Of a DNA stretch of 64,000 nucleotides, positions 1-64,000 are shown piece by piece. The stretch comes from Balanoglossus misakiensis (Eukaryota > Animalia > Hemichordata). The translations under genes and the position numbers were made by a program. The DNA is taken from assembly GCA_040954595.2 (NCBI GenBank), contig JBECUI020000029.1, positions 186,001-250,000 of the forward strand. Direction: 5' to 3'. The notes under the pieces were generated by a model. It saw nothing but the letters and a program-made list of their open reading frames with translations, did no database searches and was not told where the DNA came from. Each line of letters begins with the position of its first letter. The first letter of the stretch is position 1.

Positions 1-122
1 TTGAGCTGAGGAGAGCACCTTCCTTCCCGGCACGCCACCAAGTAAAGTTCCACGCCGCCCACCACAGATGCCAGCATTCATTCATGCGAGTGAGTGTAAT
101 TGCAAATTTGCCTATTCTAGAT

Positions 123-299
123 CTGTAATGGAAATGGAGAAAGTACCTTATATTTTCTGTAAAATAGACATTTAATTGGCAAGCCGTCCTGCATCAATTA
201 TGAATTGTGTACATGCACTAAAGCGCCCTCACTGCTGGGTGTGTTGTATGGTCTTTAACCCTGTTTCAAATTAGAGTACTTTCTGCAATTTCAAGACAG
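123..299. mobile_element. 177-bp TIR-bounded insert (MITE-like) present in every long monomer; representative copy
   Basis: Left end CTGTaatggaaatggAGAAAGTAC versus reverse complement of right end CTGTcttgaaattgcAGAAAGTAC (19/24 match). Flanked by AGAT and ATCT. Absent from the short monomers (452-275=177). Confidence 0.8.
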
Positions 300-2188
300 A
301 TCTTACGTGCCATTGGAGAGCTCCATTGACTGGTCATTCATACTGTTTTCATTCATTCATTGCGGCATCAATATATTTTATCTATTCTAGCCAAAGAGCT
401 TGGCACCTGTTGAAATGAACTCATCTGCTGTGGGCCAGTTTATTGGTGGCAGTTGAGCTGAGAAGAGCACCTTCCTTCCCGGCACGCCACCAAGTAAAGT
501 TCCACGCCGCCCACCACAGATGCCAGCATTCATTCATGCGAGTGAGTGTAATTGCAAATTTGCCTATTCTAGATCTGTAATGGAAATGGAGAAAGTACCT
601 TATATTTTCTGTAAAATAGACATTTAATTGGCAAGCCGTCCTGCATCAATTATGAATTGTGTACATGCACTAAAGCGCCCTCACTGCTGGGTGTGTTGTA
701 TGGTCTTTAACCCTGTTTCAAATTAGAGTACTTTCTGCAATTTCAAGACAGATCTTACGTGCCATTGGAGAGCTCCATTGACTGGTCATTCATACTGTTT
801 TCATTCATTCATTGCGGCATCAATATATTTTATCTATTCTAGCCAAAGAGCTTGGCACCTGTTGAAATGAACTCATCTGCTGTGGGCCAGTTTATTGGTG
901 GCAGTTGAGCTGAGCAGAGCACCTTCCTTCCCGGCACGCCACCAAGTAAAGTTCCACGCCGCCCACCACAGATGCCAGCATTCATTCATGCGAGTGAGTG
1001 TAATTGCAAATTTGCCTATTCTAGATCTGTAATGGAAATGGAGAAAGTACCTTATATTTTCTGTAAAATAGACATTTAATTGGCAAGCCGTCCTGCATCA
1101 ATTATGAATTGTGTACATGCACTAAAGCGCCCTCACTGCTGGGTGTGTTGTATGGTCTTTAACCCTGTTTCAAATTAGAGTACTTTCTGCAATTTCAAGA
1201 CAGATCTTACGTGCCATTGGAGAGCTCCATTGACTGGTCATTCATACTGTTTTCATTCATTCATTGCGGCATCAATATATTTTATCTATTCTAGCCAAAG
1301 AGCTTGGCACCTGTTGAAATGAACTCATCTGCTGTGGGCCAGTTTATTGGTGGCAGTTGAGCTGAGAAGAGCACCTTCCTTCCCGGCACGCCACCAAGTA
1401 AAGTTCCACGCCGCCCACCACAGATGCCAGCATTCATTCATGCGAGTGAGTGTAATTGCAAATTTGCCTATTCTAGATCTGTAATGGAAATGGAGAAAGT
1501 ACCTTATATTTTCTGTAAAATAGACATTTAATTGGCAAGCCGTCCTGCATCAATTATGAATTGTGTACATGCACTAAAGCGCCCTCACTGCTGGGTGTGT
1601 TGTATGGTCTTTAACCCTGTTTCAAATTAGAGTACTTTCTGCAATTTCAAGACAGATCTTACGTGCCATTGGAGAGCTCCATTGACTGGTCATTCATACT
1701 GTTTTCATTCATTCATTGCGGCATCAATATATTTTATCTATTCTAGCCAAAGAGCTTGGCACCTGTTGAAATGAACTCATCTGCTGTGGGCCAGTTTATT
1801 GGTGGCAGTTGAGCTGAGGAGAGCACCTTCCTTCCCGGCACGCCACCAAGTAAAGTTCCACGCCGCCCACCACAGATGCCAGCATTCATTCATGCGAGTG
1901 AGTGTAATTGCAAATTTGCCTATTCTAGATCTGTAATGGAAATGGAGAAAGTACCTTATATTTTCTGTAAAATAGACATTTAATTGGCAAGCCGTCCTGC
2001 ATCAATTATTAATTGTGTACATGCACTAAAGCGCCCTCACTGCTGGGTGTGTTGTATGGTCTTTAACCCTGTTTCAAATTAGAGTACTTTCTGCAATTTC
2101 AAGACAGATCTTACGTGCCATTGGAGAGCTCCATTGACTGGTCATTCATACTGTTTTCATTCATTCATTGCGGCATCAATATATTTTA

Positions 2189-2612
2189 CAGCCGAAATTA
2201 TGAAAGGTCGCCGATTCAATATGTGATCTAGACGTCCTGTGTGCACTGAACACACGATGTGTTTATCTAACACAAACAACAGAACCTCTCATAAAAGAGA
2301 TGCGGTATCATTAGACTAATTACAGATGGTAGTCTGGAAACACGCTCCCCCTCAGAGAGAGTTGTTTACTTGGGTACGATGTCAAAGTTTAATCTCAAAG
2401 TGTATACGCTTTATGTTGAGAGTGTACCCAAGTAAACAACTCTCTCTGAGGGGGAGCGTGTTTCCAGACTACCATCTGTAATTAGTCTAATGATACCGCA
2501 TCTCTTTTATGAGAGGTTCTGTTGTTTGTGTTAGATAAACACATCGTGTGTTCAGTGCACACAGGACGTCTAGATCACATATTGAATCGGCGACCTTTCA
2601 TAATTTCGGCTG
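2189..2612. mobile_element. 424-bp palindromic MITE, TA target-site duplication (TSD), CAG...CTG termini (Tc1/mariner-pogo type, non-autonomous)
   Basis: 189-bp inverted arms 2189-2377 and 2424-2612, perfect by eye, with a 46-bp spacer. TA at 2187-2188 and 2613-2614. All other monomers show the empty site atatatttTAtctattct. Confidence 0.93.
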
Positions 2613-2726
2613 TATCTATTCTAGCCAAAGAGCTTGGCACCTGTTGAAATGAACTCATCTGCTGTGGGCCAGTTTATTGGTGGCAGTTGAGCTGAGGAGA
2701 GCACCTTCCTTCCCGGCACGCCACCA

Positions 2727-4530
2727 AGTACAGTTCCACGTGCATTCCTGGCCCTGGTTTTATTTATGTTTACAGACAATATTGCATTTTTGTACAAGTA
2801 TTTTAATCAACTATAAATTTTGAATGTGTCATTTACCTGAACCGGTCATGTTGACCAGAATGATACATTTCTGCCTTCACTCACCCTATAAATATGTGAT
2901 TGAGACATAGGTCATTTGCATAAGCTAACATACCAGAAAGTAAGCATATCTGTTGTTTTCCCTGTGTCACTGCCATCAAAGTAAAAATTAGACGTTGTGT
3001 AGAGCAAACTCCAATTTTTTGTTCTCAATAAACATGGATGAATTACATAGAATGTGTTTGTTGTTTACAGTCTTTAAATGACACATTAGATTATGCACTT
3101 TACAAAACGTTTCTGAGAAACAAGTGACTAACTAGTTTCTTTCCACTGTGGCCAACGTGGTTCACTGTTTGTGTCAGAATCTCTCTGTTTTGCAAGGATT
3201 TTGAAATCATAGTGGTGACATGCATAGTGAAAATCAGCTACTTTCAAATGTCCGTCATGTTCATGCTGTAATTGAATTTTCAAAGCTGGGCTGGCGTGTT
3301 TTTTCTTATTTACATAAGTATCACACTTTATACATGTATCTTCATGGGGTTTTTTGAGTCCCGTATTTAGGTCCTCTCTCACAATTTTACGAAATATCGT
3401 ATAACTGACAGTTGTTCTTCCCAGAAGAGATTGGTTGGTTATGAACTCTCGGTGTAACTGCGATATACTGTGGGCCGGCGCCAGGTACGGTTTAAATCGA
3501 GGATTCCTGCAGTAGTGAGATTCTACAATTCTGTGCCTGCGTACGTGTTCAGTGATATCAGTCAGCAAATTTGGATTGAGTTTCCGACGATGCCCTTTGT
3601 GTCGGCCCCTTGCATCTGGCATCAGACCAGTAAAGTTCCATGTGCATTCCTGGCCCTGGTTTTATTTATGTTTACAGACAATATTGCATTTTTGTACAAG
3701 TATTTTAATCAACTATAAATTTTGAATGTGTCATTTACCTGAACCGGTCATGTTGACCAGAATGATACATTTCTGCCTTCACTCACCCTATAAATATGTG
3801 ATTGAGACATAGGTCATTTGCATAAGCTAACATACCAGAAAGTAAGCATATCTGATGTTTTCCCTGTGTCACTGCCATCAAAGTAAAAATTAGACGTTGT
3901 GTAGAGCAAACTCCAATTTTTTGTTCTCAATAAACATGGATGAATTACATAGAATGTGTTTGTTGTTTACAGTCTTTAAATGACACATTAGATTATGCAC
4001 TTTACAAAACGTTTCTGAGAAACAAGTGACTAACTAGTTTCTTTCCACTGTGGCCAACGTGGTTCACTGTTTGTGTCAGAATCTCTCTGTTTTGCAAGGA
4101 TTTTGAAATCATAGTGGTGACATGCATAGTGAAAATCAGCTACTTTCAAATGTCCGTCATGTTCATGCTGTAATTGAATTTTCAAAGCTGGGCTGGCGTG
4201 TTTTTTCTTATTTACATAAGTATCACACTTTATACATGTATCTTCATGGGGTTTTCTGAGTCCCGTATTTAGGTCCTCTCTCACAATTTTACGAAATATC
4301 GTATAACTGACAGTTGTTCTTCCCAGAAGAGATTGGTTGGTTATGAACTCTCGGTGTAACTGCGATATACTGTGGTCCGGCGCCAGGTACGGTTTAAATC
4401 GAGGATTCCTGCAGTAGTGAGATTCTACAATTCTGTGCCTGCGTACGTGTTCAGTGATATCAGTCAGCAAATTTGGATTGAGTTTCCGACGATGCCCTTT
4501 GTGTCGGCCCCTTGCATCTGGCATCAGACC
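2727..4530. repeat. 902-bp direct tandem duplication (2727-3628 / 3629-4530)
   Basis: ORF stops at 3128 and 4030 are 902 bp apart. The copies differ by only a few SNPs (APAH/APDH, GLKK/GLRK). The junction atcagaccAGTaaagttcca uses AGT microhomology. Confidence 0.95.
3128..3628 (-). pseudogene. 5'-truncated duplicate of the transposase N-half gene (last ~165 codons)
   Basis: Matches the C-terminal part of the 4030-4986 ORF apart from two amino-acid changes. Its 5' part and promoter are missing. Confidence 0.85.
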
Positions 4531-4986
4531 AGTTGAACAGTGCATCATTTTGCTTAGAACGGTTCTAGTCCGCCTCTCACTAATGCCAAATAATTTCAGG
4601 AATGCATTTTTGCAGACAGTAACCGTTTCACCGCCTTCATTCACCAGGTGATAACGAACCGATTTCTTGTGTGACTTCATCTGCATATCCATCAGTTTGT
4701 AGAGCATCAAGTTCTGTTCATTATACACGCGACCATCAAAATATTTTCTCGTGGTGCCTAAAACATGCGTACTCCCAAGCTTCCGCAGACAATTCCCTTG
4801 AACGCAGGCGCATTCCAAGGAAAGACTGTCAATATCTGGAAAAGGGCGATTTTTCCTTGGTTTTTGTCTCGGACACGTCTTTTTAGAATTCCTACGTGGC
4901 TTGTTGGCTCGAGCTGACAGTTCGGTTCTGCGTTGCTGCCACACAGGAATGGGTTCCCACGCATAAGCAACTCCCCGGCAGGCCAT
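4030..4986 (-). CDS. Sola1-like transposase N-terminal half (Cys/His zinc-binding and DNA-binding region), standalone ~318 aa protein
   Basis: Motifs VCKNAFLKLFGIS, DARGRH, ESHYCR..YL....SI, VSY..FR, P..DTC..CD and H..H...A occur in the order seen in Sola1-type transposase N-termini. First ATG is at 4986 (the track starts at GTG 4992). Minus-strand AATAAA at 3661-3666. Confidence 0.8.
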   Translation of the reverse strand: MACRGVAYAWEPIPVWQQRRTELSARANKPRRNSKKTCPRQKPRKNRPFPDIDSLSLECACVQGNCLRKLGSTHVLGTTRKYFDGRVYNEQNLMLYKLMDMQMKSHKKSVRYHLVNEGGETVTVCKNAFLKLFGISERRTRTVLSKMMHCSTGLMPDARGRHKGHRRKLNPNLLTDITEHVRRHRIVESHYCRNPRFKPYLAPDHSISQLHREFITNQSLLGRTTVSYTIFRKIVREDLNTGLRKPHEDTCIKCDTYVNKKKHASPALKIQLQHEHDGHLKVADFHYACHHYDFKILAKQRDSDTNSEPRWPQWKETS

Positions 4987-5033
4987 GGTCACAGCTGAAG
5001 TATTTGTTCAAGTACTGACTGACTAAACGCGGC

Positions 5034-6167
5034 ATGGAACAAACGAACGAACGACTTCACGTTCGGAAAAAAAATCGTTGCGAGCTGTTGGGTGCATGCC
5101 TCTATAGTTGTCGGCAACCGTTCTTTTTTATTGCTAAACAATGCTGTCAGAGCATGGAAGGTGTGGTGGAAAACGAACAGAGGTTTTGTACGACCAACGA
5201 TTGGATGGTGCTACATATGGACTTCCACAAGTCATTGCCGGTTCCTAAACTCAGCTCTGAAGACTTTTACTTTAAATCGAAATTGCAAATGAAGCTCCTT
5301 GGAATTTACAACGGGACAACGGAAAAGATGCATTGTTATGTATGGACAGAGCTCGATAGCAGAAAGTCTCCCGATGAAGTTATTACCTGTCTAAATCACT
5401 TTTTTTATAACTCGGGTGTGACCAGCAGACATGCAGTTATTTACAGCGACAACTGCCGTGCCGAATTCAAGTGTGGGAAGTTAATGTTTTACTATGACTA
5501 TCTGTTACGAAAGGGCGTGTTTCGACGAATTGACTATAAAACTCTTGTGGCTGGACACACGTACTCCACCTGTGACCGAGTTTTTGCGTCCATTGAAAGG
5601 CATGCAAGTCGTTTCCAGAGTATAGAGACACCTCACGATTGGACATCTGTGATTCGAGGATCTTCTCTGAATGGGAACATTGGAGTTACGGAGATGACTC
5701 ACAGAGACTTTTTCAATTATTCTGATTTCCTGAAAAATGAGTACGTTGTGCGTTATGCAGATACAAACAATGTAACTTTTTACTACCAAGCCATGCACTA
5801 TTTTAATTTTGGAGAAGGAGAAAGGCTTGATACCGACGGCAACCTCAGAACATTTAGTCATGCAGATAAAGTTTGGGTGAGAACATCTCTAGATCCAAGC
5901 GAGACCCCGATTGTAGTCGACTTTAGAAAGAAGAAGCAGAACCGGCGTTTACAAGATTGTACGCTGAACAAACTTTATCAGGAACGTCGACCACTGGCGA
6001 GCAAAGTTTGGCGGGATCTTCAGAGTTTAGCCAAAAATTACCTGTCTCCGGAGGCAATAGAATTTTATAGGAATCTACCGCTTCAGGAGAGTAGTGGCAC
6101 CTCTGCAGACCCGTACGCCTTTCATGATGATGACGACGACGATGATGATGATATGGGCGGTGGTTGA
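5034..6167 (+). CDS. Sola1-like transposase catalytic (RNase H-fold DDD) half with acidic tail; start may be ATG 5154
   Basis: MDFHKSLPVP (cf. DLQxxLPxP), FYFKSKL, CYVWTE, EVITCL, YSDNC (cf. SDxCxGQNKN) and GHTYSTCDRVFASIE. All three candidate catalytic Asp residues are present. Poly-Asp tail. AATAAA overlaps the stop codon. Confidence 0.85.
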   Translation: MEQTNERLHVRKKNRCELLGACLYSCRQPFFFIAKQCCQSMEGVVENEQRFCTTNDWMVLHMDFHKSLPVPKLSSEDFYFKSKLQMKLLGIYNGTTEKMHCYVWTELDSRKSPDEVITCLNHFFYNSGVTSRHAVIYSDNCRAEFKCGKLMFYYDYLLRKGVFRRIDYKTLVAGHTYSTCDRVFASIERHASRFQSIETPHDWTSVIRGSSLNGNIGVTEMTHRDFFNYSDFLKNEYVVRYADTNNVTFYYQAMHYFNFGEGERLDTDGNLRTFSHADKVWVRTSLDPSETPIVVDFRKKKQNRRLQDCTLNKLYQERRPLASKVWRDLQSLAKNYLSPEAIEFYRNLPLQESSGTSADPYAFHDDDDDDDDDMGGG

Positions 6168-6172
6168 ATAAA
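6167..6172 (+). terminator. Polyadenylation signal AATAAA overlapping the stop codon of the catalytic-half gene
   Basis: TGAATAAA at 6165-6172, followed by T/GT-rich sequence. Confidence 0.55.
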
Positions 6173-6328
6173 CTGTCCTTTTCATGACGACAGTGATTTT
6201 GGATATTTGATGTGCGTGCACAGTTTATATGTAATATTTTCACACGAACGAGTTTTGACTGAATTTGATTAAAGAATGTACTCGATAATTAACAAATGTG
6301 CTGAATCGTGGTTATTATGTTGTTAATT

Positions 6329-6368
6329 TTTGTTTGTTTGTTTGTTTGTTTGTTTGTTTGTTTGTTTG
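6329..6368. repeat. (TTTG)n microsatellite, ~10 units
   Basis: Seen directly. Confidence 0.95.
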
Positions 6369-6501
6369 TAAACAATTTCCGTTCATTCAACTGGCTACAA
6401 AGTTGGATTTTTGTACTGGGAAGCGATAAACTCGCACATCAAAACCGGGGAGACTCGATCATTTTTCCCTGCAGGTAGCCTGAAAAGCACCCGGGCAGAG
6501 A

Positions 6502-6575
6502 TTACGTCATATATGGTCCACTTTAATACGAAATTATGCAAATGTGACATTTCACGGAAACGGCGTATATAAAAG
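6502..6575 (+). promoter_or_regulatory. Putative Pol II promoter of the winged-helix-SET gene (CRE-like site, octamer, TATA)
   Basis: TTACGTCA at 6502-6509, ATGCAAAT at 6536-6543, TATATAAAAG at 6566-6575, about 90 bp upstream of ATG 6667 (aacATGg Kozak context). Confidence 0.55.
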
Positions 6576-6666
6576 CGACCCTGGGCTATTGTTCGGAATG
6601 CGTCATCGACGAGAGAGTGACTGATAATTCTTCTACCTCGAGTCAACCATTCTGTATATACTGAAC

Positions 6667-8007
6667 ATGGCTAGCTGGCGCAGGAAGAGACAAGGCAATG
6701 TGCGGTCTGTAATCAACGAACGGCACCGCTCAGTTCAGTGTCCCTTTCTTCAAAAGTGGATCGGTGAGCAATTGGTATTTTCAGGTCGTTCAGAGGATGA
6801 AGTCCAGTCCAGTACTGTATTTGAGAGCTACAAATGTTGGGTTGAAAACTATTCGTCGGCGGACAATCAAGTAATGATTATGGTTACTAAAGCTCGATTT
6901 TTCAAGGTGAGAATGATCGCATTTTTCTTTCCCCCCCCCCCCTCCCTCCCTCCCTCCCTCCCCCAAGGGACTCGTTTTCTGTCTCTTTTAAACCTGTAAC
7001 TTAACGAAAAGGAAGTTTTTCACATATCTCTTCGTTGACACTATAGCAATTTGGAGCGCGGATGCTTCAAGAGAAGAGCGTTACCAAATCAAAGTCGGCC
7101 GGGGTTAATATTTATAGAGGTGTTCGTCTGAAAGCTGGTTCGCGAAGAATCTCAACGGGGAAACCTGAGCACAGTGTACTTCAGACCAGGGCAAGGGCAT
7201 TTCTTGATGACGCCAGCGTGACCGTTCCGATCGAGGTAAGAATGGTGTTTTGTTTGGACTAGGACAATAGAACGTTGCAATGAGTGTGTCAATGGGTGTC
7301 CAAGTGCAAACGTGGTCTGCTTCTGTCCACAAATGCCATTAATTTTTGGCAGGATTTATAAAATTGTCAATGAAGAATACAAAAATGAAAAACAACAGTT
7401 AATAGCAAACTGGTAGGATTGCAAGGGCTTGTAAAACGGTACACACTGTACCAGGAAGTTTGCAACACTAATGAAGAATGTATATGATATATTTAGGTGA
7501 GAACTGTTCGCGATCGCCGGGACGCAGGACGGTGCGCGTTTTCGACGAGGGATATTCAAGCCTGGGACGTCGTCTGCGAATACCGGGGCACGGTTATTAG
7601 CGTTGAAGAAGCTAGTCGGCGTGATGAGCTTTACAGGGCAGAGGGGAAACGACCACGCATGTTCCATCTCTACATTGGAAAGAGACACGTTGTGTGAGTG
7701 TATCACTTAGTCGAATATATGGTCATATATTGCAAAGCATCTGTCGAAATAGAAAACGTAATATTGTCTATATTTTCCTCATTAACGCAGCATTGACGGA
7801 TACGATGTCCCAGCCGGTGAAGAAAATTTAGCAGGCCTAATAAATCACAGTCAGCAGAACGCCAACTTGGTACCGGTTCGGATCGGAGAGCGCCTGGTTT
7901 TCTTTGCAACCAGGAATCTTTGTCAGGGAGTAGAGCTTTTGTATGATTACGGTGACGGGGGTGAAGAGGATTTCTTCAGTGGTTCTCAAACTTTTCCTGA
8001 AAATTAA
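6667..8007 (+). CDS. Four-exon winged-helix + SET-domain protein (PR-Set7/SETD8-like lysine methyltransferase), 280 aa; join(6667..6906,7047..7235,7497..7693,7791..8007)
   Basis: All three introns are GT-AG (gtgaga..ctatag, gtaaga..atttag, gtgagt..acgcag) and the 843-nt splice is open. SET motifs: AGRCAFSTRDI, VCEYRG.VIS.EEA.RR..LY, IDG, GLINHS and ELLYDYGD. The N-terminal FLQKWI..VFESYKCW..RFFKQFG..IYRGVRLK resembles D5-primase C-terminal/RFX-type winged helices. Confidence 0.85.
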
Positions 8008-8913
8008 GGCATTAACACATCAACGCTTCGGGGTGTCGTAACGGCGGCGCGGCGGGGGGGGGGGGGGGGACGTGAAAATGTTTGTATCAGGAACAAAATT
8101 CCCGTGCAAATCACCTTGATCCGGGTGGGTGGACTATTCGCGACAAATGTTGAAATCATACAAAGCATTTTACTTAATTAACCCATTTTTTTCATTTATT
8201 TGTTTACAGTTTACAACGTCATAGAGAAGTTGAACTAGAGACTGGATCAGCGTGGGTGACACCATAGTACACCAATGTTTTCTTCAGTTTGATTCAATTG
8301 TAATTTAAAACTGAGATTGCCTAACGCTTTCCCAGATTTTTTTAACCACTGAGAAACTGTGGGTTTTTTTCTGGGTTTTGGTGCGAGGTGATCTCAGTCA
8401 GTGGTGTTAATTTAATTAATCATTTTCTTTTCCTATTTACGTCGACTGAAATGTATTTTGATAGGTGATAGTCATACCATAAAAAAAATCTTACGGCGCG
8501 ACTGCCAAAATGTACATTTATTTGTCCGTTCCAAGTTATTTTGTGTATGTGTGATGGGTGCCGGTGACTGTGCAGGGTTGATTTCCCTAGAGCGACTGTT
8601 ATATTCGTTTTCCAACGATGATGAATTTACATGTTATTTGCTTGGCATTTTGACGCAGAGACACTTCTGAAAACACAAACCTATTAATTATGCCACGGGT
8701 GTAAATTGATCACATTAAAAGAGGCTTTAGACGTTTGCCGCGAGCTCCTGGTGGGCAGAATCTTGTCAGCCCAAATTTGACTATAAGTACATAGCCAATG
8801 ATGTGACGCTCTCCCACATCCTTCGCCGCGCCTTTTCGCTGATTTACAGCATCTTGCGTAAACACTGTCATTTGATCTTGCTTGGCAGAAGTCAACTTGC
8901 TCTATACTACATT

Positions 8914-9279
8914 ATGGCGGCCAAGCTCAACTGCATATCAGATAATGCCAAGGAGCGTTTGAGAGGCATCCTCGCCAGAAGGAGTCGCGTTTCCGGTGAC
9001 TGTGTGCTCTGGACGGGTGCAGCTTGTCGAAACGGCTATGGCTCTATTACGTTCAGAGATGAGAACACTCTAACCGCCTATGTCCATCACATTGCACTCC
9101 TAATTAACGGAGTGCAATTGGTGGGCAGGCGGTTAGAGTGTTCTCATCTTTGCAACGAAAAGCTATGCATCCGCCCAGAGCACATTGTCCAGGAAACGCG
9201 ACTCCTAAACATTTCACGAAAGACGTGCTTTAAATCCCCAAAAGGGGAGTGTCACCACGATCCCAGGTGCCTAAGGTGA
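8914..9279 (+). CDS. His-Cys box / His-Me finger (I-PpoI-like zinc-binding loop) endonuclease, ~121 aa
   Basis: CVLWTG...NGYG, YVHH, SHLCNEKLCIRPEH...E...N.SR..C.....C.HDPRC. ATG 8914 has a good Kozak context (attATGg); the track's GTG start at 8803 is less likely. A possible splice donor GTGAGT at 9276 overlaps the stop. Confidence 0.85.
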   Translation: MAAKLNCISDNAKERLRGILARRSRVSGDCVLWTGAACRNGYGSITFRDENTLTAYVHHIALLINGVQLVGRRLECSHLCNEKLCIRPEHIVQETRLLNISRKTCFKSPKGECHHDPRCLR

Positions 9280-9547
9280 GTAATCCTCTTCTCATTTGAT
9301 ATGTATTGTGTGACCCTGCAGTTGAAACGCTTTCATCAATAATTTGCGGCGCGTGGGTAATCTCGGTGTTATTGACAATGCAGCCGGCCCAAACATTTTT
9401 AAATTAACACTGTTTCTGACTGTATTAACGAAATGTCCAATTTGCAAGTAGCCTATAGACAACCCTTTTGAATGAGTTTTGTCTCGTTGAGATTTTATAC
9501 ATAAGGAACAATCTAGATTTATTTTAGAAGACACTGTTCTTTTAAAA

Positions 9548-9945
9548 CAGCTAGCATAATACAGCTAAATTTCGGAATTTCCGGACAATTTTCGGAATTC
9601 CTTTTAAATTTGAGAAATTTTTCATCAGATATAAGTGTTACTATTTATTGGACATGTTTTTATCATTGTTTACTTTTTAAGGTCATTCTCACCCCCCCCC
9701 CCCCAAAAAAAGCCGCTTTAGGCTTCATGTTCAGTAAAAAATCTGGAAAGTTCAGCTGAATTTTACACTGATCACACATTTTTGGGAAGGTCTGGCGCAA
9801 AATAAAGGATGACAAATGTAAATCTAATGTCACATTTGTAAACCTCTAAGTATTGTACACTCATTCTATTAAGTATATGCAAATAGTACGGATAATTTTT
9901 TCGGAATGTGGAATTCCGAAATTAGTTCGGAACGTGTTAGCAGTG
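9548..9945. mobile_element. Possible degenerate MITE
   Basis: Left cagctagca...ctaaatttcggaatttcc and right ggaattccgaaattag...tgttagcagtg form an imperfect inverted pair. No TSD was confirmed. Confidence 0.3.
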
Positions 9946-10256
9946 AAGAGATCACCACTGAGGGTTGGAAGGCCTTGCCAGAAATTAACGCGTAAAGTAC
10001 GCCCTCACAGGCCATGTAAACAAGGTCAAATAAGGCCGTCTGGCAAACGAATGATTAATTCAACGCGCCATTTGAGCCGAGCTGAGTTGGTCTGAGTTGC
10101 GTATCACACAGACTTAGGCTGAATGTCAGTGGAGTAACCAGTCCGTTTTAGATTTACCAATGATGTGAATTTAATTTCTTCACCCAGAAAAACAGAACAC
10201 AACTTGTCTGCAACATGATGCTGGAGGTGACACATGACAGAGAAGTGGATCCGCGT

Positions 10257-10590
10257 TGTCAACACAGATGCCAGCATTCAAAAGGGGAGTGCCACCTGCT
10301 AAAATCAACTCATCTGCTGTTGGCCCATTTTACCTGTGGCAACTGTTCAGAGGAGACAACGTTTATTCCGTGCAAGCCAACACGCAATGTTGGGGTCTAC
10401 CTGTCAACACAGATGCAAGCATTCATGTGAGTGAGTATCAGGACTGACCTTGTATTTGCTGAATAATTCATAATGCCTATTTTAGAATTCTTAGAGGCAT
10501 TTGGAGTTCATTGCCTGGTCAACCAAACTACACCCCTTAACAGCTGAAACAAAATGCGTATTGTGTTCATTCATTCATTGCATCAATATA
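10257..10590 (+). repeat. Diverged, insert-free homolog of the array monomer inside the cassette
   Basis: Colinear blocks shared with the monomer: cacctg.t.aaat.aactcatctgctgt, gtggca, gaggaga, acagatgc.agcattcat, gagtgagt, tgcctatt.tagaattctta and ttcattcattcattgc.tcaatatat. Confidence 0.85.
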
Positions 10591-10898
10591 TATAGGCAAC
10601 ATGAGTATCAAGTAGCACTATTTGTTTACGATTGTATTCATGAAAACTTCCCACTAACAATTCCACAGTTAATATTGAACACATTTATCCAACAAGGTCA
10701 AAAGAAAAAGGGAATCTTCTGGTTCCAAAATACGCCACAAATGTGGGTCAACATACAGTGAAATATTATGGTGCTCAAATATGCAACATATCAAATCTGT
10801 CTCATCAAAGTCATGCTTTAAAAAAGAATTGAAAAGGTATTATTTATCCATTTGACTGCTGTATTTTCAGAAGGAAAACAAACTGAATTTGGTTTTTC

Positions 10899-13800
10899 AA
10901 GTACCTTATATTTTCTGTAAAATAGACATTTAATTGGCAAGCCGTCCTGCATCAATTATTAATTGTGTACATGCACTAAAGCGCCCTCACTGCTGGGTGT
11001 GTTGTATGGTCTTTAACCCTGTTTCAAATTAGAGTACTTTCTGCAATTTCAAGACAGATCTTACGTGCCATTGGAGAGCTCCATTGACTGGTCATTCATA
11101 CTGTTTTCATTCATTCATTGCGGCATCAATATATTTTATCTATTCTAGCCAAAGAGCTTGGCACCTGTTGAAATGAACTCATCTGCTGTGGGCCAGTTTA
11201 TTGGTGGCAGTTGAGCTGAGGAGAGCACCTTCCTTCCCGGCACGCCACCAAGTAAAGTTCCACGCCGCCCACCACAGATGCCAGCATTCATTCATGCGAG
11301 TGAGTGTAATTGCAAATTTGCCTATTCTAGATCTGTAATGGAAATGGAGAAAGTACCTTATATTTTCTGTAAAATAGACATTTAATTGGCAAGCCGTCCT
11401 GCATCAATTATTAATTGTGTACATGCACTAAAGCGCCCTCACTGCTGGGTGTGTTGTATGGTCTTTAACCCTGTTTCAAATTAGAGTACTTTCTGCAATT
11501 TCAAGACAGATCTTACGTGCCATTGGAGAGCTCCATTGACTGGTCATTCATACTGTTTTCATTCATTCATTGCGGCATCAATATATTTTATCTATTCTAG
11601 CCAAAGAGCTTGGCACCTGTTGAAATGAACTCATCTGCTGTGGGCCAGTTTATTGGTGGCAGTTGAGCTGAGGAGAGCACCTTCCTTCCCGGCACGCCAC
11701 CAAGTAAAGTTCCACGCCGCCCACCACAGATGCCAGCATTCATTCATGCGAGTGAGTGTAATTGCAAATTTGCCTATTCTAGATCTGTAATGGAAATGGA
11801 GAAAGTACCTTATATTTTCTGTAAAATAGACATTTAATTGGCAAGCCGTCCTGCATCAATTATTAATTGTGTACATGCACTAAAGCGCCCTCACTGCTGG
11901 GTGTGTTGTATGGTCTTTAACCCTGTTTCAAATTAGAGTACTTTCTGCAATTTCAAGACAGATCTTACGTGCCATTGGAGAGCTCCATTGACTGGTCATT
12001 CATACTGTTTTCATTCATTCATTGCGGCATCAATATATTTTATCTATTCTAGCCAAAGAGCTTGGCACCTGTTGAAATGAACTCATCTGCTGTGGGCCAG
12101 TTTATTGGTGGCAGTTGAGCTGAGGAGAGCACCTTCCTTCCCGGCACGCCACCAAGTAAAGTTCCACGCCGCCCACCACAGATGCCAGCATTCATTCATG
12201 CGAGTGAGTGTAATTGCAAATTTGCCTATTCTAGATCTGTAATGGAAATGGAGAAAGTACCTTATATTTTCTGTAAAATAGACATTTAATTGGCAAGCCG
12301 TCCTGCATCAATTATTAATTGTGTACATGCACTAAAGCGCCCTCACTGCTGGGTGTGTTGTATGGTCTTTAACCCTGTTTCAAATTAGAGTACTTTCTGC
12401 AATTTCAAGACAGATCTTACGTGCCATTGGAGAGCTCCATTGACTGGTCATTCATACTGTTTTCATTCATTCATTGCGGCATCAATATATTTTATCTATT
12501 CTAGCCAAAGAGCTTGGCACCTGTTGAAATGAACTCATCTGCTGTGGGCCAGTTTATTGGTGGCAGTTGAGCTGAGGAGAGCACCTTCTTTCCCGGCACG
12601 CCACCAAGTAAAGTTCCACGCCGCCCACCACAGATGCCAGCATTCATTCATGCGAGTGAGTGTAATTGCAAATTTGCCTATTCTAGATCTGTAATGGAAA
12701 TGGAGAAAGTACCTTATATTTTCTGTAAAATAGACATTTAATTGGCAAGCCGTCCTGCATCAATTATTAATTGTGTACATGCACTAAAGCGCCCTCACTG
12801 CTGGGTGTGTTGTATGGTCTTTAACCCTGTTTCAAATTAGAGTACTTTCTGCAATTTCAAGACAGATCTTACGTGCCATTGGAGAGCTCCATTGACTGGT
12901 CATTCATACTGTTTTCATTCATTCATTGCGGCATCAATATATTTTATCTATTCTAGCCAAAGAGCTTGGCACCTGTTGAAATGAACTCATCTGCTGTGGG
13001 CCAGTTTATTGGTGGCAGTTGAGCTGAGGAGAGCACCTTCCTTCCCGGCACGCCACCAAGTAAAGTTCCACGCCGCCCACCACAGATGCCAGCATTCATT
13101 CATGCGAGTGAGTGTAATTGCAAATTTGCCTATTCTAGATCTGTAATGGAAATGGAGAAAGTACCTTATATTTTCTGTAAAATAGACATTTAATTGGCAA
13201 GCCGTCCTGCATCAATTATTAATTGTGTACATGCACTAAAGCGCCCTCACTGCTGGGTGTGTTGTATGGTCTTTAACCCTGTTTCAAATTAGAGTACTTT
13301 CTGCAATTTCAAGACAGATCTTACGTGCCATTGGAGAGCTCCATTGACTGGTCATTCATACTGTTTTCATTCATTCATTGCGGCATCAATATATTTTATC
13401 TATTCTAGCCAAAGAGCTTGGCACCTGTTGAAATGAACTCATCTGCTGTGGGCCAGTTTATTGGTGGCAGTTGAGCTGAGGAGAGCACCTTCCTTCCCGG
13501 CACGCCACCAAGTAAAGTTCCACGCCGCCCACCACAGATGCCAGCATTCATTCATGCGAGTGAGTGTAATTGCAAATTTGCCTATTCTAGAATTCTTACG
13601 TGCCATTGGAGAGCTCCATTGACTGGTCATTCATACTGTTTTCATTCATTCATTGCGGCATCAATATATTTTATCTATTCTAGCCAAAGAGCTTGGCACC
13701 TGTTGAAATGAACTCATCTGCTGTGGGCCAGTTTATTGGTGGCAGTTGAGCTGAGGAGAGCACCTTCCTTCCCGGCACGCCACCAAGTAAAGTTCCACGC

Positions 13801-16800
13801 CGCCCACCACAGATGCCAGCATTCATTCATGCGAGTGAGTGTAATTGCAAATTTGCCTATTCTAGATCTGTAATGGAAATGGAGAAAGTACCTTATATTT
13901 TCTGTAAAATAGACATTTAATTGGCAAGCCGTCCTGCATCAATTATTAATTGTGTACATGCACTAAAGCGCCCTCACTGCTGGGTGTGTTGTATGGTCTT
14001 TAACCCTGTTTCAAATTAGAGTACTTTCTGCAATTTCAAGACAGATCTTACGTGCCATTGGAGAGCTCCATTGACTGGTCATTCATACTGTTTTCATTCA
14101 TTCATTGCGGCATCAATATATTTTATCTATTCTAGCCAAAGAGCTTGGCACCTGTTGAAATGAACTCATCTGCTGTGGGCCAGTTTATTGGTGGCAGTTG
14201 AGCTGAGGAGAGCACCTTCTTTCCCGGCACGCCACCAAGTAAAGTTCCACGCCGCCCACCACAGATGCCAGCATTCATTCATGCGAGTGAGTGTAATTGC
14301 AAATTTGCCTATTCTAGAATCTTACGTGCCATTGGAGAGCTCCATTGACTGGTCATTCATACTGTTTTCATTCATTCATTGCGGCATCAATATATTTTAT
14401 CTATTCTAGCCAAAGAGCTTGGCACCTGTTGAAATGAACTCATCTGCTGTGGGCCAGTTTATTGGTGGCAGTTGAGCTGAGGAGAGCACCTTCTTTCCCG
14501 GCACGCCACCAAGTAAAGTTCCACGCCGCCCACCACAGATGCCAGCATTCATTCATGCGAGTGAGTGTAATTGCAAATTTGCCTATTTACGTGCCATTGG
14601 AGAGCTCCATTGACTGGTCATTCATACTGTTTTCATTCATTCATTGCGGCATCAATATATTTTATCTATTCTAGCCAAAGAGCTTGGCACCTGTTGAAAT
14701 GAACTCATCTGCTGTGGGCCAGTTTATTGGTGGCAGTTGAGCTGAGGAGAGCACCTTCCTTCCCGGCACGCCACCAAGTAAAGTTCCACGCCGCCCACCA
14801 CAGATGCCAGCATTCATTCATGCGAGTGAGTGTAATTGCAAATTTGCCTATTCTAGATCTGTAATGGAAATGGAGAAAGTACCTTATATTTTCTGTAAAA
14901 TAGACATTTAATTGGCAAGCCGTCCTGCATCAATTATTAATTGTGTACATGCACTAAAGCGCCCTCACTGCTGGGTGTGTTGTATGGTCTTTAACCCTGT
15001 TTCAAATTAGAGTACTTTCTGCAATTTCAAGACAGATCTTACGTGCCATTGGAGAGCTCCATTGACTGGTCATTCATACTGTTTTCATTCATTCATTGCG
15101 GCATCAATATATTTTATCTATTCTAGCCAAAGAGCTTGGCACCTGTTGAAATGAACTCATCTGCTGTGGGCCAGTTTATTGGTGGCAGTTGAGCTGAGGA
15201 GAGCACCTTCTTTCCCGGCACGCCACCAAGTAAAGTTCCACGCCGCCCACCACAGATGCCAGCATTCATTCATGCGAGTGAGTGTAATTGCAAATTTGCC
15301 TATTCTAGAATCTTACGTGCCATTGGAGAGCTCCATTGACTGGTCATTCATACTGTTTTCATTTATTCATTGCGGCATCAATATATTTTATCTATTCTAG
15401 CCAAAGAGCTTGGCACCTGTTGAAATGAACTCATCTGCTGTGGGCCAGTTTATTGGTGGCAGTTGAGCTGAGGAGAGCACCTTCTTTCCCGGCACGCCAC
15501 CAAGTAAAGTTCCACGCCGCCCACCACAGATGCCAGCATTCATTCATGCGAGTGAGTGTAATTGCAAATTTGCCTATTCTAGAATCTTACGTGCCATTGG
15601 AGAGCTCCATTGACTGGTCATTCATACTGTTTTCATTCATTCATTGCAGCATCAATATATTTTATCTATTCTAGCCAAAGAGCTTGGCACCTGTTGAAAT
15701 GAACTCATCTGCTGTGGGCCAGTTTATTGGTGGCAGTTGAGCTGAGGAGAGCACCTTCCTTCCCGGCACGCCACCAAGTAAAGTTCCACGCCGCCCACCA
15801 CAGATGCCAGCATTCATTCATGCGAGTGAGTGTAATTGCAAATTTGCCTATTCTAGAATCTTACGTGCCATTGGAGAGCTCCATTGACTGGTCATTCATA
15901 CTGTTTTCATTCATTCATTGCGGCATCAATATATTTTATCTATTCTAGCCAAAGAGCTTGGCACCTGTTGAAATGAACTCATCTGCTGTGGGCCAGTTTA
16001 TTGGTGGCAGTTGAGCTGAGGAGAGCACCTTCCTTCCCGGCACGCCACCAAGTAAAGTTCCACGCCGCCCACCACAGATGCCAGCATTCATTCATGCGAG
16101 TGAGTGTAATTGCAAATTTGCCTATTCTAGAATCTTACGTGCCATTGGAGAGCTCCATTGACTGGTCATTCATACTGTTTTCATTCATTCATTGCGGCAT
16201 CAATATATTTTATCTATTCTAGCCGAAGAGCTTGGCACCTGTTGAAATGAACTCATCTGCTGTGGGCCAGTTTATTGGTGGCAGTTGAGCTGAGGAGAGC
16301 ACCTTCCTTCCCGGCACGCCACCAAGTAAAGTTCCACGCCGCCCACCACAGATGCCAGCATTCATTCATGCGAGTGAGTGTAATTGCAAATTTGCCTATT
16401 CTAGATCTGTAATGGAAATGGAGAAAGTACCTTATATTTTCTGTAAAATAGACATTTAATTGGCAAGCCGTCCTGCATCAATTATTAATTGTGTACATGC
16501 ACTAAAGCGCCCTCACTGCTGGGTGTGTTGTATGGTCTTTAACCCTGTTTCAAATTAGAGTACTTTCTGCAATTTCAAGACAGATCTTACGTGCCATTGG
16601 AGAGCTCCATTGACTGGTCATTCATACTGTTTTCATTCATTCATTGCGGCATCAATATATTTTATCTATTCTAGCCAAAGAGCTTGGCACCTGTTGAAAT
16701 GAACTCATCTGCTGTGGGCCAGTTTATTGGTGGCAGTTGAGCTGAGGAGAGCACCTTCCTTCCCGGCACGCCACCAAGTAAAGTTCCACGCCGCCCACCA

Positions 16801-19800
16801 CAGATGCCAGCATTCATTCATGCGAGTGAGTGTAATTGCAAATTTGCCTATTCTAGATTCTTACGTGCCATTGGAGAGCTCCATTGACTGGTCATTCATA
16901 CTGTTTTCATTCATTCATTGCGGCATCAATATATTTTATCTATTCTAGCCAAAGAGCTTGGCACCTGTTGAAATGAACTCATCTGCTGTGGGCCAGTTTA
17001 TTGGTGGCAGTTGAGCTGAGGAGAGCACCTTCCTTCCCGGCACGCCACCAAGTAAAGTTCCACGCCGCCCACCACAGATGCCAGCATTCATTCATGCGAG
17101 TGAGTGTAATTGCAAATTTGCCTATTCTAGAATCTTACGTGCCATTGGAGAGCTCCATTGACTGGTCATTCATACTGTTTTCATTCATTCATTGCGGCAT
17201 CAATATATTTTATCTATTCTAGCCAAAGAGCTTGGCACCTGTTGAAATGAACTCATCTGCTGTGGGCCAGTTTATTGGTGGCAGTTGAGCTGAGGAGAGC
17301 ACCTTCCTTCCCGGCACGCCACCAAGTAAAGTTCCACGCCGCCCACCACAGATGCCAGCATTCATTCATGCGAGTGAGTGTAATTGCAAATTTGCCTATT
17401 CTAGATCTGTAATGGAAATGGAGAAAGTACCTTATATTTTCTGTAAAATAGACATTTAATTGGCAAGCCGTCCTGCATCAATTATTAATTGTGTACATGC
17501 ACTAAAGCGCCCTCACTGCTGGGTGTGTTGTATGGTCTTTAACCCTGTTTCAAATTAGAGTACTTTCTGCAATTTCAAGACAGATCTTACGTGCCATTGG
17601 AGAGCTCCATTGACTGGTCATTCATACTGTTTTCATTCATTCATTGCGGCATCAATATATTTTATCTATTCTAGCCAAAGAGCTTGGCACCTGTTGAAAT
17701 GAACTCATCTGCTGTGGGCCAGTTTATTGGTGGCAGTTGAGCTGAGGAGAGCACCTTCCTTCCCGGCACGCCACCAAGTAAAGTTCCACGCCGCCCACCA
17801 CAGATGCCAGCATTCATTCATGCGAGTGAGTGTAATTGCAAATTTGCCTATTCTAGATCTGTAATGGAAATGGAGAAAGTACCTTATATTTTCTGTAAAA
17901 TAGACATTTAATTGGCAAGCCGTCCTGCATCAATTATTAATTGTGTACATGCACTAAAGCGCCCTCACTGCTGGGTGTGTTGTATGGTCTTTAACCCTGT
18001 TTCAAATTAGAGTACTTTCTGCAATTTCAAGACAGATCTTACGTGCCATTGGAGAGCTCCATTGACTGGTCATTCATACTGTTTTCATTCATTCATTGCG
18101 GCATCAATATATTTTATCTATTCTAGCCAAAGAGCTTGGCACCTGTTGAAATGAACTCATCTGCTGTGGGCCAGTTTATTGGTGGCAGTTGAGCTGAGGA
18201 GAGCACCTTCCTTCCCGGCACGCCACCAAGTAAAGTTCCACGCCGCCCACCACAGATGCCAGCATTCATTCATGCGAGTGAGTGTAATTGCAAATTTGCC
18301 TATTCTAGATCTGTAATGGAAATGGAGAAAGTACCTTATATTTTCTGTAAAATAGACATTTAATTGGCAAGCCGTCCTGCATCAATTATTAATTGTGTAC
18401 ATGCACTAAAGCGCCCTCACTGCTGGGTGTGTTGTATGGTCTTTAACCCTGTTTCAAATTAGAGTACTTTCTGCAATTTCAAGACAGATCTTACGTGCCA
18501 TTGGAGAGCTCCATTGACTGGTCATTCATACTGTTTTCATTCATTCATTGCGGCATCAATATATTTTATCTATTCTAGCCAAAGAGCTTGGCACCTGTTG
18601 AAATGAACTCATCTGCTGTGGGCCAGTTTATTGGTGGCAGTTGAGCTGAGGAGAGCACCTTCCTTCCCGGCACGCCACCAAGTAAAGTTCCACGCCGCCC
18701 ACCACAGATGCCAGCATTCATTCATGCGAGTGAGTGTAATTGCAAATTTGCCTATTCTAGATCTGTAATGGAAATGGAGAAAGTACCTTATATTTTCTGT
18801 AAAATAGACATTTAATTGGCAAGCCGTCCTGCATCAATTATTAATTGTGTACATGCACTAAAGCGCCCTCACTGCTGGGTGTGTTGTATGGTCTTTAACC
18901 CTGTTTCAAATTAGAGTACTTTCTGCAATTTCAAGACAGATCTTACGTGCCATTGGAGAGCTCCATTGACTGGTCATTCATACTGTTTTCATTCATTCAT
19001 TGCGGCATCAATATATTTTATCTATTCTAGCCAAAGAGCTTGGCACCTGTTGAAATGAACTCATCTGCTGTGGGCCAGTTTATTGGTGGCAGTTGAGCTG
19101 AGGAGAGCACCTTCCTTCCCGGCACGCCACCAAGTAAAGTTCCACGCCGCCCACCACAGATGCCAGCATTCATTCATGCGAGTGAGTGTAATTGCAAATT
19201 TGCCTATTCTAGATCTGTAATGGAAATGGAGAAAGTACCTTATATTTTCTGTAAAATAGACATTTAATTGGCAAGCCGTCCTGCATCAATTATTAATTGT
19301 GTACATGCACTAAAGCGCCCTCACTGCTGGGTGTGTTGTATGGTCTTTAACCCTGTTTCAAATTAGAGTACTTTCTGCAATTTCAAGACAGATCTTACGT
19401 GCCATTGGAGAGCTCCATTGACTGGTCATTCATACTGTTTTCATTCATTCATTGCGGCATCAATATATTTTATCTATTCTAGCCAAAGAGCTTGGCACCT
19501 GTTGAAATGAACTCATCTGCTGTGGGCCAGTTTATTGGTGGCAGTTGAGCTGAGGAGAGCACCTTCCTTCCCGGCACGCCACCAAGTAAAGTTCCACGCC
19601 GCCCACCACAGATGCCAGCATTCATTCATGCGAGTGAGTGTAATTGCAAATTTGCCTATTCTAGATCTGTAATGGAAATGGAGAAAGTACCTTATATTTT
19701 CTGTAAAATAGACATTTAATTGGCAAGCCGTCCTGCATCAATTATTAATTGTGTACATGCACTAAAGCGCCCTCACTGCTGGGTGTGTTGTATGGTCTTT

Positions 19801-22800
19801 AACCCTGTTTCAAATTAGAGTACTTTCTGCAATTTCAAGACAGATCTTACGTGCCATTGGAGAGCTCCATTGACTGGTCATTCATACTGTTTTCATTCAT
19901 TCATTGCGGCATCAATATATTTTATCTATTCTAGCCAAAGAGCTTGGCACCTGTTGAAATGAACTCATCTGCTGTGGGCCAGTTTATTGGTGGCAGTTGA
20001 GCTGAGGAGAGCACCTTCTTTCCCGGCACGCCACCAAGTAAAGTTCCACGCCGCCCACCACAGATGCCAGCATTCATTCATGCGAGTGAGTGTAATTGCA
20101 AATTTGCCTATTTACGTGCCATTGGAGAGCTCCATTGACTGGTCATTCATACTGTTTTCATTCATTCATTGCGGCATCAATATATTTTATCTATTCTAGC
20201 CAAAGAGCTTGGCACCTGTTGAAATGAACTCATCTGCTGTGGGCCAGTTTATTGGTGGCAGTTGAGCTGAGGAGAGCACCTTCCTTCCCGGCACGCCACC
20301 AAGTAAAGTTCCACGCCGCCCACCACAGATGCCAGCATTCATTCATGCGAGTGAGTGTAATTGCAAATTTGCCTATTCTAGATCTGTAATGGAAATGGAG
20401 AAAGTACCTTATATTTTCTGTAAAATAGACATTTAATTGGCAAGCCGTCCTGCATCAATTATTAATTGTGTACATGCACTAAAGCGCCCTCACTGCTGGG
20501 TGTGTTGTATGGTCTTTAACCCTGTTTCAAATTAGAGTACTTTCTGCAATTTCAAGACAGATCTTACGTGCCATTGGAGAGCTCCATTGACTGGTCATTC
20601 ATACTGTTTTCATTCATTCATTGCGGCATCAATATATTTTATCTATTCTAGCCAAAGAGCTTGGCACCTGTTGAAATGAACTCATCTGCTGTGGGCCAGT
20701 TTATTGGTGGCAGTTGAGCTGAGGAGAGCACCTTCCTTCCCGGCACGCCACCAAGTAAAGTTCCACGCCGCCCACCACAGATGCCAGCATTCATTCATGC
20801 GAGTGAGTGTAATTGCAAATTTGCCTATTCTAGAATTCTTACGTGCCATTGGAGAGCTCCATTGACTGGTCATTCATACTGTTTTCATTCATTCATTGCG
20901 GCATCAATATATTTTATCTATTCTAGCCAAAGAGCTTGGCACCTGTTGAAATGAACTCATCTGCTGTGGGCCAGTTTATTGGTGGCAGTTGAGCTGAGGA
21001 GAGCACCTTCCTTCCCGGCACGCCACCAAGTAAAGTTCCACGCCGCCCACCACAGATGCCAGCATTCATTCATGCGAGTGAGTGTAATTGCAAATTTGCC
21101 TATTCTAGATCTGTAATGGAAATGGAGAAAGTACCTTATATTTTCTGTAAAATAGACATTTAATTGGCAAGCCGTCCTGCATCAATTATTAATTGTGTAC
21201 ATGCACTAAAGCGCCCTCACTGCTGGGTGTGTTGTATGGTCTTTAACCCTGTTTCAAATTAGAGTACTTTCTGCAATTTCAAGACAGATCTTACGTGCCA
21301 TTGGAGAGCTCCATTGACTGGTCATTCATACTGTTTTCATTCATTCATTGCGGCATCAATATATTTTATCTATTCTAGCCAAAGAGCTTGGCACCTGTTG
21401 AAATGAACTCATCTGCTGTGGGCCAGTTTATTGGTGGCAGTTGAGCTGAGGAGAGCACCTTCTTTCCCGGCACGCCACCAAGTAAAGTTCCACGCCGCCC
21501 ACCACAGATGCCAGCATTCATTCATGCGAGTGAGTGTAATTGCAAATTTGCCTATTCTAGAATCTTACGTGCCATTGGAGAGCTCCATTGACTGGTCATT
21601 CATACTGTTTTCATTCATTCATTGCGGCATCAATATATTTTATCTATTCTAGCCAAAGAGCTTGGCACCTGTTGAAATGAACTCATCTGCTGTGGGCCAG
21701 TTTATTGGTGGCAGTTGAGCTGAGGAGAGCACCTTCTTTCCCGGCACGCCACCAAGTAAAGTTCCACGCCGCCCACCACAGATGCCAGCATTCATTCATG
21801 CGAGTGAGTGTAATTGCAAATTTGCCTATTTACGTGCCATTGGAGAGCTCCATTGACTGGTCATTCATACTGTTTTCATTCATTCATTGCGGCATCAATA
21901 TATTTTATCTATTCTAGCCAAAGAGCTTGGCACCTGTTGAAATGAACTCATCTGCTGTGGGCCAGTTTATTGGTGGCAGTTGAGCTGAGGAGAGCACCTT
22001 CCTTCCCGGCACGCCACCAAGTAAAGTTCCACGCCGCCCACCACAGATGCCAGCATTCATTCATGCGAGTGAGTGTAATTGCAAATTTGCCTATTCTAGA
22101 TCTGTAATGGAAATGGAGAAAGTACCTTATATTTTCTGTAAAATAGACATTTAATTGGCAAGCCGTCCTGCATCAATTATTAATTGTGTACATGCACTAA
22201 AGCGCCCTCACTGCTGGGTGTGTTGTATGGTCTTTAACCCTGTTTCAAATTAGAGTACTTTCTGCAATTTCAAGACAGATCTTACGTGCCATTGGAGAGC
22301 TCCATTGACTGGTCATTCATACTGTTTTCATTCATTCATTGCGGCATCAATATATTTTATCTATTCTAGCCAAAGAGCTTGGCACCTGTTGAAATGAACT
22401 CATCTGCTGTGGGCCAGTTTATTGGTGGCAGTTGAGCTGAGGAGAGCACCTTCTTTCCCGGCACGCCACCAAGTAAAGTTCCACGCCGCCCACCACAGAT
22501 GCCAGCATTCATTCATGCGAGTGAGTGTAATTGCAAATTTGCCTATTCTAGAATCTTACGTGCCATTGGAGAGCTCCATTGACTGGTCATTCATACTGTT
22601 TTCATTCATTCATTGCGGCATCAATATATTTTATCTATTCTAGCCAAAGAGCTTGGCACCTGTTGAAATGAACTCATCTGCTGTGGGCCAGTTTATTGGT
22701 GGCAGTTGAGCTGAGGAGAGCACCTTCTTTCCCGGCACGCCACCAAGTAAAGTTCCACGCCGCCCACCACAGATGCCAGCATTCATTCATGCGAGTGAGT

Positions 22801-25800
22801 GTAATTGCAAATTTGCCTATTCTAGAATCTTACGTGCCATTGGAGAGCTCCATTGACTGGTCATTCATACTGTTTTCATTCATTCATTGCGGCATCAATA
22901 TATTTTATCTATTCTAGCCAAAGAGCTTGGCACCTGTTGAAATGAACTCATCTGCTGTGGGCCAGTTTATTGGTGGCAGTTGAGCTGAGGAGAGCACCTT
23001 CCTTCCCGGCACGCCACCAAGTAAAGTTCCACGCCGCCCACCACAGATGCCAGCATTCATTCATGCGAGTGAGTGTAATTGCAAATTTGCCTATTCTAGA
23101 ATCTTACGTGCCATTGGAGAGCTCCATTGACTGGTCATTCATACTGTTTTCATTCATTCATTGCGGCATCAATATATTTTATCTATTCTAGCCAAAGAGC
23201 TTGGCACCTGTTGAAATGAACTCATCTGCTGTGGGCCAGTTTATTGGTGGCAGTTGAGCTGAGGAGAGCACCTTCCTTCCCGGCACGCCACCAAGTAAAG
23301 TTCCACGCCGCCCACCACAGATGCCAGCATTCATTCATGCGAGTGAGTGTAATTGCAAATTTGCCTATTCTAGAATCTTACGTGCCATTGGAGAGCTCCA
23401 TTGACTGGTCATTCATACTGTTTTCATTCATTCATTGCGGCATCAATATATTTTATCTATTCTAGCCGAAGAGCTTGGCACCTGTTGAAATGAACTCATC
23501 TGCTGTGGGCCAGTTTATTGGTGGCAGTTGAGCTGAGGAGAGCACCTTCCTTCCCGGCACGCCACCAAGTAAAGTTCCACGCCGCCCACCACAGATGCCA
23601 GCATTCATTCATGCGAGTGAGTGTAATTGCAAATTTGCCTATTCTAGATCTGTAATGGAAATGGAGAAAGTACCTTATATTTTCTGTAAAATAGACATTT
23701 AATTGGCAAGCCGTCCTGCATCAATTATTAATTGTGTACATGCACTAAAGCGCCCTCACTGCTGGGTGTGTTGTATGGTCTTTAACCCTGTTTCAAATTA
23801 GAGTACTTTCTGCAATTTCAAGACAGATCTTACGTGCCATTGGAGAGCTCCATTGACTGGTCATTCATACTGTTTTCATTCATTCATTGCGGCATCAATA
23901 TATTTTATCTATTCTAGCCAAAGAGCTTGGCACCTGTTGAAATGAACTCATCTGCTGTGGGCCAGTTTATTGGTGGCAGTTGAGCTGAGGAGAGCACCTT
24001 CCTTCCCGGCACGCCACCAAGTAAAGTTCCACGCCGCCCACCACAGATGCCAGCATTCATTCATGCGAGTGAGTGTAATTGCAAATTTGCCTATTCTAGA
24101 TTCTTACGTGCCATTGGAGAGCTCCATTGACTGGTCATTCATACTGTTTTCATTCATTCATTGCGGCATCAATATATTTTATCTATTCTAGCCAAAGAGC
24201 TTGGCACCTGTTGAAATGAACTCATCTGCTGTGGGCCAGTTTATTGGTGGCAGTTGAGCTGAGGAGAGCACCTTCCTTCCCGGCACGCCACCAAGTAAAG
24301 TTCCACGCCGCCCACCACAGATGCCAGCATTCATTCATGCGAGTGAGTGTAATTGCAAATTTGCCTATTCTAGAATCTTACGTGCCATTGGAGAGCTCCA
24401 TTGACTGGTCATTCATACTGTTTTCATTCATTCATTGCGGCATCAATATATTTTATCTATTCTAGCCAAAGAGCTTGGCACCTGTTGAAATGAACTCATC
24501 TGCTGTGGGCCAGTTTATTGGTGGCAGTTGAGCTGAGGAGAGCACCTTCCTTCCCGGCACGCCACCAAGTAAAGTTCCACGCCGCCCACCACAGATGCCA
24601 GCATTCATTCATGCGAGTGAGTGTAATTGCAAATTTGCCTATTCTAGATCTGTAATGGAAATGGAGAAAGTACCTTATATTTTCTGTAAAATAGACATTT
24701 AATTGGCAAGCCGTCCTGCATCAATTATTAATTGTGTACATGCACTAAAGCGCCCTCACTGCTGGGTGTGTTGTATGGTCTTTAACCCTGTTTCAAATTA
24801 GAGTACTTTCTGCAATTTCAAGACAGATCTTACGTGCCATTGGAGAGCTCCATTGACTGGTCATTCATACTGTTTTCATTCATTCATTGCGGCATCAATA
24901 TATTTTATCTATTCTAGCCAAAGAGCTTGGCACCTGTTGAAATGAACTCATCTGCTGTGGGCCAGTTTATTGGTGGCAGTTGAGCTGAGGAGAGCACCTT
25001 CCTTCCCGGCACGCCACCAAGTAAAGTTCCACGCCGCCCACCACAGATGCCAGCATTCATTCATGCGAGTGAGTGTAATTGCAAATTTGCCTATTCTAGA
25101 TTCTTACGTGCCATTGGAGAGCTCCATTGACTGGTCATTCATACTGTTTTCATTCATTCATTGCGGCATCAATATATTTTATCTATTCTAGCCAAAGAGC
25201 TTGGCACCTGTTGAAATGAACTCATCTGCTGTGGGCCAGTTTATTGGTGGCAGTTGAGCTGAGCAGAGCACCTTCCTTCCCGGCACGCCACCAAGTAAAG
25301 TTCCACGCCGCCCACCACAGATGCCAGCATTCATTCATGCGAGTGAGTGTAATTGCAAATTTGCCTATTCTAGAATCTTACGTGCCATTGGAGAGCTCCA
25401 TTGACTGGTCATTCATACTGTTTTCATTCATTCATTGCGGCATCAATATATTTTATCTATTCTAGCCAAAGAGCTTGGCACCTGTTGAAATGAACTCATC
25501 TGCTGTGGGCCAGTTTATTGGTGGCAGTTGAGCTGAGGAGAGCACCTTCCTTCCCGGCACGCCACCAAGTAAAGTTCCACGCCGCCCACCACAGATGCCA
25601 GCATTCATTCATGCGAGTGAGTGTAATTGCAAATTTGCCTATTCTAGATCTGTAATGGAAATGGAGAAAGTACCTTATATTTTCTGTAAAATAGACATTT
25701 AATTGGCAAGCCGTCCTGCATCAATTATTAATTGTGTACATGCACTAAAGCGCCCTCACTGCTGGGTGTGTTGTATGGTCTTTAACCCTGTTTCAAATTA

Positions 25801-28800
25801 GAGTACTTTCTGCAATTTCAAGACAGATCTTACGTGCCATTGGAGAGCTCCATTGACTGGTCATTCATACTGTTTTCATTCATTCATTGCGGCATCAATA
25901 TATTTTATCTATTCTAGCCAAAGAGCTTGGCACCTGTTGAAATGAACTCATCTGCTGTGGGCCAGTTTATTGGTGGCAGTTGAGCTGAGGAGAGCACCTT
26001 CCTTCCCGGCACGCCACCAAGTAAAGTTCCACGCCGCCCACCACAGATGCCAGCATTCATTCATGCGAGTGAGTGTAATTGCAAATTTGCCTATTCTAGA
26101 TCTGTAATGGAAATGGAGAAAGTACCTTATATTTTCTGTAAAATAGACATTTAATTGGCAAGCCGTCCTGCATCAATTATTAATTGTGTACATGCACTAA
26201 AGCGCCCTCACTGCTGGGTGTGTTGTATGGTCTTTAACCCTGTTTCAAATTAGAGTACTTTCTGCAATTTCAAGACAGATCTTACGTGCCATTGGAGAGC
26301 TCCATTGACTGGTCATTCATACTGTTTTCATTCATTCATTGCGGCATCAATATATTTTATCTATTCTAGCCAAAGAGCTTGGCACCTGTTGAAATGAACT
26401 CATCTGCTGTGGGCCAGTTTATTGGTGGCAGTTGAGCTGAGGAGAGCACCTTCCTTCCCGGCACGCCACCAAGTAAAGTTCCACGCCGCCCACCACAGAT
26501 GCCAGCATTCATTCATGCGAGTGAGTGTAATTGCAAATTTGCCTATTCTAGATCTGTAATGGAAATGGAGAAAGTACCTTATATTTTCTGTAAAATAGAC
26601 ATTTAATTGGCAAGCCGTCCTGCATCAATTATTAATTGTGTACATGCACTAAAGCGCCCTCACTGCTGGGTGTGTTGTATGGTCTTTAACCCTGTTTCAA
26701 ATTAGAGTACTTTCTGCAATTTCAAGACAGATCTTACGTGCCATTGGAGAGCTCCATTGACTGGTCATTCATACTGTTTTCATTCATTCATTGCGGCATC
26801 AATATATTTTATCTATTCTAGCCAAAGAGCTTGGCACCTGTTGAAATGAACTCATCTGCTGTGGGCCAGTTTATTGGTGGCAGTTGAGCTGAGGAGAGCA
26901 CCTTCCTTCCCGGCACGCCACCAAGTAAAGTTCCACGCCGCCCACCACAGATGCCAGCATTCATTCATGCGAGTGAGTGTAATTGCAAATTTGCCTATTC
27001 TAGATCTGTAATGGAAATGGAGAAAGTACCTTATATTTTCTGTAAAATAGACATTTAATTGGCAAGCCGTCCTGCATCAATTATTAATTGTGTACATGCA
27101 CTAAAGCGCCCTCACTGCTGGGTGTGTTGTATGGTCTTTAACCCTGTTTCAAATTAGAGTACTTTCTGCAATTTCAAGACAGATCTTACGTGCCATTGGA
27201 GAGCTCCATTGACTGGTCATTCATACTGTTTTCATTCATTCATTGCGGCATCAATATATTTTATCTATTCTAGCCAAAGAGCTTGGCACCTGTTGAAATG
27301 AACTCATCTGCTGTGGGCCAGTTTATTGGTGGCAGTTGAGCTGAGGAGAGCACCTTCCTTCCCGGCACGCCACCAAGTAAAGTTCCACGCCGCCCACCAC
27401 AGATGCCAGCATTCATTCATGCGAGTGAGTGTAATTGCAAATTTGCCTATTCTAGATCTGTAATGGAAATGGAGAAAGTACCTTATATTTTCTGTAAAAT
27501 AGACATTTAATTGGCAAGCCGTCCTGCATCAATTATTAATTGTGTACATGCACTAAAGCGCCCTCACTGCTGGGTGTGTTGTATGGTCTTTAACCCTGTT
27601 TCAAATTAGAGTACTTTCTGCAATTTCAAGACAGATCTTACGTGCCATTGGAGAGCTCCATTGACTGGTCATTCATACTGTTTTCATTCATTCATTGCGG
27701 CATCAATATATTTTATCTATTCTAGCCAAAGAGCTTGGCACCTGTTGAAATGAACTCATCTGCTGTGGGCCAGTTTATTGGTGGCAGTTGAGCTGAGGAG
27801 AGCACCTTCCTTCCCGGCACGCCACCAAGTAAAGTTCCACGCCGCCCACCACAGATGCCAGCATTCATTCATGCGAGTGAGTGTAATTGCAAATTTGCCT
27901 ATTCTAGATCTGTAATGGAAATGGAGAAAGTACCTTATATTTTCTGTAAAATAGACATTTAATTGGCAAGCCGTCCTGCATCAATTATTAATTGTGTACA
28001 TGCACTAAAGCGCCCTCACTGCTGGGTGTGTTGTATGGTCTTTAACCCTGTTTCAAATTAGAGTACTTTCTGCAATTTCAAGACAGATCTTACGTGCCAT
28101 TGGAGAGCTCCATTGACTGGTCATTCATACTGTTTTCATTCATTCATTGCGGCATCAATATATTTTATCTATTCTAGCCAAAGAGCTTGGCACCTGTTGA
28201 AATGAACTCATCTGCTGTGGGCCAGTTTATTGGTGGCAGTTGAGCTGAGGAGAGCACCTTCTTTCCCGGCACGCCACCAAGTAAAGTTCCACGCCGCCCA
28301 CCACAGATGCCAGCATTCATTCATGCGAGTGAGTGTAATTGCAAATTTGCCTATTTACGTGCCATTGGAGAGCTCCATTGACTGGTCATTCATACTGTTT
28401 TCATTCATTCATTGCGGCATCAATATATTTTATCTATTCTAGCCAAAGAGCTTGGCACCTGTTGAAATGAACTCATCTGCTGTGGGCCAGTTTATTGGTG
28501 GCAGTTGAGCTGAGGAGAGCACCTTCCTTCCCGGCACGCCACCAAGTAAAGTTCCACGCCGCCCACCACAGATGCCAGCATTCATTCATGCGAGTGAGTG
28601 TAATTGCAAATTTGCCTATTCTAGATCTGTAATGGAAATGGAGAAAGTACCTTATATTTTCTGTAAAATAGACATTTAATTGGCAAGCCGTCCTGCATCA
28701 ATTATTAATTGTGTACATGCACTAAAGCGCCCTCACTGCTGGGTGTGTTGTATGGTCTTTAACCCTGTTTCAAATTAGAGTACTTTCTGCAATTTCAAGA

Positions 28801-31800
28801 CAGATCTTACGTGCCATTGGAGAGCTCCATTGACTGGTCATTCATACTGTTTTCATTCATTCATTGCGGCATCAATATATTTTATCTATTCTAGCCAAAG
28901 AGCTTGGCACCTGTTGAAATGAACTCATCTGCTGTGGGCCAGTTTATTGGTGGCAGTTGAGCTGAGGAGAGCACCTTCCTTCCCGGCACGCCACCAAGTA
29001 AAGTTCCACGCCGCCCACCACAGATGCCAGCATTCATTCATGCGAGTGAGTGTAATTGCAAATTTGCCTATTCTAGAATTCTTACGTGCCATTGGAGAGC
29101 TCCATTGACTGGTCATTCATACTGTTTTCATTCATTCATTGCGGCATCAATATATTTTATCTATTCTAGCCAAAGAGCTTGGCACCTGTTGAAATGAACT
29201 CATCTGCTGTGGGCCAGTTTATTGGTGGCAGTTGAGCTGAGGAGAGCACCTTCCTTCCCGGCACGCCACCAAGTAAAGTTCCACGCCGCCCACCACAGAT
29301 GCCAGCATTCATTCATGCGAGTGAGTGTAATTGCAAATTTGCCTATTCTAGATCTGTAATGGAAATGGAGAAAGTACCTTATATTTTCTGTAAAATAGAC
29401 ATTTAATTGGCAAGCCGTCCTGCATCAATTATTAATTGTGTACATGCACTAAAGCGCCCTCACTGCTGGGTGTGTTGTATGGTCTTTAACCCTGTTTCAA
29501 ATTAGAGTACTTTCTGCAATTTCAAGACAGATCTTACGTGCCATTGGAGAGCTCCATTGACTGGTCATTCATACTGTTTTCATTCATTCATTGCGGCATC
29601 AATATATTTTATCTATTCTAGCCAAAGAGCTTGGCACCTGTTGAAATGAACTCATCTGCTGTGGGCCAGTTTATTGGTGGCAGTTGAGCTGAGGAGAGCA
29701 CCTTCTTTCCCGGCACGCCACCAAGTAAAGTTCCACGCCGCCCACCACAGATGCCAGCATTCATTCATGCGAGTGAGTGTAATTGCAAATTTGCCTATTC
29801 TAGAATCTTACGTGCCATTGGAGAGCTCCATTGACTGGTCATTCATACTGTTTTCATTCATTCATTGCGGCATCAATATATTTTATCTATTCTAGCCAAA
29901 GAGCTTGGCACCTGTTGAAATGAACTCATCTGCTGTGGGCCAGTTTATTGGTGGCAGTTGAGCTGAGGAGAGCACCTTCTTTCCCGGCACGCCACCAAGT
30001 AAAGTTCCACGCCGCCCACCACAGATGCCAGCATTCATTCATGCGAGTGAGTGTAATTGCAAATTTGCCTATTTACGTGCCATTGGAGAGCTCCATTGAC
30101 TGGTCATTCATACTGTTTTCATTCATTCATTGCGGCATCAATATATTTTATCTATTCTAGCCAAAGAGCTTGGCACCTGTTGAAATGAACTCATCTGCTG
30201 TGGGCCAGTTTATTGGTGGCAGTTGAGCTGAGGAGAGCACCTTCCTTCCCGGCACGCCACCAAGTAAAGTTCCACGCCGCCCACCACAGATGCCAGCATT
30301 CATTCATGCGAGTGAGTGTAATTGCAAATTTGCCTATTCTAGATCTGTAATGGAAATGGAGAAAGTACCTTATATTTTCTGTAAAATAGACATTTAATTG
30401 GCAAGCCGTCCTGCATCAATTATTAATTGTGTACATGCACTAAAGCGCCCTCACTGCTGGGTGTGTTGTATGGTCTTTAACCCTGTTTCAAATTAGAGTA
30501 CTTTCTGCAATTTCAAGACAGATCTTACGTGCCATTGGAGAGCTCCATTGACTGGTCATTCATACTGTTTTCATTCATTCATTGCGGCATCAATATATTT
30601 TATCTATTCTAGCCAAAGAGCTTGGCACCTGTTGAAATGAACTCATCTGCTGTGGGCCAGTTTATTGGTGGCAGTTGAGCTGAGGAGAGCACCTTCTTTC
30701 CCGGCACGCCACCAAGTAAAGTTCCACGCCGCCCACCACAGATGCCAGCATTCATTCATGCGAGTGAGTGTAATTGCAAATTTGCCTATTCTAGAATCTT
30801 ACGTGCCATTGGAGAGCTCCATTGACTGGTCATTCATACTGTTTTCATTCATTCATTGCGGCATCAATATATTTTATCTATTCTAGCCAAAGAGCTTGGC
30901 ACCTGTTGAAATGAACTCATCTGCTGTGGGCCAGTTTATTGGTGGCAGTTGAGCTGAGGAGAGCACCTTCTTTCCCGGCACGCCACCAAGTAAAGTTCCA
31001 CGCCGCCCACCACAGATGCCAGCATTCATTCATGCGAGTGAGTGTAATTGCAAATTTGCCTATTCTAGAATCTTACGTGCCATTGGAGAGCTCCATTGAC
31101 TGGTCATTCATACTGTTTTCATTCATTCATTGCGGCATCAATATATTTTATCTATTCTAGCCAAAGAGCTTGGCACCTGTTGAAATGAACTCATCTGCTG
31201 TGGGCCAGTTTATTGGTGGCAGTTGAGCTGAGGAGAGCACCTTCCTTCCCGGCACGCCACCAAGTAAAGTTCCACGCCGCCCACCACAGATGCCAGCATT
31301 CATTCATGCGAGTGAGTGTAATTGCAAATTTGCCTATTCTAGAATCTTACGTGCCATTGGAGAGCTCCATTGACTGGTCATTCATACTGTTTTCATTCAT
31401 TCATTGCGGCATCAATATATTTTATCTATTCTAGCCAAAGAGCTTGGCACCTGTTGAAATGAACTCATCTGCTGTGGGCCAGTTTATTGGTGGCAGTTGA
31501 GCTGAGGAGAGCACCTTCCTTCCCGGCACGCCACCAAGTAAAGTTCCACGCCGCCCACCACAGATGCCAGCATTCATTCATGCGAGTGAGTGTAATTGCA
31601 AATTTGCCTATTCTAGAATCTTACGTGCCATTGGAGAGCTCCATTGACTGGTCATTCATACTGTTTTCATTCATTCATTGCGGCATCAATATATTTTATC
31701 TATTCTAGCCGAAGAGCTTGGCACCTGTTGAAATGAACTCATCTGCTGTGGGCCAGTTTATTGGTGGCAGTTGAGCTGAGGAGAGCACCTTCCTTCCCGG

Positions 31801-34800
31801 CACGCCACCAAGTAAAGTTCCACGCCGCCCACCACAGATGCCAGCATTCATTCATGCGAGTGAGTGTAATTGCAAATTTGCCTATTCTAGATCTGTAATG
31901 GAAATGGAGAAAGTACCTTATATTTTCTGTAAAATAGACATTTAATTGGCAAGCCGTCCTGCATCAATTATTAATTGTGTACATGCACTAAAGCGCCCTC
32001 ACTGCTGGGTGTGTTGTATGGTCTTTAACCCTGTTTCAAATTAGAGTACTTTCTGCAATTTCAAGACAGATCTTACGTGCCATTGGAGAGCTCCATTGAC
32101 TGGTCATTCATACTGTTTTCATTCATTCATTGCGGCATCAATATATTTTATCTATTCTAGCCAAAGAGCTTGGCACCTGTTGAAATGAACTCATCTGCTG
32201 TGGGCCAGTTTATTGGTGGCAGTTGAGCTGAGGAGAGCACCTTCTTTCCCGGCACGCCACCAAGTAAAGTTCCACGCCGCCCACCACAGATGCCAGCATT
32301 CATTCATGCGAGTGAGTGTAATTGCAAATTTGCCTATTCTAGAATCTTACGTGCCATTGGAGAGCTCCATTGACTGGTCATTCATACTGTTTTCATTCAT
32401 TCATTGCGGCATCAATATATTTTATCTATTCTAGCCAAAGAGCTTGGCACCTGTTGAAATGAACTCATCTGCTGTGGGCCAGTTTATTGGTGGCAGTTGA
32501 GCTGAGGAGAGCACCTTCTTTCCCGGCACGCCACCAAGTAAAGTTCCACGCCGCCCACCACAGATGCCAGCATTCATTCATGCGAGTGAGTGTAATTGCA
32601 AATTTGCCTATTTACGTGCCATTGGAGAGCTCCATTGACTGGTCATTCATACTGTTTTCATTCATTCATTGCGGCATCAATATATTTTATCTATTCTAGC
32701 CAAAGAGCTTGGCACCTGTTGAAATGAACTCATCTGCTGTGGGCCAGTTTATTGGTGGCAGTTGAGCTGAGGAGAGCACCTTCCTTCCCGGCACGCCACC
32801 AAGTAAAGTTCCACGCCGCCCACCACAGATGCCAGCATTCATTCATGCGAGTGAGTGTAATTGCAAATTTGCCTATTCTAGAATCTTACGTGCCATTGGA
32901 GAGCTCCATTGACTGGTCATTCATACTGTTTTCATTCATTCATTGCGGCATCAATATATTTTATCTATTCTAGCCGAAGAGCTTGGCACCTGTTGAAATG
33001 AACTCATCTGCTGTGGGCCAGTTTATTGGTGGCAGTTGAGCTGAGGAGAGCACCTTCCTTCCCGGCACGCCACCAAGTAAAGTTCCACGCCGCCCACCAC
33101 AGATGCCAGCATTCATTCATGCGAGTGAGTGTAATTGCAAATTTGCCTATTCTAGATCTGTAATGGAAATGGAGAAAGTACCTTATATTTTCTGTAAAAT
33201 AGACATTTAATTGGCAAGCCGTCCTGCATCAATTATTAATTGTGTACATGCACTAAAGCGCCCTCACTGCTGGGTGTGTTGTATGGTCTTTAACCCTGTT
33301 TCAAATTAGAGTACTTTCTGCAATTTCAAGACAGATCTTACGTGCCATTGGAGAGCTCCATTGACTGGTCATTCATACTGTTTTCATTCATTCATTGCGG
33401 CATCAATATATTTTATCTATTCTAGCCAAAGAGCTTGGCACCTGTTGAAATGAACTCATCTGCTGTGGGCCAGTTTATTGGTGGCAGTTGAGCTGAGGAG
33501 AGCACCTTCCTTCCCGGCACGCCACCAAGTAAAGTTCCACGCCGCCCACCACAGATGCCAGCATTCATTCATGCGAGTGAGTGTAATTGCAAATTTGCCT
33601 ATTCTAGATCTGTAATGGAAATGGAGAAAGTACCTTATATTTTCTGTAAAATAGACATTTAATTGGCAAGCCGTCCTGCATCAATTATTAATTGTGTACA
33701 TGCACTAAAGCGCCCTCACTGCTGGGTGTGTTGTATGGTCTTTAACCCTGTTTCAAATTAGAGTACTTTCTGCAATTTCAAGACAGATCTTACGTGCCAT
33801 TGGAGAGCTCCATTGACTGGTCATTCATACTGTTTTCATTCATTCATTGCGGCATCAATATATTTTATCTATTCTAGCCAAAGAGCTTGGCACCTGTTGA
33901 AATGAACTCATCTGCTGTGGGCCAGTTTATTGGTGGCAGTTGAGCTGAGGAGAGCACCTTCTTTCCCGGCACGCCACCAAGTAAAGTTCCACGCCGCCCA
34001 CCACAGATGCCAGCATTCATTCATGCGAGTGAGTGTAATTGCAAATTTGCCTATTCTAGATCTGTAATGGAAATGGAGAAAGTACCTTATATTTTCTGTA
34101 AAATAGACATTTAATTGGCAAGCCGTCCTGCATCAATTATTAATTGTGTACATGCACTAAAGCGCCCTCACTGCTGGGTGTGTTGTATGGTCTTTAACCC
34201 TGTTTCAAATTAGAGTACTTTCTGCAATTTCAAGACAGATCTTACGTGCCATTGGAGAGCTCCATTGACTGGTCATTCATACTGTTTTCATTCATTCATT
34301 GCGGCATCAATATATTTTATCTATTCTAGCCAAAGAGCTTGGCACCTGTTGAAATGAACTCATCTGCTGTGGGCCAGTTTATTGGTGGCAGTTGAGCTGA
34401 GGAGAGCACCTTCCTTCCCGGCACGCCACCAAGTAAAGTTCCACGCCGCCCACCACAGATGCCAGCATTCATTCATGCGAGTGAGTGTAATTGCAAATTT
34501 GCCTATTCTAGATCTGTAATGGAAATGGAGAAAGTACCTTATATTTTCTGTAAAATAGACATTTAATTGGCAAGCCGTCCTGCATCAATTATTAATTGTG
34601 TACATGCACTAAAGCGCCCTCACTGCTGGGTGTGTTGTATGGTCTTTAACCCTGTTTCAAATTAGAGTACTTTCTGCAATTTCAAGACAGATCTTACGTG
34701 CCATTGGAGAGCTCCATTGACTGGTCATTCATACTGTTTTCATTCATTCATTGCGGCATCAATATATTTTATCTATTCTAGCCAAAGAGCTTGGCACCTG

Positions 34801-37800
34801 TTGAAATGAACTCATCTGCTGTGGGCCAGTTTATTGGTGGCAGTTGAGCTGAGGAGAGCACCTTCCTTCCCGGCACGCCACCAAGTAAAGTTCCACGCCG
34901 CCCACCACAGATGCCAGCATTCATTCATGCGAGTGAGTGTAATTGCAAATTTGCCTATTCTAGAATTCTTACGTGCCATTGGAGAGCTCCATTGACTGGT
35001 CATTCATACTGTTTTCATTCATTCATTGCGGCATCAATATATTTTATCTATTCTAGCCAAAGAGCTTGGCACCTGTTGAAATGAACTCATCTGCTGTGGG
35101 CCAGTTTATTGGTGGCAGTTGAGCTGAGGAGAGCACCTTCCTTCCCGGCACGCCACCAAGTAAAGTTCCACGCCGCCCACCACAGATGCCAGCATTCATT
35201 CATGCGAGTGAGTGTAATTGCAAATTTGCCTATTCTAGATCTGTAATGGAAATGGAGAAAGTACCTTATATTTTCTGTAAAATAGACATTTAATTGGCAA
35301 GCCGTCCTGCATCAATTATTAATTGTGTACATGCACTAAAGCGCCCTCACTGCTGGGTGTGTTGTATGGTCTTTAACCCTGTTTCAAATTAGAGTACTTT
35401 CTGCAATTTCAAGACAGATCTTACGTGCCATTGGAGAGCTCCATTGACTGGTCATTCATACTGTTTTCATTCATTCATTGCGGCATCAATATATTTTATC
35501 TATTCTAGCCAAAGAGCTTGGCACCTGTTGAAATGAACTCATCTGCTGTGGGCCAGTTTATTGGTGGCAGTTGAGCTGAGGAGAGCACCTTCTTTCCCGG
35601 CACGCCACCAAGTAAAGTTCCACGCCGCCCACCACAGATGCCAGCATTCATTCATGCGAGTGAGTGTAATTGCAAATTTGCCTATTCTAGAATCTTACGT
35701 GCCATTGGAGAGCTCCATTGACTGGTCATTCATACTGTTTTCATTCATTCATTGCGGCATCAATATATTTTATCTATTCTAGCCAAAGAGCTTGGCACCT
35801 GTTGAAATGAACTCATCTGCTGTGGGCCAGTTTATTGGTGGCAGTTGAGCTGAGGAGAGCACCTTCTTTCCCGGCACGCCACCAAGTAAAGTTCCACGCC
35901 GCCCACCACAGATGCCAGCATTCATTCATGCGAGTGAGTGTAATTGCAAATTTGCCTATTTACGTGCCATTGGAGAGCTCCATTGACTGGTCATTCATAC
36001 TGTTTTCATTCATTCATTGCGGCATCAATATATTTTATCTATTCTAGCCAAAGAGCTTGGCACCTGTTGAAATGAACTCATCTGCTGTGGGCCAGTTTAT
36101 TGGTGGCAGTTGAGCTGAGGAGAGCACCTTCCTTCCCGGCACGCCACCAAGTAAAGTTCCACGCCGCCCACCACAGATGCCAGCATTCATTCATGCGAGT
36201 GAGTGTAATTGCAAATTTGCCTATTCTAGATCTGTAATGGAAATGGAGAAAGTACCTTATATTTTCTGTAAAATAGACATTTAATTGGCAAGCCGTCCTG
36301 CATCAATTATTAATTGTGTACATGCACTAAAGCGCCCTCACTGCTGGGTGTGTTGTATGGTCTTTAACCCTGTTTCAAATTAGAGTACTTTCTGCAATTT
36401 CAAGACAGATCTTACGTGCCATTGGAGAGCTCCATTGACTGGTCATTCATACTGTTTTCATTCATTCATTGCGGCATCAATATATTTTATCTATTCTAGC
36501 CAAAGAGCTTGGCACCTGTTGAAATGAACTCATCTGCTGTGGGCCAGTTTATTGGTGGCAGTTGAGCTGAGGAGAGCACCTTCTTTCCCGGCACGCCACC
36601 AAGTAAAGTTCCACGCCGCCCACCACAGATGCCAGCATTCATTCATGCGAGTGAGTGTAATTGCAAATTTGCCTATTCTAGAATCTTACGTGCCATTGGA
36701 GAGCTCCATTGACTGGTCATTCATACTGTTTTCATTTATTCATTGCGGCATCAATATATTTTATCTATTCTAGCCAAAGAGCTTGGCACCTGTTGAAATG
36801 AACTCATCTGCTGTGGGCCAGTTTATTGGTGGCAGTTGAGCTGAGGAGAGCACCTTCTTTCCCGGCACGCCACCAAGTAAAGTTCCACGCCGCCCACCAC
36901 AGATGCCAGCATTCATTCATGCGAGTGAGTGTAATTGCAAATTTGCCTATTCTAGAATCTTACGTGCCATTGGAGAGCTCCATTGACTGGTCATTCATAC
37001 TGTTTTCATTCATTCATTGCAGCATCAATATATTTTATCTATTCTAGCCAAAGAGCTTGGCACCTGTTGAAATGAACTCATCTGCTGTGGGCCAGTTTAT
37101 TGGTGGCAGTTGAGCTGAGGAGAGCACCTTCCTTCCCGGCACGCCACCAAGTAAAGTTCCACGCCGCCCACCACAGATGCCAGCATTCATTCATGCGAGT
37201 GAGTGTAATTGCAAATTTGCCTATTCTAGAATCTTACGTGCCATTGGAGAGCTCCATTGACTGGTCATTCATACTGTTTTCATTCATTCATTGCGGCATC
37301 AATATATTTTATCTATTCTAGCCAAAGAGCTTGGCACCTGTTGAAATGAACTCATCTGCTGTGGGCCAGTTTATTGGTGGCAGTTGAGCTGAGGAGAGCA
37401 CCTTCCTTCCCGGCACGCCACCAAGTAAAGTTCCACGCCGCCCACCACAGATGCCAGCATTCATTCATGCGAGTGAGTGTAATTGCAAATTTGCCTATTC
37501 TAGAATCTTACGTGCCATTGGAGAGCTCCATTGACTGGTCATTCATACTGTTTTCATTCATTCATTGCGGCATCAATATATTTTATCTATTCTAGCCGAA
37601 GAGCTTGGCACCTGTTGAAATGAACTCATCTGCTGTGGGCCAGTTTATTGGTGGCAGTTGAGCTGAGGAGAGCACCTTCCTTCCCGGCACGCCACCAAGT
37701 AAAGTTCCACGCCGCCCACCACAGATGCCAGCATTCATTCATGCGAGTGAGTGTAATTGCAAATTTGCCTATTCTAGATCTGTAATGGAAATGGAGAAAG

Positions 37801-40800
37801 TACCTTATATTTTCTGTAAAATAGACATTTAATTGGCAAGCCGTCCTGCATCAATTATTAATTGTGTACATGCACTAAAGCGCCCTCACTGCTGGGTGTG
37901 TTGTATGGTCTTTAACCCTGTTTCAAATTAGAGTACTTTCTGCAATTTCAAGACAGATCTTACGTGCCATTGGAGAGCTCCATTGACTGGTCATTCATAC
38001 TGTTTTCATTCATTCATTGCGGCATCAATATATTTTATCTATTCTAGCCAAAGAGCTTGGCACCTGTTGAAATGAACTCATCTGCTGTGGGCCAGTTTAT
38101 TGGTGGCAGTTGAGCTGAGGAGAGCACCTTCCTTCCCGGCACGCCACCAAGTAAAGTTCCACGCCGCCCACCACAGATGCCAGCATTCATTCATGCGAGT
38201 GAGTGTAATTGCAAATTTGCCTATTCTAGATTCTTACGTGCCATTGGAGAGCTCCATTGACTGGTCATTCATACTGTTTTCATTCATTCATTGCGGCATC
38301 AATATATTTTATCTATTCTAGCCAAAGAGCTTGGCACCTGTTGAAATGAACTCATCTGCTGTGGGCCAGTTTATTGGTGGCAGTTGAGCTGAGGAGAGCA
38401 CCTTCCTTCCCGGCACGCCACCAAGTAAAGTTCCACGCCGCCCACCACAGATGCCAGCATTCATTCATGCGAGTGAGTGTAATTGCAAATTTGCCTATTC
38501 TAGAATCTTACGTGCCATTGGAGAGCTCCATTGACTGGTCATTCATACTGTTTTCATTCATTCATTGCGGCATCAATATATTTTATCTATTCTAGCCAAA
38601 GAGCTTGGCACCTGTTGAAATGAACTCATCTGCTGTGGGCCAGTTTATTGGTGGCAGTTGAGCTGAGGAGAGCACCTTCCTTCCCGGCACGCCACCAAGT
38701 AAAGTTCCACGCCGCCCACCACAGATGCCAGCATTCATTCATGCGAGTGAGTGTAATTGCAAATTTGCCTATTCTAGATCTGTAATGGAAATGGAGAAAG
38801 TACCTTATATTTTCTGTAAAATAGACATTTAATTGGCAAGCCGTCCTGCATCAATTATTAATTGTGTACATGCACTAAAGCGCCCTCACTGCTGGGTGTG
38901 TTGTATGGTCTTTAACCCTGTTTCAAATTAGAGTACTTTCTGCAATTTCAAGACAGATCTTACGTGCCATTGGAGAGCTCCATTGACTGGTCATTCATAC
39001 TGTTTTCATTCATTCATTGCGGCATCAATATATTTTATCTATTCTAGCCAAAGAGCTTGGCACCTGTTGAAATGAACTCATCTGCTGTGGGCCAGTTTAT
39101 TGGTGGCAGTTGAGCTGAGGAGAGCACCTTCCTTCCCGGCACGCCACCAAGTAAAGTTCCACGCCGCCCACCACAGATGCCAGCATTCATTCATGCGAGT
39201 GAGTGTAATTGCAAATTTGCCTATTCTAGATCTGTAATGGAAATGGAGAAAGTACCTTATATTTTCTGTAAAATAGACATTTAATTGGCAAGCCGTCCTG
39301 CATCAATTATTAATTGTGTACATGCACTAAAGCGCCCTCACTGCTGGGTGTGTTGTATGGTCTTTAACCCTGTTTCAAATTAGAGTACTTTCTGCAATTT
39401 CAAGACAGATCTTACGTGCCATTGGAGAGCTCCATTGACTGGTCATTCATACTGTTTTCATTCATTCATTGCGGCATCAATATATTTTATCTATTCTAGC
39501 CAAAGAGCTTGGCACCTGTTGAAATGAACTCATCTGCTGTGGGCCAGTTTATTGGTGGCAGTTGAGCTGAGGAGAGCACCTTCCTTCCCGGCACGCCACC
39601 AAGTAAAGTTCCACGCCGCCCACCACAGATGCCAGCATTCATTCATGCGAGTGAGTGTAATTGCAAATTTGCCTATTCTAGATCTGTAATGGAAATGGAG
39701 AAAGTACCTTATATTTTCTGTAAAATAGACATTTAATTGGCAAGCCGTCCTGCATCAATTATTAATTGTGTACATGCACTAAAGCGCCCTCACTGCTGGG
39801 TGTGTTGTATGGTCTTTAACCCTGTTTCAAATTAGAGTACTTTCTGCAATTTCAAGACAGATCTTACGTGCCATTGGAGAGCTCCATTGACTGGTCATTC
39901 ATACTGTTTTCATTCATTCATTGCGGCATCAATATATTTTATCTATTCTAGCCAAAGAGCTTGGCACCTGTTGAAATGAACTCATCTGCTGTGGGCCAGT
40001 TTATTGGTGGCAGTTGAGCTGAGGAGAGCACCTTCCTTCCCGGCACGCCACCAAGTAAAGTTCCACGCCGCCCACCACAGATGCCAGCATTCATTCATGC
40101 GAGTGAGTGTAATTGCAAATTTGCCTATTCTAGATCTGTAATGGAAATGGAGAAAGTACCTTATATTTTCTGTAAAATAGACATTTAATTGGCAAGCCGT
40201 CCTGCATCAATTATTAATTGTGTACATGCACTAAAGCGCCCTCACTGCTGGGTGTGTTGTATGGTCTTTAACCCTGTTTCAAATTAGAGTACTTTCTGCA
40301 ATTTCAAGACAGATCTTACGTGCCATTGGAGAGCTCCATTGACTGGTCATTCATACTGTTTTCATTCATTCATTGCGGCATCAATATATTTTATCTATTC
40401 TAGCCAAAGAGCTTGGCACCTGTTGAAATGAACTCATCTGCTGTGGGCCAGTTTATTGGTGGCAGTTGAGCTGAGGAGAGCACCTTCCTTCCCGGCACGC
40501 CACCAAGTAAAGTTCCACGCCGCCCACCACAGATGCCAGCATTCATTCATGCGAGTGAGTGTAATTGCAAATTTGCCTATTCTAGATCTGTAATGGAAAT
40601 GGAGAAAGTACCTTATATTTTCTGTAAAATAGACATTTAATTGGCAAGCCGTCCTGCATCAATTATTAATTGTGTACATGCACTAAAGCGCCCTCACTGC
40701 TGGGTGTGTTGTATGGTCTTTAACCCTGTTTCAAATTAGAGTACTTTCTGCAATTTCAAGACAGATCTTACGTGCCATTGGAGAGCTCCATTGACTGGTC

Positions 40801-43800
40801 ATTCATACTGTTTTCATTCATTCATTGCGGCATCAATATATTTTATCTATTCTAGCCAAAGAGCTTGGCACCTGTTGAAATGAACTCATCTGCTGTGGGC
40901 CAGTTTATTGGTGGCAGTTGAGCTGAGGAGAGCACCTTCCTTCCCGGCACGCCACCAAGTAAAGTTCCACGCCGCCCACCACAGATGCCAGCATTCATTC
41001 ATGCGAGTGAGTGTAATTGCAAATTTGCCTATTCTAGATCTGTAATGGAAATGGAGAAAGTACCTTATATTTTCTGTAAAATAGACATTTAATTGGCAAG
41101 CCGTCCTGCATCAATTATTAATTGTGTACATGCACTAAAGCGCCCTCACTGCTGGGTGTGTTGTATGGTCTTTAACCCTGTTTCAAATTAGAGTACTTTC
41201 TGCAATTTCAAGACAGATCTTACGTGCCATTGGAGAGCTCCATTGACTGGTCATTCATACTGTTTTCATTCATTCATTGCGGCATCAATATATTTTATCT
41301 ATTCTAGCCAAAGAGCTTGGCACCTGTTGAAATGAACTCATCTGCTGTGGGCCAGTTTATTGGTGGCAGTTGAGCTGAGGAGAGCACCTTCTTTCCCGGC
41401 ACGCCACCAAGTAAAGTTCCACGCCGCCCACCACAGATGCCAGCATTCATTCATGCGAGTGAGTGTAATTGCAAATTTGCCTATTTACGTGCCATTGGAG
41501 AGCTCCATTGACTGGTCATTCATACTGTTTTCATTCATTCATTGCGGCATCAATATATTTTATCTATTCTAGCCAAAGAGCTTGGCACCTGTTGAAATGA
41601 ACTCATCTGCTGTGGGCCAGTTTATTGGTGGCAGTTGAGCTGAGGAGAGCACCTTCCTTCCCGGCACGCCACCAAGTAAAGTTCCACGCCGCCCACCACA
41701 GATGCCAGCATTCATTCATGCGAGTGAGTGTAATTGCAAATTTGCCTATTCTAGATCTGTAATGGAAATGGAGAAAGTACCTTATATTTTCTGTAAAATA
41801 GACATTTAATTGGCAAGCCGTCCTGCATCAATTATTAATTGTGTACATGCACTAAAGCGCCCTCACTGCTGGGTGTGTTGTATGGTCTTTAACCCTGTTT
41901 CAAATTAGAGTACTTTCTGCAATTTCAAGACAGATCTTACGTGCCATTGGAGAGCTCCATTGACTGGTCATTCATACTGTTTTCATTCATTCATTGCGGC
42001 ATCAATATATTTTATCTATTCTAGCCAAAGAGCTTGGCACCTGTTGAAATGAACTCATCTGCTGTGGGCCAGTTTATTGGTGGCAGTTGAGCTGAGGAGA
42101 GCACCTTCCTTCCCGGCACGCCACCAAGTAAAGTTCCACGCCGCCCACCACAGATGCCAGCATTCATTCATGCGAGTGAGTGTAATTGCAAATTTGCCTA
42201 TTCTAGAATTCTTACGTGCCATTGGAGAGCTCCATTGACTGGTCATTCATACTGTTTTCATTCATTCATTGCGGCATCAATATATTTTATCTATTCTAGC
42301 CAAAGAGCTTGGCACCTGTTGAAATGAACTCATCTGCTGTGGGCCAGTTTATTGGTGGCAGTTGAGCTGAGGAGAGCACCTTCCTTCCCGGCACGCCACC
42401 AAGTAAAGTTCCACGCCGCCCACCACAGATGCCAGCATTCATTCATGCGAGTGAGTGTAATTGCAAATTTGCCTATTCTAGATCTGTAATGGAAATGGAG
42501 AAAGTACCTTATATTTTCTGTAAAATAGACATTTAATTGGCAAGCCGTCCTGCATCAATTATTAATTGTGTACATGCACTAAAGCGCCCTCACTGCTGGG
42601 TGTGTTGTATGGTCTTTAACCCTGTTTCAAATTAGAGTACTTTCTGCAATTTCAAGACAGATCTTACGTGCCATTGGAGAGCTCCATTGACTGGTCATTC
42701 ATACTGTTTTCATTCATTCATTGCGGCATCAATATATTTTATCTATTCTAGCCAAAGAGCTTGGCACCTGTTGAAATGAACTCATCTGCTGTGGGCCAGT
42801 TTATTGGTGGCAGTTGAGCTGAGGAGAGCACCTTCTTTCCCGGCACGCCACCAAGTAAAGTTCCACGCCGCCCACCACAGATGCCAGCATTCATTCATGC
42901 GAGTGAGTGTAATTGCAAATTTGCCTATTCTAGAATCTTACGTGCCATTGGAGAGCTCCATTGACTGGTCATTCATACTGTTTTCATTCATTCATTGCGG
43001 CATCAATATATTTTATCTATTCTAGCCAAAGAGCTTGGCACCTGTTGAAATGAACTCATCTGCTGTGGGCCAGTTTATTGGTGGCAGTTGAGCTGAGGAG
43101 AGCACCTTCTTTCCCGGCACGCCACCAAGTAAAGTTCCACGCCGCCCACCACAGATGCCAGCATTCATTCATGCGAGTGAGTGTAATTGCAAATTTGCCT
43201 ATTTACGTGCCATTGGAGAGCTCCATTGACTGGTCATTCATACTGTTTTCATTCATTCATTGCGGCATCAATATATTTTATCTATTCTAGCCAAAGAGCT
43301 TGGCACCTGTTGAAATGAACTCATCTGCTGTGGGCCAGTTTATTGGTGGCAGTTGAGCTGAGGAGAGCACCTTCCTTCCCGGCACGCCACCAAGTAAAGT
43401 TCCACGCCGCCCACCACAGATGCCAGCATTCATTCATGCGAGTGAGTGTAATTGCAAATTTGCCTATTCTAGATCTGTAATGGAAATGGAGAAAGTACCT
43501 TATATTTTCTGTAAAATAGACATTTAATTGGCAAGCCGTCCTGCATCAATTATTAATTGTGTACATGCACTAAAGCGCCCTCACTGCTGGGTGTGTTGTA
43601 TGGTCTTTAACCCTGTTTCAAATTAGAGTACTTTCTGCAATTTCAAGACAGATCTTACGTGCCATTGGAGAGCTCCATTGACTGGTCATTCATACTGTTT
43701 TCATTCATTCATTGCGGCATCAATATATTTTATCTATTCTAGCCAAAGAGCTTGGCACCTGTTGAAATGAACTCATCTGCTGTGGGCCAGTTTATTGGTG

Positions 43801-46800
43801 GCAGTTGAGCTGAGGAGAGCACCTTCTTTCCCGGCACGCCACCAAGTAAAGTTCCACGCCGCCCACCACAGATGCCAGCATTCATTCATGCGAGTGAGTG
43901 TAATTGCAAATTTGCCTATTCTAGAATCTTACGTGCCATTGGAGAGCTCCATTGACTGGTCATTCATACTGTTTTCATTCATTCATTGCGGCATCAATAT
44001 ATTTTATCTATTCTAGCCAAAGAGCTTGGCACCTGTTGAAATGAACTCATCTGCTGTGGGCCAGTTTATTGGTGGCAGTTGAGCTGAGGAGAGCACCTTC
44101 TTTCCCGGCACGCCACCAAGTAAAGTTCCACGCCGCCCACCACAGATGCCAGCATTCATTCATGCGAGTGAGTGTAATTGCAAATTTGCCTATTCTAGAA
44201 TCTTACGTGCCATTGGAGAGCTCCATTGACTGGTCATTCATACTGTTTTCATTCATTCATTGCGGCATCAATATATTTTATCTATTCTAGCCAAAGAGCT
44301 TGGCACCTGTTGAAATGAACTCATCTGCTGTGGGCCAGTTTATTGGTGGCAGTTGAGCTGAGGAGAGCACCTTCCTTCCCGGCACGCCACCAAGTAAAGT
44401 TCCACGCCGCCCACCACAGATGCCAGCATTCATTCATGCGAGTGAGTGTAATTGCAAATTTGCCTATTCTAGAATCTTACGTGCCATTGGAGAGCTCCAT
44501 TGACTGGTCATTCATACTGTTTTCATTCATTCATTGCGGCATCAATATATTTTATCTATTCTAGCCAAAGAGCTTGGCACCTGTTGAAATGAACTCATCT
44601 GCTGTGGGCCAGTTTATTGGTGGCAGTTGAGCTGAGGAGAGCACCTTCCTTCCCGGCACGCCACCAAGTAAAGTTCCACGCCGCCCACCACAGATGCCAG
44701 CATTCATTCATGCGAGTGAGTGTAATTGCAAATTTGCCTATTCTAGAATCTTACGTGCCATTGGAGAGCTCCATTGACTGGTCATTCATACTGTTTTCAT
44801 TCATTCATTGCGGCATCAATATATTTTATCTATTCTAGCCGAAGAGCTTGGCACCTGTTGAAATGAACTCATCTGCTGTGGGCCAGTTTATTGGTGGCAG
44901 TTGAGCTGAGGAGAGCACCTTCCTTCCCGGCACGCCACCAAGTAAAGTTCCACGCCGCCCACCACAGATGCCAGCATTCATTCATGCGAGTGAGTGTAAT
45001 TGCAAATTTGCCTATTCTAGATCTGTAATGGAAATGGAGAAAGTACCTTATATTTTCTGTAAAATAGACATTTAATTGGCAAGCCGTCCTGCATCAATTA
45101 TTAATTGTGTACATGCACTAAAGCGCCCTCACTGCTGGGTGTGTTGTATGGTCTTTAACCCTGTTTCAAATTAGAGTACTTTCTGCAATTTCAAGACAGA
45201 TCTTACGTGCCATTGGAGAGCTCCATTGACTGGTCATTCATACTGTTTTCATTCATTCATTGCGGCATCAATATATTTTATCTATTCTAGCCAAAGAGCT
45301 TGGCACCTGTTGAAATGAACTCATCTGCTGTGGGCCAGTTTATTGGTGGCAGTTGAGCTGAGGAGAGCACCTTCCTTCCCGGCACGCCACCAAGTAAAGT
45401 TCCACGCCGCCCACCACAGATGCCAGCATTCATTCATGCGAGTGAGTGTAATTGCAAATTTGCCTATTCTAGATTCTTACGTGCCATTGGAGAGCTCCAT
45501 TGACTGGTCATTCATACTGTTTTCATTCATTCATTGCGGCATCAATATATTTTATCTATTCTAGCCAAAGAGCTTGGCACCTGTTGAAATGAACTCATCT
45601 GCTGTGGGCCAGTTTATTGGTGGCAGTTGAGCTGAGGAGAGCACCTTCCTTCCCGGCACGCCACCAAGTAAAGTTCCACGCCGCCCACCACAGATGCCAG
45701 CATTCATTCATGCGAGTGAGTGTAATTGCAAATTTGCCTATTCTAGAATCTTACGTGCCATTGGAGAGCTCCATTGACTGGTCATTCATACTGTTTTCAT
45801 TCATTCATTGCGGCATCAATATATTTTATCTATTCTAGCCAAAGAGCTTGGCACCTGTTGAAATGAACTCATCTGCTGTGGGCCAGTTTATTGGTGGCAG
45901 TTGAGCTGAGGAGAGCACCTTCCTTCCCGGCACGCCACCAAGTAAAGTTCCACGCCGCCCACCACAGATGCCAGCATTCATTCATGCGAGTGAGTGTAAT
46001 TGCAAATTTGCCTATTCTAGATCTGTAATGGAAATGGAGAAAGTACCTTATATTTTCTGTAAAATAGACATTTAATTGGCAAGCCGTCCTGCATCAATTA
46101 TTAATTGTGTACATGCACTAAAGCGCCCTCACTGCTGGGTGTGTTGTATGGTCTTTAACCCTGTTTCAAATTAGAGTACTTTCTGCAATTTCAAGACAGA
46201 TCTTACGTGCCATTGGAGAGCTCCATTGACTGGTCATTCATACTGTTTTCATTCATTCATTGCGGCATCAATATATTTTATCTATTCTAGCCAAAGAGCT
46301 TGGCACCTGTTGAAATGAACTCATCTGCTGTGGGCCAGTTTATTGGTGGCAGTTGAGCTGAGGAGAGCACCTTCCTTCCCGGCACGCCACCAAGTAAAGT
46401 TCCACGCCGCCCACCACAGATGCCAGCATTCATTCATGCGAGTGAGTGTAATTGCAAATTTGCCTATTCTAGATCTGTAATGGAAATGGAGAAAGTACCT
46501 TATATTTTCTGTAAAATAGACATTTAATTGGCAAGCCGTCCTGCATCAATTATTAATTGTGTACATGCACTAAAGCGCCCTCACTGCTGGGTGTGTTGTA
46601 TGGTCTTTAACCCTGTTTCAAATTAGAGTACTTTCTGCAATTTCAAGACAGATCTTACGTGCCATTGGAGAGCTCCATTGACTGGTCATTCATACTGTTT
46701 TCATTCATTCATTGCGGCATCAATATATTTTATCTATTCTAGCCAAAGAGCTTGGCACCTGTTGAAATGAACTCATCTGCTGTGGGCCAGTTTATTGGTG

Positions 46801-49800
46801 GCAGTTGAGCTGAGGAGAGCACCTTCCTTCCCGGCACGCCACCAAGTAAAGTTCCACGCCGCCCACCACAGATGCCAGCATTCATTCATGCGAGTGAGTG
46901 TAATTGCAAATTTGCCTATTCTAGATCTGTAATGGAAATGGAGAAAGTACCTTATATTTTCTGTAAAATAGACATTTAATTGGCAAGCCGTCCTGCATCA
47001 ATTATTAATTGTGTACATGCACTAAAGCGCCCTCACTGCTGGGTGTGTTGTATGGTCTTTAACCCTGTTTCAAATTAGAGTACTTTCTGCAATTTCAAGA
47101 CAGATCTTACGTGCCATTGGAGAGCTCCATTGACTGGTCATTCATACTGTTTTCATTCATTCATTGCGGCATCAATATATTTTATCTATTCTAGCCAAAG
47201 AGCTTGGCACCTGTTGAAATGAACTCATCTGCTGTGGGCCAGTTTATTGGTGGCAGTTGAGCTGAGGAGAGCACCTTCCTTCCCGGCACGCCACCAAGTA
47301 AAGTTCCACGCCGCCCACCACAGATGCCAGCATTCATTCATGCGAGTGAGTGTAATTGCAAATTTGCCTATTCTAGAATTCTTACGTGCCATTGGAGAGC
47401 TCCATTGACTGGTCATTCATACTGTTTTCATTCATTCATTGCGGCATCAATATATTTTATCTATTCTAGCCAAAGAGCTTGGCACCTGTTGAAATGAACT
47501 CATCTGCTGTGGGCCAGTTTATTGGTGGCAGTTGAGCTGAGGAGAGCACCTTCCTTCCCGGCACGCCACCAAGTAAAGTTCCACGCCGCCCACCACAGAT
47601 GCCAGCATTCATTCATGCGAGTGAGTGTAATTGCAAATTTGCCTATTCTAGATCTGTAATGGAAATGGAGAAAGTACCTTATATTTTCTGTAAAATAGAC
47701 ATTTAATTGGCAAGCCGTCCTGCATCAATTATTAATTGTGTACATGCACTAAAGCGCCCTCACTGCTGGGTGTGTTGTATGGTCTTTAACCCTGTTTCAA
47801 ATTAGAGTACTTTCTGCAATTTCAAGACAGATCTTACGTGCCATTGGAGAGCTCCATTGACTGGTCATTCATACTGTTTTCATTCATTCATTGCGGCATC
47901 AATATATTTTATCTATTCTAGCCAAAGAGCTTGGCACCTGTTGAAATGAACTCATCTGCTGTGGGCCAGTTTATTGGTGGCAGTTGAGCTGAGGAGAGCA
48001 CCTTCTTTCCCGGCACGCCACCAAGTAAAGTTCCACGCCGCCCACCACAGATGCCAGCATTCATTCATGCGAGTGAGTGTAATTGCAAATTTGCCTATTC
48101 TAGAATCTTACGTGCCATTGGAGAGCTCCATTGACTGGTCATTCATACTGTTTTCATTCATTCATTGCGGCATCAATATATTTTATCTATTCTAGCCAAA
48201 GAGCTTGGCACCTGTTGAAATGAACTCATCTGCTGTGGGCCAGTTTATTGGTGGCAGTTGAGCTGAGGAGAGCACCTTCTTTCCCGGCACGCCACCAAGT
48301 AAAGTTCCACGCCGCCCACCACAGATGCCAGCATTCATTCATGCGAGTGAGTGTAATTGCAAATTTGCCTATTTACGTGCCATTGGAGAGCTCCATTGAC
48401 TGGTCATTCATACTGTTTTCATTCATTCATTGCGGCATCAATATATTTTATCTATTCTAGCCAAAGAGCTTGGCACCTGTTGAAATGAACTCATCTGCTG
48501 TGGGCCAGTTTATTGGTGGCAGTTGAGCTGAGGAGAGCACCTTCCTTCCCGGCACGCCACCAAGTAAAGTTCCACGCCGCCCACCACAGATGCCAGCATT
48601 CATTCATGCGAGTGAGTGTAATTGCAAATTTGCCTATTCTAGATCTGTAATGGAAATGGAGAAAGTACCTTATATTTTCTGTAAAATAGACATTTAATTG
48701 GCAAGCCGTCCTGCATCAATTATTAATTGTGTACATGCACTAAAGCGCCCTCACTGCTGGGTGTGTTGTATGGTCTTTAACCCTGTTTCAAATTAGAGTA
48801 CTTTCTGCAATTTCAAGACAGATCTTACGTGCCATTGGAGAGCTCCATTGACTGGTCATTCATACTGTTTTCATTCATTCATTGCGGCATCAATATATTT
48901 TATCTATTCTAGCCAAAGAGCTTGGCACCTGTTGAAATGAACTCATCTGCTGTGGGCCAGTTTATTGGTGGCAGTTGAGCTGAGGAGAGCACCTTCTTTC
49001 CCGGCACGCCACCAAGTAAAGTTCCACGCCGCCCACCACAGATGCCAGCATTCATTCATGCGAGTGAGTGTAATTGCAAATTTGCCTATTCTAGAATCTT
49101 ACGTGCCATTGGAGAGCTCCATTGACTGGTCATTCATACTGTTTTCATTTATTCATTGCGGCATCAATATATTTTATCTATTCTAGCCAAAGAGCTTGGC
49201 ACCTGTTGAAATGAACTCATCTGCTGTGGGCCAGTTTATTGGTGGCAGTTGAGCTGAGGAGAGCACCTTCTTTCCCGGCACGCCACCAAGTAAAGTTCCA
49301 CGCCGCCCACCACAGATGCCAGCATTCATTCATGCGAGTGAGTGTAATTGCAAATTTGCCTATTCTAGAATCTTACGTGCCATTGGAGAGCTCCATTGAC
49401 TGGTCATTCATACTGTTTTCATTCATTCATTGCAGCATCAATATATTTTATCTATTCTAGCCAAAGAGCTTGGCACCTGTTGAAATGAACTCATCTGCTG
49501 TGGGCCAGTTTATTGGTGGCAGTTGAGCTGAGGAGAGCACCTTCCTTCCCGGCACGCCACCAAGTAAAGTTCCACGCCGCCCACCACAGATGCCAGCATT
49601 CATTCATGCGAGTGAGTGTAATTGCAAATTTGCCTATTCTAGAATCTTACGTGCCATTGGAGAGCTCCATTGACTGGTCATTCATACTGTTTTCATTCAT
49701 TCATTGCGGCATCAATATATTTTATCTATTCTAGCCAAAGAGCTTGGCACCTGTTGAAATGAACTCATCTGCTGTGGGCCAGTTTATTGGTGGCAGTTGA

Positions 49801-52800
49801 GCTGAGGAGAGCACCTTCCTTCCCGGCACGCCACCAAGTAAAGTTCCACGCCGCCCACCACAGATGCCAGCATTCATTCATGCGAGTGAGTGTAATTGCA
49901 AATTTGCCTATTCTAGAATCTTACGTGCCATTGGAGAGCTCCATTGACTGGTCATTCATACTGTTTTCATTCATTCATTGCGGCATCAATATATTTTATC
50001 TATTCTAGCCGAAGAGCTTGGCACCTGTTGAAATGAACTCATCTGCTGTGGGCCAGTTTATTGGTGGCAGTTGAGCTGAGGAGAGCACCTTCCTTCCCGG
50101 CACGCCACCAAGTAAAGTTCCACGCCGCCCACCACAGATGCCAGCATTCATTCATGCGAGTGAGTGTAATTGCAAATTTGCCTATTCTAGATCTGTAATG
50201 GAAATGGAGAAAGTACCTTATATTTTCTGTAAAATAGACATTTAATTGGCAAGCCGTCCTGCATCAATTATTAATTGTGTACATGCACTAAAGCGCCCTC
50301 ACTGCTGGGTGTGTTGTATGGTCTTTAACCCTGTTTCAAATTAGAGTACTTTCTGCAATTTCAAGACAGATCTTACGTGCCATTGGAGAGCTCCATTGAC
50401 TGGTCATTCATACTGTTTTCATTCATTCATTGCGGCATCAATATATTTTATCTATTCTAGCCAAAGAGCTTGGCACCTGTTGAAATGAACTCATCTGCTG
50501 TGGGCCAGTTTATTGGTGGCAGTTGAGCTGAGGAGAGCACCTTCCTTCCCGGCACGCCACCAAGTAAAGTTCCACGCCGCCCACCACAGATGCCAGCATT
50601 CATTCATGCGAGTGAGTGTAATTGCAAATTTGCCTATTCTAGATTCTTACGTGCCATTGGAGAGCTCCATTGACTGGTCATTCATACTGTTTTCATTCAT
50701 TCATTGCGGCATCAATATATTTTATCTATTCTAGCCAAAGAGCTTGGCACCTGTTGAAATGAACTCATCTGCTGTGGGCCAGTTTATTGGTGGCAGTTGA
50801 GCTGAGGAGAGCACCTTCCTTCCCGGCACGCCACCAAGTAAAGTTCCACGCCGCCCACCACAGATGCCAGCATTCATTCATGCGAGTGAGTGTAATTGCA
50901 AATTTGCCTATTCTAGAATCTTACGTGCCATTGGAGAGCTCCATTGACTGGTCATTCATACTGTTTTCATTCATTCATTGCGGCATCAATATATTTTATC
51001 TATTCTAGCCAAAGAGCTTGGCACCTGTTGAAATGAACTCATCTGCTGTGGGCCAGTTTATTGGTGGCAGTTGAGCTGAGGAGAGCACCTTCCTTCCCGG
51101 CACGCCACCAAGTAAAGTTCCACGCCGCCCACCACAGATGCCAGCATTCATTCATGCGAGTGAGTGTAATTGCAAATTTGCCTATTCTAGATCTGTAATG
51201 GAAATGGAGAAAGTACCTTATATTTTCTGTAAAATAGACATTTAATTGGCAAGCCGTCCTGCATCAATTATTAATTGTGTACATGCACTAAAGCGCCCTC
51301 ACTGCTGGGTGTGTTGTATGGTCTTTAACCCTGTTTCAAATTAGAGTACTTTCTGCAATTTCAAGACAGATCTTACGTGCCATTGGAGAGCTCCATTGAC
51401 TGGTCATTCATACTGTTTTCATTCATTCATTGCGGCATCAATATATTTTATCTATTCTAGCCAAAGAGCTTGGCACCTGTTGAAATGAACTCATCTGCTG
51501 TGGGCCAGTTTATTGGTGGCAGTTGAGCTGAGGAGAGCACCTTCCTTCCCGGCACGCCACCAAGTAAAGTTCCACGCCGCCCACCACAGATGCCAGCATT
51601 CATTCATGCGAGTGAGTGTAATTGCAAATTTGCCTATTCTAGATCTGTAATGGAAATGGAGAAAGTACCTTATATTTTCTGTAAAATAGACATTTAATTG
51701 GCAAGCCGTCCTGCATCAATTATTAATTGTGTACATGCACTAAAGCGCCCTCACTGCTGGGTGTGTTGTATGGTCTTTAACCCTGTTTCAAATTAGAGTA
51801 CTTTCTGCAATTTCAAGACAGATCTTACGTGCCATTGGAGAGCTCCATTGACTGGTCATTCATACTGTTTTCATTCATTCATTGCGGCATCAATATATTT
51901 TATCTATTCTAGCCAAAGAGCTTGGCACCTGTTGAAATGAACTCATCTGCTGTGGGCCAGTTTATTGGTGGCAGTTGAGCTGAGGAGAGCACCTTCCTTC
52001 CCGGCACGCCACCAAGTAAAGTTCCACGCCGCCCACCACAGATGCCAGCATTCATTCATGCGAGTGAGTGTAATTGCAAATTTGCCTATTCTAGATCTGT
52101 AATGGAAATGGAGAAAGTACCTTATATTTTCTGTAAAATAGACATTTAATTGGCAAGCCGTCCTGCATCAATTATTAATTGTGTACATGCACTAAAGCGC
52201 CCTCACTGCTGGGTGTGTTGTATGGTCTTTAACCCTGTTTCAAATTAGAGTACTTTCTGCAATTTCAAGACAGATCTTACGTGCCATTGGAGAGCTCCAT
52301 TGACTGGTCATTCATACTGTTTTCATTCATTCATTGCGGCATCAATATATTTTATCTATTCTAGCCAAAGAGCTTGGCACCTGTTGAAATGAACTCATCT
52401 GCTGTGGGCCAGTTTATTGGTGGCAGTTGAGCTGAGGAGAGCACCTTCCTTCCCGGCACGCCACCAAGTAAAGTTCCACGCCGCCCACCACAGATGCCAG
52501 CATTCATTCATGCGAGTGAGTGTAATTGCAAATTTGCCTATTCTAGATCTGTAATGGAAATGGAGAAAGTACCTTATATTTTCTGTAAAATAGACATTTA
52601 ATTGGCAAGCCGTCCTGCATCAATTATTAATTGTGTACATGCACTAAAGCGCCCTCACTGCTGGGTGTGTTGTATGGTCTTTAACCCTGTTTCAAATTAG
52701 AGTACTTTCTGCAATTTCAAGACAGATCTTACGTGCCATTGGAGAGCTCCATTGACTGGTCATTCATACTGTTTTCATTCATTCATTGCGGCATCAATAT

Positions 52801-55800
52801 ATTTTATCTATTCTAGCCAAAGAGCTTGGCACCTGTTGAAATGAACTCATCTGCTGTGGGCCAGTTTATTGGTGGCAGTTGAGCTGAGGAGAGCACCTTC
52901 CTTCCCGGCACGCCACCAAGTAAAGTTCCACGCCGCCCACCACAGATGCCAGCATTCATTCATGCGAGTGAGTGTAATTGCAAATTTGCCTATTCTAGAT
53001 CTGTAATGGAAATGGAGAAAGTACCTTATATTTTCTGTAAAATAGACATTTAATTGGCAAGCCGTCCTGCATCAATTATTAATTGTGTACATGCACTAAA
53101 GCGCCCTCACTGCTGGGTGTGTTGTATGGTCTTTAACCCTGTTTCAAATTAGAGTACTTTCTGCAATTTCAAGACAGATCTTACGTGCCATTGGAGAGCT
53201 CCATTGACTGGTCATTCATACTGTTTTCATTCATTCATTGCGGCATCAATATATTTTATCTATTCTAGCCAAAGAGCTTGGCACCTGTTGAAATGAACTC
53301 ATCTGCTGTGGGCCAGTTTATTGGTGGCAGTTGAGCTGAGGAGAGCACCTTCCTTCCCGGCACGCCACCAAGTAAAGTTCCACGCCGCCCACCACAGATG
53401 CCAGCATTCATTCATGCGAGTGAGTGTAATTGCAAATTTGCCTATTCTAGATCTGTAATGGAAATGGAGAAAGTACCTTATATTTTCTGTAAAATAGACA
53501 TTTAATTGGCAAGCCGTCCTGCATCAATTATTAATTGTGTACATGCACTAAAGCGCCCTCACTGCTGGGTGTGTTGTATGGTCTTTAACCCTGTTTCAAA
53601 TTAGAGTACTTTCTGCAATTTCAAGACAGATCTTACGTGCCATTGGAGAGCTCCATTGACTGGTCATTCATACTGTTTTCATTCATTCATTGCGGCATCA
53701 ATATATTTTATCTATTCTAGCCAAAGAGCTTGGCACCTGTTGAAATGAACTCATCTGCTGTGGGCCAGTTTATTGGTGGCAGTTGAGCTGAGGAGAGCAC
53801 CTTCTTTCCCGGCACGCCACCAAGTAAAGTTCCACGCCGCCCACCACAGATGCCAGCATTCATTCATGCGAGTGAGTGTAATTGCAAATTTGCCTATTTA
53901 CGTGCCATTGGAGAGCTCCATTGACTGGTCATTCATACTGTTTTCATTCATTCATTGCGGCATCAATATATTTTATCTATTCTAGCCAAAGAGCTTGGCA
54001 CCTGTTGAAATGAACTCATCTGCTGTGGGCCAGTTTATTGGTGGCAGTTGAGCTGAGGAGAGCACCTTCCTTCCCGGCACGCCACCAAGTAAAGTTCCAC
54101 GCCGCCCACCACAGATGCCAGCATTCATTCATGCGAGTGAGTGTAATTGCAAATTTGCCTATTCTAGATCTGTAATGGAAATGGAGAAAGTACCTTATAT
54201 TTTCTGTAAAATAGACATTTAATTGGCAAGCCGTCCTGCATCAATTATTAATTGTGTACATGCACTAAAGCGCCCTCACTGCTGGGTGTGTTGTATGGTC
54301 TTTAACCCTGTTTCAAATTAGAGTACTTTCTGCAATTTCAAGACAGATCTTACGTGCCATTGGAGAGCTCCATTGACTGGTCATTCATACTGTTTTCATT
54401 CATTCATTGCGGCATCAATATATTTTATCTATTCTAGCCAAAGAGCTTGGCACCTGTTGAAATGAACTCATCTGCTGTGGGCCAGTTTATTGGTGGCAGT
54501 TGAGCTGAGGAGAGCACCTTCCTTCCCGGCACGCCACCAAGTAAAGTTCCACGCCGCCCACCACAGATGCCAGCATTCATTCATGCGAGTGAGTGTAATT
54601 GCAAATTTGCCTATTCTAGAATTCTTACGTGCCATTGGAGAGCTCCATTGACTGGTCATTCATACTGTTTTCATTCATTCATTGCGGCATCAATATATTT
54701 TATCTATTCTAGCCAAAGAGCTTGGCACCTGTTGAAATGAACTCATCTGCTGTGGGCCAGTTTATTGGTGGCAGTTGAGCTGAGGAGAGCACCTTCCTTC
54801 CCGGCACGCCACCAAGTAAAGTTCCACGCCGCCCACCACAGATGCCAGCATTCATTCATGCGAGTGAGTGTAATTGCAAATTTGCCTATTCTAGATCTGT
54901 AATGGAAATGGAGAAAGTACCTTATATTTTCTGTAAAATAGACATTTAATTGGCAAGCCGTCCTGCATCAATTATTAATTGTGTACATGCACTAAAGCGC
55001 CCTCACTGCTGGGTGTGTTGTATGGTCTTTAACCCTGTTTCAAATTAGAGTACTTTCTGCAATTTCAAGACAGATCTTACGTGCCATTGGAGAGCTCCAT
55101 TGACTGGTCATTCATACTGTTTTCATTCATTCATTGCGGCATCAATATATTTTATCTATTCTAGCCAAAGAGCTTGGCACCTGTTGAAATGAACTCATCT
55201 GCTGTGGGCCAGTTTATTGGTGGCAGTTGAGCTGAGGAGAGCACCTTCTTTCCCGGCACGCCACCAAGTAAAGTTCCACGCCGCCCACCACAGATGCCAG
55301 CATTCATTCATGCGAGTGAGTGTAATTGCAAATTTGCCTATTCTAGAATCTTACGTGCCATTGGAGAGCTCCATTGACTGGTCATTCATACTGTTTTCAT
55401 TCATTCATTGCGGCATCAATATATTTTATCTATTCTAGCCAAAGAGCTTGGCACCTGTTGAAATGAACTCATCTGCTGTGGGCCAGTTTATTGGTGGCAG
55501 TTGAGCTGAGGAGAGCACCTTCTTTCCCGGCACGCCACCAAGTAAAGTTCCACGCCGCCCACCACAGATGCCAGCATTCATTCATGCGAGTGAGTGTAAT
55601 TGCAAATTTGCCTATTTACGTGCCATTGGAGAGCTCCATTGACTGGTCATTCATACTGTTTTCATTCATTCATTGCGGCATCAATATATTTTATCTATTC
55701 TAGCCAAAGAGCTTGGCACCTGTTGAAATGAACTCATCTGCTGTGGGCCAGTTTATTGGTGGCAGTTGAGCTGAGGAGAGCACCTTCCTTCCCGGCACGC

Positions 55801-58800
55801 CACCAAGTAAAGTTCCACGCCGCCCACCACAGATGCCAGCATTCATTCATGCGAGTGAGTGTAATTGCAAATTTGCCTATTCTAGATCTGTAATGGAAAT
55901 GGAGAAAGTACCTTATATTTTCTGTAAAATAGACATTTAATTGGCAAGCCGTCCTGCATCAATTATTAATTGTGTACATGCACTAAAGCGCCCTCACTGC
56001 TGGGTGTGTTGTATGGTCTTTAACCCTGTTTCAAATTAGAGTACTTTCTGCAATTTCAAGACAGATCTTACGTGCCATTGGAGAGCTCCATTGACTGGTC
56101 ATTCATACTGTTTTCATTCATTCATTGCGGCATCAATATATTTTATCTATTCTAGCCAAAGAGCTTGGCACCTGTTGAAATGAACTCATCTGCTGTGGGC
56201 CAGTTTATTGGTGGCAGTTGAGCTGAGGAGAGCACCTTCTTTCCCGGCACGCCACCAAGTAAAGTTCCACGCCGCCCACCACAGATGCCAGCATTCATTC
56301 ATGCGAGTGAGTGTAATTGCAAATTTGCCTATTCTAGAATCTTACGTGCCATTGGAGAGCTCCATTGACTGGTCATTCATACTGTTTTCATTCATTCATT
56401 GCGGCATCAATATATTTTATCTATTCTAGCCAAAGAGCTTGGCACCTGTTGAAATGAACTCATCTGCTGTGGGCCAGTTTATTGGTGGCAGTTGAGCTGA
56501 GGAGAGCACCTTCTTTCCCGGCACGCCACCAAGTAAAGTTCCACGCCGCCCACCACAGATGCCAGCATTCATTCATGCGAGTGAGTGTAATTGCAAATTT
56601 GCCTATTCTAGAATCTTACGTGCCATTGGAGAGCTCCATTGACTGGTCATTCATACTGTTTTCATTCATTCATTGCGGCATCAATATATTTTATCTATTC
56701 TAGCCAAAGAGCTTGGCACCTGTTGAAATGAACTCATCTGCTGTGGGCCAGTTTATTGGTGGCAGTTGAGCTGAGGAGAGCACCTTCCTTCCCGGCACGC
56801 CACCAAGTAAAGTTCCACGCCGCCCACCACAGATGCCAGCATTCATTCATGCGAGTGAGTGTAATTGCAAATTTGCCTATTCTAGAATCTTACGTGCCAT
56901 TGGAGAGCTCCATTGACTGGTCATTCATACTGTTTTCATTCATTCATTGCGGCATCAATATATTTTATCTATTCTAGCCAAAGAGCTTGGCACCTGTTGA
57001 AATGAACTCATCTGCTGTGGGCCAGTTTATTGGTGGCAGTTGAGCTGAGGAGAGCACCTTCCTTCCCGGCACGCCACCAAGTAAAGTTCCACGCCGCCCA
57101 CCACAGATGCCAGCATTCATTCATGCGAGTGAGTGTAATTGCAAATTTGCCTATTCTAGAATCTTACGTGCCATTGGAGAGCTCCATTGACTGGTCATTC
57201 ATACTGTTTTCATTCATTCATTGCGGCATCAATATATTTTATCTATTCTAGCCGAAGAGCTTGGCACCTGTTGAAATGAACTCATCTGCTGTGGGCCAGT
57301 TTATTGGTGGCAGTTGAGCTGAGGAGAGCACCTTCCTTCCCGGCACGCCACCAAGTAAAGTTCCACGCCGCCCACCACAGATGCCAGCATTCATTCATGC
57401 GAGTGAGTGTAATTGCAAATTTGCCTATTCTAGATCTGTAATGGAAATGGAGAAAGTACCTTATATTTTCTGTAAAATAGACATTTAATTGGCAAGCCGT
57501 CCTGCATCAATTATTAATTGTGTACATGCACTAAAGCGCCCTCACTGCTGGGTGTGTTGTATGGTCTTTAACCCTGTTTCAAATTAGAGTACTTTCTGCA
57601 ATTTCAAGACAGATCTTACGTGCCATTGGAGAGCTCCATTGACTGGTCATTCATACTGTTTTCATTCATTCATTGCGGCATCAATATATTTTATCTATTC
57701 TAGCCAAAGAGCTTGGCACCTGTTGAAATGAACTCATCTGCTGTGGGCCAGTTTATTGGTGGCAGTTGAGCTGAGGAGAGCACCTTCCTTCCCGGCACGC
57801 CACCAAGTAAAGTTCCACGCCGCCCACCACAGATGCCAGCATTCATTCATGCGAGTGAGTGTAATTGCAAATTTGCCTATTCTAGATTCTTACGTGCCAT
57901 TGGAGAGCTCCATTGACTGGTCATTCATACTGTTTTCATTCATTCATTGCGGCATCAATATATTTTATCTATTCTAGCCAAAGAGCTTGGCACCTGTTGA
58001 AATGAACTCATCTGCTGTGGGCCAGTTTATTGGTGGCAGTTGAGCTGAGGAGAGCACCTTCCTTCCCGGCACGCCACCAAGTAAAGTTCCACGCCGCCCA
58101 CCACAGATGCCAGCATTCATTCATGCGAGTGAGTGTAATTGCAAATTTGCCTATTCTAGAATCTTACGTGCCATTGGAGAGCTCCATTGACTGGTCATTC
58201 ATACTGTTTTCATTCATTCATTGCGGCATCAATATATTTTATCTATTCTAGCCAAAGAGCTTGGCACCTGTTGAAATGAACTCATCTGCTGTGGGCCAGT
58301 TTATTGGTGGCAGTTGAGCTGAGGAGAGCACCTTCCTTCCCGGCACGCCACCAAGTAAAGTTCCACGCCGCCCACCACAGATGCCAGCATTCATTCATGC
58401 GAGTGAGTGTAATTGCAAATTTGCCTATTCTAGATCTGTAATGGAAATGGAGAAAGTACCTTATATTTTCTGTAAAATAGACATTTAATTGGCAAGCCGT
58501 CCTGCATCAATTATTAATTGTGTACATGCACTAAAGCGCCCTCACTGCTGGGTGTGTTGTATGGTCTTTAACCCTGTTTCAAATTAGAGTACTTTCTGCA
58601 ATTTCAAGACAGATCTTACGTGCCATTGGAGAGCTCCATTGACTGGTCATTCATACTGTTTTCATTCATTCATTGCGGCATCAATATATTTTATCTATTC
58701 TAGCCAAAGAGCTTGGCACCTGTTGAAATGAACTCATCTGCTGTGGGCCAGTTTATTGGTGGCAGTTGAGCTGAGGAGAGCACCTTCCTTCCCGGCACGC

Positions 58801-61796
58801 CACCAAGTAAAGTTCCACGCCGCCCACCACAGATGCCAGCATTCATTCATGCGAGTGAGTGTAATTGCAAATTTGCCTATTCTAGATCTGTAATGGAAAT
58901 GGAGAAAGTACCTTATATTTTCTGTAAAATAGACATTTAATTGGCAAGCCGTCCTGCATCAATTATTAATTGTGTACATGCACTAAAGCGCCCTCACTGC
59001 TGGGTGTGTTGTATGGTCTTTAACCCTGTTTCAAATTAGAGTACTTTCTGCAATTTCAAGACAGATCTTACGTGCCATTGGAGAGCTCCATTGACTGGTC
59101 ATTCATACTGTTTTCATTCATTCATTGCGGCATCAATATATTTTATCTATTCTAGCCAAAGAGCTTGGCACCTGTTGAAATGAACTCATCTGCTGTGGGC
59201 CAGTTTATTGGTGGCAGTTGAGCTGAGGAGAGCACCTTCCTTCCCGGCACGCCACCAAGTAAAGTTCCACGCCGCCCACCACAGATGCCAGCATTCATTC
59301 ATGCGAGTGAGTGTAATTGCAAATTTGCCTATTCTAGATCTGTAATGGAAATGGAGAAAGTACCTTATATTTTCTGTAAAATAGACATTTAATTGGCAAG
59401 CCGTCCTGCATCAATTATTAATTGTGTACATGCACTAAAGCGCCCTCACTGCTGGGTGTGTTGTATGGTCTTTAACCCTGTTTCAAATTAGAGTACTTTC
59501 TGCAATTTCAAGACAGATCTTACGTGCCATTGGAGAGCTCCATTGACTGGTCATTCATACTGTTTTCATTCATTCATTGCGGCATCAATATATTTTATCT
59601 ATTCTAGCCAAAGAGCTTGGCACCTGTTGAAATGAACTCATCTGCTGTGGGCCAGTTTATTGGTGGCAGTTGAGCTGAGGAGAGCACCTTCCTTCCCGGC
59701 ACGCCACCAAGTAAAGTTCCACGCCGCCCACCACAGATGCCAGCATTCATTCATGCGAGTGAGTGTAATTGCAAATTTGCCTATTCTAGATCTGTAATGG
59801 AAATGGAGAAAGTACCTTATATTTTCTGTAAAATAGACATTTAATTGGCAAGCCGTCCTGCATCAATTATTAATTGTGTACATGCACTAAAGCGCCCTCA
59901 CTGCTGGGTGTGTTGTATGGTCTTTAACCCTGTTTCAAATTAGAGTACTTTCTGCAATTTCAAGACAGATCTTACGTGCCATTGGAGAGCTCCATTGACT
60001 GGTCATTCATACTGTTTTCATTCATTCATTGCGGCATCAATATATTTTATCTATTCTAGCCAAAGAGCTTGGCACCTGTTGAAATGAACTCATCTGCTGT
60101 GGGCCAGTTTATTGGTGGCAGTTGAGCTGAGGAGAGCACCTTCCTTCCCGGCACGCCACCAAGTAAAGTTCCACGCCGCCCACCACAGATGCCAGCATTC
60201 ATTCATGCGAGTGAGTGTAATTGCAAATTTGCCTATTCTAGATCTGTAATGGAAATGGAGAAAGTACCTTATATTTTCTGTAAAATAGACATTTAATTGG
60301 CAAGCCGTCCTGCATCAATTATTAATTGTGTACATGCACTAAAGCGCCCTCACTGCTGGGTGTGTTGTATGGTCTTTAACCCTGTTTCAAATTAGAGTAC
60401 TTTCTGCAATTTCAAGACAGATCTTACGTGCCATTGGAGAGCTCCATTGACTGGTCATTCATACTGTTTTCATTCATTCATTGCGGCATCAATATATTTT
60501 ATCTATTCTAGCCAAAGAGCTTGGCACCTGTTGAAATGAACTCATCTGCTGTGGGCCAGTTTATTGGTGGCAGTTGAGCTGAGGAGAGCACCTTCCTTCC
60601 CGGCACGCCACCAAGTAAAGTTCCACGCCGCCCACCACAGATGCCAGCATTCATTCATGCGAGTGAGTGTAATTGCAAATTTGCCTATTCTAGATCTGTA
60701 ATGGAAATGGAGAAAGTACCTTATATTTTCTGTAAAATAGACATTTAATTGGCAAGCCGTCCTGCATCAATTATTAATTGTGTACATGCACTAAAGCGCC
60801 CTCACTGCTGGGTGTGTTGTATGGTCTTTAACCCTGTTTCAAATTAGAGTACTTTCTGCAATTTCAAGACAGATCTTACGTGCCATTGGAGAGCTCCATT
60901 GACTGGTCATTCATACTGTTTTCATTCATTCATTGCGGCATCAATATATTTTATCTATTCTAGCCAAAGAGCTTGGCACCTGTTGAAATGAACTCATCTG
61001 CTGTGGGCCAGTTTATTGGTGGCAGTTGAGCTGAGGAGAGCACCTTCTTTCCCGGCACGCCACCAAGTAAAGTTCCACGCCGCCCACCACAGATGCCAGC
61101 ATTCATTCATGCGAGTGAGTGTAATTGCAAATTTGCCTATTTACGTGCCATTGGAGAGCTCCATTGACTGGTCATTCATACTGTTTTCATTCATTCATTG
61201 CGGCATCAATATATTTTATCTATTCTAGCCAAAGAGCTTGGCACCTGTTGAAATGAACTCATCTGCTGTGGGCCAGTTTATTGGTGGCAGTTGAGCTGAG
61301 GAGAGCACCTTCCTTCCCGGCACGCCACCAAGTAAAGTTCCACGCCGCCCACCACAGATGCCAGCATTCATTCATGCGAGTGAGTGTAATTGCAAATTTG
61401 CCTATTCTAGATCTGTAATGGAAATGGAGAAAGTACCTTATATTTTCTGTAAAATAGACATTTAATTGGCAAGCCGTCCTGCATCAATTATTAATTGTGT
61501 ACATGCACTAAAGCGCCCTCACTGCTGGGTGTGTTGTATGGTCTTTAACCCTGTTTCAAATTAGAGTACTTTCTGCAATTTCAAGACAGATCTTACGTGC
61601 CATTGGAGAGCTCCATTGACTGGTCATTCATACTGTTTTCATTCATTCATTGCGGCATCAATATATTTTATCTATTCTAGCCAAAGAGCTTGGCACCTGT
61701 TGAAATGAACTCATCTGCTGTGGGCCAGTTTATTGGTGGCAGTTGAGCTGAGGAGAGCACCTTCCTTCCCGGCACGCCACCAAGTAAAGTTCCACG
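10899..61796. repeat. ~50.9-kb tandem array, ~140 full monomers (452/274/275/265 bp) with a 7,243-bp 20-monomer HOR
   Basis: Monomer sizes were read from ORF-track spacing and the sequence. The 275-bp marker monomers (ORF coordinates 13439, 20682, 28925, 34812, 42055, 47225, 54468) are spaced 7243, 8243, 5887, 7243, 5170 and 7243 bp apart. Confidence 0.98.
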
Positions 61797-62183
61797 TGCA
61801 TTCCTGGCCCTGGTTTTATTTATGTTTACAGACAATATTGCATTTTTGTACAAGTATTTTAATCAACTATAAATTTTGAATGTGTCATTTACCTGAACCG
61901 GTCATGTTGACCAGAATGATACATTTCTGCCTTCACTCACCCTATAAATATGTGATTGAGACATAGGTCATTTGCATAAGCTAACATACCAGAAAGTAAG
62001 CATATCTGTTGTTTTCCCTGTGTCACTGCCATCAAAGTAAAAATTAGACGTTGTGTAGAGCAAACTCCAATTTTTTGTTCTCAATAAACATGGATGAATT
62101 ACATAGAATGTGTTTGTTGTTTACAGTCTTTAAATGACACATTAGATTATGCACTTTACAAAACGTTTCTGAGAAACAAGTGA

Positions 62184-62684
62184 CTAACTAGTTTCTTTCC
62201 ACTGTGGCCAACGTGGTTCACTGTTTGTGTCAGAATCTCTCTGTTTTGCAAGGATTTTGAAATCATAGTGGTGACATGCATAGTGAAAATCAGCTACTTT
62301 CAAATGTCCGTCATGTTCATGCTGTAATTGAATTTTCAAAGCTGGGCTGGCGTGTTTTTTCTTATTTACATAAGTATCACACTTTATACATGTATCTTCA
62401 TGGGGTTTTTTGAGTCCCGTATTTAGGTCCTCTCTCACAATTTTACGAAATATCGTATAACTGACAGTTGTTCTTCCCAGAAGAGATTGGTTGGTTATGA
62501 ACTCTCGGTGTAACTGCGATATACTGTGGGCCGGCGCCAGGTACGGTTTAAATCGAGGATTCCTGCAGTAGTGAGATTCTACAATTCTGTGCCTGCGTAC
62601 GTGTTCAGTGATATCAGTCAGCAAATTTGGATTGAGTTTCCGACGATGCCCTTTGTGTCGGCCCCTTGCATCTGGCATCAGACC
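62184..62684 (-). pseudogene. 5'-truncated duplicate of the transposase N-half gene (copy 2)
   Basis: Translation identical to ORF 3128-3622. Confidence 0.85.
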
Positions 62685-63085
62685 AGTAAAGTTCCATGTG
62701 CATTCCTGGCCCTGGTTTTATTTATGTTTACAGACAATATTGCATTTTTGTACAAGTATTTTAATCAACTATAAATTTTGAATGTGTCATTTACCTGAAC
62801 CGGTCATGTTGACCAGAATGATACATTTCTGCCTTCACTCACCCTATAAATATGTGATTGAGACATAGGTCATTTGCATAAGCTAACATACCAGAAAGTA
62901 AGCATATCTGATGTTTTCCCTGTGTCACTGCCATCAAAGTAAAAATTAGACGTTGTGTAGAGCAAACTCCAATTTTTTGTTCTCAATAAACATGGATGAA
63001 TTACATAGAATGTGTTTGTTGTTTACAGTCTTTAAATGACACATTAGATTATGCACTTTACAAAACGTTTCTGAGAAACAAGTGA

Positions 63086-64000
63086 CTAACTAGTTTCTTT
63101 CCACTGTGGCCAACGTGGTTCACTGTTTGTGTCAGAATCTCTCTGTTTTGCAAGGATTTTGAAATCATAGTGGTGACATGCATAGTGAAAATCAGCTACT
63201 TTCAAATGTCCGTCATGTTCATGCTGTAATTGAATTTTCAAAGCTGGGCTGGCGTGTTTTTTCTTATTTACATAAGTATCACACTTTATACATGTATCTT
63301 CATGGGGTTTTCTGAGTCCCGTATTTAGGTCCTCTCTCACAATTTTACGAAATATCGTATAACTGACAGTTGTTCTTCCCAGAAGAGATTGGTTGGTTAT
63401 GAACTCTCGGTGTAACTGCGATATACTGTGGTCCGGTGCCAGGTACGGTTTAAATCGAGGATTCCTGCAGTAGTGAGATTCTACAATTCTGTGCCTGCGT
63501 ACGTGTTCAGTGATATCAGTCAGCAAATTTGGATTGAGTTTCCGACGATGCCCTTTGTGTCGGCCCCTTGCATCTGGCATCAGACCAGTTGAACAGTGCA
63601 TCATTTTGCTTAGAACGGTTCTAGTCCGCCTCTCACTAATGCCAAATAATTTCAGGAATGCATTTTTGCAGACAGTAACCGTTTCACCGCCTTCATTCAC
63701 CAGGTGATAACGAACCGATTTCTTGTGTGACTTCATCTGCATATCCATCAGTTTGTAGAGCATCAAGTTCTGTTCATTATACACGCGACCATCAAAATAT
63801 TTTCTCGTGGTGCCTAAAACATGCGTACTCCCAAGCTTCCGCATACAATTCCCTTGAACGCAGGCGCATTCCAAGGAAAGACTGTCAATATCTGGAAAAG
63901 GGCGATTTTTCCTTGGTTTTTGTCTCGGACACGTCTTTTTAGAATTCCTACGTGGCTTGTTGGCTCGAGCTGACAGTTCGGTTCTGCGTTGCTGCCACAC
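63086..64000 (-). CDS. Sola1-like transposase N-terminal half, copy 2 (5' end outside the window)
   Basis: Identical to the 4030-4986 product over the visible part except L->M (GNCLRK/GNCMRK). Confidence 0.8.
   Translation of the reverse strand: MWQQRRTELSARANKPRRNSKKTCPRQKPRKNRPFPDIDSLSLECACVQGNCMRKLGSTHVLGTTRKYFDGRVYNEQNLMLYKLMDMQMKSHKKSVRYHLVNEGGETVTVCKNAFLKLFGISERRTRTVLSKMMHCSTGLMPDARGRHKGHRRKLNPNLLTDITEHVRRHRIVESHYCRNPRFKPYLAPDHSISQLHREFITNQSLLGRTTVSYTIFRKIVREDLNTGLRKPHEDTCIKCDTYVNKKKHASPALKIQLQHEHDGHLKVADFHYACHHYDFKILAKQRDSDTNSEPRWPQWKETS

Follow-up and report, generated by a model that had tools for sequence, protein, structure and literature searches.

Known elements that resemble the locus

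KolobokP elements combine a DDD/E transposase with a His-Me nuclease of the I-PpoI group; their body is flanked by LTDRs of ~450 or ~660 bp that carry short TIRs of their own, and nuclease-induced unequal crossover has been proposed as the origin of their tandem multimers (Kojima and Bao 2022, PMC9587614). I-PpoI cleaves semi-palindromes, leaving 4-nt TTAA overhangs (PMC9587614). Known Sola1 elements have one ORF (630 aa), TIRs and a 4-bp AWWT duplication (PMC3845634). SET genes occur in HarbingerS and in oomycete MuDR families, where they are interpreted as anti-silencing cargo (PMC12730594), and hAT, MULE and Transib transposases excise through flank hairpins (PMC5499845).

The window (the whole stretch of DNA analysed, 64,000 nucleotides from Balanoglossus misakiensis) contains a four-gene cassette at a satellite array, and shares with KolobokP the pairing of a DDD/E transposase with an I-PpoI-group His-Me nuclease, repeats of ~450 bp, tandem multimers and excised TIR-bounded sub-units. 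Unlike in KolobokP, the transposase is split and of the DUF7869 type instead of the Kolobok superfamily, TIRs delimit a 177-bp sub-unit rather than the whole 452-bp monomer, one monomer is interrupted by the cassette, ~141 monomers are present where KolobokP has one LTDR between bodies, and there is an extra SET gene. The sequence-only reading of this DNA had stated that it knew of no described element with such genes, and none was found in the papers searched. What is new here is the old split of the transposase, the hairpin in gene D, the Arg-to-Gly change in the SET domain and the MITE status of the 177-bp unit; the fold-back, the Arg-to-Gly change, a 902-bp duplication and a foldback MITE had been missed by that reading.

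A four-gene cassette recurs within the satellite array

The cassette (2741..10898, no strand assigned) measures 8,158 bp and takes the place of 86 bp in one 452-bp monomer. As had been claimed, it recurs 59,056 bp later at the identical monomer junction: positions 2613-4944 correspond to 61669-64000 with 3 differences in 2,332 bp, and ~141 satellite monomers separate the copies. Genes A, B, C and D are all open, in keeping with the four intact genes proposed earlier; the second copy (61797..64000, likewise unstranded) is seen for its left 2.2 kb, running past the window end, and the 3' part of gene A is the sole gene portion seen twice. The genes are densely packed.

An assembly artefact could in principle account for the 59-kb recurrence or for the array pattern, given that 14-kb array blocks are 99.99% identical, that no contig spans the unit, and that short-read sets X1 and X2 derive from one sample and may be the source of the assembly. 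However, 3 sites distinguish one copy of the cassette from the other, and the foldback MITE precedes the first copy only; moreover, short-read contigs bear out both cassette and array, with empty-site joints, a doubled depth at the 902-bp duplicate and a depth that stays high and even along the cassette. We consider such an artefact very improbable. Cassette contigs are long and near-invariant, with depths of about 665-810 compared to 23-46 in low-depth contigs, which suggests about 17-30 cassette copies, subject to the caution of the tool that depth is not copy number. Short-read sets X3 and X4 contain short, mostly exact, low-depth pieces, which we read as carry-over and not as a second species.

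Of 42 inverted pairs, 25 were shown, and none of these connects the two ends of the cassette; nor was a TSD, including the 4-bp AWWT type, found at its junctions. On the right, the cassette joins through a microhomology of 6 bp within the left TIR of a 177-bp unit, and part of this TIR is destroyed; two contigs of set X1 run from this junction into non-array DNA, which continues at 10904. The earlier suggestion of a giant transposon is not upheld, since the cassette is bounded neither by a TIR, in those pairs, nor by a TSD, and its right junction breaks a TIR. We favour the reading, with about an even chance of being correct, that the cassette represents the inner part, or body, of a DNA transposon with several genes, not described before, whose ends were lost in the satellite and which is now copied as a ~59-kb macro-repeat. 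An intact element complete with its ends was not seen, so that the term transposon body rests on the type of genes. Unequal crossing-over and gene conversion would enlarge this macro-repeat, and breaks made by the His-Cys nuclease would probably help, much as has been suggested for multimers of KolobokP. Against this reading, the four genes have been seen together in this species alone, and one relative locus was negative upstream (see below).

The transposase is split into two head-to-head genes

Gene A (4030..4986, minus strand, 318 aa) encodes the Cys/His-rich, N-terminal half of a DUF7869-type transposase, predicted to bind DNA. Gene B (5154..6167, plus strand, 337 aa), arranged head-to-head with gene A, encodes the catalytic DUF7869 half, and its three acidic motifs align with those of full-length relatives, the DDD triad being intact. 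A further in-frame ATG for gene B lies at 5034. Together, A and B tile all five full-length DUF7869-type relatives tried (about 610-690 aa) with an overlap of at most 1 residue. A tandem duplicate of 902 bp (2727..3631, minus strand), comprising the 3' half of gene A together with its 3' flank, lies at the left junction; it lacks a start codon and shows 5 differences.

The best 6 of the 150 gene A matches listed (E 2e-63 to 5e-30) are proteins of 306-347 aa with the same end as A, and 12 N-only proteins, one of them from a coral, form one clade, to which gene A belongs, apart from 32 others (SH-aLRT 100) in a quick tree of 44 of 151 rows. Both matches of gene B in the search range of 185-590 aa are C-only, an acorn worm being among the sources of such C-half proteins. 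The split proposed in the sequence-only reading thus proved stronger than claimed, its halves being conserved in N-only and C-only proteins, and sequence comparison identifies the division of the transposase into two genes as an old, conserved trait and not a recent break. A recent inversion that broke an ordinary transposase was considered and ruled out, because the split is common to a clade. One N-only cluster has several members, of which some are truncated and two share a 456-kb contig, a pattern that a transposable element would be expected to show. In a two-chain enzyme of this kind, A would bind DNA and B would cut it. The clade of split DDD transposases supplies two-component enzymes ready for use and shows where the domain boundary of the family lies, even if the reading of the locus as a system fails.

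The motifs FDLQ, SDxC and GHT presumably place A and B, which are of the DUF7869 type, among Sola1-like transposases. It shares with Sola1 the three acidic motifs and the DDD triad of the DUF7869-type proteins that A and B tile. It differs in having two divergent genes instead of a single ORF, extra genes, no TIRs on the cassette (25 of 42 pairs shown; possibly lost) and no AWWT duplication.

For gene A and for gene B alike, the best match is found on a Logan contig of 2,400 bp; to judge by the equal length, both matches probably share a single contig. At a further relative locus (L001), no B, C or D was found within 3.9 kb upstream of the N-half; with no B there, the head-to-head layout is not universal. 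Word-index searches returned no relative of gene A or gene D, no locus related to gene B was found in the viral contigs or metagenomes scanned, and the coral-type N-half alignment found none in the viral contigs scanned. The structure model of gene A (pLDDT 66) had no confident match in the PDB at E 0.001, and that of gene B (pLDDT 37) was unusable.

Gene C joins a likely winged helix to an altered SET domain

Gene C (6667-8007, plus strand) has four GT-AG exons encoding 280 aa. Exons 1-2 (6667-6906 and 7047-7235) likely encode a Pox_D5-type winged helix and a linker, an assignment with a feature score of 0.97 and no Pfam, PHROG or PDB sequence match to a winged helix. Exons 3-4 (7497-7693 and 7791-8007) encode a SET domain. 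Its matches are weak: KMT2C/D (MLL3/4) comes first, slightly ahead of SETD8, for exon 3 (the N-half of the domain), and 4ldg ('protein with a SET domain') and SETD8 were the PDB matches of exon 4.

The SAM-binding Arg (R265/R295), four residues ahead of the motif His, is Gly in gene C (codon 7834-7836, at the SETD8 R295 position). In SETD8, an R-to-G change at this residue blocks activity in vitro and is the standard dead allele. Distant SET families can function without this Arg. The proposed PR-Set7-type H4K20me1 marking is left unsupported by this substitution, and the N-half is slightly nearer to MLL3/4; from the sequence, methyltransferase catalysis by gene C appears doubtful. In diverged copies of exon 4, nevertheless, 9 of the 13 differences listed are synonymous (p 0.0006), which at the sequence level shows purifying selection on the SET paralogues; one listed difference would be a stop. 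The SET protein may bind chromatin while having little or no activity as a methyltransferase. The locus is like HarbingerS and the oomycete MuDR families in having a SET gene on a DNA transposon. It is unlike them in its transposase superfamily, neither A nor B matching a Harbinger Pfam family, in that its SET domain is fused with what is likely a winged helix of the D5 type, and in the Gly at the SAM-binding position.

The nuclease gene is predicted to fold back on itself

Gene D (8914..9279, plus strand, 121 aa) encodes a His-Cys box nuclease of the I-PpoI type (PF05551, E 2e-13), whose catalytic His and Asn align with those of I-PpoI, its best PDB match, and whose zinc ligands are present. 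The parallel with the His-Me nuclease of KolobokP drawn earlier is borne out, as are the identities given to the transposase, SET and nuclease genes, and gene D resembles, on comparison by eye, the KolobokP nucleases of Data S4. No close relative was found, and none was present in the viral contigs scanned.

The catalytic core of gene D is its own inverted repeat, with two conserved motif blocks that are near reverse complements of each other. The fold-back (8980..9206, unstranded; codons 23-98) comprises 97 predicted pairs, 90 Watson-Crick and 7 G-U, with z -14.7 relative to dinucleotide shuffles and -17 relative to synonymous-codon shuffles, and is the sole window under z -2 among 25 tiled across the cassette. 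Comparable folding was found in none of four phage-like HNH control genes, taken at 26-35% identity from the gene D metagenome scan. One KolobokP nuclease gene, in a weak reading by eye, has no long perfect inverted repeat, and the text of the KolobokP paper has 0 mentions of hairpin, stem-loop or secondary structure (PMC9587614). Double coding in sense and antisense was rejected as a cause of the hairpin, since the antisense reading of gene D is not open. The scarcity of G-U pairs (7 of 97) is as compatible with template switching at the DNA level as it is with selection acting on RNA. The predicted folding suggests that a toxic nuclease carries its own brake, whereby double-stranded mRNA would be diced, edited or left untranslated. 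Even if the system reading fails, this ORF is a rare overlap of protein and structure constraint.

The four genes might instead have separate origins, the split-transposase pair, the SET gene and the nuclease gene having nested by chance at the array edge and been passively amplified. Satellites amplify trapped fragments in general; the N-half at L001 stands without the other genes upstream (3.9 kb), and no relative ties D or C to A and B. Nevertheless, no TIR or TSD boundaries separate the genes in the 25 of 42 inverted pairs shown, the genes are packed and open with a CpG o/e of 0.84-0.99 compared to 0.47 in the array, and the best A and B matches probably share a contig. We regard chance nesting as unlikely.

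Junction alleles of the array and the 177-bp unit

The satellite array (10899..61796, plus strand) spans 50,898 bp and has 141 monomer starts, with filled monomers of 452 bp and empty ones of 274, 275 or 265 bp in a near-identical higher-order pattern. As proposed earlier, monomers exist with and without a TIR-bounded insert: the 145 junctions read comprise 74 filled and 71 empty, in four classes. The insert is a 177-bp unit (example at 11333..11509, unstranded) with CTGT...ACAG ends, 21 of 28 terminal bases inverted-matched and a 2-bp AT duplication; short-read contigs also contain it in an (AT)n tract elsewhere. It is a separate, dispersed AT-target MITE. The idea that the units belong to the cassette is not supported, given this dispersal and the AT duplication, which is not the 4-bp AWWT of Sola1.

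That the unit is excisable, as had been claimed, is supported by several differing empty-site alleles at one junction. None of the empty sites is precise and none retains the TSD; three empty alleles correspond to loss or complement-replacement of the base adjoining the unit, and the MITE has been excised at least three or four times. Work on Ac and Hermes reportedly gave a base-level footprint rule for the opening and joining of flank hairpins. Excision likely involved a flank-hairpin transposase with hAT/MULE/Transib-type chemistry, and the empty sites do not tie it to A and B. The empty sites are like the residue expected from opened and joined flank hairpins in those superfamilies, whereas the AT duplication and CTGT ends are unlike them and no such transposase lies in the window. 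Tc1-type footprints were also tried, and leave the AATT allele unexplained. Nor do the 274-bp forms qualify as the direct pre-insertion site, none yielding the filled form by plain target duplication.

An integrated, self-amplifying system would explain the same alleles differently: A and B would excise the 177-bp units, D would cut the palindromic empty junction AGAATTCT, the alleles shorter by one base and the deleted ones would be repair scars, the breaks would drive array growth, and C would bind the array. Four alleles occur at this one junction, compared to 6 single-base variants in the other 263 bp, and the cleavage of semi-palindromes by I-PpoI with 4-nt TTAA overhangs (PMC9587614) and the four open genes agree with such a system. 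A diverged monomer within the cassette (10268..10591, plus strand), also noted earlier, is 71% identical over 151 nt (E 2e-14; score 211 compared to a maximum of 62 in 100 shuffles); it carries the AATT form of the empty junction, so that the link to the repeat family may be old, and also fits an ancestral AATT with the other empty alleles as nuclease scars. Against this, the MITE is dispersed with an AT and not an AWWT duplication, the cassette junction destroys a TIR, SET catalysis is doubtful, and short-read contigs show kin of the diverged monomer elsewhere in the genome, so that the copy inside the cassette may have inserted independently. We judge the integrated system somewhat unlikely. 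Improbable as well, in our estimation, is a new kind of self-amplifying unit made up of genes and satellite, in which a two-chain transposase and a homing-type nuclease would remodel and expand their own megabase array, a winged-helix/SET protein with altered catalysis would bind it, and the nuclease ORF would also encode a silencing hairpin. The idea of a self-building centromere is unsupported. Were the system reading true, the nuclease-induced unequal crossover route to tandem arrays would become directly testable, the locus offering a single small nuclease, a candidate palindromic site for it and a history of alleles at the junction.

The foldback MITE that precedes the first cassette copy lies at 2189-2612, and the sole match of an Rfam search was a sub-threshold one to a miRNA family on this element.

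Recurrence of the cassette within the array

The four-gene cassette (2741-10898) interrupts the satellite array, and the left 2.2 kb of a second copy was seen at 61797-64000, confirming the recurrence at an offset of 59,056 bp described in the sequence-only reading. The copies showed 3 differences in a common stretch of 2,332 bp, and 141 monomer starts lie between them in 50,898 bp. Monomers measure 452 bp when filled by a 177-bp TIR unit and 274, 275 or 265 bp when empty, and the array has a higher-order pattern with 14-kb blocks that are 99.99% identical. The cassette was also covered by read-derived contigs from two runs of one sample (X1 and X2), at a flat depth of ~665-810 in X1, and the joints of the empty sites appeared in these contigs as well, although these runs may themselves be the source of the assembly; an assembly artefact as the cause of the 59-kb recurrence or the array pattern seems very improbable. 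As low-depth contigs showed a depth of 23-46, there would be ~17-30 near-identical cassettes if the latter depth is single-copy, depth being a poor measure of copies.

Gene C carries spliceosomal introns, which together with the named protein relatives suggest an animal source, probably a marine invertebrate. The CpG observed/expected ratio of the four genes (0.84-0.99; window 3128-10898) versus that of the array (0.47) suggests unlike methylation histories. Several diverged kin of the monomer (query window 10279-10591) occur elsewhere in the genome at depths of 40-280, so the satellite is part of a wider repeat family. Our preferred reading, at about even odds, is that the cassette represents the body of a multi-gene transposon not yet described, which was amplified along with the satellite.

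Junctions and neighbouring insertions

The cassette replaces 86 bp of one monomer. Its right junction shows 6-bp microhomology within the left TIR of the 177-bp unit, and two X1 contigs run on from this point into other DNA. No terminal inverted repeat was seen at the cassette ends among the 25 inverted pairs listed of 42. The junctions are those of capture or truncation rather than clean insertion. The left junction is spanned by a 902-bp tandem duplicate of the gene A 3' half (window 2727-3631); as it is present in both window copies and has doubled depth in X1 contigs, it is older than the spread of the macro-repeat. In one monomer, ahead of the first cassette only, lies a Tc1/mariner-like foldback MITE of 424 bp (window 2189-2612); its 189-bp arms match perfectly, its termini read CAG...CTG and TA is duplicated.

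Filled and empty junctions of the TIR unit

The 177-bp unit (CTGT...ACAG, TIR 21/28) is flanked by AT duplicates; two contigs also show its left end preceded by an (AT)n tract, which makes it a dispersed MITE. Monomers with and without the insert, as first reported, were both present: 74 of 145 junctions were filled, and the 71 empty ones comprised 44 AGA-A-TCT, 7 AGA-T-TCT, 7 AGA-AT-TCT and 13 larger deletions, with no precise or TSD-retaining site among them. Since these classes mostly occupy fixed places in the higher-order pattern, they represent about four events, not 71. By the base-level footprint rule of flank-hairpin excision, the three short alleles would be its expected leavings. 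The chemistry is treated in PMC5499845.

The diverged monomer reported inside the cassette is present, and its junction already has the AATT form. Either an old insert was lost there by the same route, or AATT was the original state, in which case the remaining empty alleles are scars of cuts at the palindromic junction and would implicate nuclease gene D. The idea that the TIR units are the cassette's own was not supported: nothing ties the MITE to the transposase genes, and its AT duplication stands against the AWWT of Sola1 (PMC3845634). An integrated self-amplifying system of cassette and array, the selfish unit first proposed, is doubtful.

SET gene C

Exon 1 of gene C (exons 6667-8007, plus strand) resembles Pox_D5 winged-helix clusters in language-model features (0.97), with no sequence-level match in Pfam, PHROG or PDB. 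Exons 3-4 encode a SET domain matched about equally weakly by KMT2C/D and SETD8, with Gly at the position of SETD8 R295. This change serves as a dead allele with activity blocked in vitro (PMC2373513, 10.1101/2022.01.30.478405), but in flies it is only hypomorphic (PMC6450876). Among the 13 differences listed between diverged C copies in the same genome, in a table 6 rows longer than the part shown, 9 were at silent sites (neutral share 0.235, p 0.0006) and one would be a stop; this mostly silent divergence indicates past selection on the protein. The suggested H4K20me1 marking is therefore unsupported, and C is likelier a binder or weak enzyme.

Nuclease gene D and its predicted hairpin

Gene D (8914-9279, plus strand) encodes a His-Cys box nuclease, judged by eye to be like those of KolobokP. 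Its ORF contains three nested inverted repeats, and the predicted fold at 8980-9206 (codons 23-98) has 97 pairs, 90 of them Watson-Crick (z -14.7, 100 dinucleotide shuffles; z -17, 200 synonymous-codon shuffles). Elsewhere in the cassette, the remaining 24 tiled windows all stayed at z -2 or above, and the opposite strand of the hairpin region also folds as DNA (z -14.8). Nuclease motifs do not force such a hairpin, as 4/4 control phage HNH genes with similar motifs did not fold (z -0.4 to +1.5). Conserved residues are kept on both arms, an outcome not expected of a single inverted duplication; we infer that selection acted over a long time, or that template switching recurred and its products were filtered by selection. 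Our favoured model is that the hairpin would act as a brake on D expression.

Split transposase and its relatives

Gene A (4030-4986, minus strand), the N-terminal half, had no Pfam match; gene B (5154-6167, plus strand), the catalytic half, is a DUF7869 protein (Pfam) with all three acidic motifs present. By motifs, we take the A + B family to be Sola1-like. Matches to A at E 0.001 numbered 2,597 representatives, and one cluster includes a named protein of the coral Oculina. The best six of the 150 listed were 306-347 aa long, with near end-to-end cover, the same stop point as A and, in most, a common C-terminal tail; a B-like region was also present in 77 of the 150. A quick tree was built from 44 chosen rows (the top 14 by a profile of N-only proteins and 30 full-length, the other 107 being omitted). 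In it, 12 N-only rows grouped on one side of a branch (SH-aLRT 100); four of them were outside the profile, and one of these four, P0015, was shorter and possibly partial. Both B matches among proteins of 185-590 aa, a range exceeded by longer fused forms, were C-only, one being from Saccoglossus. Moreover, A and B tile 5/5 full-length relatives (in one of 667 aa, A covers 182-372 and B 379-550), and the best match to each lies on a 2,400-bp contig, probably one and the same. The proposed split is thus borne out and is inherited by descent.

KolobokP (PMC9587614) is closest in working; the cassette belongs neither to it, nor to Sola1, nor to HarbingerS (PMC12730594). Among the papers listed by literature searches, outside Repbase, Dfam and Repbase Reports, none described the gene set, as the sequence-only reading anticipated, and none the split transposase or the hairpin.

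A relative locus, L001, ends in an N-half gene belonging to the coral-type subclade; this 4,965-bp low-GC contig is filed in a Microscillaceae (bacterial) MAG, where it is likely a stray from host contamination. B, C and D are absent from the 3.9 kb upstream, which speaks against a fixed gene layout. Chance nesting of genes of separate origin seems rather unlikely. L001 also carries a broken, apparently spliced divergent gene (~2100-2700), perfect 16-bp inverted repeats around a 155-bp spacer (2833-3019) and a 14-bp motif every ~179 bp (1273-1644).

The spacer between A and B (window 4987-5153) is a candidate very short bidirectional promoter: the divergent starts lie 167 bp apart, or 47 bp if B begins at its first in-frame ATG. 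Finally, the same N-half protein (cluster P0011) occurs on a pair of ENA contigs, 10,106 and 10,169 bp long, perhaps a complete element of ~10 kb that has been collapsed.
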